A stretch of 64,000 bases of DNA from positions 155,178 through 219,177 of the forward strand of contig JAXGNR010000006.1 of NCBI GenBank assembly GCA_040767965.1, in the 5' to 3' direction. This DNA is from Atribacterota bacterium (lineage in GTDB: Bacteria > Atribacterota > Phoenicimicrobiia > Phoenicimicrobiales > Stramentimicrobiaceae). Positions within the stretch are counted from its first letter, which is position 1; each line of letters opens with the position of its first letter. The notes below the pieces were generated by a model. That model was not told where the DNA came from. It did no database searches and saw nothing but the letters and a program-made list of their open reading frames with translations. Shown in pieces: positions 1 through 64,000 of this stretch. The translations under genes and the position numbers were made by a program.

Positions 1-1
1 A

Positions 2-502
2 GAAGTTTTAAACACTGTTAATAGTGAAATAACAAAATATCTGGTTTTGGTATTTCAAAAAGAATTAAGCCCTAAACAATCGAAAGAACTTACAGATCTT
101 ATGAATATATCTGCCCATTTTGAAAGAGTGGGTGATCATATCGAAAACATCGCTGACTTAGCTGAAATAAAAATCAATGATAAGCTACCTTTCAGCCAAA
201 AGGCCGAAAGAGATCTTGAATATATTTTTTCTAAAGTCAAAAAATCCCTGCAATATGTTATCAGATCATTAAAAGAACATAATAAAGAACTGGCAATACT
301 GGTCACAAAGAGAGAAGATGATATTGATAAATTGGAAGAAGGATTACGCGATGAACACATTGACCGACTTACCAAACAGATTTGCAATCCTGAAGCTGGT
401 GTAATATATATTGATATACTGAGTAATCTTGAGAGAATTGCGGACCATGCATATGATATAAGCTTAATGGTTATAGATGAATTGACAAAGCGTTCTGAAT
501 AG
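2..502 (+). CDS. Na/Pi cotransporter family protein, C-terminal PhoU domains (5'-partial)
   Basis: Frame is open from base 2 (EVLNTVNSEITKYLVLVFQK...), so the gene starts before the window. Two PhoU-like repeats, ERVGDHIENIA and LSNLERIADHA, plus EHIDRLTKQICNPEAG typical of Na/Pi cotransporter C-termini. Confidence 0.85.
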   Translation, partial: EVLNTVNSEITKYLVLVFQKELSPKQSKELTDLMNISAHFERVGDHIENIADLAEIKINDKLPFSQKAERDLEYIFSKVKKSLQYVIRSLKEHNKELAILVTKREDDIDKLEEGLRDEHIDRLTKQICNPEAGVIYIDILSNLERIADHAYDISLMVIDELTKRSE

Positions 503-537
503 ATGCAGTAAATTAATTTTATTTTTACTTTCATTTA

Positions 538-1431
538 TCACTTGCTAATATCTGTACTTTCCCAATACATTTTATTTTCTATAAATTTAAAATCAAGCAA
601 CTGGTTCTCATTTAAATAACTTATATGGGCAGATATACTGGTATTGATCAAAACATATTGTATGGCTGATAACTGTAAACGAAAATCTTCAACCAAGTTT
701 GCAATTATATCTTCCCTGGTTGCAGGTTTACTGCAATATTTTAATATTTTTTGATTGATTTCTTTTATTTGCCCTCTATTTACATCGATTAGATTATTCA
801 AATTGTCTGTTGGCTCAGCATGTGAAGGAATAAATAATTGCGCTTTTTCTTTTTCCAAAAAAGTATAGGTTTTTAAACTTTTTTCAATATTAGTTCTAAA
901 AGTTATCTTGTATTTACCAATAATTTCCTCTGAAAAAAGACTGTCAGCAATAAAAAATATATTGTCTGGTGTTTTTAGACCAATCATCTGTAAGAAATGC
1001 CCTTCTAAGGGAAAGCTCTTTAAAGGTGTACCTATAATTAATCCTTCTGGTTTAATAATTTTAGTAACATGAGATGGCTCGGCTTGTAAGAATTTGTTTT
1101 TTAAAGCTGGAAAAGGATATGCCCCCCATAACAGCAAAGGTTCTAAATAAGTAAACTGTATCCAATTAGCTTCTACAGAAGTAGCAAATATATCACACCC
1201 GGTCTTTTTTTGTAGATAAGCATTTCCTCCTATATGATCAGCATTGGAATGGGTGTTTATTATCTTAGATAATTTCCAGCTTTTCCCTTCAATTATTTTT
1301 AATATCTTTCTACCGGCAGAGCTATCGCTGCCACTGTCAATTAAAATAGCTTCATCTTTATCCACATATATTCCTATGTTGGTATGTCCAGACAGATAAT
1401 AGCTGTTTTTGGCAATCTGTTTTATCTCCAT
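538..1431 (-). CDS. MBL-fold metallo-hydrolase
   Basis: LIDSG, THSNADHIGG (HxxxDH variant), GH and PSH motifs; RBS AAGGA upstream. Confidence 0.9.
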   Translation of the reverse strand: MEIKQIAKNSYYLSGHTNIGIYVDKDEAILIDSGSDSSAGRKILKIIEGKSWKLSKIINTHSNADHIGGNAYLQKKTGCDIFATSVEANWIQFTYLEPLLLWGAYPFPALKNKFLQAEPSHVTKIIKPEGLIIGTPLKSFPLEGHFLQMIGLKTPDNIFFIADSLFSEEIIGKYKITFRTNIEKSLKTYTFLEKEKAQLFIPSHAEPTDNLNNLIDVNRGQIKEINQKILKYCSKPATREDIIANLVEDFRLQLSAIQYVLINTSISAHISYLNENQLLDFKFIENKMYWESTDISK

Positions 1432-1672
1432 TAAAATCCTTCCTTTTTAACCCTGAAGTGGTGTTTAAATAAATATTAGTTTATAATCTACAGCTTGTAC
1501 AGTTTTGCTTTAAAAATTTAATTCATTCTTATTTTGTAAGTTTTGCAAATATTTTAATAAAAATAAAGTAAATTAATATAATTGTATTTTTATAACCCTT
1601 AGTGGAAAGAATTTTAAACAAACTTGACTAATCTGGTATTATAAAAATGAATTAATCTAATTGAGGTTTATT

Positions 1673-2542
1673 ATGAATAAATTATCTAAACGCTTATTTT
1701 TTAGTCTTGCTGCAACTTTTTCTTTATCTCTTTCGATCTTATTTAAAAAAATGGCTTTATTGGCCGATGTTCAACCTTTGGAATTATTATTACAATTCAC
1801 AATTATAACTGCCCTTCTTTTATCTATTAATCTGCTTTTTATTCAAAAAAAGGATGTAACAAAATTAAATAAAATCAAAATTTTTCAATGGATTTCTTTA
1901 TTTCTTGCCGGCTCATCTTTGTTAGCAGCGTTTTTATTTACAACTTTTGGTTTAAATTTTACTACCTCAATTAATTACAGTTTTATTACTAGAAGTAATT
2001 TGATTTTTACCAGTATTTTTGCCTTTTTTTTCTTAAAAGAAAAAATGGGTTTTAAAAAAATACTATTGATAATTAGCTTCTTTGTTGGTATTTATCTTGT
2101 TACTACCAAAGGAAAAACTATTATTCCTCAATTTGGTGACTTATTAATACTAATTGGTGCAACCTTCTTTTCTTCATGTTCTGTAATTCAGAAAAAAATT
2201 AGCTTTTCTCTTCCTCCAGAGGTGATCAGCTGGGGCGTAACTTTGTCTGCCGCAATGCTGGCAATTTTAGTTGCAATCTTGTTAAAAATAAACTTGTTTC
2301 CTTCCAATAGCTTTATTTTCATATTTCTTGTGGGTTTAGCAGAAGCCTCGATTATTTTTTTCATGAATAAAACCATCCAAATAGCTAATGTAACATATTA
2401 TGCCATGATGACTATGCTTGTTCCTATAATCAATGGAATTTTAGGTATCTTTTTCTTAAATGAACAATTAACAACTATTCAAATTATTGGTGGTACTATT
2501 ATAATTCTATGTGGAATATTTGTACAGAAACTAAAATATTAA
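1673..2542 (+). CDS. DMT/EamA family transporter
   Basis: About 10 hydrophobic segments in two EamA repeats (FFFLKEK, GDLLILIG, FFLNEQLT). ATG at 1673 follows GAGG at 1663, preferred over the TTG at 1661. Confidence 0.85.
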   Translation: MNKLSKRLFFSLAATFSLSLSILFKKMALLADVQPLELLLQFTIITALLLSINLLFIQKKDVTKLNKIKIFQWISLFLAGSSLLAAFLFTTFGLNFTTSINYSFITRSNLIFTSIFAFFFLKEKMGFKKILLIISFFVGIYLVTTKGKTIIPQFGDLLILIGATFFSSCSVIQKKISFSLPPEVISWGVTLSAAMLAILVAILLKINLFPSNSFIFIFLVGLAEASIIFFMNKTIQIANVTYYAMMTMLVPIINGILGIFFLNEQLTTIQIIGGTIIILCGIFVQKLKY

Positions 2543-2557
2543 ACACCTTTTTGCTTT

Positions 2558-3019
2558 TTATTTTTTGTTCCCTCTTAAATCAATTTTTAACTGTTCCAGG
2601 TAAAAATCTAATATTAATTTATAAGCAATCTTGGGATCATCAATACCGTTAGTTAATTTTTCCATTGGGCATTTATCACTGTTATCTCTATTTTTTATAT
2701 ATGGCACACATTTATTGTAGTTACATTCAATATTATGGGATAGCAAAAGATCTTTGGCTCTTTCGCTAATGACACCAGCATAAATCGCTTTAATTTGGTT
2801 ATCAAATGCCAGTAAAGCCGCAGCATTACCTATTACTTTATCCGCAATAACTGCTCCTTTCATTAAACCTTGATTATCACGAATCATTTCCATGAAAGGA
2901 ATAACTCCCCTTTTAAATGATTTTTTTATAATTTCACCATTTTTAATTAGAACAAACGAATAACCATTTTTTAATAAAGCGGTTTTTGCTTTCTCTAAAT
3001 CATTTATATAGTCTTCCAT
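2558..3019 (-). CDS. DUF1893 (TM1506-like) domain protein
   Basis: ADKVIGNAAA, VISERA and IKNRDNSDKCPMEK motifs characteristic of DUF1893. Confidence 0.8.
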   Translation of the reverse strand: MEDYINDLEKAKTALLKNGYSFVLIKNGEIIKKSFKRGVIPFMEMIRDNQGLMKGAVIADKVIGNAAALLAFDNQIKAIYAGVISERAKDLLLSHNIECNYNKCVPYIKNRDNSDKCPMEKLTNGIDDPKIAYKLILDFYLEQLKIDLRGNKK

Positions 3020-3320
3020 GTCACCTTAATATCCTTTTTATATATACTTTTCTATTAAAACAGTTCAATTTACTATTAATAATGCTAATAAGCAATATTT
3101 TATTCTTTTATTTAGTTTAATTATCAAATAATAATATCCAGTTAAATTTAAAACATTTGGTATAATATCATTTTATTTATATAATATTAAAGGTGTAATT
3201 TAAATCAAAGTGCAAGCATGACTCGAAATTAGTACAAATTATACCTATTATAAATTATTTTATCAAATTAAAATTATCATTTAATTCTCTCAACTTTAGT
3301 TAAAACAATAAATAATCATA

Positions 3321-3329
3321 TGCTATAAT
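3321..3329 (+). promoter_or_regulatory. extended -10 promoter candidate for the tamB-like gene
   Basis: TGcTATAAT about 80 nt upstream of the GTG at 3409. Confidence 0.45.
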
Positions 3330-3408
3330 TATTGAGAAAATTTATAAAACAGTTGTTTTATATTATTAGTTTTAATTGATTCTGCATAAACTTTGAGAAA
3401 GCAAATAG

Positions 3409-6400
3409 GTGACATTCTTGGCAAAAGTTAAAAGAAAAAATAAATTTATCTTTGTTTTATCTATTACAGCAATTATTTTAATTGTATCAGCTTTAAGCAC
3501 TTTTTTAATTTACATAAACAGCAGTGCTTTTCGTGAAAATGCTAAAAATATCATTACAGCACAGATTGAAAATAGTTTTGGTAATAAAATTGAAATTGGC
3601 GCTATTGAGTATATTTCCTTTAGAACAATCAGATTAAATGACTTTAAAATATTTGAAGAGGATGCTACAGAAAAAGAATCTATTTTATTCCAGGCCAGAA
3701 ATGTAAAAGCTGAATTCACTTTATTATTGCCAATTTTAAGGTGGCAGGGATGGCAACTTTCTATTAAAAATATTACTTTTGATAATGCAACTACTACCTT
3801 CACCCGATTATTGAATGGTGATTTTGATATAGTAGAAAAGTTACATATAAATCCAGAACTGCTTCAAGAAAATATTCAGATTGGCAGAATATATTTTCAG
3901 GATAGCAAATTAACATATCATGATGAATTAATTTACAATTACAAATCAGACTATCTAACTACAAAAGCTGAAAAGATTAATGGTTATTTTGATTTATCAC
4001 AACTACCAAAAATAAACATAGAATTTGCAGGGTACCAGGAAGAAGATAATGCTTATTTGTCTTTACAGGGATATTTTTCAGTACTGCAACCCGAATATTC
4101 TTTAGACTTTTATCTGGAAAATGCAGAAATAACTCATTTCCAATATTATCTTGAAATAGCAGAGATCTTCAATGTTAACAGAGGTAAGTTCAATATAAAT
4201 TTTAATTTAAGCAATCTTGAAAGTGATCCTTCTGCAGAGATTGACTGGAAAGGAGAGGCAACATTTCAGGAGGCTGAATTGAGTCCACATTTTATGCATC
4301 AAATTCCTTTTCAAAAAGTTAACGGTTCCATCAGATTTGTAAAACCTCAAATTAATATCGACAGATTAGATGGCTTATATCGTGATGAGAGCATCCAGCT
4401 AACAGGTTTTGTTCTTACAGAACCAGAAGTATTTTTTGACCTTCGTGTTGACGGTAAGGAAATTGATGCTACTTTATTAAAAAATGATTTAACTCCATTC
4501 TTGCCTGAGTATAACGATTTTTCATTGAAAGGAAAAATAGATATATCAGCTAACTTAAAGGGAAATCCTGAAGATTTCCAGATAAAAGGACAGGCAAACT
4601 CGGATGATATTATTTTTGAAAAAATCCTTCTCCCAAATATTGATTGTTCTTTTTTATTACACCAGGATAAATTGCTTATAGATTATCTAAAAATTACCGA
4701 AAAAGAATCCTCATTAACCCTAGAAGGTGAAATTAATGAACTTAATAGTATTCCCTTATATGAACTATCTTTAAATACAAAGAATTTTTCTTTGCAAAAT
4801 TCAATCTTCAGCCAATTATCTTTTTTAGATCTAAAAAAAATTACAGGCAAAATCGACAGTTTGTTACAAATTAAAAATTATAGCCAGGATAATTCTGATA
4901 CATACATTTCTGGTTCTTTTACTATTAATTCTTTTCAGAATAAAGATTTTTTTTCTTTTAATAAATTACAAGGCAATATTAACACAGTTTTGAATTCAAC
5001 TAAAAAAATACTTGCAATTCAACAAGGTGAGATAGTAGAAGATGATAATAAACTTAAATTTGAAGGCGAAATAAATTTTCAGAATTCAGAGTCAATGAGT
5101 TATTCGCTTGATTTTTATGGATATTTACCAGAGCTAAATGATTTTTCCAAATATCTGGGATTTGAAACAAATATTAAGGGGAATGCTAACATAAATGGGG
5201 TTTTACAAAGTGTTAATAATGAACCTGAATTAAAAGCCACCTTTGATGTAGAAAATTTTTCTATTCAGGAATTAACATTTAATATCTTTTCTGGGAAGAT
5301 CTTCTATCAAGAAAATGCTTTCATATTTGATTCTTTATTTTTAGAAAATCAAAAAATTCAACTTAATGCAGATGGGCAAATCCTTTTAAGTGACTCAAAA
5401 AACCCAGAATTTAAATTCACTTATAATTTTCCGTCTATGAATATCACTTCCATAACAGAGCAAATCTCTAGTGAACTGCCTTTGTCTGGAGAAATAGAAG
5501 GTAACGGCAGCATATCAGGAATTTGGCCGCAATTATCATTGGAAGGATATTTGCAATTAAGCAATATTGCCCTACAAGAATATAAATTGGGACAGGGAAA
5601 TTTAAATTTCACTTTACAACCTGAAGATAATTTACAAGTCAACAAGGAAAGTGTTGATAATTATTACCTCTTGTTGGTTAAAGATTTAAAATTACAAAAT
5701 GATTTATTACAACTAAATGCAAAAGGACAATCAAAAGTCACTGAAGAATTTCCCTTTTCTTTGGAAATAGATTTTATTCATGGTCATTTATATGATGCAG
5801 CTGATTATTTTTATCTTAATAATCAATACTATAAATCATTTTTACCCTCAAAAACAGTTGGAAAAATTATTTTGAATGGAGATATTGACAGTCAGCAAAT
5901 AGATTTATCGGCAAAGCTTACTCCGCAAGAAATGGAAAATAATCCTCCTTCTCAGCTAGAATTAACAATCACAAACATGGATGACGAATTGCTAATTTCA
6001 AATTTTAAGTTAACACAAAGCGAAGGAATTCTAGAAGCAAAAGGCAGTATCCAGTTAGAACAAAAATTGCTTGATATTAATTTTCAGACGCAAAAATTAG
6101 ATATTAGTACTTTATCTGCTCTGCTAAATATTGATGAAAAAATAGAAGGCATTATGAATATCAAAGGATCCTGCTCAGGAGCTATTAGTGATCCTGATAT
6201 TTCCTTATATGCCCAGATCAATCAAGGTTTTTTCAGAAATTTTCAATTTGATAACCTGCAAAGTGAAATGTATTGGGATGGTAATACTAATGAACTGAAG
6301 ATAAAAGATTTCCTGATCTTTCTGGAAAAAGACTACAAAATTACGGCAAAAGGCAATTTGCCATTAGACACTTTTCTTTCTGAGAGTTTACCGGAAAAAC

Positions 6401-7758
6401 AACCAGACTTATCTTACCAGCAAATTCCTTTAGATTTTCAGATTAATATGGAAAAAACAAATCTTAATTTATTAAGCCTTTTTTTCGTAGACTGCTTTTC
6501 TGCTATTGGCGGCAATGTAGATGTTGAATTAAAATTATCTGGAACTAATGCCAATCCTATTATTAACGGAAATATTGATGTTCTGGAAGGTAGTTTTGAC
6601 CTGATTCATTTCCCAATCCAGGCAAAAAATATAAATTCTCATCTTGAAATAAAAAATAATAAGATTGAAATTCCCAGTACACCCTTTATAGCTTATGATA
6701 ACCAGTTTACTATATTTGGTAAATTGGAATTAATTAACTTTTTACCGGAAAATATTGATTTAACCATGCAAAATCAAAATGATACCTTGTTTTATCAAGA
6801 TATCCTAGAAAGTAAAATTGATTTTTCAGCAGCGTTAAATGGTAATTTTTTGCAACCATGCATTATTGGAAATATAAAAATTTCCGATGGAGAAATAAAT
6901 TTGACTCCACTGATGCAGCTTTATGAAAATGACAATAGAATTCCTTCGCCTCTCCCAAACTATTATGATGATTCACAAAAATATCTAGACATGAACATAG
7001 AAATCTCTGACCATTTTTCTTTAAAATTGCCAAACGCTGATATAAATGCTGCTGGTAATATTAATTTAAGCGGGTCTTTGAAAGAACCGACAATACAGGG
7101 TAGTTTAATTTTAAAAGAAGGACATCTTTATTATTTTGAGAATAAATTCACTATTTCTGGAGGAAGAATAATTTTAAACGGCTCAGCAATTGACGATATT
7201 AATATTGACGCTAGAGCTCAAACCACTGTACAGGATTATTCTATTACAATCAATATTTCAGGAAACCTGACTAACCCTCAAGTTATGTTATCATCGCAAC
7301 CAGCTTTAAAGGAAACTGAAATATTATCCCTGCTTGCTTTTAACAGAAACATAGAAGGACTTTCAGAAGGTGAGATAAATCAAATATTGTCACAAGAAAT
7401 AGTTGATATTATCTTTCAAAGTTTACAAATTAATCTATTTAAAAGGATGGAACGTGGATTGGCTGAAGGTCTGGGTTTAGAATTTTTTAGGCTCTCATAT
7501 GATTTGCCAGAAAACACTAATGGCAGTTTGTTTTTCCTGGATGATTTAAGCCTTGGTGATTTAAAGCTAGAAGTAGGAAAAAACATCAATGAAGATCTTT
7601 TGATTACTTATTCTACTCCATTAGATTTTCATGGTGAAACTAGTTTTGGTATTAATTATGAAATTTCTCCTAAATTCACTTTTAATTCACAATTAGATAC
7701 TTTTTCTTTTAAAGAAAATGATTATCGGTTTAAATTTGGATTAGAGGTAAAATTTTAA
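3409..7758 (+). CDS. tamB: TamB/AsmA-like envelope protein with C-terminal TamB (DUF490) domain
   Basis: 1449 aa, single N-terminal TM helix, long beta-strand-rich body, C-terminal NISGNLTNPQVMLSSQPALKETEILSLL motif, ends ...FGLEVKF. Confidence 0.8.
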   Translation: MTFLAKVKRKNKFIFVLSITAIILIVSALSTFLIYINSSAFRENAKNIITAQIENSFGNKIEIGAIEYISFRTIRLNDFKIFEEDATEKESILFQARNVKAEFTLLLPILRWQGWQLSIKNITFDNATTTFTRLLNGDFDIVEKLHINPELLQENIQIGRIYFQDSKLTYHDELIYNYKSDYLTTKAEKINGYFDLSQLPKINIEFAGYQEEDNAYLSLQGYFSVLQPEYSLDFYLENAEITHFQYYLEIAEIFNVNRGKFNINFNLSNLESDPSAEIDWKGEATFQEAELSPHFMHQIPFQKVNGSIRFVKPQINIDRLDGLYRDESIQLTGFVLTEPEVFFDLRVDGKEIDATLLKNDLTPFLPEYNDFSLKGKIDISANLKGNPEDFQIKGQANSDDIIFEKILLPNIDCSFLLHQDKLLIDYLKITEKESSLTLEGEINELNSIPLYELSLNTKNFSLQNSIFSQLSFLDLKKITGKIDSLLQIKNYSQDNSDTYISGSFTINSFQNKDFFSFNKLQGNINTVLNSTKKILAIQQGEIVEDDNKLKFEGEINFQNSESMSYSLDFYGYLPELNDFSKYLGFETNIKGNANINGVLQSVNNEPELKATFDVENFSIQELTFNIFSGKIFYQENAFIFDSLFLENQKIQLNADGQILLSDSKNPEFKFTYNFPSMNITSITEQISSELPLSGEIEGNGSISGIWPQLSLEGYLQLSNIALQEYKLGQGNLNFTLQPEDNLQVNKESVDNYYLLLVKDLKLQNDLLQLNAKGQSKVTEEFPFSLEIDFIHGHLYDAADYFYLNNQYYKSFLPSKTVGKIILNGDIDSQQIDLSAKLTPQEMENNPPSQLELTITNMDDELLISNFKLTQSEGILEAKGSIQLEQKLLDINFQTQKLDISTLSALLNIDEKIEGIMNIKGSCSGAISDPDISLYAQINQGFFRNFQFDNLQSEMYWDGNTNELKIKDFLIFLEKDYKITAKGNLPLDTFLSESLPEKQPDLSYQQIPLDFQINMEKTNLNLLSLFFVDCFSAIGGNVDVELKLSGTNANPIINGNIDVLEGSFDLIHFPIQAKNINSHLEIKNNKIEIPSTPFIAYDNQFTIFGKLELINFLPENIDLTMQNQNDTLFYQDILESKIDFSAALNGNFLQPCIIGNIKISDGEINLTPLMQLYENDNRIPSPLPNYYDDSQKYLDMNIEISDHFSLKLPNADINAAGNINLSGSLKEPTIQGSLILKEGHLYYFENKFTISGGRIILNGSAIDDINIDARAQTTVQDYSITINISGNLTNPQVMLSSQPALKETEILSLLAFNRNIEGLSEGEINQILSQEIVDIIFQSLQINLFKRMERGLAEGLGLEFFRLSYDLPENTNGSLFFLDDLSLGDLKLEVGKNINEDLLITYSTPLDFHGETSFGINYEISPKFTFNSQLDTFSFKENDYRFKFGLEVKF

Positions 7759-7814
7759 CTATCACGGATTTCAAATTAATAATATTATACCATTAAAATG
7801 AAAAGAGCTAATTT

Positions 7815-8489
7815 ATGTTTGATGTACAGCATTCCTTAAGCAAAAATATTTTATTTAAAGAATTTACCAAAATAGAAATCAACCAATTTCTGGTTTATTC
7901 TAACTATAAAACTATTGATTATCAGAAAAATCAAGTTGTTGCCTTAGAAGGAGATCCTCTAACAATGATTGGCCTGGTGCTTGCTGGAACATTAGAAATT
8001 CAAAAGCATTACTCTTCAGGAAAAAAAGTTATTATAGATAAAATTTCTACAGGAGATATCTTTGGGGAAGTTTCTATATTTTCCTCTAAAAATATTTTTC
8101 CTTCAACAATCACTTCAATAACTGATTCCAGGATAATGTTTGTTAAAAAAAATTATTTTGTGAAAATGTGTTACAAAAATAAAAAATTTTTACAAAATTT
8201 ATTACAATCTTTATCTGAAAAAATATTATTATTAGATAATCGTTTACGTTTTTTAGCAAGTGAAAGCATCAGACAAAAAATAAGTCTTTATCTTTTGGAA
8301 GAATATAGGAAAAATAATACTTTAAGAATCAGAATTGATATTTCAAGAGAAAAAATGGCAGAACAATTTGGCATAACCAGACCTTCTTTATCAAGGGAGA
8401 TAAGCAGAATGAAAAAAGAGGGAATTATTCAAGTTGACAAAAATGTTATTCTAATTAAAAATCTATCTTGTCTTGAAATAAACTTATAA
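7815..8489 (+). CDS. hcpR: Crp/Fnr family transcriptional regulator, HcpR-like
   Basis: cNMP-type sensor domain (GDIFGE), HTH SREKMAEQFGITRPSLSRE; adjacent to hcp. Confidence 0.8.
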   Translation: MFDVQHSLSKNILFKEFTKIEINQFLVYSNYKTIDYQKNQVVALEGDPLTMIGLVLAGTLEIQKHYSSGKKVIIDKISTGDIFGEVSIFSSKNIFPSTITSITDSRIMFVKKNYFVKMCYKNKKFLQNLLQSLSEKILLLDNRLRFLASESIRQKISLYLLEEYRKNNTLRIRIDISREKMAEQFGITRPSLSREISRMKKEGIIQVDKNVILIKNLSCLEINL

Positions 8490-8540
8490 ACAATAAAATC
8501 CAGCAAACTGTTTAAAAAATTACTGGATTTTATTGTTTAT
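8486..8540. terminator. bidirectional terminator-like inverted repeat between convergent hcpR and hcp
   Basis: ATAAACAATAAAATCCAG (8486-8503) and CTGGATTTTATTGTTTAT (8523-8540), perfect 18-bp arms, T-run after. Confidence 0.7.
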
Positions 8541-8578
8541 TTTTTTATTTATGCCTGTGTCAATAGGTAGTTGTAATT

Positions 8579-10231
8579 TTATTCAAGGAACATTTTTAAA
8601 TCTTCCTCTACATCTCCAATGCCACCAATATTGAATTTTTCAACCAAAACATTTGTTACATTGGGAGATAAAAATCCTGGTAATGTGGGACCTAAATGAA
8701 TATTTTTTACCCCTAAGTACAGTAAAGCCAATAGTACAATTACTGCTTTTTGTTCATACCAGGCAATGTTATAAGAAATTGGCAACTGATTAATGTCTTC
8801 CAATCCTAAAACTTCTTTTAATTTTAAGGCAATAACCGCTAATGAATAAGAGTCATTGCATTGTCCTGCGTCTAAGACCCTTGGAATACCTCCAATATCA
8901 CCTAAACCTAATTTATTATAACGATATTTTGCACAACCAGCAGTAAGAATTACTGTATCGGCTGGTAATTTTTCTGCGAATTCAGTATAATAATTTCGGC
9001 TTTTCATTCTACCATCACAACCAGCCATCACAAAAAATCTTTTAATTGCACCATTTTGTACTGCCTCAATTACTTTGTCAGCCAAAGAAATAATTTGATT
9101 ATGGGCAAAGCCACCAATAATTTCACCTTTTTCAATTTCTTCAGGTGGAGGGCATTGTTTAGCCATCTCTATTATTTCAGAGAAGTCTTTTTGCTGTCCA
9201 TCTTTTCGTTCAGCAATGTAAGTCATTCCAGGATAACCAACAGTTCCAGTATTAAATACACGATTCTTGTAACTATCTCTAGGTGGAATGATACAATTAG
9301 AAGTCATAAGTATAGGACCATTGAACTTTTCAAATTCTTCGTTCTGCTTCCACCAGGCATTCCCATAATTTCCTATAAAATGACTATATTTCTTAAAAGC
9401 AGGATAATAGTTTGCCGGTAACATTTCCCCATGTGTGTAAACATCAACTCCCGTATCTTTGGTCTGTTCTAAAAGTTCCTCCATATCTTTTAAATCATGT
9501 CCACTTATTAATATTCCAGGATTATTCCGGACTCCAATATTAACCTTGCTTATCTCAGGATGTCCATATGTTTCAGTATTTGCTTTATCAAGCAAGGCCA
9601 TGGCTTCAACACCATATTGTCCACATTCCATTACCAGACTAACCAAATCATCTGCAGTAAGTGAATCATCCAGAGTTGCAGCTAATCCTTTTTGCATAAA
9701 AGCATATATTTCTTTATTTTCATAACCTAAATTAAAGGCATGTTCTGTATATGCAGCCATTCCTTTTATTCCATAGATCACTAATTCTCTTAAAGAACGA
9801 ACATCTTCATTCTCGGTTGCTAATACCCCAACTTCTGATGACTCTGCCTTTCTTTTAAAATCTTCCACTTGATTTGCTTTCCAGGTAGCACAATCTGGCA
9901 AATTTTCAGGAATATTGCCCCCGGCATTCAGTAGTTGTTTTTTGATGCTGTCTCTAACCTGAAAGCCTTCTTCTATTTTTTTAATAAAATCATCTTCATC
10001 AAAATTGGCATTGGTAATAGTCATAAATAATGAATCAATTATAAATTTGTTAGTATGTTTATCCTCAATTCCTGATTTACGTGCCCTATTGCTGTAAATT
10101 GAAATGCCTTTACAAATGTATATTAATAGATCTTGCATATTTGCAACATTAGCTTCTTTGCCACAAACACCTCTTTTTGTACATCCACTTCCTTTTGCTG
10201 TTTCTTGACACTGAAAACAAAACATATCCAT
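8579..10231 (-). CDS. hcp: hydroxylamine reductase (hybrid cluster protein)
   Basis: [23 protein letters not shown] cubane motif, [32 protein letters not shown]. Confidence 0.97.
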
Positions 10232-10331
10232 TTTCTTTACCTCCGTGAAAAGTATTTTTATATTAATCTCATTCTAGAATAAGATTCTGTTTATCTACTT
10301 TTTATTTCTTTATTATATATTAACTAAAAAC

Positions 10332-10363
10332 TAAAATTATGTAACTCAAGTTACATAATTTTA
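10332..10363. promoter_or_regulatory. HcpR2-type operator upstream of hcp
   Basis: Perfect 15-bp inverted repeat TAAAATTATGTAACT-ca-AGTTACATAATTTTA with core GTAAC-N4-GTTAC, about 100 nt upstream of hcp. Confidence 0.75.
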
Positions 10364-10566
10364 ACATAAATGTATTTAATTTCCTCAAAGATTTAAATGA
10401 CCATCTTTTTATTTTAGTATTATTTTAACAAAATTATCTATTATTAACTATTGTTTTTGCAAAACATATCTTAATTATGTATACTATTTTTAAAATAACT
10501 TTTTAATGCCATTAAGGTATCATAAATTCAATAGTTGTCTAAATTAATTTAAAGAGGTGATTTATT

Positions 10567-11391
10567 TTGGAAACTGTTTTGCTGAATAATGATAAAAACA
10601 TTCCAGTCCTTGGATTAGGAACATGGAAACTATCTGGCCCTGAAACAATTGATATTATAAAAGAAGCCTTAAAAATAGGTTATAATCATATTGATACTGC
10701 CGAAATGTATGGAAATGAAAAAGAAATTGGCCTTGCTATCCAAAATACACCAAGAGAAAAACTTTTTATCACCTCAAAGGTATGGCATACCAATCTTCAT
10801 TATGAAGATACTCTCAAAGCCTGCAAACAATCTTTAGAAAAATTGAAAACAGAATACCTGGACCTTTATCTTATTCACTGGCCTAATCCGGGTATCGATA
10901 TGGAAGAAACTTTCAGTGCCTTTAAAGAACTCTACCTGAATAGAAAAGTAATGGCGGTTGGTGTAAGTAATTTTACCATTAGACATCTTCAGCATGCTCT
11001 ATCTGTTTGCGAAAAATTATCATTACCAATAACAATAAATCAGGTAGAATTTCATCCCTTATTCTATCAAGAATCATTGTTAAGATATTGTCACTCTAAT
11101 AATATAAATATAACTGCCTTTTGCCCTCTTGCCAGAGGCTTGACTCTTACCGATCCTGTTATACAGGAACTTGCTTTAAAATATAAGAAAACTCCTGCCC
11201 AAATTACCTTAAAATGGCTTACTCAACAAAAAATCATTGCAATTCCCAAAGCAAGCTCAAAAAATCACCTGATTGAAAATATTGATATTTTCAATTTTAA
11301 ACTTGAAGAAACTGATCTGAATAGGATAAAAAAAGAAGTAAATCAAAACAAAAGAACTGTCAGAATTGATATAGCAGATTTTGATGATTGA
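10567..11391 (+). CDS. aldo/keto reductase (DkgA/B-like)
   Basis: LGLGTW, DTAEMY, TSKVW, DLYLIHWP, GVSNF, NQVEFHP, IPKAS; GAGGTG RBS with TTG start. Confidence 0.95.
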   Translation: METVLLNNDKNIPVLGLGTWKLSGPETIDIIKEALKIGYNHIDTAEMYGNEKEIGLAIQNTPREKLFITSKVWHTNLHYEDTLKACKQSLEKLKTEYLDLYLIHWPNPGIDMEETFSAFKELYLNRKVMAVGVSNFTIRHLQHALSVCEKLSLPITINQVEFHPLFYQESLLRYCHSNNINITAFCPLARGLTLTDPVIQELALKYKKTPAQITLKWLTQQKIIAIPKASSKNHLIENIDIFNFKLEETDLNRIKKEVNQNKRTVRIDIADFDD

Positions 11392-11423
11392 TAATTCTCA
11401 AAACCATACTATCAGATTTGAAA

Positions 11424-12335
11424 TCAGGATAGATATAAACCAAGCCTGATTTTTATATAATCAAAAATTGCATCAGGTATGCTGATATTGCAGCAACTTT
11501 CTATCCCTTTAAATCCCGGTGATGAATTTGCCTCACATACCTTGAAGTTTTCTCCATCAAACAATAAATCTATTCCAGCAATATCTAAATTTAACACCCT
11601 CGAACTTTCAGTGGCAAGCCATTCGATTTCCTTATTCATAGGAAATTCTCTTACTTCTCCTCCTCTGGAAAAATTGGCCTTAAAACTACCGTCACTGGAG
11701 ATTCTTTCCATACAGGCTATAGCAATTCCTCCAACAATAAAGACTCTTAAATCTCTTCCTTTGCTTGTCTTAATAAATTCCTGAATAATAAAATTGGCTT
11801 GCGTTTTAGCAGTATCGATTAATTGCATTAAATCCTCCAAATGAGTCTTATTTTCACATAAGAAAACTCCGCTACCCTGTGAGCCGGAAATAGTCTTTAC
11901 AACTATTGGAAAACCTAATGTTTTTTCAATCAACTCTATGTTTAATGGGTATCTTGCCAACATCGTTCTGGGGACCGGAAAGTTATTAGCAGCTAAAATC
12001 TGCTGAGTATAGAGTTTGTCTTTTACTATTTCTATGCTCTCAGCTGAATTAAAAGTATGCACTCCTAATCTTTCTAAATGCCTGATAACTGCCAGAGAAA
12101 AATAAGGCGTACTGGCTCCCTGTCTGGGCAATAAAAAATTCGGCAATCTGGTGTAACTATTATCAACAATAACACTTTTATTGTCTTCCCGGTTTACCAA
12201 TAAGTCAAACTGTTCAGGACAAAGAATTTTTAATCCAATATCTCTTTTTTCTGCTACCTCTAAAAAACGATTCATCTCGTATTTTTCAATTGATATTTCG
12301 CTTTGCCTCTGTTTATAAAGAATCCAACCTTCCAT
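11424..12335 (-). CDS. RimK family alpha-L-glutamate ligase (ATP-grasp)
   Basis: DKLYT, GSQGSGV, IIQEFI, GRDLRVFIVGG, FKANFSRGG, AGIDLL, CEANSSPG. Confidence 0.9.
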   Translation of the reverse strand: MEGWILYKQRQSEISIEKYEMNRFLEVAEKRDIGLKILCPEQFDLLVNREDNKSVIVDNSYTRLPNFLLPRQGASTPYFSLAVIRHLERLGVHTFNSAESIEIVKDKLYTQQILAANNFPVPRTMLARYPLNIELIEKTLGFPIVVKTISGSQGSGVFLCENKTHLEDLMQLIDTAKTQANFIIQEFIKTSKGRDLRVFIVGGIAIACMERISSDGSFKANFSRGGEVREFPMNKEIEWLATESSRVLNLDIAGIDLLFDGENFKVCEANSSPGFKGIESCCNISIPDAIFDYIKIRLGLYLS

Positions 12336-12579
12336 TTTTTTCTCCTGTTCGAAAAATTATTTTAATCTAATCTAAAAAGTAAATTTTTATTCTATTCTAC
12401 TATCTTTTTCCTTTTTTATCATCAATAAAATAATATTAATCAAAATTTTGCTAAACCTGTTTTATCTGTTAAAATACTTAATATTAATTTATATTTTCAG
12501 TAAAAGTAAATAAACATACTATCTTTATTTTTTGTTTAGTATAACCAGTTAAAAAATATATTTTTATTTGGAGAATAAA

Positions 12580-13452
12580 ATGGAACAAACAATAATGGAT
12601 ATTCAACAATTTTGGATTCATCTGATTAACCCTCAAAAATTACAAGAACTGCTTTCAATTATTATTACTATTTTTATAGTTTTGGTGATAGCTAAAATTA
12701 GCCTAAATACAATTAAAAATGTTATACAAAAAATATTATTACCCAAAAAAGGTTCATCTAATTACAGAAAAAAATTATCTCGAGCAGAAACTCTTACTCC
12801 GTTTTTGAATTCAATTTTTACTTTTTTTATTTATTTTATAGTTATCACAATTATTTTAAAAAAAATTGGAATTGACACCACCCCAATCATCGCTAGCGCT
12901 GGAGTACTGGGCTTAGCAATCGGTTTTGGGGCTCAGGCTATTGTCAAAGATTTTATATCAGGTATATTTATACTACTTGATGGTACAATTTCTGTTGGAG
13001 ATGTAATTTCCATTGACTCTCACACCGGTACAGTAGAATCTATGAATTTAAGACATATCCAGTTAAGAAAATTCAATGGTGAGCTATGGACTATTCCTAA
13101 TGGCCAAATAGCTAATTTTGGCAATTACAATAAAGAATGGTCTAGAGCAGTTGTTCAGGTCGATTTAGCTTATGAGCAGGATATTGAAAAAGGGATGAAA
13201 GAGTTGGAAAACATAGGTAATGAATGGGCACAAAAGAATGCTGAAATTATTTTAGAACCTCCAACTGTTCAGGGAGTATTGTCGTTAGGATCTTCGGGTA
13301 TAAGTATCAGGCTAGTTATCAAAGTTAAACCAATGGCACATTGGGGAGCTGAAAGAGAATTAAGAAGACTTATTAAAAATCATTTTGATTCTCAAGGTGT
13401 TGAAATTCCCTTCAATAGACAGGTAGTTTATATTAGAAATGAGGATGCTTAA
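12580..13452 (+). CDS. small-conductance mechanosensitive channel (MscS family)
   Basis: ASAGVLGLAIGFGAQAIVKDFISG, VGD..GTVE, IPNG, EIPF. ATG at 12580 follows GGAG; start could be 12568. Confidence 0.92.
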   Translation: MEQTIMDIQQFWIHLINPQKLQELLSIIITIFIVLVIAKISLNTIKNVIQKILLPKKGSSNYRKKLSRAETLTPFLNSIFTFFIYFIVITIILKKIGIDTTPIIASAGVLGLAIGFGAQAIVKDFISGIFILLDGTISVGDVISIDSHTGTVESMNLRHIQLRKFNGELWTIPNGQIANFGNYNKEWSRAVVQVDLAYEQDIEKGMKELENIGNEWAQKNAEIILEPPTVQGVLSLGSSGISIRLVIKVKPMAHWGAERELRRLIKNHFDSQGVEIPFNRQVVYIRNEDA

Positions 13453-13454
13453 AT

Positions 13455-13484
13455 AAGAAACAAATCAAGATAGGTTTGTTTCTT
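13455..13484 (+). terminator. possible intrinsic terminator after mscS
   Basis: AAGAAACAAATC...GGTTTGTTTCTT hairpin (one G-U pair) immediately after the stop codon. Confidence 0.45.
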
Positions 13485-13543
13485 TATATTGCAAAATTAT
13501 TTTAATACTACTTTAGAAAAATAGAATACATGGAGCCATAAAA

Positions 13544-14296
13544 ATGACCAAAGCAGTCCTGTTTGATCTTGATAATACTCTTATTCTTTTTGATGAGACA
13601 AAATTTTTTAAAGAATATATTAAGAAAGTTGCGCCTCTTATGTCGGATATTGCTCCTCCCCATATCTTATGGAAAGTGATTCTATCTGCTACAAAGTCAG
13701 TTTTGAATAATAAAGGGAAGATAACCAATCAAGAAGTATTCAAGCAAACTTTTATAAAAATTTTTGGAAATCAAACTGAGGAAATATGGCAACGCTTTCT
13801 CAGATTCTATAAAAATGAATTTGATCAGCTAAAAACTTTTATAAGTGTGAACAAAGGGGTATCAGAGATATTCTCTTTCCTTTCTAATAATAATATCAAG
13901 GTTGTTATTGCTTCCAACCCGTTCTGGCCTTTTATTGCAATGGAAAAAAGAATGGAATGGGCTGGTATTAAAAAAGAGCAGGTTGACCTTATTACCCATA
14001 TGGAAAATATGCATTTTTGTAAACCCCGATTGAAATATTATCAGGAAATATGTCAGACAATAAAGGAAAGACCTGAAAATTGCTTAATGGTTGGAGATGA
14101 CCTTGTGAATGATATTATTGCAGGCAAACTAGGAATGAAAACTTTTTTAATTACTGATAATATTCAAAACAAAAGTCAATTGCAGGCAATTAGCAGAAAA
14201 ATAAGATTTGGCTTTACCTTAAAGAAAAATAACATTAATCCGGATTTTAGAGGCTCCTTAATCCAGTTAAAAGAGGTATTGGAGTCGTTAATTTAA
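13544..14296 (+). CDS. HAD family hydrolase
   Basis: Motif I FDLDNTL, ASN, KP, motif IV MVGDDLVND. Confidence 0.9.
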   Translation: MTKAVLFDLDNTLILFDETKFFKEYIKKVAPLMSDIAPPHILWKVILSATKSVLNNKGKITNQEVFKQTFIKIFGNQTEEIWQRFLRFYKNEFDQLKTFISVNKGVSEIFSFLSNNNIKVVIASNPFWPFIAMEKRMEWAGIKKEQVDLITHMENMHFCKPRLKYYQEICQTIKERPENCLMVGDDLVNDIIAGKLGMKTFLITDNIQNKSQLQAISRKIRFGFTLKKNNINPDFRGSLIQLKEVLESLI

Positions 14297-14330
14297 TATT
14301 TTAATTTACTTTTTATTCAGATAAATAATT

Positions 14331-14945
14331 TTAAAAGAAAATGATCATAGCATCATATATAAACTTGCCACTAAAGAATAAAAGAAATAATCCACAGAAA
14401 ATAAAAATAATTTTTTGCAATCTCTCTCCAAAAAACTGACCACCCTTAAAAGACAAATTAGAAAGAAAATATAACCATATAAAATCACAACTCCAGTGAA
14501 CCATAAAAAAAGTAATCAGCCCCAATAAACCAAACCGATACGCACCGGTTATTAGCATAGCACCAACAGTTACCCACCAAATTAAGAAATAAGGATTGGC
14601 AATAGTTAAAACTACCCCAGCCTGTAATGGAGTATACTTCTGATGCACCTGATTAATCCGGGTATTAGAGATGCTTTTTAATAACCCAAATCCCATTTTA
14701 AATAGGAATAATCCGCCAATAACACCTATAACTACCTTTACCCAGGTAATTTCCAGGAACTGCCCAAAACCAATTAGTATCAATAGCATTAATGGCAGTT
14801 CAACAATACCATGCCCAAGAGCAATCATTGCACCGGAATATGGCTGTTGGGTTCCTTTACTTATGGTTACCGCAGTTATGGGGCCTGGAGCAATCACTCC
14901 AGAAAGAGAAATAATAACTGTTTTTAATAAAAAAGATAAAAACAT
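14331..14945 (-). CDS. LysE family translocator
   Basis: SGVIAPGP, GHGIVE, ANPYFLIWW; about 6 TM segments. Confidence 0.85.
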   Translation of the reverse strand: MFLSFLLKTVIISLSGVIAPGPITAVTISKGTQQPYSGAMIALGHGIVELPLMLLILIGFGQFLEITWVKVVIGVIGGLFLFKMGFGLLKSISNTRINQVHQKYTPLQAGVVLTIANPYFLIWWVTVGAMLITGAYRFGLLGLITFFMVHWSCDFIWLYFLSNLSFKGGQFFGERLQKIIFIFCGLFLLFFSGKFIYDAMIIFF

Positions 14946-15023
14946 TGTTAACCTTAAAGCCTTCTTAGATTATAATTTAGGCTAATTATAATGAATTTTC
15001 AAAAATCTCAAGAAAGTATAAAA

Positions 15024-15515
15024 CTATTCTTTGCCGCACTCGGAGGCTTCTCCTTTTAGGATAGCAATACCATGAGGAAGTGCTTCCAGAATAATACTTA
15101 AAGATTCCCGGGCACCTTTGGGGCTTCCAGGAAGATTGATTATTAAACTCTTTTTTCGAATACCTGCAATTGCACGTGATAATACTGCCATTGGTGTTTT
15201 CTTAAAACTTTCCATTCTGATTATTTCGCTAAGACCAGGCACTAATTTTTCAACGATTGACCTGGTTGCCTCTGGAGTGACATCTCTGGCTGATAAGCCG
15301 GTTCCTCCGGTGGTTAGAACTAGATCTGCTTTTACATTATCTACTGCATCAACAATGGCTTTTTGAATCAAATCAATTTCATCAGGAACAATTTCATAAC
15401 CGATAACCTGTGCTTCAATTTTTTCCAGTGTCAGCCTGATAGCTTCACTGCTGAGGTCTTCCCGTTGACCCCTGGATCCTTTATCACTTACAGTAATTAT
15501 CACAGTTTTAATCAT
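15024..15515 (-). CDS. mog: molybdopterin adenylyltransferase (MogA/MoaB family)
   Basis: TVSDKGSRGQRED, TTGGTGLSARDVTPEAT, NLPGSPKG. Confidence 0.92.
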   Translation of the reverse strand: MIKTVIITVSDKGSRGQREDLSSEAIRLTLEKIEAQVIGYEIVPDEIDLIQKAIVDAVDNVKADLVLTTGGTGLSARDVTPEATRSIVEKLVPGLSEIIRMESFKKTPMAVLSRAIAGIRKKSLIINLPGSPKGARESLSIILEALPHGIAILKGEASECGKE

Positions 15516-16503
15516 CTTTTATTAACACCTCTATTCTGTCTCCTGGTTTAACAATACCTCCTTTTACAACTCTGGTAAAAATGCCCTCAATTGGCATTAT
15601 AGAATTAATCTTTTGTCCCCGAACTACAATATTCACATCATGTTCTTTCCCAATCTGAGTAATACTTAACAATACTTCATCTCCAATTTTCAATAAGGTT
15701 CCTATTGGAAATTCAAATAAATTATCAATCCCCTGAAAATCAATATTTTCAAAAAGATCACCATAATCAAGTTCATATCCCTGTTTTCTATTTTTTTCCA
15801 AACTTGTTAAATTCAACATACTAACCTGCTTATGATCTCTTCCTGCATGGATATCACCTTTTATCCCAAAATCTTTAATAAATTCTGCACTGGAAATCGG
15901 TTTTTTTGGCTCTTTGCGACTTTCTCCAATACAGACAGCTAAAACCATGCCTTTTTGATCTTCTATTTTTTTATATTTTTCTATCAGTTGAAATTTTTCA
16001 TTTTTTTCTAAACTAAGATAGGATTCACCTTGAAAGTGTCCGCTTTGTCCTCCATCTTTTTCCACTAAATGAATATGATTTATTTCAATCCCTCGATCTA
16101 CTGCTTTACAAATATCGTAAATAGTCAAAGCAGCCACTGAAACAGCATGCAATGCTTCCATCTCTACTCCTGTTTTTCCGGTAGTCATAACAATAGAACG
16201 AATTAATATGCTATTTCTATCTTCCATAATATAAAAATCCATATCTACATTATTCAGAATTAGTGGATGGCATAAAGGAATCATGCGACTAGTTTCTTTA
16301 GCTCCCATTATGCCAGCGACTTGTGCTATACCTAAAACATCTCCTTTGGCAATTTTTTTATCTTTTATTAAAGCAAGAGTTTCGGGTTTCATAAGCACTT
16401 CTGCTTCAGCAATGGCAATTCGATGAGTATCTTTTTTGTTGCCTACATCAACCATTCTGGCTCTCCCTTTTTCGTTTAGATGGGTAAACTCTTTTCCTTT
16501 CAT
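15508..16503 (-). CDS. moaC: cyclic pyranopterin monophosphate synthase MoaC fused to a MOSC domain
   Basis: N-terminal THLNEKGRARMVDV, IPLCHP, TGVEMEAL; C-terminal GIKGDIHAG, ENID, QIGKE, MPIEGIF..V..GG.VKPGD. Confidence 0.92.
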   Translation of the reverse strand: MKGKEFTHLNEKGRARMVDVGNKKDTHRIAIAEAEVLMKPETLALIKDKKIAKGDVLGIAQVAGIMGAKETSRMIPLCHPLILNNVDMDFYIMEDRNSILIRSIVMTTGKTGVEMEALHAVSVAALTIYDICKAVDRGIEINHIHLVEKDGGQSGHFQGESYLSLEKNEKFQLIEKYKKIEDQKGMVLAVCIGESRKEPKKPISSAEFIKDFGIKGDIHAGRDHKQVSMLNLTSLEKNRKQGYELDYGDLFENIDFQGIDNLFEFPIGTLLKIGDEVLLSITQIGKEHDVNIVVRGQKINSIMPIEGIFTRVVKGGIVKPGDRIEVLIKDD

Positions 16504-16505
16504 TA

Positions 16506-17516
16506 TTAACCTCCTATCTTTGACATATCAAATTCAGTAGTGTTTTTGCTTTCTATATGATGCCGGAATGGTTTTATTTGGATTGCTTTTTTAAAACACT
16601 GCCTGATTATCTCTTCTCTTTTTTCCGGTTGGTTTTGAGGAATTTCTCTTAATTTCTCCTTTAGCTTTATTTCTTTAGAACTAAACAGACACGGTCTTAA
16701 ACTGCCTTCGGCAGTTAATCTCAAACGATTACAACTAGCACAAAAATGTTGACTAACTGCATTTATAAAACCAAACTTTCCTTTAGCATTTGGTAATTGA
16801 AAATAATTTGCCGGACCAAATCCTTTTTCCATTTCTACTGGTTGCATATCAGGAAATTTATTTATTATAGTATTTTTTACTGTTTGAGCAGAAATATAAT
16901 TTTCTTCATTAATTTGAGTTAAAGAATGGTTTGTAGGCATTAGTTCAATAAATCTTACATTTAATGGTTTATCTATAGTTAAGTTAATAAAATCCTCAAT
17001 CTCATCATCATTAATTCCTTTTAACAACACAACATTTATTTTAACAGGAGTTAACCGTTCCTGTAAGGCTGAATCTATTCCCTGTAAAACTTTTTCCATA
17101 CTATCAAATCCGGTTATGGCTTTAAATTTCTCTTTTTGGAGGGAATCGATACTGATGTTCACCCTGTTTAAACCTGCTTGCTTCAGAAGCTTTGCCATTT
17201 CTGGCAAATAAAATCCATTTGTAGTAAGAGAAATATCCTCAAGTCTTTCAATGGTTTTTAACTTTTTTATAAAATCAATAACCCCTTTTCTTACTAAAGG
17301 CTCTCCTCCAGTTAATCTTATTTTATTCATTCCCATTTGAACAGCGACTTTAGAAATTTCCAGTATTTCTTCAAATCGTAAAATGTTTTCATGTTTTATG
17401 AAGCAAAAATTGCAATCAGAAGGGGAACAATACAGACACCTAAAATTACATCGGTCAGTTAGGGAAATTCTAAAATATACAATTTTTCTACCGTAAGAAT
17501 CAACTAGTTTTTCCAT
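16506..17516 (-). CDS. moaA: GTP 3',8-cyclase MoaA
   Basis: Radical SAM CNFRCLYC, RLTGGEP, C-terminal cluster FCASCNRLRLT...PC, terminal IGG. Confidence 0.97.
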   Translation of the reverse strand: MEKLVDSYGRKIVYFRISLTDRCNFRCLYCSPSDCNFCFIKHENILRFEEILEISKVAVQMGMNKIRLTGGEPLVRKGVIDFIKKLKTIERLEDISLTTNGFYLPEMAKLLKQAGLNRVNISIDSLQKEKFKAITGFDSMEKVLQGIDSALQERLTPVKINVVLLKGINDDEIEDFINLTIDKPLNVRFIELMPTNHSLTQINEENYISAQTVKNTIINKFPDMQPVEMEKGFGPANYFQLPNAKGKFGFINAVSQHFCASCNRLRLTAEGSLRPCLFSSKEIKLKEKLREIPQNQPEKREEIIRQCFKKAIQIKPFRHHIESKNTTEFDMSKIGG

Positions 17517-19467
17517 TTACTAATACTTCGCCACATTGATTCAAGTCATATCCTCCAAGATTAGTGGCTTGCTCCTTAAAGTTTTTTGTTTTGATGATTT
17601 CTAATAATCTTTTTATTTTTTTATCTGCAAAATGATTTTCAGGAATTATCAGATCGTAACGTTCCTTAATGAGAGGTACAAAATCCAGATCAAACGCCTT
17701 AGCAGCTGAAAATATTCCCAAACCCACATCTACTCTTTTATTGGCAACTGCAGAAGCCACCATAAGATGAGTAAATTCTTCCTGAGTATATCCTTGGATA
17801 TCAGCCGGATTGATATTTTTTTGCTTAAGCAGATAATCTAAAAGAACTCTGGTTCCTGAACCTTTTTGTCTGTTTATATAGCGAATATCACCTCTCGCTA
17901 AGTCTTGTATTTCCATAATATTTTTAGGATTACCTTTTGGTACCATAAAACCTTGCTGTCTGTAAGCCATATTTACTACTACAAGTTTATGGCCTTCTAA
18001 AATACGATCAAGATAAGGGAAATTATACTCTCCGCTATCCACATCCAGAAGATGAGAAGTGGCCAGGTGGGTTATTCCCTGTTTTATTGCTAATAATCCT
18101 CCCATGCTTCCTGTATGAAAGGATGCCAGACGAAATTCTGGTGATTTTGTATGTAATTCATTCCTCAAAACATCCAGTATCAAATCATGGCTTCCAATTA
18201 TTATTATTGTATTATCTAAATTAGAATTATTTACTAACAATTCTGCTTCAGTTTCTTCTTTTAAATTCAAACCTTCACTAAGTGACGGTATTCTAATAAT
18301 TCCATCAGCCTCTGACAGTGATGAAATAACACCTGCTCCTCGGCTTAAAGGGTATGCCATTATATCTTCACCAATTTTAGCCATTTTTACCCGCAGAAAT
18401 TCTTCATTTCCTAATCTGGATACCACTTTCTTAGCTGTCAGTACCCTGGTTTTTTTTCTTTCAGGTAAAGATAATCTTAAATTTTTATAAACCAGGGGTA
18501 AAACAAATTCCCAGGCTGCTATTAAATAAGAAACCGGATACCCAGGTAATCCTATAACCGGAATACCTTCTACGATACCTGCTAAAGTTGGCTTACCTGG
18601 CATAATGGCTATGCCATGAAATAATATATTCCCGATATCTGAAAGTGCTTTTGCAGTAAAATCCTTACTGCCTGCCGAGGTTCCTGCAATTACAGTAACT
18701 ATGTCATTTTCTTTGGCTGCTGACTGCAGTGTTTTTTTTAAATCTTCTTTAATATCCCGAATAATTGGATATATGATAGGCTCTCCTCCCCATTGAATCA
18801 CCGAACTGGATAACATTCGGGAATTAAAATCAAGTATGTCCCCTGCCTTTATTTCTTTTTCATCAAGTCCGATCAATTCTTCTCCGGTAGGAATAATTGC
18901 AACTCGTGGTTTCTTCCAAACCTGTATTTCCGTTATTCCTCCTGCCATTAAGGCACCAATATCTACTGGTCTGATTTTATGATTCGCTGTCAATATTATC
19001 TGGTGAGTTACAATATCTTCCCCGATACTGCGGACATTCATGCCTGGGGATATTGCTTGAAATATTTTTAATTGAGTGAATTCCTCTTTCTGGTTTTGCA
19101 GATTATTGCTTTTTTGAACTGGAATCACGTCTTCTATCTTAATTACTGCATCAAATTCCTCTGGTAGAGGATTTCCTGTATTGATATATAAAAAATCTTC
19201 TTTATAAGTTAAAATTACAGGATTTTTCTCCGAGGCATTCTCAGTCCTGCGGGAATGCACAGCTATTCCATCCATAGCTGATGCAGTATAGTGCAAAGAA
19301 GATCTTCTAGCAAAAACAGCACTAGAAGTAACTCTATCAAGTGAATTTTCTACCGGAAGCTTTTCTTGTTTTGTATTTAACCCAAATAATCCTTCCGTAA
19401 AAGCTTTTTCAATTTTCTGCTTTGCTTCCTCTAAAGATATTTTGTTTAAATAAATATTTCGTTCCAT
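17500..19467 (-). CDS. moeA: molybdopterin metal insertase MoeA fused to a periplasmic-binding-protein-like domain
   Basis: SAMDGIAV, PGKP, GLPGYP; C-terminal GSHD, GSMGGL, NRQKGSGTR, THLMVASAV. Confidence 0.92.
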   Translation of the reverse strand: MERNIYLNKISLEEAKQKIEKAFTEGLFGLNTKQEKLPVENSLDRVTSSAVFARRSSLHYTASAMDGIAVHSRRTENASEKNPVILTYKEDFLYINTGNPLPEEFDAVIKIEDVIPVQKSNNLQNQKEEFTQLKIFQAISPGMNVRSIGEDIVTHQIILTANHKIRPVDIGALMAGGITEIQVWKKPRVAIIPTGEELIGLDEKEIKAGDILDFNSRMLSSSVIQWGGEPIIYPIIRDIKEDLKKTLQSAAKENDIVTVIAGTSAGSKDFTAKALSDIGNILFHGIAIMPGKPTLAGIVEGIPVIGLPGYPVSYLIAAWEFVLPLVYKNLRLSLPERKKTRVLTAKKVVSRLGNEEFLRVKMAKIGEDIMAYPLSRGAGVISSLSEADGIIRIPSLSEGLNLKEETEAELLVNNSNLDNTIIIIGSHDLILDVLRNELHTKSPEFRLASFHTGSMGGLLAIKQGITHLATSHLLDVDSGEYNFPYLDRILEGHKLVVVNMAYRQQGFMVPKGNPKNIMEIQDLARGDIRYINRQKGSGTRVLLDYLLKQKNINPADIQGYTQEEFTHLMVASAVANKRVDVGLGIFSAAKAFDLDFVPLIKERYDLIIPENHFADKKIKRLLEIIKTKNFKEQATNLGGYDLNQCGEVLVNGKTS

Positions 19468-19508
19468 TATTTTTTAATCAATCCTCTTATTTTTGAGATA
19501 ATTCTATA

Positions 19509-20768
19509 CTATTCAAACAAGGTCACACTAACCTTTTCGCCTTGATACAAACCTTCCTGGTTAAGTCTGACAGTTATATAGCCATCAGCTTTGGACAGAG
19601 AAGAGATCATTCCGGATTTACCCAAGACTGGAACAGCCCATAATTGTCCATTCTCATTTCTTAACATTACTCTGATATATTCTTCTCTGCCAGGATCAGA
19701 AAATATATTGCTCTCCAACAAAGCATCAACTCTTTTTCTGCTTTCAAAGGAAACTTTTTCACCTTTTAAATCAAATATTATTCTCCTTACAACATTCTCA
19801 AAAACCATCATCGCTGAAACTGGATGACCAGGTAAGCCAATAAACAGTTTCTGATTATTTAAAGAAATAATTGTAGGCTTTCCTGGTTTTAAAGCCAATC
19901 CATGTACCAGAATCCCTGGAGAACCAAGATTATCCAACACTTCTAAAGTGTAATCCCTAGTGCCAACAGAGCTACCACCAGAAATCAAGACTAAATCTAT
20001 TTCCGGATTTGCCAAACATTGCTGAAGTTCTTTTTTTAAGAATTTTGCATTATCTTTAATAATGTTCGTATAATAAGGGACACAACCAACTTGCTCTACT
20101 GCTGCACCAAGAGTAAAAGTGTTAATATCACGCACCTGTCCCGGTTTCGGAATGTTATTTATTGGAATAATTTCATCACCGGTAGAAATAATCGCAATTA
20201 CCGGCCTTTTAAAAACCTTTATTTTCCCCCATCCCAATGCTGCCAGCAAACCAATATTCTGTGGCTTCAGACAATATCCTTTATTTAAAACTTTTTCATT
20301 TTCCTTAATATCTTCATCTTCTCTTAAAACATTCTCCCAGGGGGCTACAGAACGGCTTATTTCAACCATTGTTGAACTGATTCTTTCTGTATATTCCAGC
20401 ATAACTACTGAATCGGCCCCTAATGGCAACATTCCTCCTGTAGAAATCTTTACTGCCTGACCTGCTTGTAATCCAAAAAAAGGTTTTTCTGACATTTTTA
20501 TCTCACCAATTAAATCAAGATAAGCCGGTAAACTATCACTGGCCCCGTAGGTATCACTGGCTTTAACCGCATATCCATCCATGGTTGAGCGATTAAAACC
20601 TGGTATATTCTCAATTGATACAATATCTTCTGCCAACACTCTTCCGTAAGCATGGATAAGTTCTATTTGCTCGTAACGACTTTTAAAAAAGGAAGCAAAA
20701 TCAAAGGATTTACGAAAGATTTCCAGGCTTTCTTCAATTGTTCTGACTTTAAATAATGGTTGAACCAT
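19509..20768 (-). CDS. moeA: molybdopterin molybdotransferase MoeA (gephyrin E-like)
   Basis: RSTMDGYAV, STGGMLP, STGDEI, SGGSSVGTRD, KPGKP, GLPGHP. Confidence 0.95.
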   Translation of the reverse strand: MVQPLFKVRTIEESLEIFRKSFDFASFFKSRYEQIELIHAYGRVLAEDIVSIENIPGFNRSTMDGYAVKASDTYGASDSLPAYLDLIGEIKMSEKPFFGLQAGQAVKISTGGMLPLGADSVVMLEYTERISSTMVEISRSVAPWENVLREDEDIKENEKVLNKGYCLKPQNIGLLAALGWGKIKVFKRPVIAIISTGDEIIPINNIPKPGQVRDINTFTLGAAVEQVGCVPYYTNIIKDNAKFLKKELQQCLANPEIDLVLISGGSSVGTRDYTLEVLDNLGSPGILVHGLALKPGKPTIISLNNQKLFIGLPGHPVSAMMVFENVVRRIIFDLKGEKVSFESRKRVDALLESNIFSDPGREEYIRVMLRNENGQLWAVPVLGKSGMISSLSKADGYITVRLNQEGLYQGEKVSVTLFE

Positions 20769-20785
20769 AGGACTCCTTTATATGC

Positions 20786-20820
20786 AAAAACATCCTGTAC
20801 GTTTATCCCGTACAGGATGT
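20786..20820 (-). terminator. intrinsic terminator of the Moco RNA expression platform
   Basis: Minus strand ACATCCTGTACG-ggataaa-CGTACAGGATGT followed by TTTT, between the aptamer and the moeA RBS. Confidence 0.85.
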
Positions 20821-20827
20821 CTGTTTT

Positions 20828-20922
20828 TTTCTTCTTTCCGATACGGGAGGCTCATAAATTTCTCAATGAACCTGGCGGGTAACTATCATAGGAAAACCGT
20901 TAGAATAATTACCTCGAAGAAA
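20828..20922 (-). ncRNA. Moco RNA motif riboswitch (RF01055-like), P3-less Tuco-type variant
   Basis: Minus strand: TTCTTCGAG-GTAATTAT..CTAA..TATG-ATAGTTAC-ccgcCAGGTTCAT..GAAA..ATGAGCCTCCCGTATCGGAAAGAAG. The 3' GCCTCCCGT..GGAAAG signature and the position upstream of moeA-moeA-moaA-moaC-mog both fit. Confidence 0.85.
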
Positions 20923-20947
20923 TGATTTGTATAAAAATAACTTCTCA

Positions 20948-20976
20948 ATTATACACAAATAAAGTATTTTTTTCAA
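20948..20976 (-). promoter_or_regulatory. sigma70-type promoter of the molybdopterin operon
   Basis: Minus strand TTGAAA-17 nt-TATAAT just upstream of the riboswitch. Confidence 0.7.
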
Positions 20977-21007
20977 AGGAAGTAAATTTTATATTAATAT
21001 CCACTTT

Positions 21008-22567
21008 TTAATGTTTAAAAGAACGATAACCGGTGAAAACCATTATAAGATTAAACAAATTAGCAGTTTCAATTACTTCTTGATCTCTTTTAGAACCACC
21101 TGGTTGTATAATTGCTTTAATCCCGGCTTTAGCTGCCTCTTCAACACCATCAGCAAAAGGGAAAAAAGCATCAGAAGCAAGATAACTGTCTTTTGCCCGT
21201 ATATCTGCCTTTTTTACTGCAATCTGCACAGAATCAACCCGGCTCATTTGTCCCGCACCAGCTCCAATCAGCTGTTTATTTTTAGCCAGAACAATCGCAT
21301 TTGATTTTACGTGTTTAACCATTTTCCATGCCAATAGTAATTCTTTTATATCTTCAATGTCAGGTTCTCTTTTAGTTACTATCTTAATATCAGCAGGAGT
21401 AATATTTTTCAGATCCCGGTCTTGTACCAAAAACCCTCCAGCTATTTTTTTTATATCCTTAAGATATCTGTCCTGGGAGCGTAAATCTCCAGCCTCTATC
21501 AATCTTCTATTTTTCTTTTTACATATTATCTCCAGAGCTTTTTTACTATATGAAGGAGCTACAATAGCTTCTATAAAAGGTGTTTCATCTATTAATCTGG
21601 CTATTTTATCCTCTACCCTTCTATTAATACCTACAATACTACCATAAGCAGAAAGAGGGTCTCCCTCATACGCTTTCTGATAAGCTTCTTCAATGGTTTC
21701 TGCAGTAGCAAGACCACAGGGGTTAGTATGTTTAATAAAAGTAACTGTTGGCTCATCAAAATCTTTAATAATATTTAAGGCAGCTTCCAAATCAATTAAA
21801 TTATTATAAGATAACTCTTTCCCGCTTAATAATTTTCCAGCTCCTAAGTTGGCCTCCTCAGTTAGTAATTCTTGATAGAAAGCAGCATTTTGGTGAGGAT
21901 TTTCCCCATATCTTAAATTCTCAATCTTTTTTGCTCCAACAACCAGATATTTTCCAAAACAATCTTCATTTGGAGTAAATTGTTTTGTCAAATATTTTGT
22001 TATAAGAGAATCATAATAGGAAGTATGCTGAAAAACTTTTACTGCTAATCTTTTTCTGGTTGACAATTTAGTGTTGCATTGGTTACTTTTTAATTCTTCT
22101 AATACAAGTTTATAATCATCAGGGTCAACTATTACTGTAACATCCTGAAAATTCTTCGCTGCTGCTCTTAATAAAGAAGGTCCGCCAATATCTATATTTT
22201 CAATAGCCTCTTCCAGAAGTACATTCTCTTTAGAAACAGTCTCTTCAAAAGGGTAGAGATTAACAATAACTATTTGGATGGGATCAATGTTTTGTTCTTT
22301 CATTTGTTTTTGATGTTCTCTATTATCACTTTTTGCCAGTAATCCTCCGAATATCAAAGGATGTAATGTTTTTACCCGTCCGTCTAATATTTCAGGAAAG
22401 TTAGTTATTTCAGAAATTGAAGTAACTTCTATTCCGTTATCACCAAGTGTTTTAGCTGTTCCTCCGGTAGAGATAATTTGATATCCCATATCTTTTAAGT
22501 TTTTTGCCAATTCTACAATACCAGTTTTATCAGAAACACTAATTAATGCTTTTTTTAAATTGTTCAA
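21008..22567 (-). CDS. purH: bifunctional AICAR formyltransferase/IMP cyclohydrolase
   Basis: ALISVSDKTG, GRVKTLHP, IDIGGP, LRYGENPHQ, KSNAI, SDAFFPF, QPGGS. Confidence 0.97.
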   Translation of the reverse strand: MNNLKKALISVSDKTGIVELAKNLKDMGYQIISTGGTAKTLGDNGIEVTSISEITNFPEILDGRVKTLHPLIFGGLLAKSDNREHQKQMKEQNIDPIQIVIVNLYPFEETVSKENVLLEEAIENIDIGGPSLLRAAAKNFQDVTVIVDPDDYKLVLEELKSNQCNTKLSTRKRLAVKVFQHTSYYDSLITKYLTKQFTPNEDCFGKYLVVGAKKIENLRYGENPHQNAAFYQELLTEEANLGAGKLLSGKELSYNNLIDLEAALNIIKDFDEPTVTFIKHTNPCGLATAETIEEAYQKAYEGDPLSAYGSIVGINRRVEDKIARLIDETPFIEAIVAPSYSKKALEIICKKKNRRLIEAGDLRSQDRYLKDIKKIAGGFLVQDRDLKNITPADIKIVTKREPDIEDIKELLLAWKMVKHVKSNAIVLAKNKQLIGAGAGQMSRVDSVQIAVKKADIRAKDSYLASDAFFPFADGVEEAAKAGIKAIIQPGGSKRDQEVIETANLFNLIMVFTGYRSFKH

Positions 22568-22600
22568 TTTTAAAAAACCTTCCCTTTCTGTTCTTAGTAA

Positions 22601-23893
22601 CTACCTGTAGGTAAATTTTATTCCTTTTTCCCCAATATCTTTTCGGTAATACTGATTTTCAAAATATATTTTATCAACGCCTTTATAAGCATTATCAATC
22701 GCATCTTTTAGGTTATCAGCCCAGGCTGTAACTCCCAGAACTCTTCCTCCGTTAGTAATTATCTTACCTTCTTTGTTAGCCGTCCCGGCATGAAAAACCA
22801 TCATATTTTTTTGACCATCTAATTCATCCAGTCCATTAATTATTTTCCCTTTTTCATAATCAGCAGGATATCCTGCTGAGCTCATAACAACACAGACAGA
22901 GGATTTTTCTTCCCACTCCACTTCTACATTCTTTAGGTTTCCTTCTACAGAGGCAATTACAATATCAAGCAAGTCTGTCTTCAAGATTGGAAGAATTGAT
23001 TGGGTTTCAGGATCTCCAAGTCTAGCATTAAACTCTAAAACTTTTGGTCCTTCCTTAGTTAAGATTAATCCAGCATAAAGGACACCTTTAAAAATTCTTT
23101 CTTCTTTTTTCATTCCTGCAATAACTGGTTGAAAAATATTGTTTAAAATCCATTTTTTATCATTATCTTTTAAAAAAGGTACCGGGGCATAAGAGCCCAT
23201 TCCTCCTGTATTCGATCCTTTATCTCCATCATTTATTTTTTTGTGATCCTGTGAAGGCAACATAGGAAGAAAATTCTCTCCATCAGAAAATGCAAGAATT
23301 GATACTTCTTCACCTAAAAGAAATTCCTCTATCACAAGACGATTACCAGCCTTGCCAAATCTTTTTCCCTTCATAACTTCAGAAATTATATCTTTTGCTT
23401 CTTTCAAACTATCTATAACAAAGACACCTTTACCGCCAGCTAGCCCATCAACTTTTAAAACTAATGGGAATGTTTGTTTCTCCACATAAAACAAAGACTT
23501 TGAGTAATCATCAAAAACTTGATATTTTGCAGTTGGTATTTTATACTTATCCATAAAATACTTAGCAAAAACTTTGCTTGACTCTATTTCAGCGGCTTCT
23601 TTTGTGGGACCAAAGATAGGTAATTTGTATTTCTCAAACAGGTTAACGATTCCTAAAGAAAGAGGGTTTTCAGGCCCTACTATAGTTAAATCTATTTTTT
23701 TGGACTTAACTAAATCCAATAAACCATTTATATCTTCAGCTAGGATGTTAAAACATTCAGCATGTTTAGCAATACCAGCATTTCCTGGGGTGCAATATAT
23801 TTTGTTTCTCTTCTTGCTTTGCAGCAATTTCCAGATAAGGGCATGCTCTCTACCACCATTACCGATTACTAATATTCTCAAGCTAATCCTCAC
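22601..23893 (-). CDS. purD: phosphoribosylamine--glycine ligase
   Basis: GNGGREHAL, VGPE, IESSK, GLAGGKGV, QDHK, NTGGMGSY, EFNARLGDPE, GGRVL. Start may be a few codons later. Confidence 0.97.
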   Translation of the reverse strand: MRISLRILVIGNGGREHALIWKLLQSKKRNKIYCTPGNAGIAKHAECFNILAEDINGLLDLVKSKKIDLTIVGPENPLSLGIVNLFEKYKLPIFGPTKEAAEIESSKVFAKYFMDKYKIPTAKYQVFDDYSKSLFYVEKQTFPLVLKVDGLAGGKGVFVIDSLKEAKDIISEVMKGKRFGKAGNRLVIEEFLLGEEVSILAFSDGENFLPMLPSQDHKKINDGDKGSNTGGMGSYAPVPFLKDNDKKWILNNIFQPVIAGMKKEERIFKGVLYAGLILTKEGPKVLEFNARLGDPETQSILPILKTDLLDIVIASVEGNLKNVEVEWEEKSSVCVVMSSAGYPADYEKGKIINGLDELDGQKNMMVFHAGTANKEGKIITNGGRVLGVTAWADNLKDAIDNAYKGVDKIYFENQYYRKDIGEKGIKFTYR

Positions 23894-24013
23894 AATCTGT
23901 TTAAACGCCTTTAAGTTATTCTTATCAACAAGACATAATATAAATAAAATTTGTTTAATTTTCTATGTAAATTAAACAATATGGTTTTATTCAAACATAT
24001 TTTAAAAAGTTAT

Positions 24014-24646
24014 CTAAAATACCTCATAATTTAAATAGCGTAATAAGCTATTCAGGGAGCCTGTTGGAAACAGATAAAGGTTTTCAGGAATTCTTATTCT
24101 TTCCAGAAAAACTGCTCCGGTATTTTTTAATTCTTGAACAGTTTTTTCTTTTTTGAACATCTGAACAAGAACAGGTTCTTTAGCTAACATTAAAGCACTG
24201 CTTTTTAAAGGTTTTGGTTCGTTTATTGTATTACCTAAATAATTAAAAATAACAATATTGGAATTTAAAGAATACTTATTCTTTTGCATAATTGTAATTA
24301 TTTGAGGGAATAACTCTCCTTTTACAAAATTTAAAGGAATTTTTTTTAGCCGATGATGGTAGTCAATATATGTTTGAGAACTACTTTCCAGTTCAATATT
24401 AGATCCTGTTTCTTTTAGACAAATATCCTTCAGAAATCGATCAATCTTATTATCACTCTCTATTTTCCCACCAAAAGCAGAGATCGGAGACTTTCGCTCC
24501 CCTTTTTCCTCAGTCCAATCTTTGCTATCTTTTACACTGAAAACATATTGATTTTTATATTTTAGATATACTGAAATATATATTTCAAAACGTCCCTCTG
24601 CATTGGACAATTTTTCCATAAAGTCATCCATCCAGGAACCATTCAA
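24014..24646 (-). CDS. hypothetical protein, possible degenerate Nudix fold
   Basis: 210-aa ORF with AAGGAG RBS; FGGKIESDNKIDRFLKDICLKETG has Nudix-box spacing but lacks the catalytic residues. Confidence 0.6.
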   Translation of the reverse strand: MNGSWMDDFMEKLSNAEGRFEIYISVYLKYKNQYVFSVKDSKDWTEEKGERKSPISAFGGKIESDNKIDRFLKDICLKETGSNIELESSSQTYIDYHHRLKKIPLNFVKGELFPQIITIMQKNKYSLNSNIVIFNYLGNTINEPKPLKSSALMLAKEPVLVQMFKKEKTVQELKNTGAVFLERIRIPENLYLFPTGSLNSLLRYLNYEVF

Positions 24647-24687
24647 GATAATGCTCCTTTCTTTTTACATATTGTTATAAAAAATTT

Positions 24688-26418
24688 TTAAAACAAATAT
24701 GCATTGGAAACATATTGTAAAACCATTCTATGAGTATTAAAAAAAGATGCATTGATGGCAATACAGTGCCTCATCATGTTAATCCATTGATTTTTATTAT
24801 TATAATATAATGGAATAATATTATCTTCCAATTTTTGATAAAGCGAATTTGCTTCTTCCTGATCAATACTTTCTGTATCAGCAGCAGACCCGATAGACCA
24901 GCCAGTCAACCCTTCTATACAACCTTCAACCCACCAACCATCTAAGATACTAAAACTGGGTATGCCATTATGAGCAGCTTTCATGCCTGAAGTTCCTGAA
25001 GCTTCTTTTGGTTTTCTGGGTGTATTTAGCCATAAATCAACCCCTGATACTAAAACCTTTCCCAGTTCCATATTGTAATTTTCCAAATAGACAATTTTTA
25101 TATAGTCTTTTAGTTGTGCAGATTCATTGATAATTTTTTGAATAAGTTCCTTGCCCATCTGATCTTTTGGATGTGCTTTCCCGGCAAATACAAGCTGAAT
25201 TGTGCCTTTTTTCTTGGTAATATCTATAAGTCTATTTAAATCATGAAAAACTAAATCCGCTCTTTTGTAAGCAGTAGCCCTTCTGGCAAAACCTATCGTC
25301 AGAGAATTCTTATCAAAATTACTGTCAGTTTTATCATTGATATAATCAATAAGCTTGTCTTTGGATTTTTGATGTGCATCCCAAATTTCATTATTTGGAA
25401 TATTAAGAGCATAGCGTAAACTAAAAGGGTCAGTCCTCCATCCAGGTATATAAAGATCATACAGATCAGCAAAGCACTGGTTAGTCCAGGTTGCCGAATG
25501 AATACCATTGGTAATTGAGTCTATATGATACCCGGGGAACATTTCTCTGGAAACTGTGCCATGCCGTTTGGCTACACCATTGATATAATGGCTCAGGTTC
25601 AAGGCCAATTGTGTCATATTCAGCTTATCTTCTCCAGCTAGATTCTTTAAAATATTAAATGGTATTACTTCTCCAAGCACATTACCTACTAAGTCATACG
25701 AAAATTGATCCGTACCTGCAGGCACTGGTGTGTGAGTAGTAAAAACACATTTTTTCTTAACCTGTTCGATATCCCACTGTTTCTCTGCAGTAGCATTATC
25801 TCGACTGAGTAATTCTAAAGCTAACAAACTGGCATGCCCTTCGTTCATATGATATCTTGAAATATCCTGAAATCCTAGCTCGTTAAGCATTTTAACTCCA
25901 CCAATCCCTAAAACAATTTCCTGAGCAAGCCGATAGCGGTCATCGCCACCATACAAATAATTAGAAAGACTTCTGTCATAATCATCATTTTCAGGCAGGT
26001 CAGTATCTAAGAAATAAACAGGAACATACTCTCCGTCTATCCCTTTCACCATATACATCCAGGCCTGAATAGCAACCTTCCTGTTTTCAATATTTACCTG
26101 AATTCTTTCTGTTAATTTTAATAAAGTATCTTCCGGATTCCATTCTTCGGGAAATTCTTGTTGGTAACCCTGCTCATTGAATTTTTGTTTCAAATAACCT
26201 TTTTTGTATAGTAAAGTTACCCCGACCATAGGAACACCTAGATCAGCAGCAGAACGAATGGTATCGCCAGCCAAAACACCCAATCCACCACTATAAGTAG
26301 GAATTCCTGAACCAACACAAATCTCCATAGAAAAATAGGCAATTTTATTTTCTTTTTCAACACATTTTTGATGTTCGTATAGCAAACCCTTTTGTGCTTC
26401 CATTTTTTTCCCTCGCAT
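24688..26418 (-). CDS. glgP: alpha-glucan (glycogen/maltodextrin) phosphorylase
   Basis: IAYFSME, YSGGLGVLAGD, HMNEGH, FTTHTPVPAG, FARRATAYKR, EASGTSGMK (PLP lysine). Start may be the ATG at 26403. Confidence 0.95.
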   Translation of the reverse strand: MRGKKMEAQKGLLYEHQKCVEKENKIAYFSMEICVGSGIPTYSGGLGVLAGDTIRSAADLGVPMVGVTLLYKKGYLKQKFNEQGYQQEFPEEWNPEDTLLKLTERIQVNIENRKVAIQAWMYMVKGIDGEYVPVYFLDTDLPENDDYDRSLSNYLYGGDDRYRLAQEIVLGIGGVKMLNELGFQDISRYHMNEGHASLLALELLSRDNATAEKQWDIEQVKKKCVFTTHTPVPAGTDQFSYDLVGNVLGEVIPFNILKNLAGEDKLNMTQLALNLSHYINGVAKRHGTVSREMFPGYHIDSITNGIHSATWTNQCFADLYDLYIPGWRTDPFSLRYALNIPNNEIWDAHQKSKDKLIDYINDKTDSNFDKNSLTIGFARRATAYKRADLVFHDLNRLIDITKKKGTIQLVFAGKAHPKDQMGKELIQKIINESAQLKDYIKIVYLENYNMELGKVLVSGVDLWLNTPRKPKEASGTSGMKAAHNGIPSFSILDGWWVEGCIEGLTGWSIGSAADTESIDQEEANSLYQKLEDNIIPLYYNNKNQWINMMRHCIAINASFFNTHRMVLQYVSNAYLF

Positions 26419-26534
26419 TATTTTTTAGAATTTATATTATTCTATTCATCAGATCATCAGAAATTTATTTTAACTTATTAGATTTTATCATATATATTCA
26501 ACTTCTTATAATGTCTTTTTCTATTTTAATAAAA

Positions 26535-26567
26535 TAGATTTTTTATAGATTTTTTATAAATTTTTTA
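26535..26567. repeat. triple 11-bp direct repeat in the glgP / histidine kinase divergent promoter region
   Basis: TAGATTTTTTA TAGATTTTTTA TAAATTTTTTA. Confidence 0.6.
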
Positions 26568-26698
26568 TCTGTACTTTAAAATGATATCATATAATATTAA
26601 TTGAAGAAAATATTGCATTTAAAATGAGTTATCAAATTTTGAATTTACACTTTTTTGCTGTAATCATTATAAAAATACTTTGGAAAATATAAAAAACG

Positions 26699-28171
26699 AT
26701 GACAATCCAAAGACGTTTATGGATAGCTAATATAATATTGATTTTTATAACAATTTTATTACTAATGGGAGTAAGTATTATTATCACTGAAAACTTGTTC
26801 AACTTTATTGGCTTTACTCCCCAAACCGGTCATATAGACCCTTTAAGCAGAAATCTATTTAGAGTAGAAAGAACTGTTAATACTGCAAAAGAAAAAAACC
26901 CAGACCAGTTTTTGGACAATACCTACCTTGATCAAATAAATGATTTCTTGGTTACATCAAACATAGGATTGATAGTAGAGAAGGAAGAACAAATTATTTT
27001 TTTATCTCCTTTTTTAGAAGAAATCGGTTTTGATAAAAATAAATTTTCTCCTCAGCAGCTTATTCAAGAGGAAGAAAAAAGGAATATTGTTAAACTTTCA
27101 GAAAACCTGTTTATGGTAATGATCCCGATACAGTTTGGTGATAATACTGATGGAAATTTATTGTTAATTAACGATTCCTCTTCTTTATCTCAAGAACTGA
27201 ATAGATTTAAGAATTCAATTATTTATACTTTAATTCTTTTTTTGATTATTATAATAAGTATAAATACTTTAATAACTTACTTTTTATCAAAACAAATTGT
27301 AAATCCACTTATAAAATTAAAAAATGCAGCATTACAAATAAAAAATGGTAATTATAATTTTAGTTTACAAGCTCCATCAAAAGATGAGATAGGTGCCTTG
27401 TTCACCAGTTTTGAATCAGCCAGGGAAAGATTAAAAAAATCCGAAGATATAAAAAATAAATATGAACAAAGCCGTAATGAATTAATTACAAATATTTCAC
27501 ACGATTTAAAAACACCTATTACTACTATTAAGGGCTATGTAGAAGGTATTCTTGATGGAGTCCCTAAAACCAAAGAAAAAGAAAATAAATACTTACAAAC
27601 TATACGACAAAATGTTGCTCATATGGAAAATTTAATCGAAGATTTATTTTTACTTTCAAAATTCGATCTGGAGCAACCTTTTTATAATTTTGAAAATATC
27701 AACATTAAAGATTATTTAACAGATTCTTTTGAAGAATTGAAATTCTACTTGCAGGAAAAAGGAATTCAGCTGGAATTTACTGTTGATTATGATGAAAAAG
27801 AACTGGTAAAAGCTGATCGGCAACAATTAAAAAGGGTTATTTTAAATATAATAAATAACGCAGTTAATTTTAAAAATGATACAAATTCTATCATAAAAAT
27901 GTTTCTTAACAAAAATGAAGATAATGCTGTAGTAGTGATAAATGATAATGGAAAAGGAGTTTCTGAAGAAATCCTTAATAAAATTTTTAATCGTTTTTAT
28001 AAGGCAGATGAATCACGTTCAGATCGCTCTTCTGGTACCGGACTCGGTTTGTATATAGCCAAAAAAATTATCCTGGATCATGGAGGAAATATTTGGGCAA
28101 AAAGCCAACCGGGGATAGGTACAAGTATTTTCTTTACCTTAAAAATAGCCAATAATAAAAAAGGGCAATAA
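26699..28171 (+). CDS. HAMP-domain sensor histidine kinase
   Basis: Two TM segments, HAMP (DEIGAL), H-box SHDLKTPIT, N-box NIINNA, DNGKG, GTGLGL. Confidence 0.95.
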   Translation: MTIQRRLWIANIILIFITILLLMGVSIIITENLFNFIGFTPQTGHIDPLSRNLFRVERTVNTAKEKNPDQFLDNTYLDQINDFLVTSNIGLIVEKEEQIIFLSPFLEEIGFDKNKFSPQQLIQEEEKRNIVKLSENLFMVMIPIQFGDNTDGNLLLINDSSSLSQELNRFKNSIIYTLILFLIIIISINTLITYFLSKQIVNPLIKLKNAALQIKNGNYNFSLQAPSKDEIGALFTSFESARERLKKSEDIKNKYEQSRNELITNISHDLKTPITTIKGYVEGILDGVPKTKEKENKYLQTIRQNVAHMENLIEDLFLLSKFDLEQPFYNFENINIKDYLTDSFEELKFYLQEKGIQLEFTVDYDEKELVKADRQQLKRVILNIINNAVNFKNDTNSIIKMFLNKNEDNAVVVINDNGKGVSEEILNKIFNRFYKADESRSDRSSGTGLGLYIAKKIILDHGGNIWAKSQPGIGTSIFFTLKIANNKKGQ

Positions 28172-28172
28172 T

Positions 28173-28862
28173 ATGAGTAAAATCTTAATAATTGAAGATC
28201 AGCAGAGTATTGCTGAACTGGAAAAAGATTATTTAGAAATAAATAACTTTCAAGTCGATATAATAACTAATGGTCAAGAAGGCTTAAAAAAAGCATTAGA
28301 ACTGGATTATGACCTGATTTTACTGGACTTAATGCTCCCGGACATAAATGGTTTTGAAGTATGTAAAAAAATACGTGAAGAAAAAAATATTCCCATTTTG
28401 ATTATCTCTGCAAGAGGACAGGATATAGACAAAATAAGAGGCCTGGGATTAGGAGCAGATGATTATATAAGTAAACCTTTTAGCCCCAATGAGCTTGTAG
28501 CCAGAGTAAAAGCCCACTTGAATCGTTTCAACAGACTTACCGGTAAAACTGAAAACACAAAACATGAAATACACATCAAAAATCTCACTATAAACCAAAT
28601 TTCTCATCGGGTATTTCTCGATAATAAAGAAATCTATCTAACAACTAAGGAATTTGAAATATTAAATTTTTTAGCTTCTCACCCAAATATTGTTTTCAGC
28701 AAAAAACAGCTATACGAACAGATCTGGGGAGATAATTCTTATGGAGATATTGCCACTATCGCTGTTCATATTAAAAAAATCAGAGATAAAATAGAAAATG
28801 ACCCCCAAAATCCACTTTTTATTGATACTTTATGGGGTTCTGGGTATCGGTTTAACAAATGA
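28173..28862 (+). CDS. OmpR/PhoB family response regulator
   Basis: IIEDQ, LLDLMLP, GADDYISKPF, winged-helix LTTKEFEIL...TLWGSGYRF. Confidence 0.95.
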   Translation: MSKILIIEDQQSIAELEKDYLEINNFQVDIITNGQEGLKKALELDYDLILLDLMLPDINGFEVCKKIREEKNIPILIISARGQDIDKIRGLGLGADDYISKPFSPNELVARVKAHLNRFNRLTGKTENTKHEIHIKNLTINQISHRVFLDNKEIYLTTKEFEILNFLASHPNIVFSKKQLYEQIWGDNSYGDIATIAVHIKKIRDKIENDPQNPLFIDTLWGSGYRFNK

Positions 28863-28926
28863 TTTGATTTTTCCATCAAAATACTATAGTGTAAAAATGT
28901 AAATTTAATTAGATAAGGGGTAATAT

Positions 28927-29328
28927 ATGGAAATTCCAAAAGACATTCAAACAATTATCAATGATGATAAAGCATTTGCTTTCGCAACTGTGAGTAGTTC
29001 TGGCATTCCTAACATTAATATGATAGGAATAAAAAAAATTGAAGATAATGAAACAATTTTAATAGCAGATAATTATTTTTATAAAACCTTTGATAATTTA
29101 CAGGAAAATTGTAATGCTTCAATCCTCACCAAAAGAATTGAAGATAAACTATGGTATCAATTAAAAGGTACCTGTCAATATATAAATGAAGGTCCAAAGT
29201 ATGAAGAGTTTAAAAAATGGGTAAAATTAAAAAAAGAGACATTGCCAGCAAAAGGAATGGTTATTTTCAAAGTTAAACAAATATATCATACCTCTGCAGG
29301 CCCAGATGCTGGTAAGCCTATTGCTTAA
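28927..29328 (+). CDS. pyridoxamine 5'-phosphate oxidase-like FMN-binding protein
   Basis: FATVSSSGIPN, DNYFYKTFDNLQEN, YQLKG, C-terminal GPDAGKPI. Confidence 0.8.
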   Translation: MEIPKDIQTIINDDKAFAFATVSSSGIPNINMIGIKKIEDNETILIADNYFYKTFDNLQENCNASILTKRIEDKLWYQLKGTCQYINEGPKYEEFKKWVKLKKETLPAKGMVIFKVKQIYHTSAGPDAGKPIA

Positions 29329-29340
29329 TATTTTGATTTT

Positions 29341-32073
29341 TTAATAAGTTAATTTCAGTTTTTTTAATATCTCCACAAAGGGAATTGCAGTTAAAGATAT
29401 TAATATAATGACTAACCATTGAAAAGCAGTAAGAGGCACTACTTTGAAGATGTTTTGCAAATAGGGAATAAACATTACAGATAATTGCAAAAAACCTGAA
29501 AACAGAATTGCTATCAGGAGGTATCCGTTACTCATAATCCCTAACTTTGATATAGAGTAACGATCTGAACGAGAATTTAATGATTGCCATAATTGCGAAA
29601 AACTTAATGTACCGAAAGCCATAGTTTCTGCCACTTCCAAAGAATATTGCGAATATCCAAAATAAAATGCAATCAAGGTGCTTATTCCGATAAAAATGCC
29701 TTGGGAAAAGATGTTAAAACCCATTTTACCAGCAAAAATGCTCTCATTTGGATCCCGGGGATCGTATTTCATTACATCATCAATTGCAGGATCTACCCCC
29801 AGAGCTAATGCAGGAAAACCATCAGTAACCAGATTAATCCATAAAATCTGCACTGGTAACAAAGGGCGAGGAAGACCAATTAAAATAGCTATAAAAATTG
29901 TAATTATTTCTCCAAGATTGCATGATAATAAATAACGGATAAACTTTCGGATGTTCTGATAAATTTTTCTACCTTCTTCTACTGCAGCTACAATTGAGGA
30001 AAAATTATCATCAGTTAAAATCATATCAGCTGCTTCTTTGGAGACATCAGTTCCTGTAATACCCATTGCAATCCCAATATCTGCCTCCTTTAATGCTGGA
30101 GCATCATTCACTCCATCACCAGTCATTGCAACCACCTGTTTATTTTTCTGATAGGCATTTACTATTCTTTGCTTATGCTTGGGAGAGACTCTGGCAAAAA
30201 TTGAAGTTTGAAGAACAATTTTTTCCAATTCTTCCTGAGAAATATTTTCTAATTCTGAGCCAATTACAATTCTATCGTCTGTTCTAAATATATCAAGCTG
30301 GCTGGCAATAGCTTTGGCTGTAACAGAGTAATCTCCGGTAATCATCACTGGTTTAATTCCGGCTTTTCGACATATTTGAACTGCTTTTCGAGCCTCTTTG
30401 CGAGGAGGGTCCATCATGGCCATTAAACCTAAATAAGTCAATTTATCTTCTGTTTTTTCAATATCGAGTTTTGCATTATTTTTCAATTTATCCTTCTCTG
30501 AAGCAGTTATTTCTCGAAAAGCAATTGCCAAAACACGCAATGCGGCAGAGGCAAGTTGCTTGTTTTGACTTAAAATATGTTCTTTGGTAACTTCTGTAAA
30601 CCGGGCAATTTCTCCATTATCAGCATAATAATTTATACACTTTTCAATAATTTGATCTGGAGCTCCTTTTACAAAAAGAAATACTTCACCATCTGATATT
30701 TGATTAAATGTAGCCATTCTCTTACGTTCAGAATCAAAAGGCAATTCTCTTAATCGGGGATAGTTATTTTCTAAGCTTTCTCTCTGGTAACCGGCTTTGG
30801 CTGCTGCGACAATCAATGCTCCTTCCGTTGGATCACCGATAATATCCCATTTCTGATTAGTATCATTATACTTTAAAAAAGAATTATTACAGAGCACTGC
30901 AGCTTTTAGTAAAAGAGACAAATCTTTGTCATCACTGGGTTGAATTGGTTTTTCTTTTTCTATAAATTTACCATAAGGTTCATATCCTGAACCATCTATA
31001 TTTATTTCCCGGCTAACCAGAACTATTTTTTGCACAGTCATTTGGTTTTGAGTTAAAGTGCCTGTTTTGTCTGAGCATATTACGGTAGTAGCACCCAATG
31101 TTTCTACTGCCGGTAAACGTCTGATAATAGCATTCTTTTTACTCATCTGCTGAACTCCCAGAGCAAGAACAATAGTTACCACCGCCGGCAACCCTTCTGG
31201 AACAGCTGCAACCGCAAGAGAAATACCAGTCATAAACATATCAAAAAAATTAATTCCTCTCAAGCATCCTAATAAAACTACAATTGCTATTACAAATAAA
31301 ATGATGATTCCAAGATTTTTGCCTACCTGATTTAATTTTTTTTGTAGAGGAGTCAATTCCTGTTTTTGTTCCTGAAGCATACCAGCAATCTGTCCCATTT
31401 CAGTATTCATGCCAGTTGCTACTACTATTCCTTTTCCTCTACCGGCAATAACTGAAGTTCCCATATATGCCATATTGAATCGGTCACCCAAGGAGACTTC
31501 TTGTTTTGCAATAGGAATGATATCTTTTTCAACTGCTTCAGATTCACCAGTTAATACAGATTCCTGGATACGCAAATCTGAAACTTCTGTTAAGCGGATA
31601 TCTGCTGCAATCCGATCTCCAGACTCTATTATTACTAAATCACCTGGAACCAGCTGATATGATGGAATCTTTTTTTGCTCTCCCTCTCTAATTACGACTG
31701 TTTCCGGAACAGTCATCTTTTTCAATGCTTCTAATGATTTTTCAGCTTTGGATTCTTGTAAAACACTCATAATCGCATTCAATAAAACGATAATCCCGAT
31801 GACAAAAGCATCAGTAAATTCATTTAAAAAAATAGATATGATCGCAGATGCCAGTAATATTATAATCAGAACATCTTTAAACTGGTCCAGGAACATTTCC
31901 CAAACTTTTCTTTTTTCTCCTTCTTGTAATGTATTGGAGCCAACCTTTTCTATTCGTTGAAGTGCTTCTGCATGAGATAACCCTTTTTGCAAAGAAGTAT
32001 TCAATTCTTTTGTTATTTCCTGTATGGTTTTTTGGAAAAAATTATCTGAGGAATTATTTTTTATCTTACTCAT
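29341..32073 (-). CDS. calcium-translocating P-type ATPase (P2A-like)
   Basis: LTGES, AVAAVPEGLP, CSDKTGTLT, KGAP, TGD, GDGVNDAPAL, INLVTD. Confidence 0.93.
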   Translation of the reverse strand: MSKIKNNSSDNFFQKTIQEITKELNTSLQKGLSHAEALQRIEKVGSNTLQEGEKRKVWEMFLDQFKDVLIIILLASAIISIFLNEFTDAFVIGIIVLLNAIMSVLQESKAEKSLEALKKMTVPETVVIREGEQKKIPSYQLVPGDLVIIESGDRIAADIRLTEVSDLRIQESVLTGESEAVEKDIIPIAKQEVSLGDRFNMAYMGTSVIAGRGKGIVVATGMNTEMGQIAGMLQEQKQELTPLQKKLNQVGKNLGIIILFVIAIVVLLGCLRGINFFDMFMTGISLAVAAVPEGLPAVVTIVLALGVQQMSKKNAIIRRLPAVETLGATTVICSDKTGTLTQNQMTVQKIVLVSREINIDGSGYEPYGKFIEKEKPIQPSDDKDLSLLLKAAVLCNNSFLKYNDTNQKWDIIGDPTEGALIVAAAKAGYQRESLENNYPRLRELPFDSERKRMATFNQISDGEVFLFVKGAPDQIIEKCINYYADNGEIARFTEVTKEHILSQNKQLASAALRVLAIAFREITASEKDKLKNNAKLDIEKTEDKLTYLGLMAMMDPPRKEARKAVQICRKAGIKPVMITGDYSVTAKAIASQLDIFRTDDRIVIGSELENISQEELEKIVLQTSIFARVSPKHKQRIVNAYQKNKQVVAMTGDGVNDAPALKEADIGIAMGITGTDVSKEAADMILTDDNFSSIVAAVEEGRKIYQNIRKFIRYLLSCNLGEIITIFIAILIGLPRPLLPVQILWINLVTDGFPALALGVDPAIDDVMKYDPRDPNESIFAGKMGFNIFSQGIFIGISTLIAFYFGYSQYSLEVAETMAFGTLSFSQLWQSLNSRSDRYSISKLGIMSNGYLLIAILFSGFLQLSVMFIPYLQNIFKVVPLTAFQWLVIILISLTAIPFVEILKKLKLTY

Positions 32074-32182
32074 TTTTTATTATCCAGGTCTTCTTTCATA
32101 ATATAAATTTTTATGTTTTAAGAAAATTGGTTAACTGAAATCCCTTAAAAAAAGATAAGAAGCACATAATACAAAATATTAT

Positions 32183-32647
32183 TTATTCAAGATTATTCCT
32201 TATTAGATTAATATTTCGTTTAATATCAATTAAATCTTGTCTGAATTTTTTTCCTTTATCCGGCAATTTAGACAAAAGAAGAGAATAATTTTCTGTAGAC
32301 TTCTGCTGATGGTAAGAGTAAAATATTTTACCCTTTTCTGATAGGGTTACCAGGACTTTTCTTCTATCTTGCTGGGCACGACGTCTATCTAAAAATCCTT
32401 TTTTTATCAGACGGTCTACGATACTGGTCATAGTTGTAGGTGCAACATGAAAGAAATTAGAAAGTTTGCTCATAGAAGCAAAAGACTCTTTTCCTAAAAA
32501 TTCAATTAATAAATGTTCTATAAAACTAAAAGATGTTTTTTTTTCATAAAAAAGATCACTTTCAGCAATATGTTCCCACAACATTTCAGATAATTGGAAA
32601 AATAAATCATTAATTTCTGATGCAAATCTTTTTTCTTCCTTTGTCAT
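32183..32647 (-). CDS. MarR family transcriptional regulator
   Basis: TTMTSIVDRLIKKGFLDR...DRRKVLVTLSEKG winged helix. Confidence 0.9.
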   Translation of the reverse strand: MTKEEKRFASEINDLFFQLSEMLWEHIAESDLFYEKKTSFSFIEHLLIEFLGKESFASMSKLSNFFHVAPTTMTSIVDRLIKKGFLDRRRAQQDRRKVLVTLSEKGKIFYSYHQQKSTENYSLLLSKLPDKGKKFRQDLIDIKRNINLIRNNLE

Positions 32648-32690
32648 AATTTACCAGACCAGTCTTATCTATTATATTATTGCGAATATC

Positions 32691-32728
32691 GTATTATTAA
32701 TAATACAAACTGTAAATTATAAAGTCAA
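32691..32728 (-). promoter_or_regulatory. marR promoter with overlapping palindrome
   Basis: Minus strand TTGACT-17 nt-TATTAT; perfect 16-bp palindrome GTATTATTAATAATAC (32691-32706) covers the -10 box. Confidence 0.55.
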
Positions 32729-32745
32729 ACTATTTTTCATGTCTA

Positions 32746-33174
32746 TTAAAGAAAAAGATATAGTAACATTCTTACCATAAAAGCTACTATCAACATAGCT
32801 AAAAGAGTTGGTAAAATTCCTTGTTTTTTCATTTCATTAGCTAATAATCCAGGAATAATATAACCGATACTCTGCATTTCAATGTTTATTATCGGTAACT
32901 GAAATACAAAAGTTTCTATCAGCCACTTGATTAGAAAACTAATTAAAATCACACTTAAAAAACGCCTCTTACCGTAAAGAATAAAATAATTTGATAACAA
33001 CAAGATAAGGTAATAGGTAATTATGGCAATTCCAATGGTTAAAATAATACGCAATGGCTGATCAAAAAATAAAGCAATGTATCCGGGTACTACAATTCCT
33101 CCTGGAGATAAACCCACAAATTCATAAAATAAAAATCCTATAATTATTCCAATTCCGATTGCCTGATACAGCAT
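32746..33174 (-). CDS. pgsC: poly-gamma-glutamate biosynthesis protein PgsC/CapC
   Basis: GLSPGGIVVPGYIAL, ILYGKRRF, IGYIIPGLLANEMKKQG. Confidence 0.93.
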   Translation of the reverse strand: MLYQAIGIGIIIGFLFYEFVGLSPGGIVVPGYIALFFDQPLRIILTIGIAIITYYLILLLSNYFILYGKRRFLSVILISFLIKWLIETFVFQLPIINIEMQSIGYIIPGLLANEMKKQGILPTLLAMLIVAFMVRMLLYLFL

Positions 33175-34355
33175 ATTTCTTCCCCATTTTCTTGAAAATA
33201 TTCAATTATCTGCATCCCAGCTCCTTTGGTATTGCACAACCCATAAACTATACCGTAGTCTTCAATAAACTGAAAAACTGTCTCTATGATCTGATCAGGA
33301 TTTTTTCTCTTTTTTATCCGATAAATATTTTCAGAAGGATACCCAAAATCAGTTAATTTTTTCTGGCTTAGTGAACTAGTTGGACCAATAAGAATAATTT
33401 TTGAAAAGAAAAGATTATTGGCCAAAATTTGGTCAAACTGAATAGTTCGAGTAATACGGTCTTCCCGATGATTAACAATTGCTATTTTTTTCGCATGGAT
33501 CGTTTTTTTGCCAGAAAATAATTTATTAACTTTTTCCCACACAAGCAAAAGAGATTCTTTGTCATTAACGGCAAAAGAATTAATAAACCAGAGTATCTTT
33601 TTATTTTTAACTAATTTATAAATACTCAAAGCTCCTGGATCAGGAGTAGCCTTGAGTATACCTTGAAGAGCTGTGTCAGTATCAATTTTTAATAATCTGC
33701 TTACCTCTAAAGCGATAGCGATATTATCTTTAAAATATAAATGAGGTGTTTCTTCATAAGAAATTCCAGATAGCTTATCATAATCGGCTAAAATGGATTT
33801 GGTGTTTAATAAACTTGCGTATCCCTCGAAATAAGAAAAATATTTTTTTTCAGCTGTTACCGGCAAGCCATTCTCAGGAATTGTTGACTTTAAAGCATCA
33901 GCTATGTCTTGTAATTTAAAACCATAAATATCCTGATGATCAGCTCGAACATTTGTGATTATCCCAATTGTTGATTTAATAAGTTGGTGTTCACTTACCC
34001 ATTGAGTTTCAGGATTAACAGCCATACACTCTACTACAATAGCATCAACTCCTTTTTTAGCTGCCCTTCTTACAAAATATTTTTGTTCAATGATATTTGC
34101 ACCAAACTTTCTCCTAATTTCTTTTTCTGTACCATTTTCCAAAATAATTCTGGGGGCTGTCCCCGTTGTTTTAGCTAGTACAGAATAGCCAGCTTCTCTT
34201 AGGCAGGCTGCAATCAATCTTACAGTAGTTGATTTCCCTCTGATACCATTAACATGAATACGAATGGGTATTTTTTTTATTATTATTTTATGTAAGAAAT
34301 ATTCCAGGAATCCAAAAATAGTTATTAAAACTATAAGAAAAATTAGTATATACAA
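33144..34355 (-). CDS. pgsB: poly-gamma-glutamate synthase PgsB/CapB
   Basis: IPIRIHVNGIRGKSTTVRLI, KTTGT, ANIIEQ, VECMAVNP, ITNVRADH, FAVND; N-terminal TM; TTG start; overlaps pgsC. Confidence 0.95.
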   Translation of the reverse strand: MYILIFLIVLITIFGFLEYFLHKIIIKKIPIRIHVNGIRGKSTTVRLIAACLREAGYSVLAKTTGTAPRIILENGTEKEIRRKFGANIIEQKYFVRRAAKKGVDAIVVECMAVNPETQWVSEHQLIKSTIGIITNVRADHQDIYGFKLQDIADALKSTIPENGLPVTAEKKYFSYFEGYASLLNTKSILADYDKLSGISYEETPHLYFKDNIAIALEVSRLLKIDTDTALQGILKATPDPGALSIYKLVKNKKILWFINSFAVNDKESLLLVWEKVNKLFSGKKTIHAKKIAIVNHREDRITRTIQFDQILANNLFFSKIILIGPTSSLSQKKLTDFGYPSENIYRIKKRKNPDQIIETVFQFIEDYGIVYGLCNTKGAGMQIIEYFQENGEEICCIRQSELE

Positions 34356-34736
34356 GATAAGTTACCTTTTTTTTATTTTTAATGCTTATTTAATGTTTAA
34401 TGGTTTTCTTTAATTTAATTTTTACTATTAACTATTTTCTTGTATCTTTATCTCTTATTTTCCGATAAGTATAACAATAGCATGTAAATTTCTCTAAAAT
34501 ATTTTGGTAAACAAATCATGGTTAGCCTTTTTATTATTTAAAATAAAACTCCTTCCATTGTTTTCAATAAAATGATATATTAAATTGAAATAACCTACTT
34601 AAAAAACTGCTTAGCATAATAAATTGTTCTTTTATTTTATCATATTTCCAAAGGATAGAGCCTAATTTCTTTTGTTGATTTTTTCATTTTGTTACTTTAT
34701 TATTTAAATTCAATTACATAAATTTTGGTTTACAAT

Positions 34737-35846
34737 ATGAAAAACTGGATAAAACCTTTCATTCCAATGAAATATATCATAATTGCTTTTTTGATAATCA
34801 TTGTTGGCATGTTTTTCGTTGAAACTACAAAAAAAACTGTTAATAGACCCTATTATCAGATCCAGGCAGAAGCAGCCCGAATAATGCTTCAATCTGCAAA
34901 TTCTCTTCAGAAGGAAAAAACATTAAAAAATATCCCGACTTCCAATGAATTAGATCCAAATCAGACTGGTCTGATAGGTATGGAATTTACTCCTCTTACA
35001 ACTACTCTGGGTAATCTGACTGCAAAACGTACTTCTACTAATCCTGATTTTGCAGCATTAATGGTAAAATTTATGAAAGAGGCAAGATTAACATCCGGTG
35101 ATTATATCGCAATAGGTGCCAGTGGCTCTTTTCCTGCCTTAGTAGTAGCAATTTTGTCTGCCTGTAAAGCCATGGAAATTAACCCTCTCATTATATATTC
35201 TATTGGATCTTCAGAATACGGCGCAAACATCCCTGGTTTTACATTTATAGAAATGTTGAATATTTTAAATAAAGAAAACATTTTACCTTATAAATTGTTA
35301 GCAGTGTCTCTAGGTGGAGAAAATGATCAGGCAGAATCAATGCTTTACCCTGAATCAAAAGAATTAATTAACAGCATAGCCAGAGAATCAGGAATTTTTT
35401 TTATTAATACAAGTAATCTGGAAGAAAATATCCAGAAGAGAATTGATTTATATCAGGAAAGTACTGGTAAACAACCAATCAAATTGTTTGTAAATATTGG
35501 AGGAAATGTAGCTAATTATGGCACTACATCTTCTTCCATCACCTTTCCAAATGGTCTTATATTACAACATTCAGAAATTCCCAATCATCCCACAAGAGGT
35601 TTAATCTTTGAATTTCAATCAAAAGATATTCCTGTTATAAATTTGTTAAATATAGTAGATTTAGCAATAAAAAACCAGCTAGCCATTGACCCTATTCCAT
35701 TACCATCTGTTGGAAAGAGTAATTTATATAAAGAAGTTCAATATTCAAAATGGTTGATTATTTTAATAATAATTATAGAAATTTTTTATCTCTGCTGGAT
35801 ATCCTCTTATAGAAAGATTTTAGCTCGTGATAGTGCTGAAATATAA
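34737..35846 (+). CDS. pgsW: poly-gamma-glutamate system protein PgsW
   Basis: DPNQTGLIG.EFTPLTTTLG.L.AKRTSTNPDFAA, ASGSFPAL, GSSEYGAN, FVNIGG; N- and C-terminal TM helices; divergent from pgsB. Start uncertain (34725/34737/34767). Confidence 0.88.
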   Translation: MKNWIKPFIPMKYIIIAFLIIIVGMFFVETTKKTVNRPYYQIQAEAARIMLQSANSLQKEKTLKNIPTSNELDPNQTGLIGMEFTPLTTTLGNLTAKRTSTNPDFAALMVKFMKEARLTSGDYIAIGASGSFPALVVAILSACKAMEINPLIIYSIGSSEYGANIPGFTFIEMLNILNKENILPYKLLAVSLGGENDQAESMLYPESKELINSIARESGIFFINTSNLEENIQKRIDLYQESTGKQPIKLFVNIGGNVANYGTTSSSITFPNGLILQHSEIPNHPTRGLIFEFQSKDIPVINLLNIVDLAIKNQLAIDPIPLPSVGKSNLYKEVQYSKWLIILIIIIEIFYLCWISSYRKILARDSAEI

Positions 35847-35905
35847 AACCCTGATGTTAATACTACTTAAAAGCTTTTCTATTCAAGAATTTTTATTATT
35901 TAACT

Positions 35906-37282
35906 TTACATGTATTTATTCAGCAATATAGAAAAGAGAACCATTCCGAAAAGTGCAAATGGATATACTGCTCCATACCCTGCTGCAGGGTCATCACTGC
36001 CGACAGAATCAATTGCAGCACCTAATCCGGGGGTAGAAGTCATTCCTCCACAAATCGCTCCGGATAGCATCACCCAATTTATTTTAAATAAATATCTCCC
36101 TACAAAAAATCCAGCCAATAAAGGAATGGAACCAATGAAAATACCGGCAATTGCCAGAGAAAGCCCGGGTCCAGTCAAAGAATCGATAACCTGGTAGCCA
36201 TATCTTATTCCAATAACTGCAAAGAAATAAGCAAGGGTTATTGACCTTAAGACTCCTAGAACCTTATTATCCATTCGAAAGCAAAAAGGACCAATATTAC
36301 CAATATGACCTAGAAACAAGGCTGCAATAAGCACTCCACCTGTTGATCCCAGGCTTAATTCACCAAGGAATCCTAAAGGTATTTTGATAATCCCAATAAA
36401 ATATCCAACCATACACACAAGAGCATATGCGCTTAAATCAAAGAAAACTTCTCTGACACTCTTATCTTCACTATTTTCCTGTATATCTTTTTTTGAACCA
36501 ATACCTAATTCTTCTGCTAATAATAATTTTTCTTTACTGGTATCTATTTTAAAAAGGACCGGAAAAAAATTCATAGCAAAAATAACAATAATAACACCGA
36601 ATGGATAACTGACTGCATATCCGGTACCCACTGCGGCTTCTACATTTCTTACAAAATTACTCTTCTGTTCTTCTGTTAGCTCTTCTAAAATATTACTATT
36701 ACTAGCCTCTGCATTTTTTTTATTGTTTATTATATTAACTATTCTTTGTTTTTCAGATAAGCTTAAATGGGAATAATTCTCTAATAATTCACTGGAATGA
36801 GATCTTGCCGTCTCAATTGAAGCAGCTAATCCGGGTGAGCTGGTCAATGCACCAGTATAAGCTCCAGTATATAAATAAGGATTATCAGTTGAACTTAATA
36901 CACCTACCCCATAAGTTGCCATTGCTCCAACAGAGGTAATTAAAAATCCAAGTATAATAAATTTGGCACCATATTTTTTTACTACTTTTCCTACCTCTTT
37001 TGCAGCCAATAATCCAACTGAAGCAATGAATAAAATTAAAAATAAATCAAAAAATCCTTTATCAACAATTCCTTTGGCCAGGATATTCTGTCCGGTTTTA
37101 TAAAATTCACTGGCTGTTTCAATTTCATTAATAAATTTTGTTATCAGCCATCCTACAGCTATTCCCACAAACATGGATCCAGAGGTTCCAAAACTAAATT
37201 TTCCAAATTTAATATTACCAAAAAACATTCCTAAAAAAACACAAAAACTCATTAATAAAAAAGGATTTGTCCAGATTGACAT
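35906..37282 (-). CDS. AspT/YidE/YbjL (aspartate:alanine exchanger family) transporter without TrkA-C domains
   Basis: Duplicated domain motifs GAYTGALTSSPGL...GYAVSYPFG and GAICGGMTSTPGLG...GYGAVYPFA. Confidence 0.85.
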   Translation of the reverse strand: MSIWTNPFLLMSFCVFLGMFFGNIKFGKFSFGTSGSMFVGIAVGWLITKFINEIETASEFYKTGQNILAKGIVDKGFFDLFLILFIASVGLLAAKEVGKVVKKYGAKFIILGFLITSVGAMATYGVGVLSSTDNPYLYTGAYTGALTSSPGLAASIETARSHSSELLENYSHLSLSEKQRIVNIINNKKNAEASNSNILEELTEEQKSNFVRNVEAAVGTGYAVSYPFGVIIVIFAMNFFPVLFKIDTSKEKLLLAEELGIGSKKDIQENSEDKSVREVFFDLSAYALVCMVGYFIGIIKIPLGFLGELSLGSTGGVLIAALFLGHIGNIGPFCFRMDNKVLGVLRSITLAYFFAVIGIRYGYQVIDSLTGPGLSLAIAGIFIGSIPLLAGFFVGRYLFKINWVMLSGAICGGMTSTPGLGAAIDSVGSDDPAAGYGAVYPFALFGMVLFSILLNKYM

Positions 37283-37510
37283 ATTTTTTATTTACACCTG
37301 CTTCTAATTTTTACATTAATCAATTGTATTTTTTAATATTTATTTGAAATGCAATATCTTATTTCAAATTTGTATATTTATCCTGTTGATAAACACTAGA
37401 TAAAACATTATTTTTAATATTTATAGTAGTATAACACACAAAACATTATTCATACTTTAAAATATAAACAATAACTAACGCCTTTTAATAATATTGATTA
37501 GTTGTATCGC

Positions 37511-37559
37511 AATAATTTCTTCCCATATTTTTTAATAAAACATATGGGAAGAAATTATT
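37511..37559. terminator. 18-bp perfect inverted repeat, probable terminator downstream of the deacylase gene
   Basis: AATAATTTCTTCCCATAT (37511-37528) and ATATGGGAAGAAATTATT (37542-37559). Confidence 0.65.
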
Positions 37560-37650
37560 TATAAATAGAATTTACAAAAAACAATCCAATTTAATTTGCT
37601 ACTTTAAGTTAAACATAATATTTATATTATTCTTATTTGGTAATTTTGTT

Positions 37651-38841
37651 CTACGGTTTTAACAGATAATATCCAAGACCATTTTCAATAATATCAGCTT
37701 TTTTTGGTAAATTTCTTATCTCAATCAAGTTTTCAGGGTATAGCTCTGAATAAGCTGCTATTAAATGACTTATACCAGAAGCATGACGACCTACTCTCCT
37801 ATCCAGTGGCATACCTATTCCTTCAGGATAGGGAACATAAATAAGTCCTCCGTGTTTTGCGGCTCTTTCATAAAAAACATCTTTCCCTTCAACCAGCAGC
37901 TTTTCATTGGTTGGCCCTCTTAAGTTATCCATTGCTGGATTAGGTGTCTCCATAATTAAAGCAATTGCGTCAGTATGATCAGAAAATTCTCGATGAGTGA
38001 GACCTCGCAAATTCTCTGGAGAAGGTTCTATGCGCATTGCAATTCCTTCATCTAACCCTAGTGTCATAGAAGCAGTAGCAGCTATATACATTGCCTTTTC
38101 AGGAGCAATAATACAATTAACAATAGGATTCATGGGACGAGCTTCATGACAATCAATTACCAGATCAATTCCTTCTTGCTTGACAAGAGTTGTAATGCCA
38201 TAAGCAATCTTTTCTGTAAGCATTCCATCTGGTCTGCCCGGGAAAACTCTGTTCAGATTTCTAACTTCGGAACCAGAAACAAATTGCCCAGAAGGATAAT
38301 GAGCATAAGCATCAGGATCTGGGTATTGATGGATGGGATTAGTCACACGACTTCCATAACGAAAAGTCCTTTTACCCCATTCTGTTTGAATATTAAAATA
38401 ATTAGGAGCCCCCTGCCCTGGATCCTGATGAGTAAAACCACTTGCATTTGAATGAGGAATGACAATCGCTTTACCTTTTTCAATTGATACATTTTCAATA
38501 AAAAGTACAGCAGCTAGTAATCCTGATGATTCATTGGGGTGAATGCCTCCCAGCAGCAACATAGTTCCCCCAGGTTCTTTTCCTTCCATATAATAAATAG
38601 CAGTATCTCCTGGGGTGTCTTTCAGTTCAGAAAAATAGTCAGACAGCCGTCCCACACTTGTTATACCTGGACCTTTAATAATTTCTTCTACCTTATGTTT
38701 AGCAGCAAAAATGACAGAACTGTAGACAATTAAAGCTATCATTATTGCGACTACTATCAGAGATTGGGTCAGGTTTGATTTATTGTTTTCCTTTTTAATT
38801 TCTGATTTGGTTGTTTTTTTTGCTTTATTATTTTTGACCAT
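37651..38841 (-). CDS. succinylglutamate desuccinylase/aspartoacylase family (M14-like Zn hydrolase), membrane-anchored
   Basis: GGIHPNE (HxxE), RNLNRVFPG, IDCHE, late catalytic METP; basic N-terminus followed by one TM helix. Confidence 0.85.
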   Translation of the reverse strand: MVKNNKAKKTTKSEIKKENNKSNLTQSLIVVAIMIALIVYSSVIFAAKHKVEEIIKGPGITSVGRLSDYFSELKDTPGDTAIYYMEGKEPGGTMLLLGGIHPNESSGLLAAVLFIENVSIEKGKAIVIPHSNASGFTHQDPGQGAPNYFNIQTEWGKRTFRYGSRVTNPIHQYPDPDAYAHYPSGQFVSGSEVRNLNRVFPGRPDGMLTEKIAYGITTLVKQEGIDLVIDCHEARPMNPIVNCIIAPEKAMYIAATASMTLGLDEGIAMRIEPSPENLRGLTHREFSDHTDAIALIMETPNPAMDNLRGPTNEKLLVEGKDVFYERAAKHGGLIYVPYPEGIGMPLDRRVGRHASGISHLIAAYSELYPENLIEIRNLPKKADIIENGLGYYLLKP

Positions 38842-38868
38842 TTTAACACTTCTTCCTTTCCCATTATA

Positions 38869-39015
38869 TTATTTAAGAAGTAGCGCTCTCATAATGAAAG
38901 GTATAGCTACTACAGCATAAGCCATTTTCTGGTAAATACTTTTACTATCAAATAAAGTAATCACAAGCATAATAGCTATATATAAATAAACAATTCGAAT
39001 TATTGTAAATATCAT
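38869..39015 (-). CDS. small two-TM membrane protein (48 aa), not in the ORF track
   Basis: Hand translation MIFTIIRIVYLYIAIMLVITLFDSKSIYQKMAYAVVAIPFIMRALLLK*; AAGGAGA RBS at 39024-39030; fills the gap between permease and deacylase. Confidence 0.8.
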   Translation of the reverse strand: MIFTIIRIVYLYIAIMLVITLFDSKSIYQKMAYAVVAIPFIMRALLLK

Positions 39016-39050
39016 TGCTTATATCTCCTTTATTATCTTTTAAAACAAAT

Positions 39051-40352
39051 TTAAGATGCTAGCCATTTAAGCTGGCTGGAATATAAAATTATCAATACAC
39101 CGATTATAGAAATTGTAATTGCAGGAACAATTAACATTTTGTAAAATCTTATCAATGGCTCGTCGTATTTAGTTACAATTATTGCAGCATTACCAACAAT
39201 AGCTGATGGCGGACACAAGGTAGCCAAAGAACAGATAAAAGCAATTCCTGCTGTTTCCACAATCGGATTAGTACCTAACAATGCCAGCATCAACGGAACT
39301 CCAAAAGCAGCTGCAGAACCATAAGTTCCTAAAACGCTTCCAGATAATGGAAGACCAATCATTAAAGCAATATAAACCAGAACCCTTGGTGCAGTTAGCG
39401 CTGAGATAACAAAAAGACCCCTTACTCCAGTTAAAGTCATAATTTGAACCAATGCTCCAACAGAAATTAAAATAGCACAAACAGGCAAAACTTCCTTTAA
39501 GGATAATTTTGTATTTCCGATAATGTCTATTTTTTTGGAAACAATCAAGGCAGGTATAGATCCTATTACAAAGATAAGGGGATTACCAAGAATGGGCAGT
39601 ATTCCAGGGAAAGTACTCTGAAAGATAAATATTGTCATAACTAAAATAATAGGGAAATACGCACCGAACCTACCTAGCCTTATTGATCCTTCTGGTATTT
39701 TATCAAGAATAGGTTGAGGATCAATACTTCTTTCCACATACTTTGCTCCGTAAAATAATGCAAATATTATCCCTAAAGGAATAGTTAGTATGATTAGAGG
39801 TAGAAAAAATCCCATATATGGCATATTAATACCATTAGAAATTATCATTGCTGGTATATTGATAGGAGGAGCACTGAGGCCAAGAATCCCGCCTATGGAT
39901 ATAAATGCCGTCACATTACGTTTAGGAAGACCAAGATGAGTAAGTATGGTCCCAATGGTTCCACCTACTGCCATAACAGCAGCAGTTCCTGAGCCGGTAA
40001 ATGCGCCTGGCAGCATGACAAAAAACATTAAAATAATAAGCATTAAAGGGGTAGAACGGGAAAAACCACTGATTATATCTCTTACAATAATGTTCATTGC
40101 CCCAGATTCTCTTTGAATAACAATAAAGATGGAGGCAGTGATTATAATAGCTACAATATCTAAAAAGGTGAACAACCCTTCAACTAGATGGGTAATCGGA
40201 ACACCTTCTCCCGCAACCAAGGCTCCTACAAGAGCAGCAAAGATAATATATAAACCAATGGGGATTTTCCTCTTATTACCCCACCAGTATGTCACAAAAA
40301 AACTCGCAATCATGACTATAAATATCAAAAAAGTATAAGCTGTTTGAGACAT
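39051..40352 (-). CDS. DctM-like (TRAP large subunit / ion transporter superfamily) permease
   Basis: About 12 TM segments; MLPGAFTGSGTAAV, GLSAPPINIPAMII, ATLCPPSAIVG hairpin motifs; GGAGG RBS. Confidence 0.8.
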   Translation of the reverse strand: MSQTAYTFLIFIVMIASFFVTYWWGNKRKIPIGLYIIFAALVGALVAGEGVPITHLVEGLFTFLDIVAIIITASIFIVIQRESGAMNIIVRDIISGFSRSTPLMLIILMFFVMLPGAFTGSGTAAVMAVGGTIGTILTHLGLPKRNVTAFISIGGILGLSAPPINIPAMIISNGINMPYMGFFLPLIILTIPLGIIFALFYGAKYVERSIDPQPILDKIPEGSIRLGRFGAYFPIILVMTIFIFQSTFPGILPILGNPLIFVIGSIPALIVSKKIDIIGNTKLSLKEVLPVCAILISVGALVQIMTLTGVRGLFVISALTAPRVLVYIALMIGLPLSGSVLGTYGSAAAFGVPLMLALLGTNPIVETAGIAFICSLATLCPPSAIVGNAAIIVTKYDEPLIRFYKMLIVPAITISIIGVLIILYSSQLKWLAS

Positions 40353-40562
40353 ATGAAACCTCCGTAAAACTAGGCATTTTAAAAAATAACAATTTCTTTC
40401 TTTTTTTGGTATTAAAATAAAGTTTCCAGGTAGAATATTTCAAAATAATCAGAGAATAAATTTCAGGAAAAACAGGTTAATATCTTTTTTACCTAATAAA
40501 TAGTTAATTTTTCAAAAAATTTAAATTTAATTAAGTTGATTATATTTAAAATTATCTCCAAC

Positions 40563-41144
40563 TTATTCTACATCTGCCTGGAATACCTTTTGCAATACTC
40601 CACCTACTTCAGGAGTAGTAGTTACCACTACCAAAGGAATATTCTTATCCTTTGAAAGATTACTGAAATAACCATCCTTGTTTCCTTCTTCAGTGACTAT
40701 AAGTCCCTTTGTTCTGGGAGCTACCAGATCAATAAACTGCTGGGAAAGAGGTCCTCTTCTGCCTTCTCCTCCAATATGGATCCCCAAAACTAATATACCC
40801 TGCTTTATTGCTTCATCTATTATTTTTGTTGATCTTTCCAGTTCAAATTTTTCATCAATTCCTGCTGCTCCTAATCCTTTAGTACTTCCACCCATAACTA
40901 TGATTAGGGTCTTAATATCTTTAATCTCATCAACATTAACAAGTCCATTATAGGAAGATTCTATTTTTGCCCTATCCAGTAAAACCTTAACAACAAAGGC
41001 ATCAGGGCTTTGTCCGCTGGAAGTTAATAAAATTGGCAATTCACCTTTCGGAAGCTCCTGGGCACAAGAAAAGCTAGTTATAATGCCAAAAAAAAGTAAA
41101 GTAAAAACAATAACTTTAAAATATTTATTGATAAATTTTCTCAT
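40563..41144 (-). CDS. DUF6305-like exported protein
   Basis: Signal peptide, then ILLTSSGQSPD, VMGGSTKGLGAAGID...E..R, HIGGEGRRG.LS, GNKDGYF. Confidence 0.8.
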   Translation of the reverse strand: MRKFINKYFKVIVFTLLFFGIITSFSCAQELPKGELPILLTSSGQSPDAFVVKVLLDRAKIESSYNGLVNVDEIKDIKTLIIVMGGSTKGLGAAGIDEKFELERSTKIIDEAIKQGILVLGIHIGGEGRRGPLSQQFIDLVAPRTKGLIVTEEGNKDGYFSNLSKDKNIPLVVVTTTPEVGGVLQKVFQADVE

Positions 41145-41170
41145 AATTTCTTTCTCCTTCTTTAGAATAT

Positions 41171-41205
41171 CTGCTGGAGATCAAAATGATTTTGGTCTCC
41201 AGCAG
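41171..41205. other. GC-rich stem-loop between ggt and the DUF6305-like gene (second copy at 43982-44016)
   Basis: CTGCTGGAGATCAAAAT-g-ATTTTGGTCTCCAGCAG; no U-tract in the minus-strand transcription direction. Confidence 0.7.
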
Positions 41206-41241
41206 CAAAATATGTTTAACAGTATCAGTATAGTTGAATAT

Positions 41242-43113
41242 CTACCAGCCTATGGCATAGCCTCCCCCTCTAGGATCAGAACCGGCTTCCCAGGTTTTAT
41301 GTTCTGGATGTATTAAAATACCATGCGCCATATTTCCTCCACCAAATTCAGGAAGTATTGAAACTTTATGTCCTTTTTCCTCTAATTCTTTAGCTATTTC
41401 TTCAGGTATTCTAGATTCCAATCTAAGAGTAGTATCAGCCCCAGGCAGGTAAAAATTCGGTTGAGCAGTAACTTCACAACGAGCAGCATCAATAGCTTCC
41501 TGGATTCCCATACCAAAATCAATTACATTAAGCAGAATCTGGAAAGTCACCTGGCCAATTGTTTCTCCTCCTGCAACACCATAGAGCATAAATAATTCTC
41601 CATCTTTCATAATCATGGTTGGGGCATTGCCTAAAAGAGATATTTTTCCACCTTTAATAACATTAACATTATCTTCATATGGTGCAACAGAACCTACTCT
41701 TGTTCCATTATTAAATAACAAACCTGTATTACCTACGATCACTTTTGTACCATGAAGATCTCCATGTGTAGGAGTAGATGAAACTGCATTTCCAAACCTG
41801 TCCACAACATTGAAATTAGTTGTAAAGCAGACTTCCTCAACATCTTCTTCTGTAAAATCATTATTATAAGCCGTTGTAAAGCTTTGTATAGAAGTTTTCA
41901 TCTGGGCAACTGCCTTTAGCTCTTCCGGAATCCCGGGACCAGGATAAGTCATTGCTTTTTCCATGTCAATCAATTCTCTTCTTACATCTGCATATTCCTT
42001 GGAAAGCATGGCTTCAGTTGGTATGTCAACAAAAGCTTCATCGGCAACATATTGATAGATATCAGCTTTAGCTAATTTAATACACTCTGCTACCAGGTGC
42101 CAATAATCAGAGGTATTATATCCAATTTCCTGTAAATCAAATCCTTCAATCAGGTTAGCCTGCATCGTAAGCTCATAGCCAGATCGTGAAGTTGATGGTG
42201 TAGTATAAATATCATACCCACGGTAATTAATATGCAATGGCTCTTTCCAGATAGGCTCATAATCTGCAAAATCCTTTAGAGTAAAAAGGCCATCATTTTC
42301 CTGATAGAACTGTACAACATCCTGTGCAATATCCCCTTTATAGAAACGGTCATAGGCTGCCTGCAAAGCCTCATTTCTGGATTTGCCCTGGGCTAAAGCC
42401 ATTTGTTCGGCAGCTACCAGTTTTTTAAAGGTGTTAGCCAAATCTTTCATGTAAATCATTTCACCTATTTCCGGCAATCTTCCATTAGGCATAAAAACTC
42501 GGGCTGAAGTAGGAAAAATAGCGATAATGCTTTCACTATTTTTAAACCAGGCATACATAACCTCACTAACCGGCTGACCATTTTCGGCATAGTCTATAGC
42601 TCTTTCTAAAACTTCAGCTAAACTCATGGTACCAAATTTCTGCATGGCCTGGATCCATCCACCAAAAACTCCCGGTACACAGCCTGCCTTATAGCCCATA
42701 GCTAAATCTTCAGGAGTGTGTATTTTTGGATCAACAGCATAGGGAACAGCACCAGTCATATTAATATTATAAACTTTATTTTCAGGCGCCCAATATATTG
42801 TAGCAAATCCATTCCCATCTAAACCAGTCATAGCCGGATCTACTACCTGTAAAACAGCATTTACGGCTACAGCTGCATCAATAGCATTGCCTCCTTTCAT
42901 GAGTATCTGAACACCTGCTTGAGAGGAAAAAGCATTGACCGAGCTGACCAACCCATATTTTCCTATAACACCAGGCCTGGTATTCAACTCTCCTAGATAC
43001 GATGTTTTAATTGCTCTAGCACTTACAGTTAAAACAGGGAGAGCAGCCACAAGTACAAAAATAGTAGATAAGATAAAAATATATACTATTTTATTTAATT
43101 TTCTTTCATTCAT
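41242..43113 (-). CDS. ggt: gamma-glutamyltransferase family protein (Ntn hydrolase), paralog 1, exported
   Basis: GGNAIDAAVA, CVPG, autoprocessing site FTTNFNVVDRFGNAVS, oxyanion GVAGG, C-terminal GSDPRGGGYAIGW; signal peptide. Confidence 0.92.
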   Translation of the reverse strand: MNERKLNKIVYIFILSTIFVLVAALPVLTVSARAIKTSYLGELNTRPGVIGKYGLVSSVNAFSSQAGVQILMKGGNAIDAAVAVNAVLQVVDPAMTGLDGNGFATIYWAPENKVYNINMTGAVPYAVDPKIHTPEDLAMGYKAGCVPGVFGGWIQAMQKFGTMSLAEVLERAIDYAENGQPVSEVMYAWFKNSESIIAIFPTSARVFMPNGRLPEIGEMIYMKDLANTFKKLVAAEQMALAQGKSRNEALQAAYDRFYKGDIAQDVVQFYQENDGLFTLKDFADYEPIWKEPLHINYRGYDIYTTPSTSRSGYELTMQANLIEGFDLQEIGYNTSDYWHLVAECIKLAKADIYQYVADEAFVDIPTEAMLSKEYADVRRELIDMEKAMTYPGPGIPEELKAVAQMKTSIQSFTTAYNNDFTEEDVEEVCFTTNFNVVDRFGNAVSSTPTHGDLHGTKVIVGNTGLLFNNGTRVGSVAPYEDNVNVIKGGKISLLGNAPTMIMKDGELFMLYGVAGGETIGQVTFQILLNVIDFGMGIQEAIDAARCEVTAQPNFYLPGADTTLRLESRIPEEIAKELEEKGHKVSILPEFGGGNMAHGILIHPEHKTWEAGSDPRGGGYAIGW

Positions 43114-43357
43114 TTTTATTATCCCCCTTTATTATTAAATTAACTTTCACAAATCAGATGTCTTAACTTATGATTTGTACTTAAGTGCTATTAATTTTTA
43201 TTAAAACTCCTAAATCACTCCTTCTGTGTTTTATATTTATCAAAATAAATATTTTTTATAAATAGTTTATTTTAATACAACATTTTATAATTATTAATAT
43301 TTATAAAAACAAAATAAAAATAAAGATTGAGTTATGAAAAAGTTTCTTCTTAAAAAG

Positions 43358-44069
43358 AAATTATCTCCAACTTATTCTACATCTTGCCTGGAATACCTTT
43401 TGCAATACTCCACCTACTTCAGGAGTAGTAGTTACCACTACCAAAGGAATATTCTTATCCTTTGAAAGATTACTGAAATAACCATCCTTGTTTCCTTCTT
43501 CAGTGACTATAAGTCCCTTTGTTCTGGGAGCTACCAGATCAATAAATGCTGGGAAAAGAGGTCCTCTTCTGCCTTCTCCTCCAATATGGATCCCCAAAAC
43601 TAATATACCCTGCTTTATTGCTTCATCTATTATTTTTGTTGATCTTTCCAGTTCAAATTTTTCATCAATTCCTGCTGCTCCTAATCCTTTAGTACTTCCA
43701 CCCATAACTATGATTAGGGTCTTAATATCTTTAATCTCATCAACATTAACAAGTCCATTATAGGAAGATTCTATTTTTGCCTATCCAGTAAAACCTTAAC
43801 AACAAAGGCATCAGGGCTTTGTCCGCTGGAAGTTAATAAAATTGGCAATTCACCTTTCGGAAGCTCCTAAGGCACAAGAAAAGCTAGTTATAATGCCAAA
43901 AAAAAGTAAAAGTAAAAACAATAACTTTAAAATATTTATTGATAAATTTTCTCATAATTTCTTTCTCCTTCTTTAGAATATCTGCTGGAGATCAAAATGA
44001 TTTTGGTCTCCAGCAGCAAAATATGTTTAACAGTATCAGTATAGTTGAATATCTACCAGCTATGGCATA
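43358..44069. repeat. ~712-bp direct repeat, copy 2
   Basis: Same as 40549-41259 except indels near 43385, 43546, 43556, 43781, 43869, 43910 and 44060. Confidence 0.95.
43372..43955 (-). pseudogene. second copy of the DUF6305-like gene, frameshifted as written (likely sequence errors)
   Basis: Nucleotide copy of 40563-41144 with six indel events; the track ORF 43361-43705 is a fragment of it. Confidence 0.85.
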
Positions 44070-45863
44070 ACCTTCTCTTCTAGGATCAGCACCGGCAGTC
44101 CATGTTCCGAACTCAGGATGAATTATAATCCCCTGCATACCGCCAACACTACTGGTAAATTCCGGGTATAGTCTGATTGTATGACCTTTGGCTTCAAATT
44201 CTTTAATCACTTCTTCAGGTATTCTGGACTCTAATCCTACAGTAATTGCTGCTCCAGGAGTATAAAAATCAGGATTTGCACTGAGAGTTCCTCTTGGAGC
44301 TTCTATAGCATCCTGGATTCCCATACCAAAATCAACAACATTGAGTAATACCTGGAAGGTAGTTTGGCCAATTCCTTCTCCGCCCGGAGTTCCGTAAATC
44401 ATAAAAGGCTTTCCATCTTTCATGACAACAGCAGGGCCATTACCCAGTAAGGATATTTTTCCTCCCTCAAGATAATTGACATTGTCTTCATACGGGGCAA
44501 TAGAACCATATCTAGTGCCATTATTGAATAATAATCCTGTATTTCCAACTACTACCCTGGTACCAAAGAAACTACCATGAGTAGGAGTAACTCCAACTGC
44601 ATTGCCAAAACTGTCAATAACTTCGAAGTTGGTTGTTTCTCCATCATCAATTATTTGTTCCCGGTAGGCAATAGCATTAGATAGTTGAGCTACTGCTTTT
44701 AATTCTTCTGGAACACCTGCTTCAGGAAATTCCATTGCTTTATCCATGTCAATCAATTCTCTTCTTACGTCTGCATATTCCTTTGAAAGCATGGCTTCAG
44801 TGGGTATGTCAACAAAAGCTTCATCGGCAACATATTGATAGATATCAGATTTAGCCAATTTAATTGACTCAAAAACAAGATGTAGATAGTCAGCACTGTT
44901 GTGACCAAGAGCCTGTAGATCAAAACCTTCTATCAGATTTAGCTGCATACAAACCTCGTAGCCTGTTCTGGAAGTGGAAGGACTGATAAAGACATCATAT
45001 CCTCTATAATTGGTGTGTAATGGTTCTTTCCAGACTGGCTTGTAATCAGCAAGGTCTTCAGCTGTGAAAAACCCACCATTTTCTTGGTAAAATCTTACAA
45101 TCTCCTGGGCAATATCACCAGTGTAGAAACGGTCATAGGCTGCCTGTAAAGCCTCATTTCTGGATTTTCCCTGTGCTAAAGCCATTTGTTCGGCAGCTAC
45201 CAGTTTTCTATAAGTATTAGCCAGGTCTTTCATGTAAAACATTTCTCCCACTGCAGGTACTTTGCCTCCCGGCAGGAAAACTCTAGCACTAGTTGGATAT
45301 AATTCAAAATTAATTTTATTTGATTCTATGTTGCTTTGAAAAACCGGTGTTACCGGGAACCCGTTTTCTGCATAGTTAATGGCACTTTCCATAACTTCTG
45401 CCAGGCTCATGGTGCCAAACTTCTGCATAGTTTCAATCCATCCACCAAAAACTCCTGGTACACAGCCTGCTTTATAGCCTATATCCACTTCCTCTTTGGT
45501 AAGATTTTTCAAATCAGCAGCATAAGGAACTGCTCCAGTCATTCCCACTGAATAAACTTTATTTTCAGGAGCCCAGTAAATTGTGGCAAATCCATTTCCA
45601 TCTAAGCCTGATGCATGAAACTCTACCACATGTAAAGTTGCTGCTACTGCTACTGCTGCGTCAATGGCATTACCTCCTTTTTTAAGGATATCTAATCCAG
45701 CCTGAGAAGCTAGTGAATTGGCTGAAGTAACTAACCCTTCCACGCCCACAACGGCTGGTCTATAAGCAGCAATTGAAGTAGCTGCAAATAAAGAAAAACA
45801 AACTACTATTATCAGTAAGCAAAAAATATTTAGGTTTTTTTTAGAGAACTTACTTTTATACAT
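44053..45863 (-). CDS. ggt: gamma-glutamyltransferase family protein, paralog 2, exported
   Basis: GGNAIDAAVA, DGETTNFEVIDSFGNAVG, GTPGG, GADPRREGYAI. One missing base near 44060 turns the shared ...YAIGW* end (stop at 44053) into a read-through to 43992. Confidence 0.9.
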
Positions 45864-46018
45864 AACCTGTTACTCCTTAAATCTTTTAATTAATTAATTT
45901 TTTTATAATCTCTAAATTTATACTTTTTTATTTGTTAATAATCACCTCCAATTTTACCGGCTAAAATTTATTATTTGTTTCAAAAATGCAAATTCCAAGA
46001 ATTTTCTTTATCTATGAG

Positions 46019-47844
46019 CTACCAGCCAATAGCGTATGCTTCACCTCTTGGATCTGCACCAGCTGTCCAGGTACCATGTTCTTGATCTATTAAAATTGCT
46101 TGAACCATATTTCCGCCTCCTAATTCACCAACAACTGATACTGAGTGACCTTTAGAGGCAAGTTCTTTTATTACCTCTTCTGGCACTCTTGACTCGACAG
46201 CTATGGTAACTTCTGACCCGTGGGTATAAAAATCTACTTTAGACAATACTCTTGTTCTGGGGTCTTCAATTGCTTCCTGAATACTCATACCAAAATCAAT
46301 AACATTGAGTAATGTTTTAAACATTGCCATACTAATGGATTCTCCTCCCGGACTACCAAAAGCCATAAACAGTTTTCCATCTTTTATGACAATAGCAGGA
46401 GCATTTCCCAACAGAGAAATCTTTCCTCCTTCCAGATAATTAACATTATCCGGATAAGGGGCGATAGAACCATACCTGGTGCCGTTATTGAATATTAACC
46501 CGGTTTTACCAATCACGACTCCAGTTCCATAAATATTTCCATGGGTAACTGTAGCAGATAATGCATTCCCAAATCTATCGATAATATCAAAATTGGTAGT
46601 ACATTCACTCTCATAAACTTCACTGTTACTTTTGTCACTTACTTGACCAGCAATACTATATTCCGGGGTAAAACCATAAGCAACTGCCTTTAGCTCTTCC
46701 GGAATCCCGGGACCAGGATAAATCATTGCTTTTTCCATGTCAATCAATTCTCTTCTTATGTCTGCATATTCCTTGGAAAGCATGGCTTCAGTGGGTATAT
46801 CAACAAAAGCTTCATCAGCAACATATTGATAAACATCAGCCTTCGCTAGCTTGATACACTCAGCAAATACATGTAGATAATCAGCACTATTATTACCAAG
46901 AGCCTGCAGGTCAAATCCTTCTATTAAATTCAAGTACATAATTACTTCATAACCACTTCGTGAAGTGGAGGGGCTTATGAAAAGATCGTAACCGCGATAG
47001 TTAGTATGTAACGGCTCTTTCCAGATCGGTTTGTAATCTGCTAAATCTTCTTTTGTAAACAGACCGTCATTTTCCTGGTAAAATCTTACAATCTCCTGTG
47101 CAATGTCCCCGGTATAAAAACGGTCATAGGCTGCCTGTAAAGCTTCATTTCTGGATTTTCCCTGGTCTAAAGCCATTTGTTCAGCAGATCCATTTTCTTG
47201 AAGGTGTTAGCCAGGTCTTTCATGTAAAACATTTCTCCAACTGCAGGTACTTTGCCTTTAGGCAGAAAAACTCGGGAAGTTGTTGGAAATAGTTCTAGAG
47301 TAGTTTTAAATCTTTCTGTCCAGTCATACCAAGCAGAGGTAATCGGGAAGCCTTTTTCCGCATAATTGATGGCACTTTCCATAACATCTGCCAAACTCAT
47401 AGTACCAAATTTTTGCATAGCTTGAATCCATGCCCCAAAAAGTCCCGGGACACATCCTGACTTATAGCCTCTGTCAAGCTCTTCTTTTGATAGTTTACTA
47501 AAGTCTACAGCATAAGGAACTGCTCCAGTACCAGCTATGGAATATACTTTATTTTCAGGAGCCCAGTAAAGAGAAATAAAACCATTCCCATCTAAACCGG
47601 ACATATAATATTCAACAACATTTAATGTAGCAGCTGTAGCTACCGCAGCATCAACAGCATTGCCACCTTTCTGTAAAATATCTAATCCAGCTTGACTGGC
47701 AAGGGAATGAGCAGAAGTAGTTAAGCCATAAACACCAACTATATTAGGTCTATATTGAGCATTAACTGTCAAAGTAAGAATAGATAAAAGTAAGATGAAT
47801 AAAATGAGATTAAACATTTTAGTGCTTAACTTGTTTTTAAACAT
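46019..47844 (-). CDS. ggt: gamma-glutamyltransferase family protein, paralog 3, interrupted by a 1-bp frameshift near 47189
   Basis: Track ORFs 47167-47844 and 46019-47176 are the two parts. Paralogs read KKLVAAEQMALAQG here, and adding one base gives KKMVSAEQMALDQG. ECTTNFDIIDRFGNALS, GSPGG, GADPRGEAYAIGW. Confidence 0.88.
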
Positions 47845-48397
47845 TACGATTTACTCCTTGATTTATTTTAAATTTAATTAATAACCAAGGTGCATCTCTT
47901 TTTTGTAATGATTACTTATTTTGTAGTTTGGTAGTTAGTTATTTTATAATATGAACTTTAGTTCATAAACAGTATTCTTAACCCGGGACATCACCACCTT
48001 AGAAATATGACTGCATTCTGAAAAATGTGAAATGAGGAATTGTATTTTATGAATAAATATTCATTTTGAGTAAATTTTGAGTAAAATAAATTATTACGTA
48101 ATACACGTAATAACCAAAATAACCAAATATATTATTTATTATATTATAAATAATATATTATAAAAAAACAACTATAAATACTTTAAATCTCAAGCGCTTT
48201 TGTAGTTTTAAAACTACTTTGTTATTTAATAATATCTTTTCTTCAGGAAATAGATTGTTATTTTATAGAAAATTAAATAAAAATTTACACTTGAAGTGTA
48301 AGCACTAATAGAAAATAGTACATTTTATAGTAAATTATAGAAACATCAGAAGTTAAAACAAATGTAAAAGTATTTTAGAGATTCAATTTATCTTAAT

Positions 48398-49777
48398 TTA
48401 TATATATTCTAATGTTTTTTCTGCTTCCTTGATGCTCTCTTTTACTTTTTCTATAGAAGTACCTCCATAGGAATTTTTGGAGTTTACAACATCTGCAGGA
48501 CTTAAAATACTTAATACATCATCCTGGAAAGTAGAATGGAAATTTTTAAATTCTTCCAGGTTAAGATGTTCTATATTCTTTTTTTTGTCAATACAATAAA
48601 GAACGATCTCTCCTACTATCCTATGTGCTTCCCTGAAAGCTATCCCTTTTTTTACCAGATAATCAGCAAGTTCAGTAGTATTAGAAAAATCTCCTTTAAG
48701 ACTATCTGTCATATTTTCTTGCTTAATATGGACAGTGGAAATCATCCCGGTCATAACAGTAAGAGATTTTTTTATTACTTCTACTGTATCAAACATTGGC
48801 TCCTTGTCTTCTTGCATATCATGATTATAGGTAAGAGGCAAAGCTTTCATAACATTAAGCAAAGCCATAAGATGGCCGTAAACTCTTCCTGTTTTTCCTC
48901 TTATTAATTCAGCTGCATCAGGGTTTTTCTTTTGAGGCATAATACTGCTTCCAGTGCAAAAAGAATCATCTAATTCAATAAAGTCAAACTCATTGGAAGA
49001 CCATAAAATTATCTCTTCGCTTAGACAGCTTAAATGTAACATTATCATAGCTGCATCAGAAAGAAATTCTATAATAAAATCTCTATCACTGACCGCATCA
49101 ATGCTATTTGGAGATACTTTGCTAAAGTTTAGTTCTATTGCTACAAACTGGCGATCAATTGGATATGATGTTCCACCTAAAGCAGCAGATCCCAGAGGTA
49201 GAACATCTACCCTTTTAAATAAGTCTTGTAATCTTTCCAGATCCCGGTTAAATTTAAAAAAATACGCCAGTAAGTGATGAGAAAAAAGTATCGGCTGAGC
49301 ATGTTGCAAGTGGGTATAGCCTGGCATAATTATCCCCAGGTACTTTTTGGAGACCATCAAAAGTATCTCCATTAGATCTTTTAATTTTTGCTGAATTATA
49401 TTAATTTCTTCTTTTAAATATAGTCTTTCATCCAGCGTTATCTGATCATTACGGCTGCGGGCAGTGTGTAGCTTGCCGGCAACATTGCCAATTTTTGCCA
49501 TTAATTGGCTTTCAACCCAGGTATGAACATCTTCAGACTGGTCGTCAACTGTTAAATTACCGGAATTAATCTCCTCCAAAATATTGCTTAATCCATTTAT
49601 AATTTTATTAGCCTCATCTTCAGCAATAATCTGACATTTTTTCAGCATTTTGGCATGAGCAATACTGCCCTGGATATCATACTTTACTAATTTTTTATCA
49701 AATCCGATAGAAGCTACAAAATCCAGCATAATACTGCTTATTTCTTTTTTAAATCGACCACCCCAGAGTTTGTCCAT
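48398..49777 (-). CDS. argH: argininosuccinate lyase
   Basis: KLWGGRF, LHTARSRNDQ, PGYTHLQHAQP, GSSIMPQKKNPD. Confidence 0.97.
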   Translation of the reverse strand: MDKLWGGRFKKEISSIMLDFVASIGFDKKLVKYDIQGSIAHAKMLKKCQIIAEDEANKIINGLSNILEEINSGNLTVDDQSEDVHTWVESQLMAKIGNVAGKLHTARSRNDQITLDERLYLKEEINIIQQKLKDLMEILLMVSKKYLGIIMPGYTHLQHAQPILFSHHLLAYFFKFNRDLERLQDLFKRVDVLPLGSAALGGTSYPIDRQFVAIELNFSKVSPNSIDAVSDRDFIIEFLSDAAMIMLHLSCLSEEIILWSSNEFDFIELDDSFCTGSSIMPQKKNPDAAELIRGKTGRVYGHLMALLNVMKALPLTYNHDMQEDKEPMFDTVEVIKKSLTVMTGMISTVHIKQENMTDSLKGDFSNTTELADYLVKKGIAFREAHRIVGEIVLYCIDKKKNIEHLNLEEFKNFHSTFQDDVLSILSPADVVNSKNSYGGTSIEKVKESIKEAEKTLEYI

Positions 49778-49805
49778 CTTTCTCCTCTAAATTTTCTTCT
49801 CTAAT

Positions 49806-51011
49806 TTATTTATTTTCTTTATTCACAGAAGCAAATACCTTATGAGGTAAACTCCAAAGTTGTATAAAACCTTTGGCATATTCCTGATTAAAAGTATCTC
49901 CTTCATCATAAGTAGCTAAATTAAAATCATAGAGTGAATTCTTTGATTTTCTTCCAACTACTACACTTTTGCCCTTATACAATTTTATTCTTACAGTCCC
50001 ATTGATTTTATTATTAGCAATTGCTATAAATCCATCCAAGGATTCCTTTAACAGAGAAAACCATAATCCATTGTATGTTAGCTCAGCATATTTTTGAGAA
50101 ATAATTTGTTTAAAATGAGACATGTCTTTTGGGAATACCAACCCTTCCAAAGCATTAATCGCCTGTAATAAAATAACTGCTCCTGGACATTCATAAATTT
50201 CTCTGGACTTAATCCCCACCAACCTGTTTTCCACCAGATCTATTCTGCCAACACCATTCTGACCTCCAATGTTATTTAGCTTAACTATTAATTCAGTTAA
50301 TGGCATTGCTTCATCATCGATCCTGACAGGAATACCTTTTTCGAAATAGATTTCCAAATAAGTTGGCTTATCCGGGGCTTTTTCTGGACTTATTGTCCAT
50401 TCATAGGCTTCTTCTGGCGATTCTATCCAGGGATCTTCCAGTACACCACATTCACATGACCTACCCCAAAGATTTTGGTCTACGCTATAAGGATTTTGAA
50501 CATCTACGGGGACAGGAATATTGTATTTTTTTGCGTAATCAATTTCTTCTTCCCTGGTAAAACCCCATTCTCGGGCTGGTGCTATTACCTGTAATGCAGG
50601 ATTAAGGGCTGCTATTGCTGCTTCAAACCTTACTTGATCATTTCCTTTGCCTGTACATCCATGGGCAATAGCTTCCGCTTTTTCTTCCTCTGCTAAATCA
50701 ACAAGTATTTTGGAAATTAGAGGTCTCGAGTAAGCAGTTGCTAAAGGGTACTGTCCCTCATATATCGCCCCTGCCTGCAAACCTTTTAAAACATATTCCC
50801 GGGCAAATTCTTCTTTCGCATCAACAACCACTGATTTGTTTGCTCCAACCTGCAGTGCTTTTTCTTTCACAAATTTTAAATCAATATTTTGCCCAACATC
50901 AACTGCTAATGTAACTACCTCTTCGCAATAATTATCTTTTAGCCACCTAATAGCTATGGAGGTATCTAATCCTCCTGAATAAGCTAATACAATTTTTTTT
51001 ATTTTACTCAT
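49806..51011 (-). CDS. argG: argininosuccinate synthase
   Basis: LAYSGGLDTS, HGCTGKGNDQVRFE, SVDQNLWGRS, ENRLVGIKSREIYE. Confidence 0.97.
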   Translation of the reverse strand: MSKIKKIVLAYSGGLDTSIAIRWLKDNYCEEVVTLAVDVGQNIDLKFVKEKALQVGANKSVVVDAKEEFAREYVLKGLQAGAIYEGQYPLATAYSRPLISKILVDLAEEEKAEAIAHGCTGKGNDQVRFEAAIAALNPALQVIAPAREWGFTREEEIDYAKKYNIPVPVDVQNPYSVDQNLWGRSCECGVLEDPWIESPEEAYEWTISPEKAPDKPTYLEIYFEKGIPVRIDDEAMPLTELIVKLNNIGGQNGVGRIDLVENRLVGIKSREIYECPGAVILLQAINALEGLVFPKDMSHFKQIISQKYAELTYNGLWFSLLKESLDGFIAIANNKINGTVRIKLYKGKSVVVGRKSKNSLYDFNLATYDEGDTFNQEYAKGFIQLWSLPHKVFASVNKENK

Positions 51012-51083
51012 ACTATCTCCTTGTAAAGCAATATTATCTAAGCCATTCTTTAAAAATATTCTTAAAATAATCCTGTTATCCTG

Positions 51084-52277
51084 TTACATCATACTTTGAA
51101 ACACTTTTTCCAACACTTCAACCAGATGGTCTATTTCCATCTCTTGGACTATCAATGGAGGTAAAAATCGTAATACATTATCAGCAGTGCAATTCATTAA
51201 TATTCCTTCTTTGACCATTTTTTGGACTATCTCTGGACCATTTTTAACGACCTCTATTCCTACCATTAAACCTATTACTCTAATTTCTTTCACAAAATCT
51301 GGATATTTTTCTTTCAATATTGATAGTTTATCCTGGAAATAATTTCCTCTGTTCTGGCAAGCTTCTAGTAAATTGTCTTCTTCTAAGGTATTTAAAAATG
51401 CTAGCGCAGCTGCGCAAGCTACAGGGTTTCCTCCAAAGGTTGTTCCATGATCACCAGGTTTAAAGACTGAAGCAATATTATCTTTTGCTACTAATGCTCC
51501 AATTGGCAATCCTCCTCCAAGTGGTTTTGCTAAAGTAAACATATCTGGTTCAATATTGTAATTTTGATAAGCAAACATCTTGCCAGTCCTACCTAAACCA
51601 CACTGTATTTCATCAAAAATTAATAAGATATTATTTTTATTACAAAAACCCCGTAAGCCTTCCATAAATTCCTCAGTTGCTATATGTATTCCACCCTCTC
51701 CCTGTACAGGTTCAACCAAAACAGCAGCGACTTCTTCATCATAAGCTTCTTTTACAGAATCAATATTATTAAAAATTGCTTGCTTAAAGGCAGGCAAGAC
51801 AGACTTGTAGTCTTTTTGATACTTTTCTTTTCCGGTAGCAGCTAAAGTAGCTATAGTTCTTCCATGAAAAGAATCCTTCATGTAGATTATCTTATATTTA
51901 TTTTCATTTTTTTCCTTAAAATATTTTATAGCTAATTTTATAGCTGCCTCATTTGCCTCTGCTCCACTATTACTAAAAAATACTTTATCTCCACAGGATA
52001 ACTCTACTAATTTTTTTGCTAATAAGATTTGAGGGGCATTATAGAAAAGATTAGAACAATGTATCATTTTTTGTGCTTGCTTGTGAATTGCATCCACAAT
52101 TTTTGGATGACTATACCCTAAACTATTAACAGCAATACCTCCAATAAAATCATAATACAAATTCCCATCTAAATCCCAAACCTTTAAACCTTCACCTTTA
52201 TCCAGTACCATTGCCGGTTGTTTGTAAGTTTGGAATAAATATTTTTCCTCATCCTTTATAAGTTGTTCGGTTTTCAT
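51084..52277 (-). CDS. argD: acetylornithine aminotransferase
   Basis: GIAVNSLG, NSGAEANEAAIK, SFHGRT, EPVQGEGG, DEIQCGLGRTG, LAKPLGGG, HGTTFGGNP. Confidence 0.95.
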   Translation of the reverse strand: MKTEQLIKDEEKYLFQTYKQPAMVLDKGEGLKVWDLDGNLYYDFIGGIAVNSLGYSHPKIVDAIHKQAQKMIHCSNLFYNAPQILLAKKLVELSCGDKVFFSNSGAEANEAAIKLAIKYFKEKNENKYKIIYMKDSFHGRTIATLAATGKEKYQKDYKSVLPAFKQAIFNNIDSVKEAYDEEVAAVLVEPVQGEGGIHIATEEFMEGLRGFCNKNNILLIFDEIQCGLGRTGKMFAYQNYNIEPDMFTLAKPLGGGLPIGALVAKDNIASVFKPGDHGTTFGGNPVACAAALAFLNTLEEDNLLEACQNRGNYFQDKLSILKEKYPDFVKEIRVIGLMVGIEVVKNGPEIVQKMVKEGILMNCTADNVLRFLPPLIVQEMEIDHLVEVLEKVFQSMM

Positions 52278-52350
52278 TGTTTTTCCTCCTCCTATTATTT
52301 AATATTATTCATATTTTATATTATAAATATCTTATCTTAGTTCTTAGTTT

Positions 52351-53229
52351 TTAAGAAACAAATTCAGTTCCAATTCCATTGTGTGTAAATAATTCTAAAA
52401 GTATGGAATGGGTAATCTTGCCATTAAGAAAATGCACTTTTTTAACCTCATTTTCTAATGCTTTTATAGCTGATGTAACCTTAGGAATCATTCCTTTTTG
52501 AATTTGCCCTGATTTAAACATGCTTTTTGCTTCATCGACTGTGATGCTACTGATAACAGAATCGGCATCTTCCACATTTTTTAATATTCCATCTACATCA
52601 GTTAAATAGATTAACTTTTCCGCATGCAGGGCAACAGCCAATTCACCGGCTACTGTATCAGCATTAATATTATATCTGTCTCCATTATCATCAACTCCAA
52701 CTGTTGCAATAACCGGAATATAATTTTTTTCCAATAAGATATACAAGATCGCTGGATTTATTTTTTTAATCTCTCCTACAAAGCCTATGTCAGCTGAACT
52801 ATACTTGTCAACTTGAATTAATTGTGCATCTTCTCCACTAAGACCGATTCCCAGAACTCCATTACCATGGTCTTCAGAAATACAAAGATTAATTTCTGCC
52901 ACCAGACGGGTATTAATTTTACCGGTCAAAACCATTTCAGTAATATCCATGGTATCACGATCAGTAACCCGAAGACCATTAACAAACTGTGGAACTTTAT
53001 TTTGTTTTTTCATTTCCAATGATATCTCTGGACCACCACCGTGAACAATAACCGGCTTCATTCCAATATACCTTAATAGAATTATATCTTTTATTATTGA
53101 TTTTTCTAATGTTGTATTCTCCATTGCGCTTCCGCCATATTTTATGACCACAATTTTATTCCAGAATCTTTTTATATAAGGAAGTGCTTCAACTAAAATA
53201 TCAGCACGATAATTATTTTTTTCTAACAT
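52351..53229 (-). CDS. argB: acetylglutamate kinase
   Basis: EALPYI, VIKYGGSAM, VHGGGP, GLRVTD, YNINAD, GMIPK. Confidence 0.97.
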   Translation of the reverse strand: MLEKNNYRADILVEALPYIKRFWNKIVVIKYGGSAMENTTLEKSIIKDIILLRYIGMKPVIVHGGGPEISLEMKKQNKVPQFVNGLRVTDRDTMDITEMVLTGKINTRLVAEINLCISEDHGNGVLGIGLSGEDAQLIQVDKYSSADIGFVGEIKKINPAILYILLEKNYIPVIATVGVDDNGDRYNINADTVAGELAVALHAEKLIYLTDVDGILKNVEDADSVISSITVDEAKSMFKSGQIQKGMIPKVTSAIKALENEVKKVHFLNGKITHSILLELFTHNGIGTEFVS

Positions 53230-53252
53230 TTCCCACCTACCAAATTCTTATT

Positions 53253-54485
53253 TTAATTATAATCAGTATTGATTTTTACATATTCATAGCTCAGATCACA
53301 ACCCCAGGCAGTGGCATTACAGTTACCTATTTTTAAATCTACAATTATCTTTATTTCATCTGATTTTTGTAGATAATCCTTAATAATATCTCTTGAATAT
53401 ACCAGAGGCTGACCATTTTCAACAATCTTTTCCTTCAAATAAAGATCTGTTTTTGCCGGATCAATCTTTGCTCCTGAATAACCAACTGCAGCCAGTATTC
53501 TCCCCCAATTCGGATCTCTTCCAAAAATAGCAGTTTTTACCAGTAGGGAATCGATTACTGCTTTTGCCGCTTTTTCAGCATCTTTTTCTGTTAAAGCATT
53601 TAATATTTTTGTTTCAATTAGCTTTGTAGCACCTTCACCATCCTGAGCAATAGATTTAGCCAAATATTCAGCAATATGATAAAGTGCTTCTAAAAATAAT
53701 TTGTAATTTTTATTTTTTTCAGTTATTACAGAATTCTTTGCCAGCCCATTAGCCATTAACAGCACCATGTCATTGGTACTTGTATCACGATCAACACTTA
53801 CCATATTAAAAGTCTTTTTAATAACCTCTTGTAATGCTTCATACAGTAAATTTTCATCAATTGCCAGATCAGTAGTAATAAAACCAAGCATAGTAGCCAT
53901 ATTGGGATGGATCATCCCGGATCCTTTAGCCATACCGCCGATTCTTATTTCCTGACCATCAATTTGGAAACTGAAGGCAATCTCTTTTTTTCTGGTATCA
54001 GTAGTTAAAATTGCTTCTGCAGCTGAAGTACCTCCTGAATCTGTTAAAAGAGGAATAGCCTTTTTAATGCCATCTTTTATTTTCGTTAAAGGCAAGAATT
54101 CCCCAATTTTACCAGTAGAGGTTACTGCAACTAAATTTCTTGCAATCTGTAACCCTTCTGCTACATAATCAACTGTTACCCAGGCATCCTGTATACCTTT
54201 TTCTCCAGTACAGGCATTTGCTATTCCGCTATTTACTAAAACAGCTTGTAATTTTCCTTTTGATTGGCATAAGTTTTCTGCTGTTACTAATAAAGGTGCA
54301 GCTTTAAACTGATTTGTTGTATATACTCCACAGGCATTGGCAATTTTTTCTGAAAAAATTAGTGCTAAATCATTTCTTTGCACTCTAATACCGCAATTTA
54401 CACCAATTGCCTTATATCCCTTTGGATAAGTTATGGCATTATCTTTAATCAATTGATATTTATCTTTATTATTATTTATTTCCAT
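53253..54485 (-). CDS. argJ: ornithine acetyltransferase / amino-acid acetyltransferase ArgJ
   Basis: NSGIANACTG, ILTTDT, AKGSGMIHPNMATML, DTSTND, DGEGATK, DPNWGRI, GCDLSYEYV. Confidence 0.97.
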   Translation of the reverse strand: MEINNNKDKYQLIKDNAITYPKGYKAIGVNCGIRVQRNDLALIFSEKIANACGVYTTNQFKAAPLLVTAENLCQSKGKLQAVLVNSGIANACTGEKGIQDAWVTVDYVAEGLQIARNLVAVTSTGKIGEFLPLTKIKDGIKKAIPLLTDSGGTSAAEAILTTDTRKKEIAFSFQIDGQEIRIGGMAKGSGMIHPNMATMLGFITTDLAIDENLLYEALQEVIKKTFNMVSVDRDTSTNDMVLLMANGLAKNSVITEKNKNYKLFLEALYHIAEYLAKSIAQDGEGATKLIETKILNALTEKDAEKAAKAVIDSLLVKTAIFGRDPNWGRILAAVGYSGAKIDPAKTDLYLKEKIVENGQPLVYSRDIIKDYLQKSDEIKIIVDLKIGNCNATAWGCDLSYEYVKINTDYN

Positions 54486-54546
54486 TATTTATCCCTCCTT
54501 TTTTCTAAATATCAAATATATTCTCAATTAAACAGTATAAAAATAT

Positions 54547-55590
54547 CTATACTAAACCAGATTCTTCTGGAAAACCAAACATTAAATTCATATTTTGTAC
54601 AGCTTGTCCAGAGGCTCCTTTAACCAGGTTATCTATGGCAGAAATAATCTTTATTTTGTTAACTCTGCTGTCAACTGCAAATCCGATGTCGCAATAGTTT
54701 GTTTCATTAACAAATTTAATTTCTGGCAAAATAGAAGGATTAAAAATTCTTACAAAGGGAGCATCCTGATAAAACTCTTTATATATTTCCCATAAATCAT
54801 TTTCATTGACATTTTTTTCCATTTCCAGGTAACTGGTAGATAGTATCCCTCTGTTTATGGGCAACAAATGTGGGGTAAAAGATATTTTAATATCCTCACT
54901 CATTCCGTACAGATAGAATAATTCTTGTTCTATTTCAGAAATATGATTATGCATAGTACATTTATAGGCCTTAAAATTTTCATTGCATTCAGTAAAATGC
55001 AAACCCAGAGCAAGTTTTCTGCCAGCACCACTGGTGCCAGATTTAGAGTCAACAATGATTCCCTTTGGACTTACTAACTTATTTTTAAGCAAAGGAGCTA
55101 TCCCTAATATAACGCTGGTAGGATAACATCCCGGGTTAGCAACCAGGGAAGATTTTATAATTATGTCTTTATAAAGCTCAGGTAGACCATATACTGCTTT
55201 TTTAAGTACACTTTTACTCTTTTCAGTATGCTCCTTTTTATACCAGAATGCGTAATTGTCTGGATCTTTAATCCGAAAATCTGCACTTAAGTCAATTATT
55301 TTCAGTTCTTTTCTATTTGATAAATCAGTAACAATATCCAACGAGACAGTATGCGGTAATGCAGTAAATACTACATCTGAATCAGCAGAAATTTTATCAA
55401 TATCAAGTTCGATCAGATTTTTATCCAACTGATGTAAAAATTCTGGAAATATTTCATTTATATTCTTACCAGCATAACTTGCTGAAACTAAATTGGTTAA
55501 TTCAACCTGGGGATTCTTTAATAATATTTTGATCAACTCTCTGCCAGAATAACCAGTTGCTCCTATAATACTGACTTTAATTTTTTTCAT
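54547..55590 (-). CDS. argC: N-acetyl-gamma-glutamyl-phosphate reductase
   Basis: GATGYSG, DLSADFR, YGLPE, ANPGCYPT, SGTSGAG, IDNLVKGASGQAVQN. Confidence 0.97.
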   Translation of the reverse strand: MKKIKVSIIGATGYSGRELIKILLKNPQVELTNLVSASYAGKNINEIFPEFLHQLDKNLIELDIDKISADSDVVFTALPHTVSLDIVTDLSNRKELKIIDLSADFRIKDPDNYAFWYKKEHTEKSKSVLKKAVYGLPELYKDIIIKSSLVANPGCYPTSVILGIAPLLKNKLVSPKGIIVDSKSGTSGAGRKLALGLHFTECNENFKAYKCTMHNHISEIEQELFYLYGMSEDIKISFTPHLLPINRGILSTSYLEMEKNVNENDLWEIYKEFYQDAPFVRIFNPSILPEIKFVNETNYCDIGFAVDSRVNKIKIISAIDNLVKGASGQAVQNMNLMFGFPEESGLV

Positions 55591-55645
55591 ATCTTTTCTC
55601 CTGTCCTGTACTATATTAAATGAAATATAGTATAAATATAGATCA

Positions 55646-58600
55646 TTAATATTTATCCCAGCTATTCGCTTTTAAATCTTCGACCTTAACATCATTAATA
55701 GCTTCAACAAATCTTTTTGCAAAGGTAATATTGGTAATTAAAGGAATATCAAAATCAACTGCTTTTCTTCTAATGGTGTAATCATTGTCTAATTCTTTGC
55801 TTTCAGTATTTTTTGGTATATTGATTACTAAATCAATTTTTTTACTTGTAATATAAGTAACAATATTGGGTTCCAGTTTTTCATCTGGCCAATGTAACAC
55901 TTCTGCATCTATACCATTTTCTTTCATAAAATTAGCTGTCCCTCTGGTTGCATAAAACTTAAAATTCATTTTTTTTAGTATTTTTGTACTTTCTAAAAAA
56001 TCAACCTTACTTTCCAGTGGACCAGTAGAAAGAAGGATAGTCTTCTTCGGCAACCTAAAACCTACAGAAAGTAAGCTTTTCAGAAGTGCTTCATTAAAGT
56101 TATCACCTAAACAGGCAACTTCTCCGGTAGAAACCATTTCTACTCCTAAAACTGGATCAGAACCTTTTAACCTGGAAAAAGAAAATTGAGGAGCTTTTAT
56201 CCCGACATAATCCAGATCCAGAAAAGATGAATTAACTTCAGCCACTTCTTTTTCCATAATTACTTTAGTTGCCAAATCAATAAAATTGTATTTGGTAACT
56301 TTAGAAACAAAAGGAAAACTTCTGGAAGATCTAAGGTTGCATTCGATTACTTTAATCTTATTATCTTTGGCAATAAATTGTATATTGAATGGGCCACTAA
56401 TCTGTAGTGAATCAGCAATTTGTTTAGTGACTACCTTTATCTGACGTAATGTTTCTAAAAATGTCCTTTGTGGAGGTAAAACTATGGAAGCATCACCTGA
56501 ATGAACACCAGCATTTTCAATATGTTCTGAAACAGCATAACATATCAGCTTCCCTTTATCAGCAACAGCATCAACTTCAATTTCTTTGGCATTAACAATA
56601 AATTTACTTACTACTACAGGATGATCTTTACTGATCTTAGAAGCCTTTTTCAGATATTTATTCAGCTCTCTTTTATTTAAAGCAATACTCATGGCTGCTC
56701 CGCTAAGAATATAGCTTGAACGGATCATTACTGGATAGCCTACTCTATTAGCAAAATTTTCTGCCTCTTCCAAACTTGTTAATTCTTCCCATTCTGGTTG
56801 GTCGATTCCCAGTTTATCCAGTAAACTTGAAAATTTATGACGGTCTTCAGCCATATCAATTTTAGACGGATGTGTTCCCAAAACATTAATCCCGGCCTCC
56901 TGAAATTTAATTGCCAGGTTATTGGGAATTTGCCCTCCCATTGAAATTATTACCCCTAAAGGGTTTTCTTTTTCATAGATATCAGCTATCCTTTCAAAGG
57001 TAAGTTCATCGAAATAAAGCTTATCACAAATATCATAATCAGTACTGACAGTTTCTGGGTTGTAATTAATCATTATTGTATTGTATTTTAACTCTTTTAG
57101 CGTTCTCACCGCATTAACACAACACCAGTCAAATTCAACTGAAGAACCTACCCGATAAGGTCCTCCTCCTAACACTATTACCTGTGAACTACTCTCAAAG
57201 CTCAGATCATCTTCCTCACCGTGATAGGTAAGATAAAGATAATTAGCTTTGGCAGGATATTCTGCTGCTAAGGTATCAATTTTTTTCACAAAAGGAAGTA
57301 TTCCCAATTTTTTTCGTTTATCTCTGACTTTCAATTCATTAGTATTGGTAACCAGTGCGATTTGTTGGTCAGAAAAGCCATCTCTTTTGGCTTCTTTGAA
57401 AAGATTGACTGGCAACTCTGCAAATCGATAGTTAGACATTTCTTTTTTTATATCAATAATATTCTTCATTTTATACAAAAACCAGGGATTAACCTGAGTA
57501 AGCTGGTGAATTTTTTCAATGGTATACCCCTGCTCTATAGCTGCTGATATGGCAAACATTCTTTTGTCTGTAGGTTTTTTCATTTCCTTTTCTAAATTTT
57601 CAAACTTTATATTATTACAAACAAGTCCATTCATTCCAATATCCAGCATGCGGATTGCTTTTTGTAAAACTTCTTCATAGTTTCTGCCAATTGCCATCAC
57701 TTCACCCACTGATTTCATTTCTGATCCAATATTAGTACTAACTTTCTTGAATTTTTCTAAATCCCATCTGGGGTATTTTAAAACAACATAGTCTATCGCA
57801 GGTTCAAAACAGGCTGAGGTTACCTGGGTGATAATGTTCTTTAGCTCGGTCAACCCATATCCTAAAGAAAGTTTTGCTGCAATAAAGGCTAAAGGATAAC
57901 CAGTTGCCTTGGAGGCAAGGGCAGAGCTTCTGCTTAAACGGGCATTCATTTCTATCACTCTATAATCTTCAGAATAAGGATCAAGAGCAAATTGCACATT
58001 GCATTCTCCAACAATTCCTAAATGTCTTACCAGTTTAATGGCCAAAGACCTTAACTTGAAATTTTCTGCAGAGCTTAAAGTTTGCACCGGGGCAACTACA
58101 ATACTTTCTCCGGTATGAATCCCCATTGGATCAACATTTTCCATTGAACAAACTGTTATACAATTATCATGACAATCCCTAACTACTTCATATTCAATTT
58201 CTTTCCAGCCAGAAAGACATTCTTCAATAAGTATTTGTTTAGTATAAGAAAATGCCTTTTCTGCAATATTTTTTAATTGATTGCTATTATAAGCAACTCC
58301 TGAACCCAGGCCACCTAAGGCATATGCAATTCTACACATAACCGGAAAACCCAATTTTTTTGCAGAATCAAGAGCCTCTCCAACGCTGGTAACGGCAAAA
58401 CTTCTAGGTATTTTTAGATTAATTTCCTGTAATCTTTTACTGAAAAGCTTCCGGTCTTCTGTGTCTTGTATTGCCTCTACTGAAGTTCCCAAAACATCAA
58501 CTTGATACTTTGATAAAATACCTTTTTTATAAAGCTCTACTCCTACATTCAAAGCAGTTTGTCCGCCAAATCCCAGCAGAATACCCTCGGGCTTTTCTAT

Positions 58601-58840
58601 AGCAATAACTTTTTCTACAAAATATGCATCTACAGGCAAAAAATATATCTTATCTGCCATATATTCTGATGTTTGAACAGTAGCTATGTTCGGATTAACC
58701 AAGATTACCTGGATTTTTTCTTCTTTTAAGGCTTTTATAGCCTGACTTCCACAATAATCAAATTCTCCTGCTTCGCCAATTTTTATCGCACCAGAGCCTA
58801 GGATTAATACTTTTTTAAATTTCCTTCTTTTTATAATCAT
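55646..58840 (-). CDS. carB: carbamoyl-phosphate synthase large subunit
   Basis: GSGAIKIGEAGEFDY, GIHTGES, SRSSALASKATGYP, IDTLAAEYP, SSVEFDWC, ENAGVHSGD, MGS domain. Confidence 0.97.
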   Translation of the reverse strand: MIIKRRKFKKVLILGSGAIKIGEAGEFDYCGSQAIKALKEEKIQVILVNPNIATVQTSEYMADKIYFLPVDAYFVEKVIAIEKPEGILLGFGGQTALNVGVELYKKGILSKYQVDVLGTSVEAIQDTEDRKLFSKRLQEINLKIPRSFAVTSVGEALDSAKKLGFPVMCRIAYALGGLGSGVAYNSNQLKNIAEKAFSYTKQILIEECLSGWKEIEYEVVRDCHDNCITVCSMENVDPMGIHTGESIVVAPVQTLSSAENFKLRSLAIKLVRHLGIVGECNVQFALDPYSEDYRVIEMNARLSRSSALASKATGYPLAFIAAKLSLGYGLTELKNIITQVTSACFEPAIDYVVLKYPRWDLEKFKKVSTNIGSEMKSVGEVMAIGRNYEEVLQKAIRMLDIGMNGLVCNNIKFENLEKEMKKPTDKRMFAISAAIEQGYTIEKIHQLTQVNPWFLYKMKNIIDIKKEMSNYRFAELPVNLFKEAKRDGFSDQQIALVTNTNELKVRDKRKKLGILPFVKKIDTLAAEYPAKANYLYLTYHGEEDDLSFESSSQVIVLGGGPYRVGSSVEFDWCCVNAVRTLKELKYNTIMINYNPETVSTDYDICDKLYFDELTFERIADIYEKENPLGVIISMGGQIPNNLAIKFQEAGINVLGTHPSKIDMAEDRHKFSSLLDKLGIDQPEWEELTSLEEAENFANRVGYPVMIRSSYILSGAAMSIALNKRELNKYLKKASKISKDHPVVVSKFIVNAKEIEVDAVADKGKLICYAVSEHIENAGVHSGDASIVLPPQRTFLETLRQIKVVTKQIADSLQISGPFNIQFIAKDNKIKVIECNLRSSRSFPFVSKVTKYNFIDLATKVIMEKEVAEVNSSFLDLDYVGIKAPQFSFSRLKGSDPVLGVEMVSTGEVACLGDNFNEALLKSLLSVGFRLPKKTILLSTGPLESKVDFLESTKILKKMNFKFYATRGTANFMKENGIDAEVLHWPDEKLEPNIVTYITSKKIDLVINIPKNTESKELDNDYTIRRKAVDFDIPLITNITFAKRFVEAINDVKVEDLKANSWDKY

Positions 58841-58848
58841 AATTCCAC

Positions 58849-59925
58849 CTATATTACCCTTAAAAACATATCAAATATATATTCTGAATCATCAGGACCA
58901 GGGGAAGCTTCTGGATGAAATTGAGCTCCGAAAAAAGGCCTGGACATATGAACAATTCCCTCATTTGTCTGGTCATTCAAATTATAAAACCATTCTCTCC
59001 AATCTTGCTTTAAACTATCTGCATCAATGGCATAACCATGATTTTGAGATGTAATATAACAACGATTTGTACCAACTTCCATACAGGGTTGATTTTGGCT
59101 TCTATGTCCGTACTTCAACTTATACGTATCAGCTCCAGCTGCTAAACCCAGAATTTGACAGCCAAGACATACACCTAAAATAGGAATATTTCTTGCAAAA
59201 GTCCTTTCAATATTTTTTATAGTTTCTGTATATTTCTTAGGATCACCTGGACCATTGGATACCAATACCCCATCTATTTTTTCCTGTAAAAAATCATAAT
59301 TCCAGGGAACTCTAATGACTGTTATATCTCTTTTTAAAAAAGCTTGAATAATACTGTTTTTTGCTCCACAATCAATTATAGCAATTCTTTTTTTGCCTTT
59401 CTCATATACAATAGGTTCTTTTATACTCACTTGTTCCATTAAATCGATTTCTGCAGATTTTTTGAATTCTATATTTTCCACTTTGTCATCATAAACAATT
59501 TTCCCTAAAATAGTACCTTTACTTCTCAATTTTTTAGTTAATTTTCGGGTATCTATACCAGAAATACCCGGAATTTCATTTTCAAAAAGCCAGGTAGATA
59601 ATGATTTTTCTGCATTCCAGTGGCAATAATCTTTTGAATAATCTGTTACCACTAATCCTTGTATTTGTATTTTTTCTGATTCAAAATTTTTCAAAAGCTT
59701 ATTTTCCCTTTGCTTAGAAGGAACACCATAATTTCCGATTAAAGGAAAAGTCATAACCAATATTTGTCCACAATAAGAAGGGTCAGTTAAACTTTCTGGA
59801 TAACCAACCATTCCCGTATTAAATACTACCTCCCCAGCTGCTTCTTTACGAGCACCAAATATTTTTCCTTCAAAAACAGAATTATCTTCTAAAACCAATT
59901 TAACATTATCTGTTTTTTCACTCAT
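58849..59925 (-). CDS. carA: carbamoyl-phosphate synthase small subunit
   Basis: GEVVFNTGMVGYPESLTDPSY, SNGPGDP, GVCLG, SQNHG, QFHPEASPGP. Confidence 0.97.
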   Translation of the reverse strand: MSEKTDNVKLVLEDNSVFEGKIFGARKEAAGEVVFNTGMVGYPESLTDPSYCGQILVMTFPLIGNYGVPSKQRENKLLKNFESEKIQIQGLVVTDYSKDYCHWNAEKSLSTWLFENEIPGISGIDTRKLTKKLRSKGTILGKIVYDDKVENIEFKKSAEIDLMEQVSIKEPIVYEKGKKRIAIIDCGAKNSIIQAFLKRDITVIRVPWNYDFLQEKIDGVLVSNGPGDPKKYTETIKNIERTFARNIPILGVCLGCQILGLAAGADTYKLKYGHRSQNQPCMEVGTNRCYITSQNHGYAIDADSLKQDWREWFYNLNDQTNEGIVHMSRPFFGAQFHPEASPGPDDSEYIFDMFLRVI

Positions 59926-59950
59926 TTAAAGATCCTCCAAATGTTAAAAT

Positions 59951-60292
59951 AAAAAATCTCGTCCCTTAACCTTAAAATATCTTAAAGTTTTTAGGGACGA
60001 GATTGACAATAAACATCCTCGCGGTGCCACCCACTTTGAATATATTACTTATCATCTTATTCTGGTTGACCTCTAAAAAAAACTCGTCCTCATGGCTGTT
60101 ATATTGAGCCATCAAAGGACGAGAATTATCTCGCGGTACCACCTGAAATTGGATAAATAATTATCCCACTCATATTGGCTATTAAAGCAGACCATGCTTT
60201 CTGTTAAACGGGTTTCTTTTCAGTTATCAATAATTAAGATATTTTCACCTTGACATATCTTTCTCTTTTTAAAAAGATAACTTAATTTCCCC
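59951..60292 (-). ncRNA. T-box leader, partially double (one Stem I, two antiterminator/terminator modules), probable Arg specifier
   Basis: Minus strand: Stem I with AGAGA (60262-60266) and GGTG (60246-60249) motifs, specifier loop GAAAAGAAA (60221-60213); T-box 1 GGTGGTACCGCG (60132-60143) with terminator 60075-60123; T-box 2 GGGTGGCACCGCG (60020-60032) with terminator 59951-60004. Confidence 0.88.
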
Positions 60293-60327
60293 ACTTATTC
60301 ATACTAAAATTATTAATTTTAAAAGAT

Positions 60328-60356
60328 ATAATAAACAAATATTTAGAAGATGTCAA
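60328..60356 (-). promoter_or_regulatory. sigma70-type promoter of the T-box/car-arg operon
   Basis: Minus strand TTGACA-17 nt-TATTAT. Confidence 0.75.
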
Positions 60357-60436
60357 ATGTTTTTTATTTTTATTTATGTCATCCAAATCATAAACATAAT
60401 ATTATTTAAAATATGATACTAATTTATCTTACAAAA

Positions 60437-61231
60437 TTATTCAGAGGAAAGAAAAGATTCCAGCTTTGTTCTGATTTCACCAAAATCAATCCCATTAGAA
60501 ATGGCATAATCTCTGATTGGAATGTTTTTGTCATCAGGGAACTCTAATCCAGTTAATTCCTTAAATAAATCTTCATCAATTCCCATAGCTGACAATTCGG
60601 CAATAGTGGTTTTACCAACAATGGATATTGCTTTATCTATTAACTCTTCATCTACATTCAAATCAGTTGTTTTCTCGATGTCTAAATTACTCTGGATATT
60701 ATCAACAGTAGCTTGTGTTTCGTTTTCATCATTCTTAATCTGTATCAAATCAAAAGTATGACTCTCCCAATATTGTTTTTGTTCAGCTGTTAATTTATCT
60801 TCATTTACAAGTAAAGCTACAGCCTGCTTAGGTAAGTGGTTGGTCTCCTCAGACACATAATCAATATCAGAATAAAGAGATACAAAAACCTTAACTGTAT
60901 CTGTTTCTACTTGATACATTTCTCCTTCAATCTCCACCGGAGGATAGATTTCCTTAAGATCCTTTAATTGAAATGATTCTGGAGAAATGTCCTTCTGAAG
61001 ACTAAAAGCCTCGATGATTGCCAATGGAGGAACTTTATAATATTGTTCAATTTCGTCTAAAGAAAAAGAACCTCTAATATCAGATATATTATAAGAACCA
61101 GTATCGTCACTTAATATTCTTGGTTGTACTGTGCGACTGGTATCAAAAAATCCTAAATAGCTTGTTCCTAGTATGCCACCCCCTATAATGGTTAGAACAA
61201 TTAGCAATATATGGATATACCTTATTTTCAT
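60437..61231 (-). CDS. membrane-anchored hypothetical protein coupled to the 4Fe-4S membrane protein
   Basis: N-terminal TM helix, acidic soluble domain; ATGA overlap with the upstream gene; GGAG RBS. Confidence 0.8.
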   Translation of the reverse strand: MKIRYIHILLIVLTIIGGGILGTSYLGFFDTSRTVQPRILSDDTGSYNISDIRGSFSLDEIEQYYKVPPLAIIEAFSLQKDISPESFQLKDLKEIYPPVEIEGEMYQVETDTVKVFVSLYSDIDYVSEETNHLPKQAVALLVNEDKLTAEQKQYWESHTFDLIQIKNDENETQATVDNIQSNLDIEKTTDLNVDEELIDKAISIVGKTTIAELSAMGIDEDLFKELTGLEFPDDKNIPIRDYAISNGIDFGEIRTKLESFLSSE

Positions 61232-62096
61232 TTTTTTTCCTCCTGCAGATTATTAATATTTTTCTCGTGATGTTTTTTTAAAAATGAAAAATTCAATGTA
61301 TCTTCAACAGGGCAAGCTGCTTCATCAGTACAGAGTAAACAGGAAATACACTGATGGTTGCGAACAATTTTTTTATCTGAAATCTTAATGTTCATAGGAC
61401 AAATCAGATCACATTTCTTGCAATTAATACAGGTATCTGGATTTCTTTTTAAAGGAATAAGTCGAAATAAATTAAAAATACCTAATAATGCGCCTAATGG
61501 ACAAAGATATTTACACCATGGTCGTTCAATAAATATAGAAAAAATTAAAACTAATATTAGTACTACAAGGGCAGACCTAGTAACTTCGTCTGACCAAAAA
61601 TTAAACAATGCAAAATAAGGATCATAGTCCAAAAAAACTAAAGTAAGTTCCCTGGCAGTCAAAATTATTACTGCAATTAACACAAAATAACGAATATATC
61701 TTAGTAAATTATCAATACCAGAAGGTACAAACTTATTATAGTTTTTGGGAAATAATTTTCTTCCCAATTTTTCCAGAAACTCTTGTACGGTACCTAAAGG
61801 ACAAACCCATCCACATAAAACCGGACCCAAAAAAAGTGTCAAAAAGAGAACTAACCACATTAAAGTAAAAGAAGATTGGTGAATTTTTTTGACAAAAATC
61901 CCTTGCGTGAAATAAGTATAAGTAGTTACTACTCCTCCAAAAGGGCAAATTGCATGTAAAGAAGGTGAACCAATTAAAATTGGAGCTAATCCTTGTTCAG
62001 ATCTGAAGTGATTATAACTTATTAATATAATTAGAAATAAAAATAATAATTGAACCAGTGTCCTTAACCAATTTTTTTTATTTTTTTTGGAGGCAT
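61228..62096 (-). CDS. NapH/MauN/YccM-like 4Fe-4S binding membrane protein, frameshifted in a 5' poly-A tract
   Basis: LHAICPFGG, CGWVCPLG, WCKYLCPLG, CINCKKCDLICP, CISCLLC...CP. The frame of the 61860 ORF stays open to 62112; the RBS-preceded ATG at 62096 is off by one base across the A8-T-A8 run (62072-62088). Confidence 0.85.
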
Positions 62097-62340
62097 AATA
62101 ATCGATTCCTTTCTATTTTTAACACAAGAATATAAGGATATAATCTGATTACATCATACGCTTATTCTGAGTTATTGCATATAGAATATTTTTATTGCCT
62201 AATTTTGAAATTCCTCTAATATCAGCGATATTTTGCCATAAATAATTCAATAAAAATAATTTTACATTAGTGAAACTAAAAGGTGGGAATGTTTTTCTAA
62301 AAAAATACTGTCAGTATAACTGATAAAGTATCAATTACTA

Positions 62341-63984
62341 TTACCAGTAAATGCTAAAACCAATACCGTTAGGGATTTGCCAGTCAATTGATAGCCTTTT
62401 ATTTACTTTATATATTATTTCTTTTTTATTTTCCTTCCAATTCTTCAAATCAAAAAGATGACTCTGTATACCATAATTAAATCTTATCTTATCAAAGTCC
62501 ATCTGCAAGCGTGTATGAAGGTAAGGTTCATAATCTCTTTCTTGATATTCTAAACCAGCACCTATCCATAATCTGATTACATAGGAGCTGTAAAAATCAT
62601 ATTCTAATTTGCCATTATAGATTTCATTTTCATATTGAAGGATAACATTCCAACGATAAGCTGGAGAGAGAGACAATTCAAATCCGGGATATTGATATCC
62701 ATCTGCCAGATAACCCCAAAAGGACAATGAATTTTTTTCTCTGTCGGGCTTGTTGCCATTCAAATCAAGAGATGGTATCCGGTTGAACAAGTCATGCAGC
62801 CAAAGTGATTCTGTTTCATAAAGATGTTCCAGCTCTTTACCTTTTAGTAAAATAGGAATTAGCAGATCAGTTTTGGTTAACCCGGCATGATTGGCGGGAT
62901 AGCGTAAATTAAAAATAGGAATCTTAGGAGGGTTTATCACTATTACAATATCTCCTGCCTTCTCATTCATAAGAAGATTATATATGTTTGGAGGAACACC
63001 AGGATAATTACTTTTTTTAGTTAGAGATAACCATTCATCAGCATCAAGCCATTCTCCCTGATAGCCTACACTATAATAATCAAAAACATCTTCTCCTTCA
63101 TAAAGATATCTAATTTTATTATAGTCATTTGCCTGGAAAATTATTTTTCCATAATCTGTATAACCAATTACTTCATCATCTTTTTCTTTTAAAAAAGCAA
63201 AATCGATTTCGCTTTCCAGGGTAATCTTCTGTGCCCAATAATTTTTTTCAGCAGGATCATCTAAATATACATTAGGGTGAATATATATTTTAAGACTGTC
63301 TCTGATAATCCTTTTAATCTCTTTTTCCTGAGGATTATCAATAAATCTTCCAAAAGACATTCCATGATCACTGTAAATTATCAGATTTACTTCATCCAAA
63401 TCAAGTCTTTTAATAAGTCTACCCATATAACTGTCAAATCTTTTGTAACTGGCTAAATATGGCTTTTCGCCAAAATAGTGACCTAAAGAATCAGTGGCAA
63501 ACCAGAAAAATTGCACAACATTATAAGTATCCAGCAATTCGGGTATATTCATTAAAGGATAAAAATTAAAGAAATCCAGAAATGGTACCCCGTATATAAA
63601 ACCAGCCTTTGCCCTTCTTGGTATATGGGAAAACATGTCAAAGAAAGTGATGTGTTTTCCCATGACCTTTTCTTTCCCCCGATCATAATAACCCCATCCA
63701 ACTCCTCCGGTAGAATTATCTACACCTTTTCTTAGATGAGGTACTGTGGTTTCAGTTCCTCCAGGAAATAAGGCCAGACCATATGGAATGATATGTCCAT
63801 CTCCGTCCTGAAAAATGGCTTTTAGATTGGGGAAATGACCTTCTTCCATATATTGGAAAAAATTAGGTGAAGATAAGGCATCAAGGTGGACAATTAAAAA
63901 TTTTGGTTTTGATTCAGATAAACCAATAAAGGATATTGATAATAATAAAGATAAAATACAAACAAAAAAGCAAGAACGACTCAA
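62341..63984 (-). CDS. alkaline phosphatase superfamily (NPP/phosphodiesterase-like) protein with C-terminal beta-rich domain, possibly 5'-partial
   Basis: VHLDA, FPGGT, TDSLGH, SDHG, NHAG metal/nucleophile motifs; signal-like N-terminus; frame open to the window edge. Confidence 0.8.
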   Translation of the reverse strand: MSRSCFFVCILSLLLSISFIGLSESKPKFLIVHLDALSSPNFFQYMEEGHFPNLKAIFQDGDGHIIPYGLALFPGGTETTVPHLRKGVDNSTGGVGWGYYDRGKEKVMGKHITFFDMFSHIPRRAKAGFIYGVPFLDFFNFYPLMNIPELLDTYNVVQFFWFATDSLGHYFGEKPYLASYKRFDSYMGRLIKRLDLDEVNLIIYSDHGMSFGRFIDNPQEKEIKRIIRDSLKIYIHPNVYLDDPAEKNYWAQKITLESEIDFAFLKEKDDEVIGYTDYGKIIFQANDYNKIRYLYEGEDVFDYYSVGYQGEWLDADEWLSLTKKSNYPGVPPNIYNLLMNEKAGDIVIVINPPKIPIFNLRYPANHAGLTKTDLLIPILLKGKELEHLYETESLWLHDLFNRIPSLDLNGNKPDREKNSLSFWGYLADGYQYPGFELSLSPAYRWNVILQYENEIYNGKLEYDFYSSYVIRLWIGAGLEYQERDYEPYLHTRLQMDFDKIRFNYGIQSHLFDLKNWKENKKEIIYKVNKRLSIDWQIPNGIGFSIYW

Positions 63985-64000
63985 ATATTCTTTATTGAAA

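What the first reader, a model, noticed from the sequence alone, without database searches (positions are those of the whole stretch)
32746..47844. Candidate poly-gamma-glutamate synthesis-plus-recycling system: pgsBC/pgsW without pgsA, linked to three divergent GGTs, DUF6305, a DctM-like permease, a microprotein, an M14 hydrolase and an AAE exchanger
Seen: 15 kb in which nearly every gene plausibly handles glutamyl or acidic substrates; ggt3-ggt2-DUF6305'-ggt1-DUF6305-dctM-48aa-deacylase-AAE are co-oriented and converge on pgsW, which is divergent from pgsB-pgsC. Established: Bacillus pgsBCA(E)/capBCADE make gamma-PGA, and CapD/Ggt anchor or depolymerise it; PgsW occurs in PGA loci with unknown function. 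No pgsA/capA or capE is recognisable here. Inference: a system, uncharacterised as far as I know, that makes a gamma-glutamyl polymer, trims or transfers it in the periplasm (GGTs, M14 enzyme) and re-imports the products, perhaps as an N/C store or envelope polymer. It directly adjoins the glutamate-consuming arginine operon.
Basis: partly seen in the sequence, partly recalled or inferred. Interest (0 to 1): 0.85.

Follow-up and report, generated by a model that had tools for sequence, protein, structure and literature searches.

The report
Polyglutamate synthesis-and-turnover gene cluster
This stretch of an uncultured Atribacterota genome joins the genes that make the polymer poly-gamma-glutamate to a fixed set of exported cutting enzymes and a transporter; the same set travels with those genes in many bacterial phyla, and I found no paper on it.

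Summary
All the genes named are present. Three details need correcting.
- "ggt3" is split, ggt2 has a false tail and the second DUF6305 copy is broken, all by single-base indels. Near-identical public contigs carry intact forms of ggt2 and ggt3.
- The AAE exchanger and the arginine genes are not part of the conserved set: AAE was found in 0 of 80 and 4 of 80 related loci.
- Two PGA_cap (PgsA-family) paralogues lie elsewhere in the genome, in unrelated contexts.

The core cassette is DUF6305, a TRAP-DctM-like permease, a 48-aa hairpin microprotein and a membrane-anchored AstE/AspA-like zinc hydrolase. It usually comes with GGT, sometimes with C69 peptidases. It is tightly linked to pgsB-pgsC-TIGR04332.
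- Pgs genes are adjacent in 38 of 80 DUF6305 loci from more than 10 phyla.
- PgsB lies elsewhere in 10 of 10 genomes where it is not adjacent.
- DUF6305 and PgsB occur in the same 15 of 81 Fusobacteriota genomes.
- DUF6305 is fused to an AstE-like hydrolase in Halanaerobium and others.

Best reading: PgsA-less polyglutamate synthesis coupled to periplasmic trimming and uptake. The biochemistry is inferred. This scan found the same cassette before on other DNA.

The parts
32746..33174 (-). pgsC (CapC family membrane subunit of the polyglutamate synthase)
   Evidence: PF14102 130.7 bits; TIGR04011 131 bits, cut-off 96.45. It is 70-79% identical to the PgsC of family relatives.
33144..34355 (-). 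pgsB (ATP-dependent amide ligase of the polyglutamate synthase)
   Evidence: TIGR04012 386.9 bits, cut-off 222.7; Mur_ligase_M domain. It is 53-60% identical to the PgsB of family relatives.
34725..35846 (+). It has hydrophobic N- and C-terminal segments and an unknown fold. Homologues start at the Met of residue 5, so the true start is probably 34737.
   Evidence: TIGR04332 350.8 bits, cut-off 100; no Pfam hit. Invariant T92 T93 K101 S133 S135 S163 in 22 sequences. No solved relative. The Atlas returns only its own family.
35906..37282 (-). AAE-family (Asp-Al_Ex) permease. It is a neighbour, not a conserved member of the system.
   Evidence: PF06826 207 bits. Found in 0 of 80 DUF6305-anchored loci and 4 of 80 pgsW-anchored loci. 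In L139 and L149 a PolyA_pol gene lies between it and pgsW.
37651..38841 (-). Membrane-anchored AstE/AspA-like (M14-clan) zinc hydrolase, the 'deacylase'
   Evidence: PF24827 30.2 bits, cut-off 25. Best solved relatives are AstE/AspA-like proteins and DoeB. Invariant H101-x-x-E104, H232-E233, E298, R165 and R198 in 30 sequences. The sequence shows a basic N-terminus followed by one hydrophobic helix.
38869..39015 (-). Conserved 48-aa two-helix microprotein, always between the permease and the hydrolase
   Evidence: An ORF of 40-70 aa lies in 56 of 64 permease-hydrolase gaps (at least one, in L068, looks spurious). In the 30-sequence alignment R43 is invariant and Y6, P39 and L42 are nearly invariant.
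39051..40352 (-). Elevator-type permease of the ion-transporter superfamily, closest in fold to TRAP DctM subunits
   Evidence: No Pfam hit; a weak DcuC hit at 26 bits, below the cut-off. AlphaFold model pLDDT 92.8. Foldseek top hits are IseQM 9pym (TMq 0.70), SiaQM 7qha (0.69) and 8y4w (0.68), then DASS, ArsB and AbgT.
40563..41144 (-). DUF6305: an exported small alpha/beta protein with a conserved pocket
   Evidence: PF19823 162 bits. Model pLDDT 91.4, Rossmann-like, with no close solved relative. Invariant T41 G44 Q45 S87 K89 E101 R104 H123 D157 lie mostly at or just after strand ends. It is fused to an AstE-like hydrolase in 13 protein clusters.
41242..43113 (-). ggt1, an exported gamma-glutamyltransferase
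   Evidence: PF01019 387.7 bits. The small subunit starts at T431. The lid-loop region is 8 residues shorter than in E. coli GGT and 2 longer than in B. licheniformis GGT. It is closer to canonical GGTs (215 bits) than to CapD (81 bits).
43361..44060 (-). Second, broken copy of DUF6305, including the ggt-DUF6305 spacer
   Evidence: 98% identical in DNA to 40575-41249. The differences are almost all single-base indels. The HMM match is in two frames, each with a TAG. No public contig covered 43464-43710.
43992..45863 (-). ggt2. The true stop is probably near 44052.
   Evidence: PF01019 410 bits; TIGR00066 360 bits, cut-off 357.85. With the extra C behind 44059 seen in run X1, the ORF is 603 aa and ends in YAIGW.
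46019..47844 (-). ggt3, read in the window as two ORFs (47167-47844 and 46019-47176)
   Evidence: Pfam positions 2-169 and 175-511. With the extra A behind 47189 seen in one contig of run X3, it is one 608-aa ORF.

Best explanation
The window carries the Atribacterota version of a widespread gene cluster that I could not find described in print. In it a PgsA-less polyglutamate synthase is functionally tied to an extracytoplasmic processing-and-transport module.

The synthase is PgsB, PgsC and the TIGR04332 membrane protein. That third protein is the kind annotated as 'capA' in Francisella.

The module has these parts:
- exported Ntn hydrolases: three lid-less-type GGT paralogues here, C69 peptidases in some relatives;
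- a membrane-anchored AstE/AspA-like zinc hydrolase with an intact metal site;
- the exported DUF6305 protein;
- a TRAP-DctM-like elevator permease with a 48-aa hairpin partner.

Proposed working:
1. PgsBC and TIGR04332 polymerise glutamate and extrude gamma-polyglutamate into the periplasm or onto the surface.
2. The GGTs remove gamma-glutamyl units from the amino end.
3. The zinc hydrolase cuts N-(gamma-glutamyl)-glutamate bonds. These are chemically close to N-succinylglutamate, the AstE substrate.
4. DUF6305 binds the products or the polymer.
5. The permease and microprotein take glutamate or short gamma-glutamyl peptides back in.

Shown: gene content, conservation, co-occurrence, folds, conserved catalytic residues and the DUF6305-hydrolase fusion. 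Inferred: the polymer product in this organism, every substrate, the direction of transport and the role of DUF6305.
For: Family assignments are.

Linkage between the module and the pgs genes:
- In 80 DUF6305-anchored loci from named genomes of more than 10 phyla, the permease is present in 74, the hydrolase in 64, GGT in 65, and at least one pgs gene in 38 (all three in 33).
- Of the 42 loci without pgs genes, only 10 have 5 kb or more on both sides. All 10 of those genomes have a PgsB above the cut-off elsewhere.
- Among 81 Fusobacteriota genomes, DUF6305 and PgsB are above the cut-off in the same 15. In each they lie about 2.7-3.4 kb apart on one contig. Neither is found in the other 66.
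- Among 41 Atribacterota relatives: both present 18, DUF6305 only 3 (all 85% complete or less), PgsB only 2, neither 18 (tables).
- Starting from pgsW in metagenomes, the module is adjacent in 30 of 80 loci, and in 22 of the 44 loci of 5 kb or more.

Evidence that this cluster type makes polyglutamate:
- A complete F. nucleatum genome has a single PgsB, inside this cluster, and no PGA_cap gene.
- Polyglutamate production by F. nucleatum is reported by Candela et al. 2009. I saw this only as cited in PMC3815933 (passages).

Evidence on the parts:
- The permease has a TRAP-M-like fold.
- The microprotein is conserved.
- The hydrolase keeps H-x-x-E, H and E invariant.
- The GGT catalytic Thr is present and the lid-loop region is short.
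- DUF6305 is fused to an AstE-like domain in 13 clusters, including Halanaerobium praevalens.
- A second DUF6305 copy or fusion sits directly before a histidine kinase and response regulator in L163 and L207.
- Metatranscriptome contigs identical to parts of ggt1, ggt2 and ggt3 exist (run X7). This is only a weak hint of expression.

Precedent for exported hydrolases beside PGA synthesis comes from passages of PMC4497714: CapD, PgdS, GGT and the zinc enzyme PghP.
Against: - No activity, product or transport direction was or could be tested.
- In most Atribacterota relatives the three parts are unlinked. pgsBC sits beside a PspC gene, pgsW beside His_Phos_1 and SSF genes, and the module elsewhere. 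Adjacency in this window is a lineage-specific arrangement.
- The window's module groups with Bacillota MAGs rather than with the main Atribacterota clade, so it may be a recent arrival.
- GGT is replaceable by C69 peptidases and is rare beside pgsW in metagenome loci (3 of 80). A gamma-glutamyl-specific reading of the core is therefore not forced.
- About half of the pgsW loci have no adjacent module.
- Ion-transporter-superfamily folds include exporters.
- DUF6305 has no informative structural relative.
- The genome lacks a 2-hydroxyglutaryl-CoA dehydratase, so a link to glutamate fermentation is not seen here.
Confidence: 0.6

Rival explanations
1. The module is part of polyglutamate assembly rather than recycling. 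GGT acts like CapD, as a transpeptidase that attaches or sizes the polymer on the envelope. The M14-like enzyme prepares an acceptor, for example by trimming a peptidoglycan stem peptide as M99 Csd4-type carboxypeptidases do. The permease supplies glutamate or exports a small co-substrate.
For: - DUF6305 and PgsB are present or absent together in Fusobacteriota (15 genomes with both, 66 with neither). That fits an integral part of the system.
- CapD gives a precedent for a GGT-family enzyme inside a cap operon (PMC4497714 passages).
- There is a weak M99 match: 16 bits here and 32-38 bits for the small paralogues in L076 and L061.
- All the enzymes are extracytoplasmic by their N-termini.
Against: - The GGTs are much closer to canonical GGTs than to CapD (215 against 81 bits).
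- The nearest folds to the permease are binding-protein-dependent importers.
- GGT is absent from many clusters and can be replaced by C69 peptidases.
Confidence: 0.2
2. The module is a general scavenging system for external gamma-glutamyl compounds or peptides, such as glutathione, foreign polyglutamate or cell-wall iso-glutamyl peptides. On this reading it is only loosely associated with the synthase genes.
For: - It stands away from the pgs genes in most Atribacterota relatives and in spirochaete loci.
- The hydrolase slot is variable, GGT or C69.
- Atribacterota carry several paralogous copies.
Against: It is essentially never found without PgsB.
- 0 of 66 PgsB-negative Fusobacteriota have it.
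- 10 of 10 'unlinked' genomes have PgsB.
- The only 3 Atribacterota exceptions are bins 85% complete or less.
PgsB itself is rare: it is above the cut-off in 1 of 14 control genomes.
Confidence: 0.12
3. The neighbourhood in this window is a chance product of rearrangement and tandem duplication, with no shared function.
For: - The arrangement differs from that of family relatives.
- The module looks laterally acquired.
- AAE and the arginine genes are incidental neighbours.
Against: The same gene set is adjacent across phyla, co-occurs genome by genome and shows a domain fusion.
Confidence: 0.03

Closest known systems
Bacillus subtilis pgsBCA(E) with pgdS and ggt; Bacillus anthracis capBCADE
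   Same: PgsB and PgsC equivalogs are present. A GGT-family enzyme and a further exported hydrolase accompany the synthase, as CapD, PgdS and Ggt do (PMC4497714 passages). The GGTs have the short, Bacillus-like lid-loop region.
   Different: - There is no PgsA/CapA (PGA_cap) in the cluster. Only 1 of 200 related loci showed a PGA_cap-like gene nearby.
- The TIGR04332 protein stands in its place.
- The hydrolase is AstE/AspA-like, not NlpC/P60 (PgdS).
- DUF6305, the TRAP-like permease and the microprotein have no Bacillus counterpart. DUF6305 is found in 0 of 14 control genomes, B. subtilis among them.
- PgsE/CapE was not tested.
Three-gene capBCA-type clusters of Gram-negative bacteria (Francisella 'capA' = poly-gamma-glutamate system protein; Fusobacterium nucleatum polyglutamate)
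   Same: The triad is the same: pgsB, pgsC and TIGR04332. Francisella FTT_0807/capA is listed as 'poly-gamma-glutamate system protein' in Table 3 of PMC5362203 (passage). In F. nucleatum the triad sits in the same cluster with GGT, DUF6305, permease, microprotein and hydrolase (L080).
   Different: Here pgsW is inverted relative to pgsBC and an AAE gene is inserted. GGT is triplicated. I did not examine whether Francisella has the module; no sequence was fetched.
TRAP (DctPQM) and TTT (TctABC) tripartite secondary transporters
   Same: There is a large elevator-type membrane subunit with a DctM-like fold (TMq about 0.7), a small membrane partner encoded next to it, and an exported soluble protein in the same operon.
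   Different: - No sequence membership: no DctM Pfam hit, and 12-16% identity to the listed TRAP-M hits.
- The small partner is a 48-aa hairpin, not a 4-helix DctQ/TctB.
- The soluble protein is a 160-aa single-domain DUF6305, not a two-lobed DctP/TctC.
- Binding between them is not shown.
AstE/AspA family (succinylglutamate desuccinylase, aspartoacylase, DoeB) and the zinc polyglutamate hydrolase PghP
   Same: Weak but above-cut-off PF24827 match and an invariant H-x-x-E...H...E pattern. Like PghP it would be a carboxypeptidase-A-related zinc enzyme acting on a gamma-glutamyl amide (PghP description: PMC4497714 passage).
   Different: It is membrane-anchored and about 390 aa. It scores only 32 bits against the DoeB equivalog (cut-off 403). 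No PghP-family hit appeared at E<=0.01. The substrate is unknown.

Membership tests
Bacillus-type PgsBCA(E)/CapBCA(DE) polyglutamate synthase | PgsB amide ligase | tested here: met
   TIGR04012 386.9 bits, cut-off 222.7
Bacillus-type PgsBCA(E)/CapBCA(DE) polyglutamate synthase | PgsC membrane subunit | tested here: met
   TIGR04011 131 bits, cut-off 96.45; PF14102
Bacillus-type PgsBCA(E)/CapBCA(DE) polyglutamate synthase | PgsA/CapA (PGA_cap, PF09587) encoded with pgsBC | tested here: not met
   None is in the window locus. Two PGA_cap genes lie on other contigs: C4, in a glycosyltransferase cluster, and C17, beside a Memo-like ORF.
Bacillus-type PgsBCA(E)/CapBCA(DE) polyglutamate synthase | Small PgsE/CapE protein | not tested
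   No model or reference sequence was at hand. The 48-aa microprotein lies with the permease, not with pgsBC.
PgsA-less pgsB-pgsC-TIGR04332 cluster (Francisella capBCA / F. nucleatum type) | TIGR04332 protein next to pgsBC | tested here: met
   350.8 bits, cut-off 100. It is divergent from pgsB across 369 bp.
PgsA-less pgsB-pgsC-TIGR04332 cluster (Francisella capBCA / F. nucleatum type) | Makes gamma-polyglutamate | not testable with these tools
   Indirect only. F. nucleatum SB042 has one PgsB, in such a cluster, and no PGA_cap. Production is reported for the species (Candela 2009, seen only as cited in PMC3815933).
Gamma-glutamyltransferase (MEROPS T03) | Full-length PF01019 domain with the catalytic Thr at the start of the small subunit | tested here: met
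   388 and 410 bits for ggt1 and ggt2. T431 of ggt1 aligns with residue 1 of solved small chains. TTNF motifs are seen in all three translations.
Gamma-glutamyltransferase (MEROPS T03) | Lid loop over the active site (E. coli type) versus lid-less (Bacillus type) | tested here: met
   Lid-less type: an 8-residue gap against E. coli 2dbu_B in that region, and 2 residues longer than B. licheniformis 4ott_B. The position of the lid loop is recalled, not taken from a call.
CapD subgroup of GGT | Closest similarity to CapD | tested here: not met
   CapD 3g9k scores 81 bits; canonical GGTs score 190-215 bits.
TRAP transporter (DctPQM) | DctM-type membrane subunit | tested here: inconclusive
   The fold matches (TMq 0.68-0.70 to IseQM and SiaQM), but there is no Pfam hit of any kind at E<=0.01.
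TRAP transporter (DctPQM) | Four-helix DctQ and two-lobed DctP binding protein | tested here: not met
   A 48-aa hairpin ORF and a DUF6305 protein of 193 aa (about 160 aa without its signal peptide) stand in their places.
AstE/AspA zinc hydrolases (M14 clan) | Family domain and the H-x-x-E...H metal site with a catalytic Glu | tested here: met
   PF24827 30.2 bits, cut-off 25. H101, E104, H232, E233 and E298 are invariant in 30 sequences. The assignment of roles to these residues is by recalled analogy.
PghP polyglutamate hydrolase family | Sequence match to the family | tested here: not met
   No such Pfam family was listed at E<=0.01 for the hydrolase.

The most novel reading that the evidence does not exclude
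DUF6305, the DctM-like permease and the 48-aa hairpin form a new class of binding-protein-dependent secondary transporter for gamma-glutamyl products. In this reading the same small binding domain is also used as the ligand sensor for an adjacent two-component system and as a substrate-targeting domain fused to zinc hydrolases. Gamma-polyglutamate would then be an actively managed external glutamate reserve in anaerobes of more than ten phyla, Fusobacterium nucleatum among them.
Probability: 0.2. Interest if true: 0.82.

Novelty: new variant of a known kind. Interest (0 to 1): 0.64.

Why it matters
Polyglutamate biology rests almost entirely on Bacillus. This cluster type lacks PgsA and adds four conserved components of unknown function: the TIGR04332 protein, DUF6305, a TRAP-like permease with a microprotein, and an AstE-like ecto-hydrolase.

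It appears to be the standard form in many anaerobic and uncultured phyla, and in the oral and tumour-associated species F. nucleatum. That gives concrete, testable candidates for three open questions:
- how diderm bacteria make, size and reclaim the polymer;
- what DUF6305 does (0 papers mention it);
- whether this is a new kind of tripartite transporter.

It could also supply new polyglutamate hydrolases for biotechnology.

Tried and rejected
**Searches and predictions that gave nothing**
- Complex prediction on permease, microprotein and DUF6305 returned no verdict (score 0.00). It counts neither for nor against binding.
- Foldseek and VIA searches with the DUF6305 model gave only generic Rossmann-like matches (best TMq 0.43, 0.37 among the E<=0.001 hits; best Z 10.4 to halves of ribokinase and GT-B folds). 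No function can be read from them.
- The Atlas gave no usable hit for DUF6305 and only its own family for the TIGR04332 protein.
- Sequence searches of solved structures found nothing for the TIGR04332 protein or the permease.
- Rfam found nothing in 28000-53000.
- The promoter and terminator scans were no richer than shuffles: 75 promoter-like sites against 70, and 6 terminator-like sites against 9.5.

**A search that missed something real**
- A search for longer, fused relatives of the window's DUF6305 found none. Fusions of about 400 aa do exist. That word-based search simply missed them.

**Ideas tested and not supported**
- Link to glutamate fermentation: many carriers are species I recall as glutamate fermenters, and L051 has an HGD-D gene beside pgsW. 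The window's own genome has no HGD-D match.
- AAE as a member of the system: rejected.
- Arginine genes as meaningful neighbours: rejected.

**Coverage and procedure**
- No public contig was laid on 43464-43710 in any of the 4 runs. A 98% repeat would break such contigs, so this says nothing about whether the second DUF6305 copy is real.
- The first metagenome scan with the wide pgsW alignment failed for lack of a conserved stretch. A narrower alignment was used instead, which biases that sample towards relatives of the window's protein.
- The Candela 2009 paper is not held.

Full report
**1. What is in the window**

- pgsC (32746-33174, -) and pgsB (33144-34355, -) pass NCBI's equivalog cut-offs: 131 against 96 bits, and 387 against 223.
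- Divergent from them lies a gene for the TIGR04332 'poly-gamma-glutamate system protein' (34725-35846, +; 351 bits against a cut-off of 100).
- Converging on that gene is a co-oriented minus-strand row: ggt3, ggt2, a second DUF6305 copy, ggt1, DUF6305, a permease with no Pfam hit, a 48-aa ORF, a weak AstE/AspA-like hydrolase (PF24827, 30 bits against 25) and an AAE permease.
- The name 'PgsW' does not appear in the ten papers listed, of 33 found.
- The phrase 'poly-gamma-glutamate system protein' occurs in one paper. There it is the annotation of Francisella FTT_0807/capA (PMC5362203, Table 3, passage seen).
- So 'pgsBC plus PgsW without PgsA' is the three-gene arrangement already named capBCA in that genus.

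**2. The broken genes are probably not decay**

- The second DUF6305 copy with its upstream spacer is 98% identical in DNA to the first over about 700 nt. It differs almost only by about 6-7 single-base indels.
- One of these indels also gives ggt2 its odd C-terminal tail. ggt3 is split at Pfam position about 170.
- Contigs of public landfill and digester metagenomes that are near-identical to the window carry an extra C behind 44059 (X1) and an extra A behind 47189 (one contig of X3).
- With these changes ggt2 is 603 aa and ggt3 a single 608-aa ORF, and both end in YAIGW like ggt1.
- The breaks are therefore assembly errors or strain variants, and the organism most likely has three intact GGT paralogues.
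- The paralogues are 66-69% identical to one another. Their best outside relative is 56% identical (L057). This points to duplication within the lineage.
- Earlier notes of this scan on the same genome also report clusters of frameshifts.
- No contig was laid on 43464-43710. A 98% repeat makes that uninformative.

**3. The organism**

The genome is a 2.33-Mb bin of 30 contigs, 98% complete. Contigs of its relatives are titled Atribacterota, for example Ca. Oleihabitans and Ca. Stramentimicrobium.

**4. The module is a conserved cassette**

- DUF6305 is found in 21 of 41 genomes: the window's own, 17 of 21 relatives of the same family and 3 of 19 of the sister family.
- Around 20 DUF6305 hits in these relatives, 15 loci have the permease and the hydrolase beside it and 9 also have a GGT. 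The other five either end at a contig edge or gave no tblastn hit.
- In two of them (L027, L049), two C69 peptidases take the place of GGT.
- A scan of species genomes with a DUF6305 alignment found 576 relatives. The best 80 loci come from Bacillota, Fusobacteriota, Spirochaetota, Synergistota, Thermotogota, Myxococcota and other 'Deltaproteobacteria', Armatimonadota, KSB1, Zixibacteria, Aminicenantes and others.
- Among those 80, the permease is present in 74, the hydrolase in 64, GGT in 65 and AAE in none.
- A 40-70-aa ORF lies in 56 of 64 permease-hydrolase gaps (one at least is spurious). Thirty of these align as a two-helix hairpin with an invariant Arg. The microprotein is a real gene.

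**5. The module belongs with the synthase genes**

- In 38 of the 80 loci at least one pgs gene lies within the flank, and in 33 all three do. They are typically co-directional, in the order GGT-DUF6305-permease-microprotein-hydrolase-pgsB-pgsC-TIGR04332. Examples are F. nucleatum L080 and C. tetanomorphum L076.
- Of the 42 loci without pgs genes, only 10 have 5 kb or more on both sides. All 10 of those genomes have a PgsB above the cut-off elsewhere.
- In 81 Fusobacteriota genomes, DUF6305 and PgsB are above the cut-off in exactly the same 15. In each they lie on one contig about 3 kb apart. Neither occurs in the other 66, apart from one sub-threshold DUF6305 hit.
- In the 41 Atribacterota genomes: both present 18, DUF6305 only 3 (bins 68-85% complete), PgsB only 2, neither 18. 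In the sister family, 3 of 4 PgsB carriers and 0 of 15 non-carriers have DUF6305 (tables). Relatives are not independent samples, but the pattern repeats in unrelated phyla.
- Starting instead from the TIGR04332 protein in metagenomes (467 relatives, best 80), the module is adjacent in 30 of 80 loci. That is 22 of the 44 loci of 5 kb or more, and 5 of the 9 with 5 kb on both sides. GGT is adjacent in only 3 of 80, and C69 peptidases fill that slot in L144, L148 and L207.
- The module is thus a frequent but not universal companion, and its constant core is DUF6305-permease-microprotein-hydrolase.

**6. This window's arrangement is special within its family**

- In most relatives pgsBC (after a PspC gene), the TIGR04332 gene (before His_Phos_1 and SSF genes) and the module are three separate loci.
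- Partial joins occur in G006, G010, G025, G037 and G039.
- The window's PgsB and TIGR04332 proteins are 51-60% identical to those of relatives.
- Its permease groups with two Bacillota MAGs (SH-aLRT 100) and not with the ten-member main Atribacterota clade.
- The module here is therefore another paralogue or a lateral arrival that landed beside the vertically inherited synthase genes.

**7. What the parts look like**

- *Permease.* The model has pLDDT 92.8. The best solved matches are TRAP M subunits (IseQM TMq 0.70, SiaQM 0.69), followed by DASS, ArsB and AbgT transporters. It is an elevator-type member of the ion-transporter superfamily, so 'DctM-like' holds at fold level only.
- *Hydrolase.* It has a basic N-terminus and one hydrophobic helix. 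It keeps H101-x-x-E104, H232-E233 and E298 invariant. By recalled analogy this is the pattern of a working AstE/AspA-type zinc site.
- *GGTs.* They have signal-peptide-like N-termini and the catalytic Thr. They are closer to canonical GGTs than to CapD. In the region that I recall as the E. coli lid loop they are 8 residues shorter than E. coli GGT and similar to B. licheniformis GGT. This is the type that in Bacillus accepts the polymer.
- *DUF6305.* It is an exported Rossmann-like alpha/beta domain (pLDDT 91). Most of its invariant polar residues sit at or just after strand ends, and it has no informative solved relative.
- *Two context clues bear on the role of DUF6305.* It is fused N-terminally to an AstE-like domain in a 402-aa protein at L207 and in 13 protein clusters, one from the Halanaerobium praevalens genome. 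A second copy, or this fusion, sits directly before a histidine kinase and response regulator in L163 and L207. The same kinase-regulator pair flanks the clusters of F. nucleatum, C. tetanomorphum and a Halanaerobiales MAG.
- These clues fit a ligand- or polymer-binding domain shared by hydrolase, transporter and sensor. They do not exclude a catalytic role.

**8. Is PgsA needed?**

- The window's genome has two PGA_cap genes. One lies in a glycosyltransferase cluster and the other beside a Memo-like ORF.
- A tblastn of both against all 200 related loci found one nearby hit only, in L123. This is a weak test at such distances.
- The complete F. nucleatum SB042 genome has one PgsB, inside the cluster, and no PGA_cap match.
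- Polyglutamate production is reported for that species (Candela et al. 2009, not held; seen as cited in PMC3815933, passages).
- This cluster type therefore probably makes the polymer without PgsA.

**9. Reading**

- Most likely (0.6): the cluster couples PgsA-less polyglutamate synthesis to periplasmic trimming by GGTs and the zinc hydrolase, and to uptake of the products through the DctM-like permease. DUF6305 acts as a binding partner.
- Linkage, folds and catalytic residues are shown. Substrates, direction of transport and the product in this organism are inferred.
- The main rival (0.2) is a role in assembly or anchoring, as with CapD.
- A general gamma-glutamyl scavenger (0.12) is disfavoured, because the module is essentially never found without PgsB.

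**10. Novelty**

- No paper in the searched library mentions DUF6305.
- Searches for the system in Fusobacterium returned only general polyglutamate reviews and Bacillus work. One MAG paper notes CapBC 'and other proteins' without detail (PMC9324843, passages).
- Supplements were not consulted.
- This scan has reported the same cassette three times on other DNA with a similar reading. My results agree with those reports.
- They add the genome-by-genome co-occurrence in Fusobacteriota, the PgsA-free complete F. nucleatum genome and the fold of the permease. They also add the DUF6305-hydrolase fusion, its place beside a kinase, and the evidence that the breaks in this window are sequence errors or strain variants.

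Noticed in passing
window 29341-32647 (-): A MarR-family regulator (32183-32647) and a P-type cation ATPase (29341-32073) follow pgsC on the same strand with short gaps. A P-type ATPase about 27% identical also follows the hydrolase, convergently, in 5 of the 80 DUF6305-anchored loci (L096, L100, L118, L129, L130). Four of them carry spirochaete titles.
   Followed up: partly
window 41150-41240 and 43960-44050 (-): A 10+5-bp hairpin lies between the ggt stop and the DUF6305 ribosome-binding site, in both copies. No U-tract follows it. The whole 111-nt stretch folds only modestly better than shuffles (z -1.8). It may be an RNA processing or stability element.
   Followed up: partly
L207:9181-10389; proteins P0001-P0013: A 402-aa fusion of DUF6305 with an AstE_AspA_cat domain, placed directly after the TIGR04332 gene and before a histidine kinase. 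Thirteen clusters carry both Pfam domains, one from Halanaerobium praevalens.
   Followed up: yes
L076:16744-18736, L080:6033-8031, L061:16563-18560, L163:4151-6188, L207:10380-12360: A histidine kinase plus a response regulator flanks the cluster in several phyla. Three of the five regulators have an HTH_24- or DpiA-like output domain; the L163 regulator showed only the receiver domain. The window's nearby kinase and regulator (26699-28862) is OmpR-type and looks unrelated.
   Followed up: partly
L076:13379-14098, L061:13141-13917: A second, smaller AstE/AspA-like gene (239-258 aa; M99 match 32-38 bits) lies just before pgsB. It gave short low-identity 'deacylase' hits in 11 of 80 loci (two of these are hydrolase genes cut by a contig end).
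   Followed up: partly
L027, L049, L144, L148, L207: One or two Peptidase_C69 genes occupy the place that GGT has elsewhere in the cassette. Both are N-terminal-nucleophile hydrolases.
   Followed up: partly
G000:C17:11128-12848: The PGA_cap paralogue on contig 17 is preceded by, and partly overlaps in content with, a Memo/AmmeMemoRadiSam-like ORF. It is followed by an 869-aa exported protein. It is unrelated to the finding.
   Followed up: no
L037, L044 (pgsBC loci); L049, L051, L053 (pgsW loci): In Atribacterota relatives pgsBC is always preceded by a PspC-domain gene, and the TIGR04332 gene is followed by a histidine-phosphatase gene and a sodium:solute symporter gene. In L051 it is also preceded by 2-hydroxyglutaryl-CoA dehydratase-like genes.
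   Followed up: partly
G009:C179, G018:C135, G019:C135, G017:C18, G025:C2, G012:C65: Many DUF6305 genes in relatives lie within a few hundred bases of a contig end. Repeated ggt-DUF6305 units, as in this window, may break short-read assemblies there.
   Followed up: no

What the first reader, a model, noticed from the sequence alone, without database searches (positions are those of the whole stretch)
41242..47844. Three exported GGT paralogs share a non-canonical substrate pocket
Seen: all keep the autoprocessing Thr (TTNF) and oxyanion GG, but the canonical TxT(L/I)N becomes TPTHG/TVTHG, NNEMDDF becomes NNGTR(V/Y)GS, and RPLSSMSP becomes KISLLGN(A/G)P. Established: those Asn/Asp/Ser-Ser residues bind the glutamate alpha-amino and alpha-carboxyl groups in E. 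coli-type GGT; CapD and YwrD-like enzymes have other variants. Inference: a distinct Ntn-hydrolase subfamily with a different acyl donor (polymer, D-Glu or non-glutamyl amide). The paralogs also differ after the GG motif (ETIG/EGIG/ESIS), suggesting split specificity.
Basis: partly seen in the sequence, partly recalled or inferred. Interest (0 to 1): 0.7.

Follow-up and report, generated by a model that had tools for sequence, protein, structure and literature searches.

The report
Polyglutamate-linked GGT-like enzyme trio
Three neighbouring genes encode exported relatives of gamma-glutamyltransferase that keep the catalytic machinery but have lost every residue that normally grips free glutamate, and their gene neighbourhood suggests they work on the polymer poly-gamma-glutamate rather than on glutathione.

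Summary
Three tandem minus-strand genes (A 41242-43113, B 43992-45863, C 46019-47844) are GGT-family (PF01019) Ntn hydrolases. They keep the nucleophile Thr, Thr409 and the Gly-Gly oxyanion hole. All six E. coli glutamate-binding residues are replaced: R114, N411, Q430, D433, S462, S463 become T, G, G, V/Y, L, G.

The same replacements are fixed, or nearly so, in the 120 closest database relatives. In trees the clade (SH-aLRT 99-100) lies apart from E. coli Ggt plus CapD, the YwrD/acylase-like group and the LmbA-like group.

- In this assembly only A is intact. B has lost its stop and C is frameshifted. Public contigs carry intact forms, and dN/dS against orthologues is 0.04-0.06.
- Each of A and B is followed by a DUF6305 gene.
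- The cluster sits in a conserved module (DUF6305, DctM-like permease, AstE/AspA-like metallohydrolase) next to PgsB, PgsC and TIGR04332.

In other lineages, clade members lie inside the PgsBC operon itself.

Best reading (0.5): polymer-accepting poly-gamma-glutamate hydrolases or transpeptidases, CapD-like in role but not in descent. No enzyme has been assayed. Gemmatimonadota orthologues lack PgsB.

The parts
41242..43113 (-). GGT-A: the only intact paralogue in this assembly (623 aa). It has an N-terminal hydrophobic segment, the nucleophile Thr431, TPTHG at 447-451, NNGTRVGS at 468-475, KISLLGNAP at 490-498 and GG at 515-516.
   Evidence: PF01019 at 387.7 bits. TIGR00066 at 342.5 bits, under the 357.85 cut-off. 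Motif positions. AlphaFold model pLDDT 80.6; Foldseek TMq 0.72-0.79 to GGT precursors and LmbA2991.
43992..45863 (-). GGT-B (623 aa as it stands). One base is missing just before the normal stop, so the frame runs 21 codons into the spacer. Its motifs are TPTHG, NNGTRYGS, KISLLGNGP and GGEGIG.
   Evidence: PF01019 at 410.3 bits. The C-terminal tail is seen in the alignment. The single-base gap against copy A is seen. Contigs of runs X2 and X4 carry an extra base behind 44059, which restores ...AIGW-stop; these are the 2 runs of 4 with cover there. dN/dS is 0.04-0.056 against orthologues L134 and L136.
46019..47844 (-). GGT-C, split in this assembly into ORFs 47167-47844 (225 aa) and 46019-47176 (385 aa) by a one-base frameshift near 47189/47190. 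Its motifs are TVTHG, NNGTRYGS, KISLLGNAP and GGESIS.
   Evidence: PF01019 matches profile positions 2-169 and 175-511 on the two ORFs. DNA read. One contig of run X3 (depth 3.5 of 8.3) has an extra base behind 47189 that restores the frame. dN/dS is 0.04-0.061 against L137 and L133a.
40563..41144 (-). DUF6305 gene A (193 aa, N-terminal hydrophobic segment), directly downstream of GGT-A.
   Evidence: PF19823 at 162.1 bits. Model pLDDT 89.1 with a generic three-layer alpha/beta fold. Found next to GGT-family genes in many other loci.
43361..43955 (-). Second DUF6305 copy, downstream of GGT-B. It is about 98% identical to copy A and is broken here by about seven single-base indels.
   Evidence: Repeat families D5-D8. 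Pairwise DNA alignment. PF19823 pieces with TAG stops inside. A contig of run X4 lacks the extra bases at 43869 and 43908.
39051..40352 (-). 433-aa polytopic membrane protein, a DctM/DcuC-like (ion-transporter superfamily) permease. It is part of the conserved module.
   Evidence: No Pfam hit. Weak DcuC hit in NCBIfam, E 3e-6. ESM Atlas nearest clusters are TRAP large permease DctM, score 0.99, a lead only. Syntenic in the loci.
37651..38841 (-). 396-aa membrane-anchored AstE/AspA-like (M14-like) zinc hydrolase. It is part of the conserved module.
   Evidence: PF24827 AstE_AspA_cat at 30.2 bits. The nearest solved chains are DoeB deacetylase and succinylglutamate desuccinylase/aspartoacylase-type proteins, E 5e-6 to 2e-4. 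Syntenic in the loci.
35906..37282 (-). AspT/YidE/YbjL-type permease (458 aa), lying between the module and the poly-gamma-glutamate cassette.
   Evidence: PF06826 at 207.1 bits. TIGR01625 at 101.8 bits, cut-off 71.95.
34725..35846 (+). Poly-gamma-glutamate system protein (TIGR04332), 373 aa.
   Evidence: TIGR04332 at 350.8 bits, cut-off 100.
33144..34355 (-). PgsB, the poly-gamma-glutamate synthase ligase subunit. It is the only PgsB found in this genome.
   Evidence: TIGR04012 at 386.9 bits, cut-off 222.7. It is the only match over the cut-off in the whole assembly.
32746..33174 (-). PgsC (CapC family), 142 aa.
   Evidence: PF14102 at 130.7 bits. TIGR04011 at 131 bits, cut-off 96.45.

Best explanation
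The three genes are old, maintained paralogues of a distinct and widespread clade of the gamma-glutamyltransferase (MEROPS T03, PF01019) Ntn-hydrolase family.

Shown: they keep what is needed for autoprocessing and acyl-enzyme catalysis (nucleophile Thr, Thr409 equivalent, Gly-Gly oxyanion hole). They have replaced all six residues that hold the free alpha-amino and alpha-carboxyl groups of a terminal gamma-glutamyl donor. They lack the E. coli-type lid loop. They sit in a conserved module with a DUF6305 protein, a DctM-like permease and an AstE/AspA-like metallohydrolase, beside or inside the PgsB-PgsC-TIGR04332 poly-gamma-glutamate (PGA) cassette.

Inferred: after export and self-cleavage they attack gamma-glutamyl amide bonds of PGA, or of PGA-derived oligomers whose alpha-amino group is itself acylated. 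The small residues at the N411, Q430 and D433 sites would make room for the upstream chain. The clade-invariant Arg of NNGTR may take over carboxylate binding. The enzymes would then hydrolyse the polymer or transfer it to an acceptor.

The membrane-anchored AstE/AspA-like enzyme would trim N-(gamma-glutamyl)-glutamate ends, and the permeases would take up the products. The three paralogues would divide the work, for example by stereochemistry, chain length, or endo/exo/transfer mode.
For: Catalytic residues are kept and the pocket is replaced. The replacements are fixed in 113-120 of the 120 nearest relatives.

The clade is monophyletic and lies outside the characterised groups.

The segment before KISLLGN has the Bacillus-type short length: it carries an 8-residue gap against E. 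coli and aligns to B. licheniformis GGT with only a 2-residue gap in the chain. The review passages say that Bacillus GGTs lack the lid loop, have a solvent-exposed pocket and degrade PGA.

PgsB, PgsC and TIGR04332 all score over their curated cut-offs and lie 3-8 kb from the module.

The same module lies beside Pgs genes in Fusibacter paucivorans (L048) and in a Calditrichaceae MAG (L030).

Clade members (variant TPTIGT / HNATRFGSF / KTSLLNNSP / GGEGIG) lie inside the operon GGT-DUF6305-PgsB-PgsC-esterase-like-permease-M14, with TIGR04332 convergent. This is seen in whole or in part in five contigs of GC 0.55-0.59: L140, L141, L145, L147, L148. A further contig, L144 (GC 0.68), has GGT-DUF6305-permease-M14-TIGR04332.

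The two module-linked subclades branch outside the subclade that lacks the module.

Among 41 related genomes, 17 of the 21 with DUF6305 also have TIGR04332, against 5 of the 20 without it. These genomes are kin and not independent.

B and C are under strong purifying selection, and intact alleles exist in public runs.
Against: No activity has been measured for any member of the clade.

In 5 of 5 Gemmatimonadota genomes that carry a ~50%-identical orthologue, neither PgsB nor DUF6305 was found. None of the 10 loci fetched there has any module gene within about 9 kb. Their neighbours instead include SusD-like proteins, S9 peptidases and unrelated genes.

In relatives of this organism the same module carries GGTs with a canonical pocket (L129, L130, L132) or an LmbA-like pocket (L124, L131). 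The module therefore does not dictate this pocket.

The two GGT-family enzymes known to act on PGA keep much more of the pocket. CapD keeps R114 and Q430. Bacillus GGT keeps the arginine and has Glu at the two sites where E. coli has Asn411 and Gln430.

The pocket loops of the model are at low confidence: pLDDT is under 50 at residues 451-454 and 470-492.

In several relatives the module and TIGR04332 lie on different contigs.
Confidence: 0.5

Rival explanations
1. They are extracytoplasmic amidohydrolases for a non-polymer substrate that lacks a free alpha-amino acid head, such as a glutaryl- or succinyl-type amide, an N-blocked gamma-glutamyl compound or another small amide. They would serve nutrient scavenging, and the closeness to the Pgs genes would reflect only a shared glutamate economy or chance.
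For: The pocket has lost every alpha-group ligand.

The largest subclade occurs without PgsB or DUF6305: 0 of 5 genomes and 0 of 10 loci. It lies next to SusD-like and S9-peptidase genes in some loci.

The module accepts GGTs of several pocket classes.

From recall, not checked here: a single Asp433 change is reported to let E. coli GGT accept glutaryl-7-ACA.
Against: Clade members sit inside PgsBC operons in several GC-divergent contigs. The module lies beside Pgs genes in at least four distant lineages. No candidate small substrate is suggested by any neighbouring gene.
Confidence: 0.25
2. They carry out non-amide chemistry, like the LmbA/Ant6 GGT homologues, which use the Ntn fold for C-C bond hydrolysis.
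For: LmbA2991 (PDB 6j3a and 6j3i) is among the best structural matches (TMq 0.79). It shares the large-subunit insertion and a G-T-R and G-G-D/E pattern. Passages of Zhong et al. 2017 say LmbA-like proteins lack gamma-GT activity and form a clade near gamma-GTs.
Against: The window's clade is separate from the LmbA-like clade (SH-aLRT 94-99). There is no alkylproline or other biosynthetic cluster around it. The proteins carry export signals, whereas the LmbA pathway as I recall it is cytoplasmic.
Confidence: 0.05
3. They are ordinary gamma-glutamyltransferases or glutathione hydrolases whose pocket is rebuilt from other residues.
For: Sources annotate relatives as gamma-glutamyltranspeptidase/glutathione hydrolase. 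B reaches the TIGR00066 cut-off, 360.0 against 357.85.
Against: All six glutamate ligands are replaced, by Gly, Leu and other hydrophobic residues. A is under the TIGR00066 cut-off, and all copies are far under the E. coli-type model (242-254 bits against 990). They form a separate clade.
Confidence: 0.05
4. B and C, and the second DUF6305 copy, are decaying duplicates. Only A is functional.
For: In this assembly B has lost its stop, C is frameshifted, and DUF6305-B has about seven indels. In run X3 part of the depth at 47189 (4.8 of 8.3) agrees with the frameshifted form.
Against: The differences between the two DUF6305 copies are almost all single-base indels, with about two substitutions. 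That pattern fits assembly error better than decay.

Public contigs carry the intact B stop (2 of the 2 runs with cover), an intact C frame (1 contig) and an intact 5' part of DUF6305-B (1 contig).

dN/dS is 0.04-0.06 against orthologues, and the catalytic residues are kept.
Confidence: 0.05

Closest known systems
CapD of Bacillus anthracis (GGT-family PGA transpeptidase/depolymerase in the capBCADE operon)
   Same: Both are exported, self-processing GGT-family enzymes encoded with PgsB/CapB and PgsC/CapC genes. Nucleophile Thr, Thr409 and Gly-Gly are kept. The proposed role, acting on the polymer, is the same.
   Different: CapD groups with the canonical GGT clade, not with this one (SH-aLRT 100; CapD is a long branch).

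CapD keeps R114 and Q430 and has S, N, T, F at the other four sites, against T, G, G, V/Y, L, G here.

PDB sequence match is only E 6.7e-22 for the large chain and 1.1e-6 for the small chain.

The cassette here uses TIGR04332, and no CapA-family gene is seen in the cluster. The genome's two PF09587 genes lie on other contigs.
Bacillus subtilis / B. licheniformis GGT (secreted, lid-loop-less, degrades PGA)
   Same: It is the best sequence match among solved structures: 4y23, E 2.2e-62 with the single protein and 1.6e-103 with the clade profile. Both have the short segment without the E. coli lid loop. Both are extracellular.
   Different: The Bacillus enzymes keep the arginine of the large subunit and the PLSSM motif and bind free glutamate. 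Here all of these residues are replaced. The large subunit here also carries an extra insert of about 25 residues (..AEQMALAQGKSRNEALQAAYDRFY..) that is a gap in the Bacillus and E. coli alignments.
LmbA2991 / LmbA / Ant6 (actinobacterial GGT homologues, C-C bond hydrolases; PDB 6j3a, 6j3i)
   Same: Similar length (617 aa). It shares the large-subunit insert. It has a non-canonical pocket with T-P-x-x-G, G-T-R and G-G-D/E patterns. Foldseek TMq is 0.79. It is a precedent for GGT homologues without gamma-GT activity.
   Different: It belongs to a separate clade. Its motifs are TPSGG / PLGTR / GGD, not TPTHG / NNGTR / GGE. From recall, it is cytoplasmic and biosynthetic. It has no Pgs or DUF6305 context.
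YwrD / class IV cephalosporin acylase-like cytoplasmic GGT homologues (e.g. PDB 2nlz)
   Same: Same family and fold (E 2.2e-54; TMq 0.76). The pocket is also non-canonical.
   Different: It is a separate clade at SH-aLRT 100, with its own motifs (IQSNY, QNRG, HTIIP, VMGG) and no signal sequence. This genome has its own member on another contig.

Membership tests
GGT family (Pfam PF01019, MEROPS T03 Ntn hydrolases) | Profile match over the curated cut-off | tested here: met
   PF01019 scores 387.7 (A), 410.3 (B), and 256.1 + 139.9 (the two pieces of C). The cut-off is 27.
GGT family (Pfam PF01019, MEROPS T03 Ntn hydrolases) | Autoprocessing/nucleophile Thr, Thr409 equivalent and Gly-Gly oxyanion hole | tested here: met
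   These align to E. coli T391, T409 and G483/G484 in A, B and C. Among the nearest relatives Thr is present in 120 of 120 and GG in 120 of 120. Processing itself was not observed.
GGT family (Pfam PF01019, MEROPS T03 Ntn hydrolases) | Alpha-beta-beta-alpha Ntn fold | tested here: met
   The model of A (pLDDT 80.6) matches E. coli, B. licheniformis and B. halodurans structures and LmbA2991 at TMq 0.71-0.79, E 1e-36 to 1e-39.
Canonical gamma-glutamyltransferase / glutathione hydrolase (TIGR00066, E. coli-type PRK09615) | Score over the equivalog cut-offs | tested here: inconclusive
   TIGR00066: A scores 342.5, under 357.85; B scores 360.0, just over. NF007187: 242-254 bits against a cut-off of 990.
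Canonical gamma-glutamyltransferase / glutathione hydrolase (TIGR00066, E. coli-type PRK09615) | Alpha-carboxylate ligands Arg114, Ser462, Ser463 | tested here: not met
   These are T, L, G in A, B and C (the R114 site was not readable in the C piece used). The residue roles are taken from passages of the review PMC8062742 and from recall.
Canonical gamma-glutamyltransferase / glutathione hydrolase (TIGR00066, E. coli-type PRK09615) | Alpha-amino ligands Asn411, Gln430, Asp433 | tested here: not met
   These are G, G and V/Y. Gly is present in 120 of 120 relatives at both of the first two sites.
Canonical gamma-glutamyltransferase / glutathione hydrolase (TIGR00066, E. coli-type PRK09615) | Gamma-glutamyl transfer or hydrolysis with glutathione or gamma-Glu-pNA | not testable with these tools
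   An enzyme assay is needed.
CapD-type PGA transpeptidase/depolymerase | Encoded with PGA synthesis genes | tested here: met
   PgsB, PgsC and TIGR04332 lie 3-8 kb from the module in the window. Clade members lie inside PgsBC operons in L140, L141, L145, L147 and L148.
CapD-type PGA transpeptidase/depolymerase | Common descent with CapD within the family | tested here: not met
   CapD falls with the canonical clade, and the window's clade lies on the other side of a branch with SH-aLRT 100. CapD is a long branch, so its exact place is unsure.
CapD-type PGA transpeptidase/depolymerase | CapD pocket pattern (R, S, Q, N, T, F at the six sites) | tested here: not met
   The pattern here is T, G, G, V/Y, L, G.
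CapD-type PGA transpeptidase/depolymerase | Cleavage or transfer of poly-gamma-glutamate | not testable with these tools
   An enzyme assay is needed.
LmbA-like GGT homologues | Clade membership and TPSGG / GTR / GGD motifs | tested here: not met
   The rows with TPSGG-type motifs, the pattern that LmbA2991 (PDB 6j3a) shows, form a clade of their own (SH-aLRT 94, 95); no LmbA sequence was itself in the trees. The motifs here are TPTHG / NNGTR / GGE.
YwrD / class IV cephalosporin acylase-like | Clade membership; cytoplasmic, with no signal sequence | tested here: not met
   It is a separate clade at SH-aLRT 100. A, B and C have N-terminal hydrophobic segments.
HpxW oxamate amidohydrolase | Close sequence or structural relationship | tested here: inconclusive
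   There is only a distant match: 5hft large chain E 1.9e-12 and small chain E 5.2e-9, and Foldseek rank 50.

The most novel reading that the evidence does not exclude
This clade is a second, independently evolved lineage of GGT-family enzymes dedicated to poly-gamma-glutamate. Its ancestral home would be a seven-gene system (PgsB, PgsC, TIGR04332, GGT-like, DUF6305, DctM-like permease, AstE/AspA-like hydrolase) found in uncultured anaerobes and other phyla.

The remodelled pocket, with all alpha-group ligands lost and a new invariant Arg and Glu, would be an adaptation to bind an internal residue of the polymer. The three conserved paralogues would split the work, for example D- versus L-units or cutting versus anchoring. 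DUF6305 would be a required accessory protein of these enzymes.
Probability: 0.3. Interest if true: 0.7.

Novelty: new variant of a known kind. Interest (0 to 1): 0.55.

Why it matters
GGT-family proteins are annotated almost automatically as glutathione hydrolases. This work defines a large clade in which that annotation is very probably wrong. Of 7,998 candidates scored, 4,783 match at E <= 1e-10, and the 120 best all share the remodelled pocket. The clade spans Planctomycetota, Gemmatimonadota, Acidobacteriota and landfill or digester anaerobes.

The work also gives a concrete and cheap hypothesis to test: the substrate is PGA or its oligomers.

It ties a domain of unknown function (DUF6305), an unclassified DctM-like permease and an AstE/AspA-like hydrolase to the little-studied PgsBC-TIGR04332 type of poly-gamma-glutamate system outside Bacillus.

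PGA-cutting or PGA-transferring enzymes are of practical interest for tailoring the polymer. They would also bear on how anaerobic communities store and recycle glutamate.

Tried and rejected
- **Complex prediction of GGT-A (45-623) with DUF6305 (33-193)**: no verdict, score 0.01 against a mark of 0.32. This counts neither for nor against binding.
- **Genome-contig scan with the clade alignment**: the tool chose generic GGT motifs and returned 80 loci, none over 40% identical. These were useful only as outgroups and, by luck, for L030 and L048.
- **First metagenome scan with the single protein**: found nothing. The allowed second scan, with a subclade alignment, gave the key loci.
- **DUF6305 fold searches**: Foldseek gave only weak hits to SGNH, flavodoxin and CheY-like folds (TM 0.27-0.47). 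VIA wide gave Z up to 10.4 to ribokinase-like and GT-B halves. This is a generic Rossmann-like arrangement and assigns no function. The ESM Atlas gave no usable hit.
- **Rfam scan of 32000-48600 at E <= 1**: 5 sub-threshold hits to eukaryotic or unrelated families, taken as chance.
- **Promoter/terminator scan of 37000-48500**: no more sites than in shuffles (48 against 44 promoter-like; 2 against 7.2 terminator-like).
- **Longest-ORF gene calling in high-GC loci**: it failed because antisense ORFs won. It was replaced by a GC3 filter.
- **Literature**: no paper holds 'DUF6305' or '6J3A'. The family of the Pusillimonas PGA depolymerase EnvD could not be checked, because the primary paper is not in the library and only citing passages were seen.
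- **Earlier findings of this scan**: nothing found.
- **Careful tree search**: it did not finish in time, so both trees are quick IQ-TREE searches with SH-aLRT support only.
- **Parts of the stretch without contig cover in the laid runs**: these say nothing.

Full report
**What is there**

On the minus strand of 41242-47844 lie three GGT-family genes:
- A (41242-43113, 623 aa) is intact.
- B (43992-45863) is open for 623 codons, but its end differs from A and C. Instead of ...YAIGW-stop it reads ...YAIAGRYSTILILLNIFCCWRPKSF.
- C is two ORFs, 47167-47844 and 46019-47176, which match Pfam PF01019 positions 2-169 and 175-511. The DNA shows a one-base shift at about 47189/47190.

All pieces match PF01019 far over its cut-off. 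Against NCBI's equivalog for true gamma-glutamyltransferase (TIGR00066, cut-off 357.85), A scores 342.5 and B 360.0. The E. coli-type model is missed by a wide margin: 242-254 bits against 990.

The assembly holds one further family member on another contig. It is a 538-aa protein without a signal sequence, of the YwrD/acylase-like type.

**The observation**

HMMER alignments to solved E. coli and B. licheniformis GGTs, and a MAFFT alignment with the K-12 ggt gene and pXO2 capD, give the following mapping:

| E. coli residue | Here |
|---|---|
| T391, T409, G483, G484 | kept |
| R114 | T |
| N411 | G |
| Q430 | G |
| D433 | V (A) or Y (B, C) |
| S462 | L |
| S463 | G |

The review PMC8062742 (passages seen) names these residues as the donor pocket of EcGGT.

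The query also lacks the E. coli lid-loop segment. It has an 8-residue gap against E. coli there, and aligns to the lid-less B. licheniformis enzyme with only a 2-residue gap in the chain. The review says lid-less Bacillus GGTs have a solvent-exposed pocket and degrade PGA.

The pattern is not chance. In the 120 best of 4,783 database matches (7,998 candidates scored; 48-100% identity, the window's own two intact proteins among them), the counts are:
- N411 and Q430 sites: Gly in 120 of 120.
- Arg of NNGTR: 120 of 120.
- S462 site: Leu in 120 of 120.
- S463 site: Asn in 99, Gly in 21.
- R114 site: Thr in 113, Ala in 7.
- Glu after the GG: 120 of 120.

**A distinct clade**

I built two quick maximum-likelihood trees (IQ-TREE, SH-aLRT only; the careful search did not finish). 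In the first (45 rows), the 19 rows with this pocket form one clade (SH-aLRT 100).

In the second (51 rows), 26 rows form the clade (SH-aLRT 99). Several groups lie outside it:
- E. coli Ggt and other canonical enzymes together with CapD (100).
- The YwrD/acylase-like group (100).
- A group with TPSGG-type motifs (95). This is the pattern that LmbA2991 (PDB 6j3a) shows; the solved chain itself was not in the trees.

Rows dropped before the second tree were one partial sequence (L014) and seven redundant or very long-branched rows. CapD is a long branch, so its exact position is unsure.

A pocket table of all rows shows at least six pocket classes in the family.

Foldseek on a model of A (pLDDT 80.6) finds these matches at TMq 0.71-0.79: the E. 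coli precursor, the B. halodurans acylase, B. licheniformis GGT and LmbA2991.

LmbA2991 is a GGT homologue characterised with Ant6 as a C-C bond hydrolase. [quoted passage not shown] 2017, PMC5519988: abstract and two passages of the Discussion seen).

**Are B and C alive?**

The 700 bases downstream of A, which hold a DUF6305 gene, recur downstream of B at about 98% identity. The two copies differ by about seven single-base indels and only about two substitutions. That pattern is unusual for decay and typical of consensus errors.

I laid the contigs of four public runs on 40400-47900:
- An extra base behind 44059 appears in the two runs that have cover there (X2, X4; X1 and X3 have none). It restores the normal stop of B.
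- An extra base behind 47189 appears in one X3 contig (depth 3.5 of 8.3). It restores the frame of C. The rest of the depth agrees with the window.
- One X4 contig lacks the extra bases at 43869 and 43908 of the second DUF6305 copy.

B has orthologues at 74-88% identity (L134, L135, L136, P0002). C has orthologues at 82-86% (L137, L133a = P0005). The paralogues are only 65-69% identical to one another, and the tree pairs them accordingly.

dN/dS (NG86) is 0.04-0.056 for B and 0.04-0.061 for C against those orthologues. dS is near saturation.

I conclude that the triplication is old and maintained. The breaks are either assembly errors or very recent.

**Surroundings in the window**

Downstream of A lie, in order:
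- DUF6305 (40563-41144).
- A 433-aa permease with no Pfam match. Its nearest ESM Atlas clusters are TRAP DctM/DcuC-type, a lead only.
- A membrane-anchored AstE/AspA-like zinc hydrolase. Its nearest solved chains are DoeB-type deacetylases and succinylglutamate desuccinylase/aspartoacylase-type proteins.
- An AspT/YidE-type permease.
- TIGR04332 'poly-gamma-glutamate system protein' (350.8 bits, cut-off 100).
- PgsB (386.9 bits, cut-off 222.7).
- PgsC (131 bits, cut-off 96.45).

This is the only PgsB in the assembly. Two CapA-family genes lie on other contigs.

**The module elsewhere**

The set DUF6305 + permease + AstE/AspA-like + GGT-family recurs in the following places:
- Six loci from relatives of the same family or order: L124, L127, L129, L130, L131, L132.
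- Fusibacter paucivorans (L048).
- A Calditrichaceae MAG (L030).
- Metagenome contigs L133, L144, L147 and L148, and L145 (cut at the M14 gene).

Pairs or triples of the same genes occur in L011, L125, L126, L128, L136, L140, L141 and L153-L155.

Pgs genes lie in the same fetched stretch in the window and in L030, L048, L126, L128, L140, L141, L144, L145, L147 and L148. They do not in L124, L127, L129-L133, most of which are short contigs.

The clearest cases are L147 and L148, with L145, L140 and L141 partial (GC 0.55-0.59). There the order is GGT - DUF6305 - PgsB (311.6 bits) - PgsC - esterase-like - permease - AstE/AspA-like, with TIGR04332 (314 bits) convergent. L140, L141 and L147 are probably one organism.

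In L144 (GC 0.68) the order is GGT - DUF6305 - permease - M14 - TIGR04332 - TonB-type outer-membrane protein - sodium:dicarboxylate symporter.

The GGTs of these contigs belong to the window's clade as a basal subclade. Their variant motifs are TPTIGT, HNATR(F/Q)GSF, KT(S/P)LLNNSP and GGE(G/S)IG.

Among the 41 related genomes, DUF6305 is found in 21 and TIGR04332 in 22. Both are found in 17, DUF6305 alone in 4, TIGR04332 alone in 5, and neither in 15. These genomes are kin, so this is not a statistical test.

**Results against the PGA reading**

- The module does not fix the pocket. In relatives it carries canonical-pocket GGTs (L129, L130, L132, and also L030 and L048), LmbA-like ones (L131, and three paralogues in L124) or a further class (L011, L125).
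- The largest subclade of the window's clade shows no link to the module. 11 of 201 genomes sampled from the phylum of a Gemmatimonadota MAG carry a ~50%-identical orthologue. None of the 10 loci fetched has a module or Pgs gene within about 9 kb. Their neighbours include SusD-like proteins, S9 peptidases, a PLP decarboxylase, thymidine kinase and 2-oxoglutarate dehydrogenase. In the 5 of the 11 genomes that were checked, neither PgsB nor DUF6305 was found.
- CapD and Bacillus GGT, the family members known to act on PGA, keep the large-subunit arginine and more of the pocket.
- The pocket loops of the model are poorly defined.

**Reading**

I commit, at 0.5, to polymer-accepting gamma-glutamyl hydrolases or transpeptidases of a PGA system. 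The catalytic core is intact.

The three alpha-amino ligands are replaced by two glycines and a hydrophobic residue. That is what one would expect if the donor's alpha-amino group is itself in amide linkage, as in an internal PGA residue. The invariant Arg of NNGTR is a candidate for the free alpha-carboxylate.

The AstE/AspA-like enzyme belongs to a family that removes N-acyl groups from amino acids with free carboxylates. A gamma-Glu-Glu end is such a substrate, chemically. The permeases fit uptake of acidic products.

Whether the enzymes cut, size, anchor or recycle the polymer cannot be told from sequence.

The main rival (0.25) is a non-polymer amide substrate. Small shares go to LmbA-like chemistry, ordinary GGT activity, and decay of B and C.

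**Comparison and novelty**

A GGT-family enzyme encoded with PGA synthesis genes is known: CapD. This clade, however, is not CapD's lineage. It has a different and more radical pocket, and it comes with DUF6305 and the TIGR04332 type of cassette.

I found no paper on DUF6305. I found none on this module in two searches on PGA genes and GGT/CapD (listings and abstracts seen). The library is incomplete, and the EnvD depolymerase paper could not be read.

I rate this as a new variant of a known kind.

Noticed in passing
window 40575-41249 and 43385-44060: There is a repeat of about 700 bases at about 98% identity, covering the end of a GGT gene, the spacer and a DUF6305 gene. The flanking GGT genes, by contrast, are only 68-81% identical at DNA level. 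The two copies differ almost only by single-base indels, which points to a recent duplication or conversion plus consensus errors.
   Followed up: partly
window 44732-46775 (joints 44768>46760, 46775>44785, 44732>41950): Contigs of three public runs jump between the paralogues at spacings of 1991 and 2783 bases, at stretches of 9-23 shared letters. These are either assembler chimeras through conserved words or strains with B/C hybrid or extra copies.
   Followed up: no
L124 (G019:C28) 5901-18248: A relative in the same family carries the same module, but with three tandem GGT paralogues of the LmbA-like (TPSGG) pocket class. Other relatives carry a single canonical-pocket GGT in the same slot. 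The GGT position of the module therefore behaves like an exchangeable, expandable cassette.
   Followed up: partly
L147 4374-5276; L144 16064-20397: In the in-operon versions, an exported esterase-like alpha/beta hydrolase (weak match to the PHB-depolymerase family) sits between PgsC and the permease. In L144 a TonB-type outer-membrane protein and a sodium:dicarboxylate (glutamate-type) symporter follow TIGR04332.
   Followed up: no
window 40563-41144 and relatives: One database source names a DUF6305 protein as a 'ribosomal L7Ae/L30e/S12e/Gadd45 family protein'. The model is a generic Rossmann-like domain behind an export signal, so that name is probably wrong.
   Followed up: partly
G000:C10:79782-81272 (L001 1393-3009): This is the fourth GGT-family gene of the genome. 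It is 538 aa, has no signal sequence, and has YwrD/cephalosporin-acylase-like pocket motifs. It has the highest PF01019 score of all four, 503 bits.
   Followed up: partly
window 48398-59925: Directly upstream on the same strand lies what reads like an arginine and carbamoyl-phosphate biosynthesis operon. Only 51084-52277 was tested (class III aminotransferase); the rest is my reading of the translations and the ORF sizes. A 553-base gap without a recognised RNA element separates it from GGT-C.
   Followed up: no
window 26699-28862 and 32183-32647: A histidine kinase/response regulator pair and a MarR-type regulator flank the PgsBC end of the cluster. They are possible regulators of the system.
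   Followed up: no
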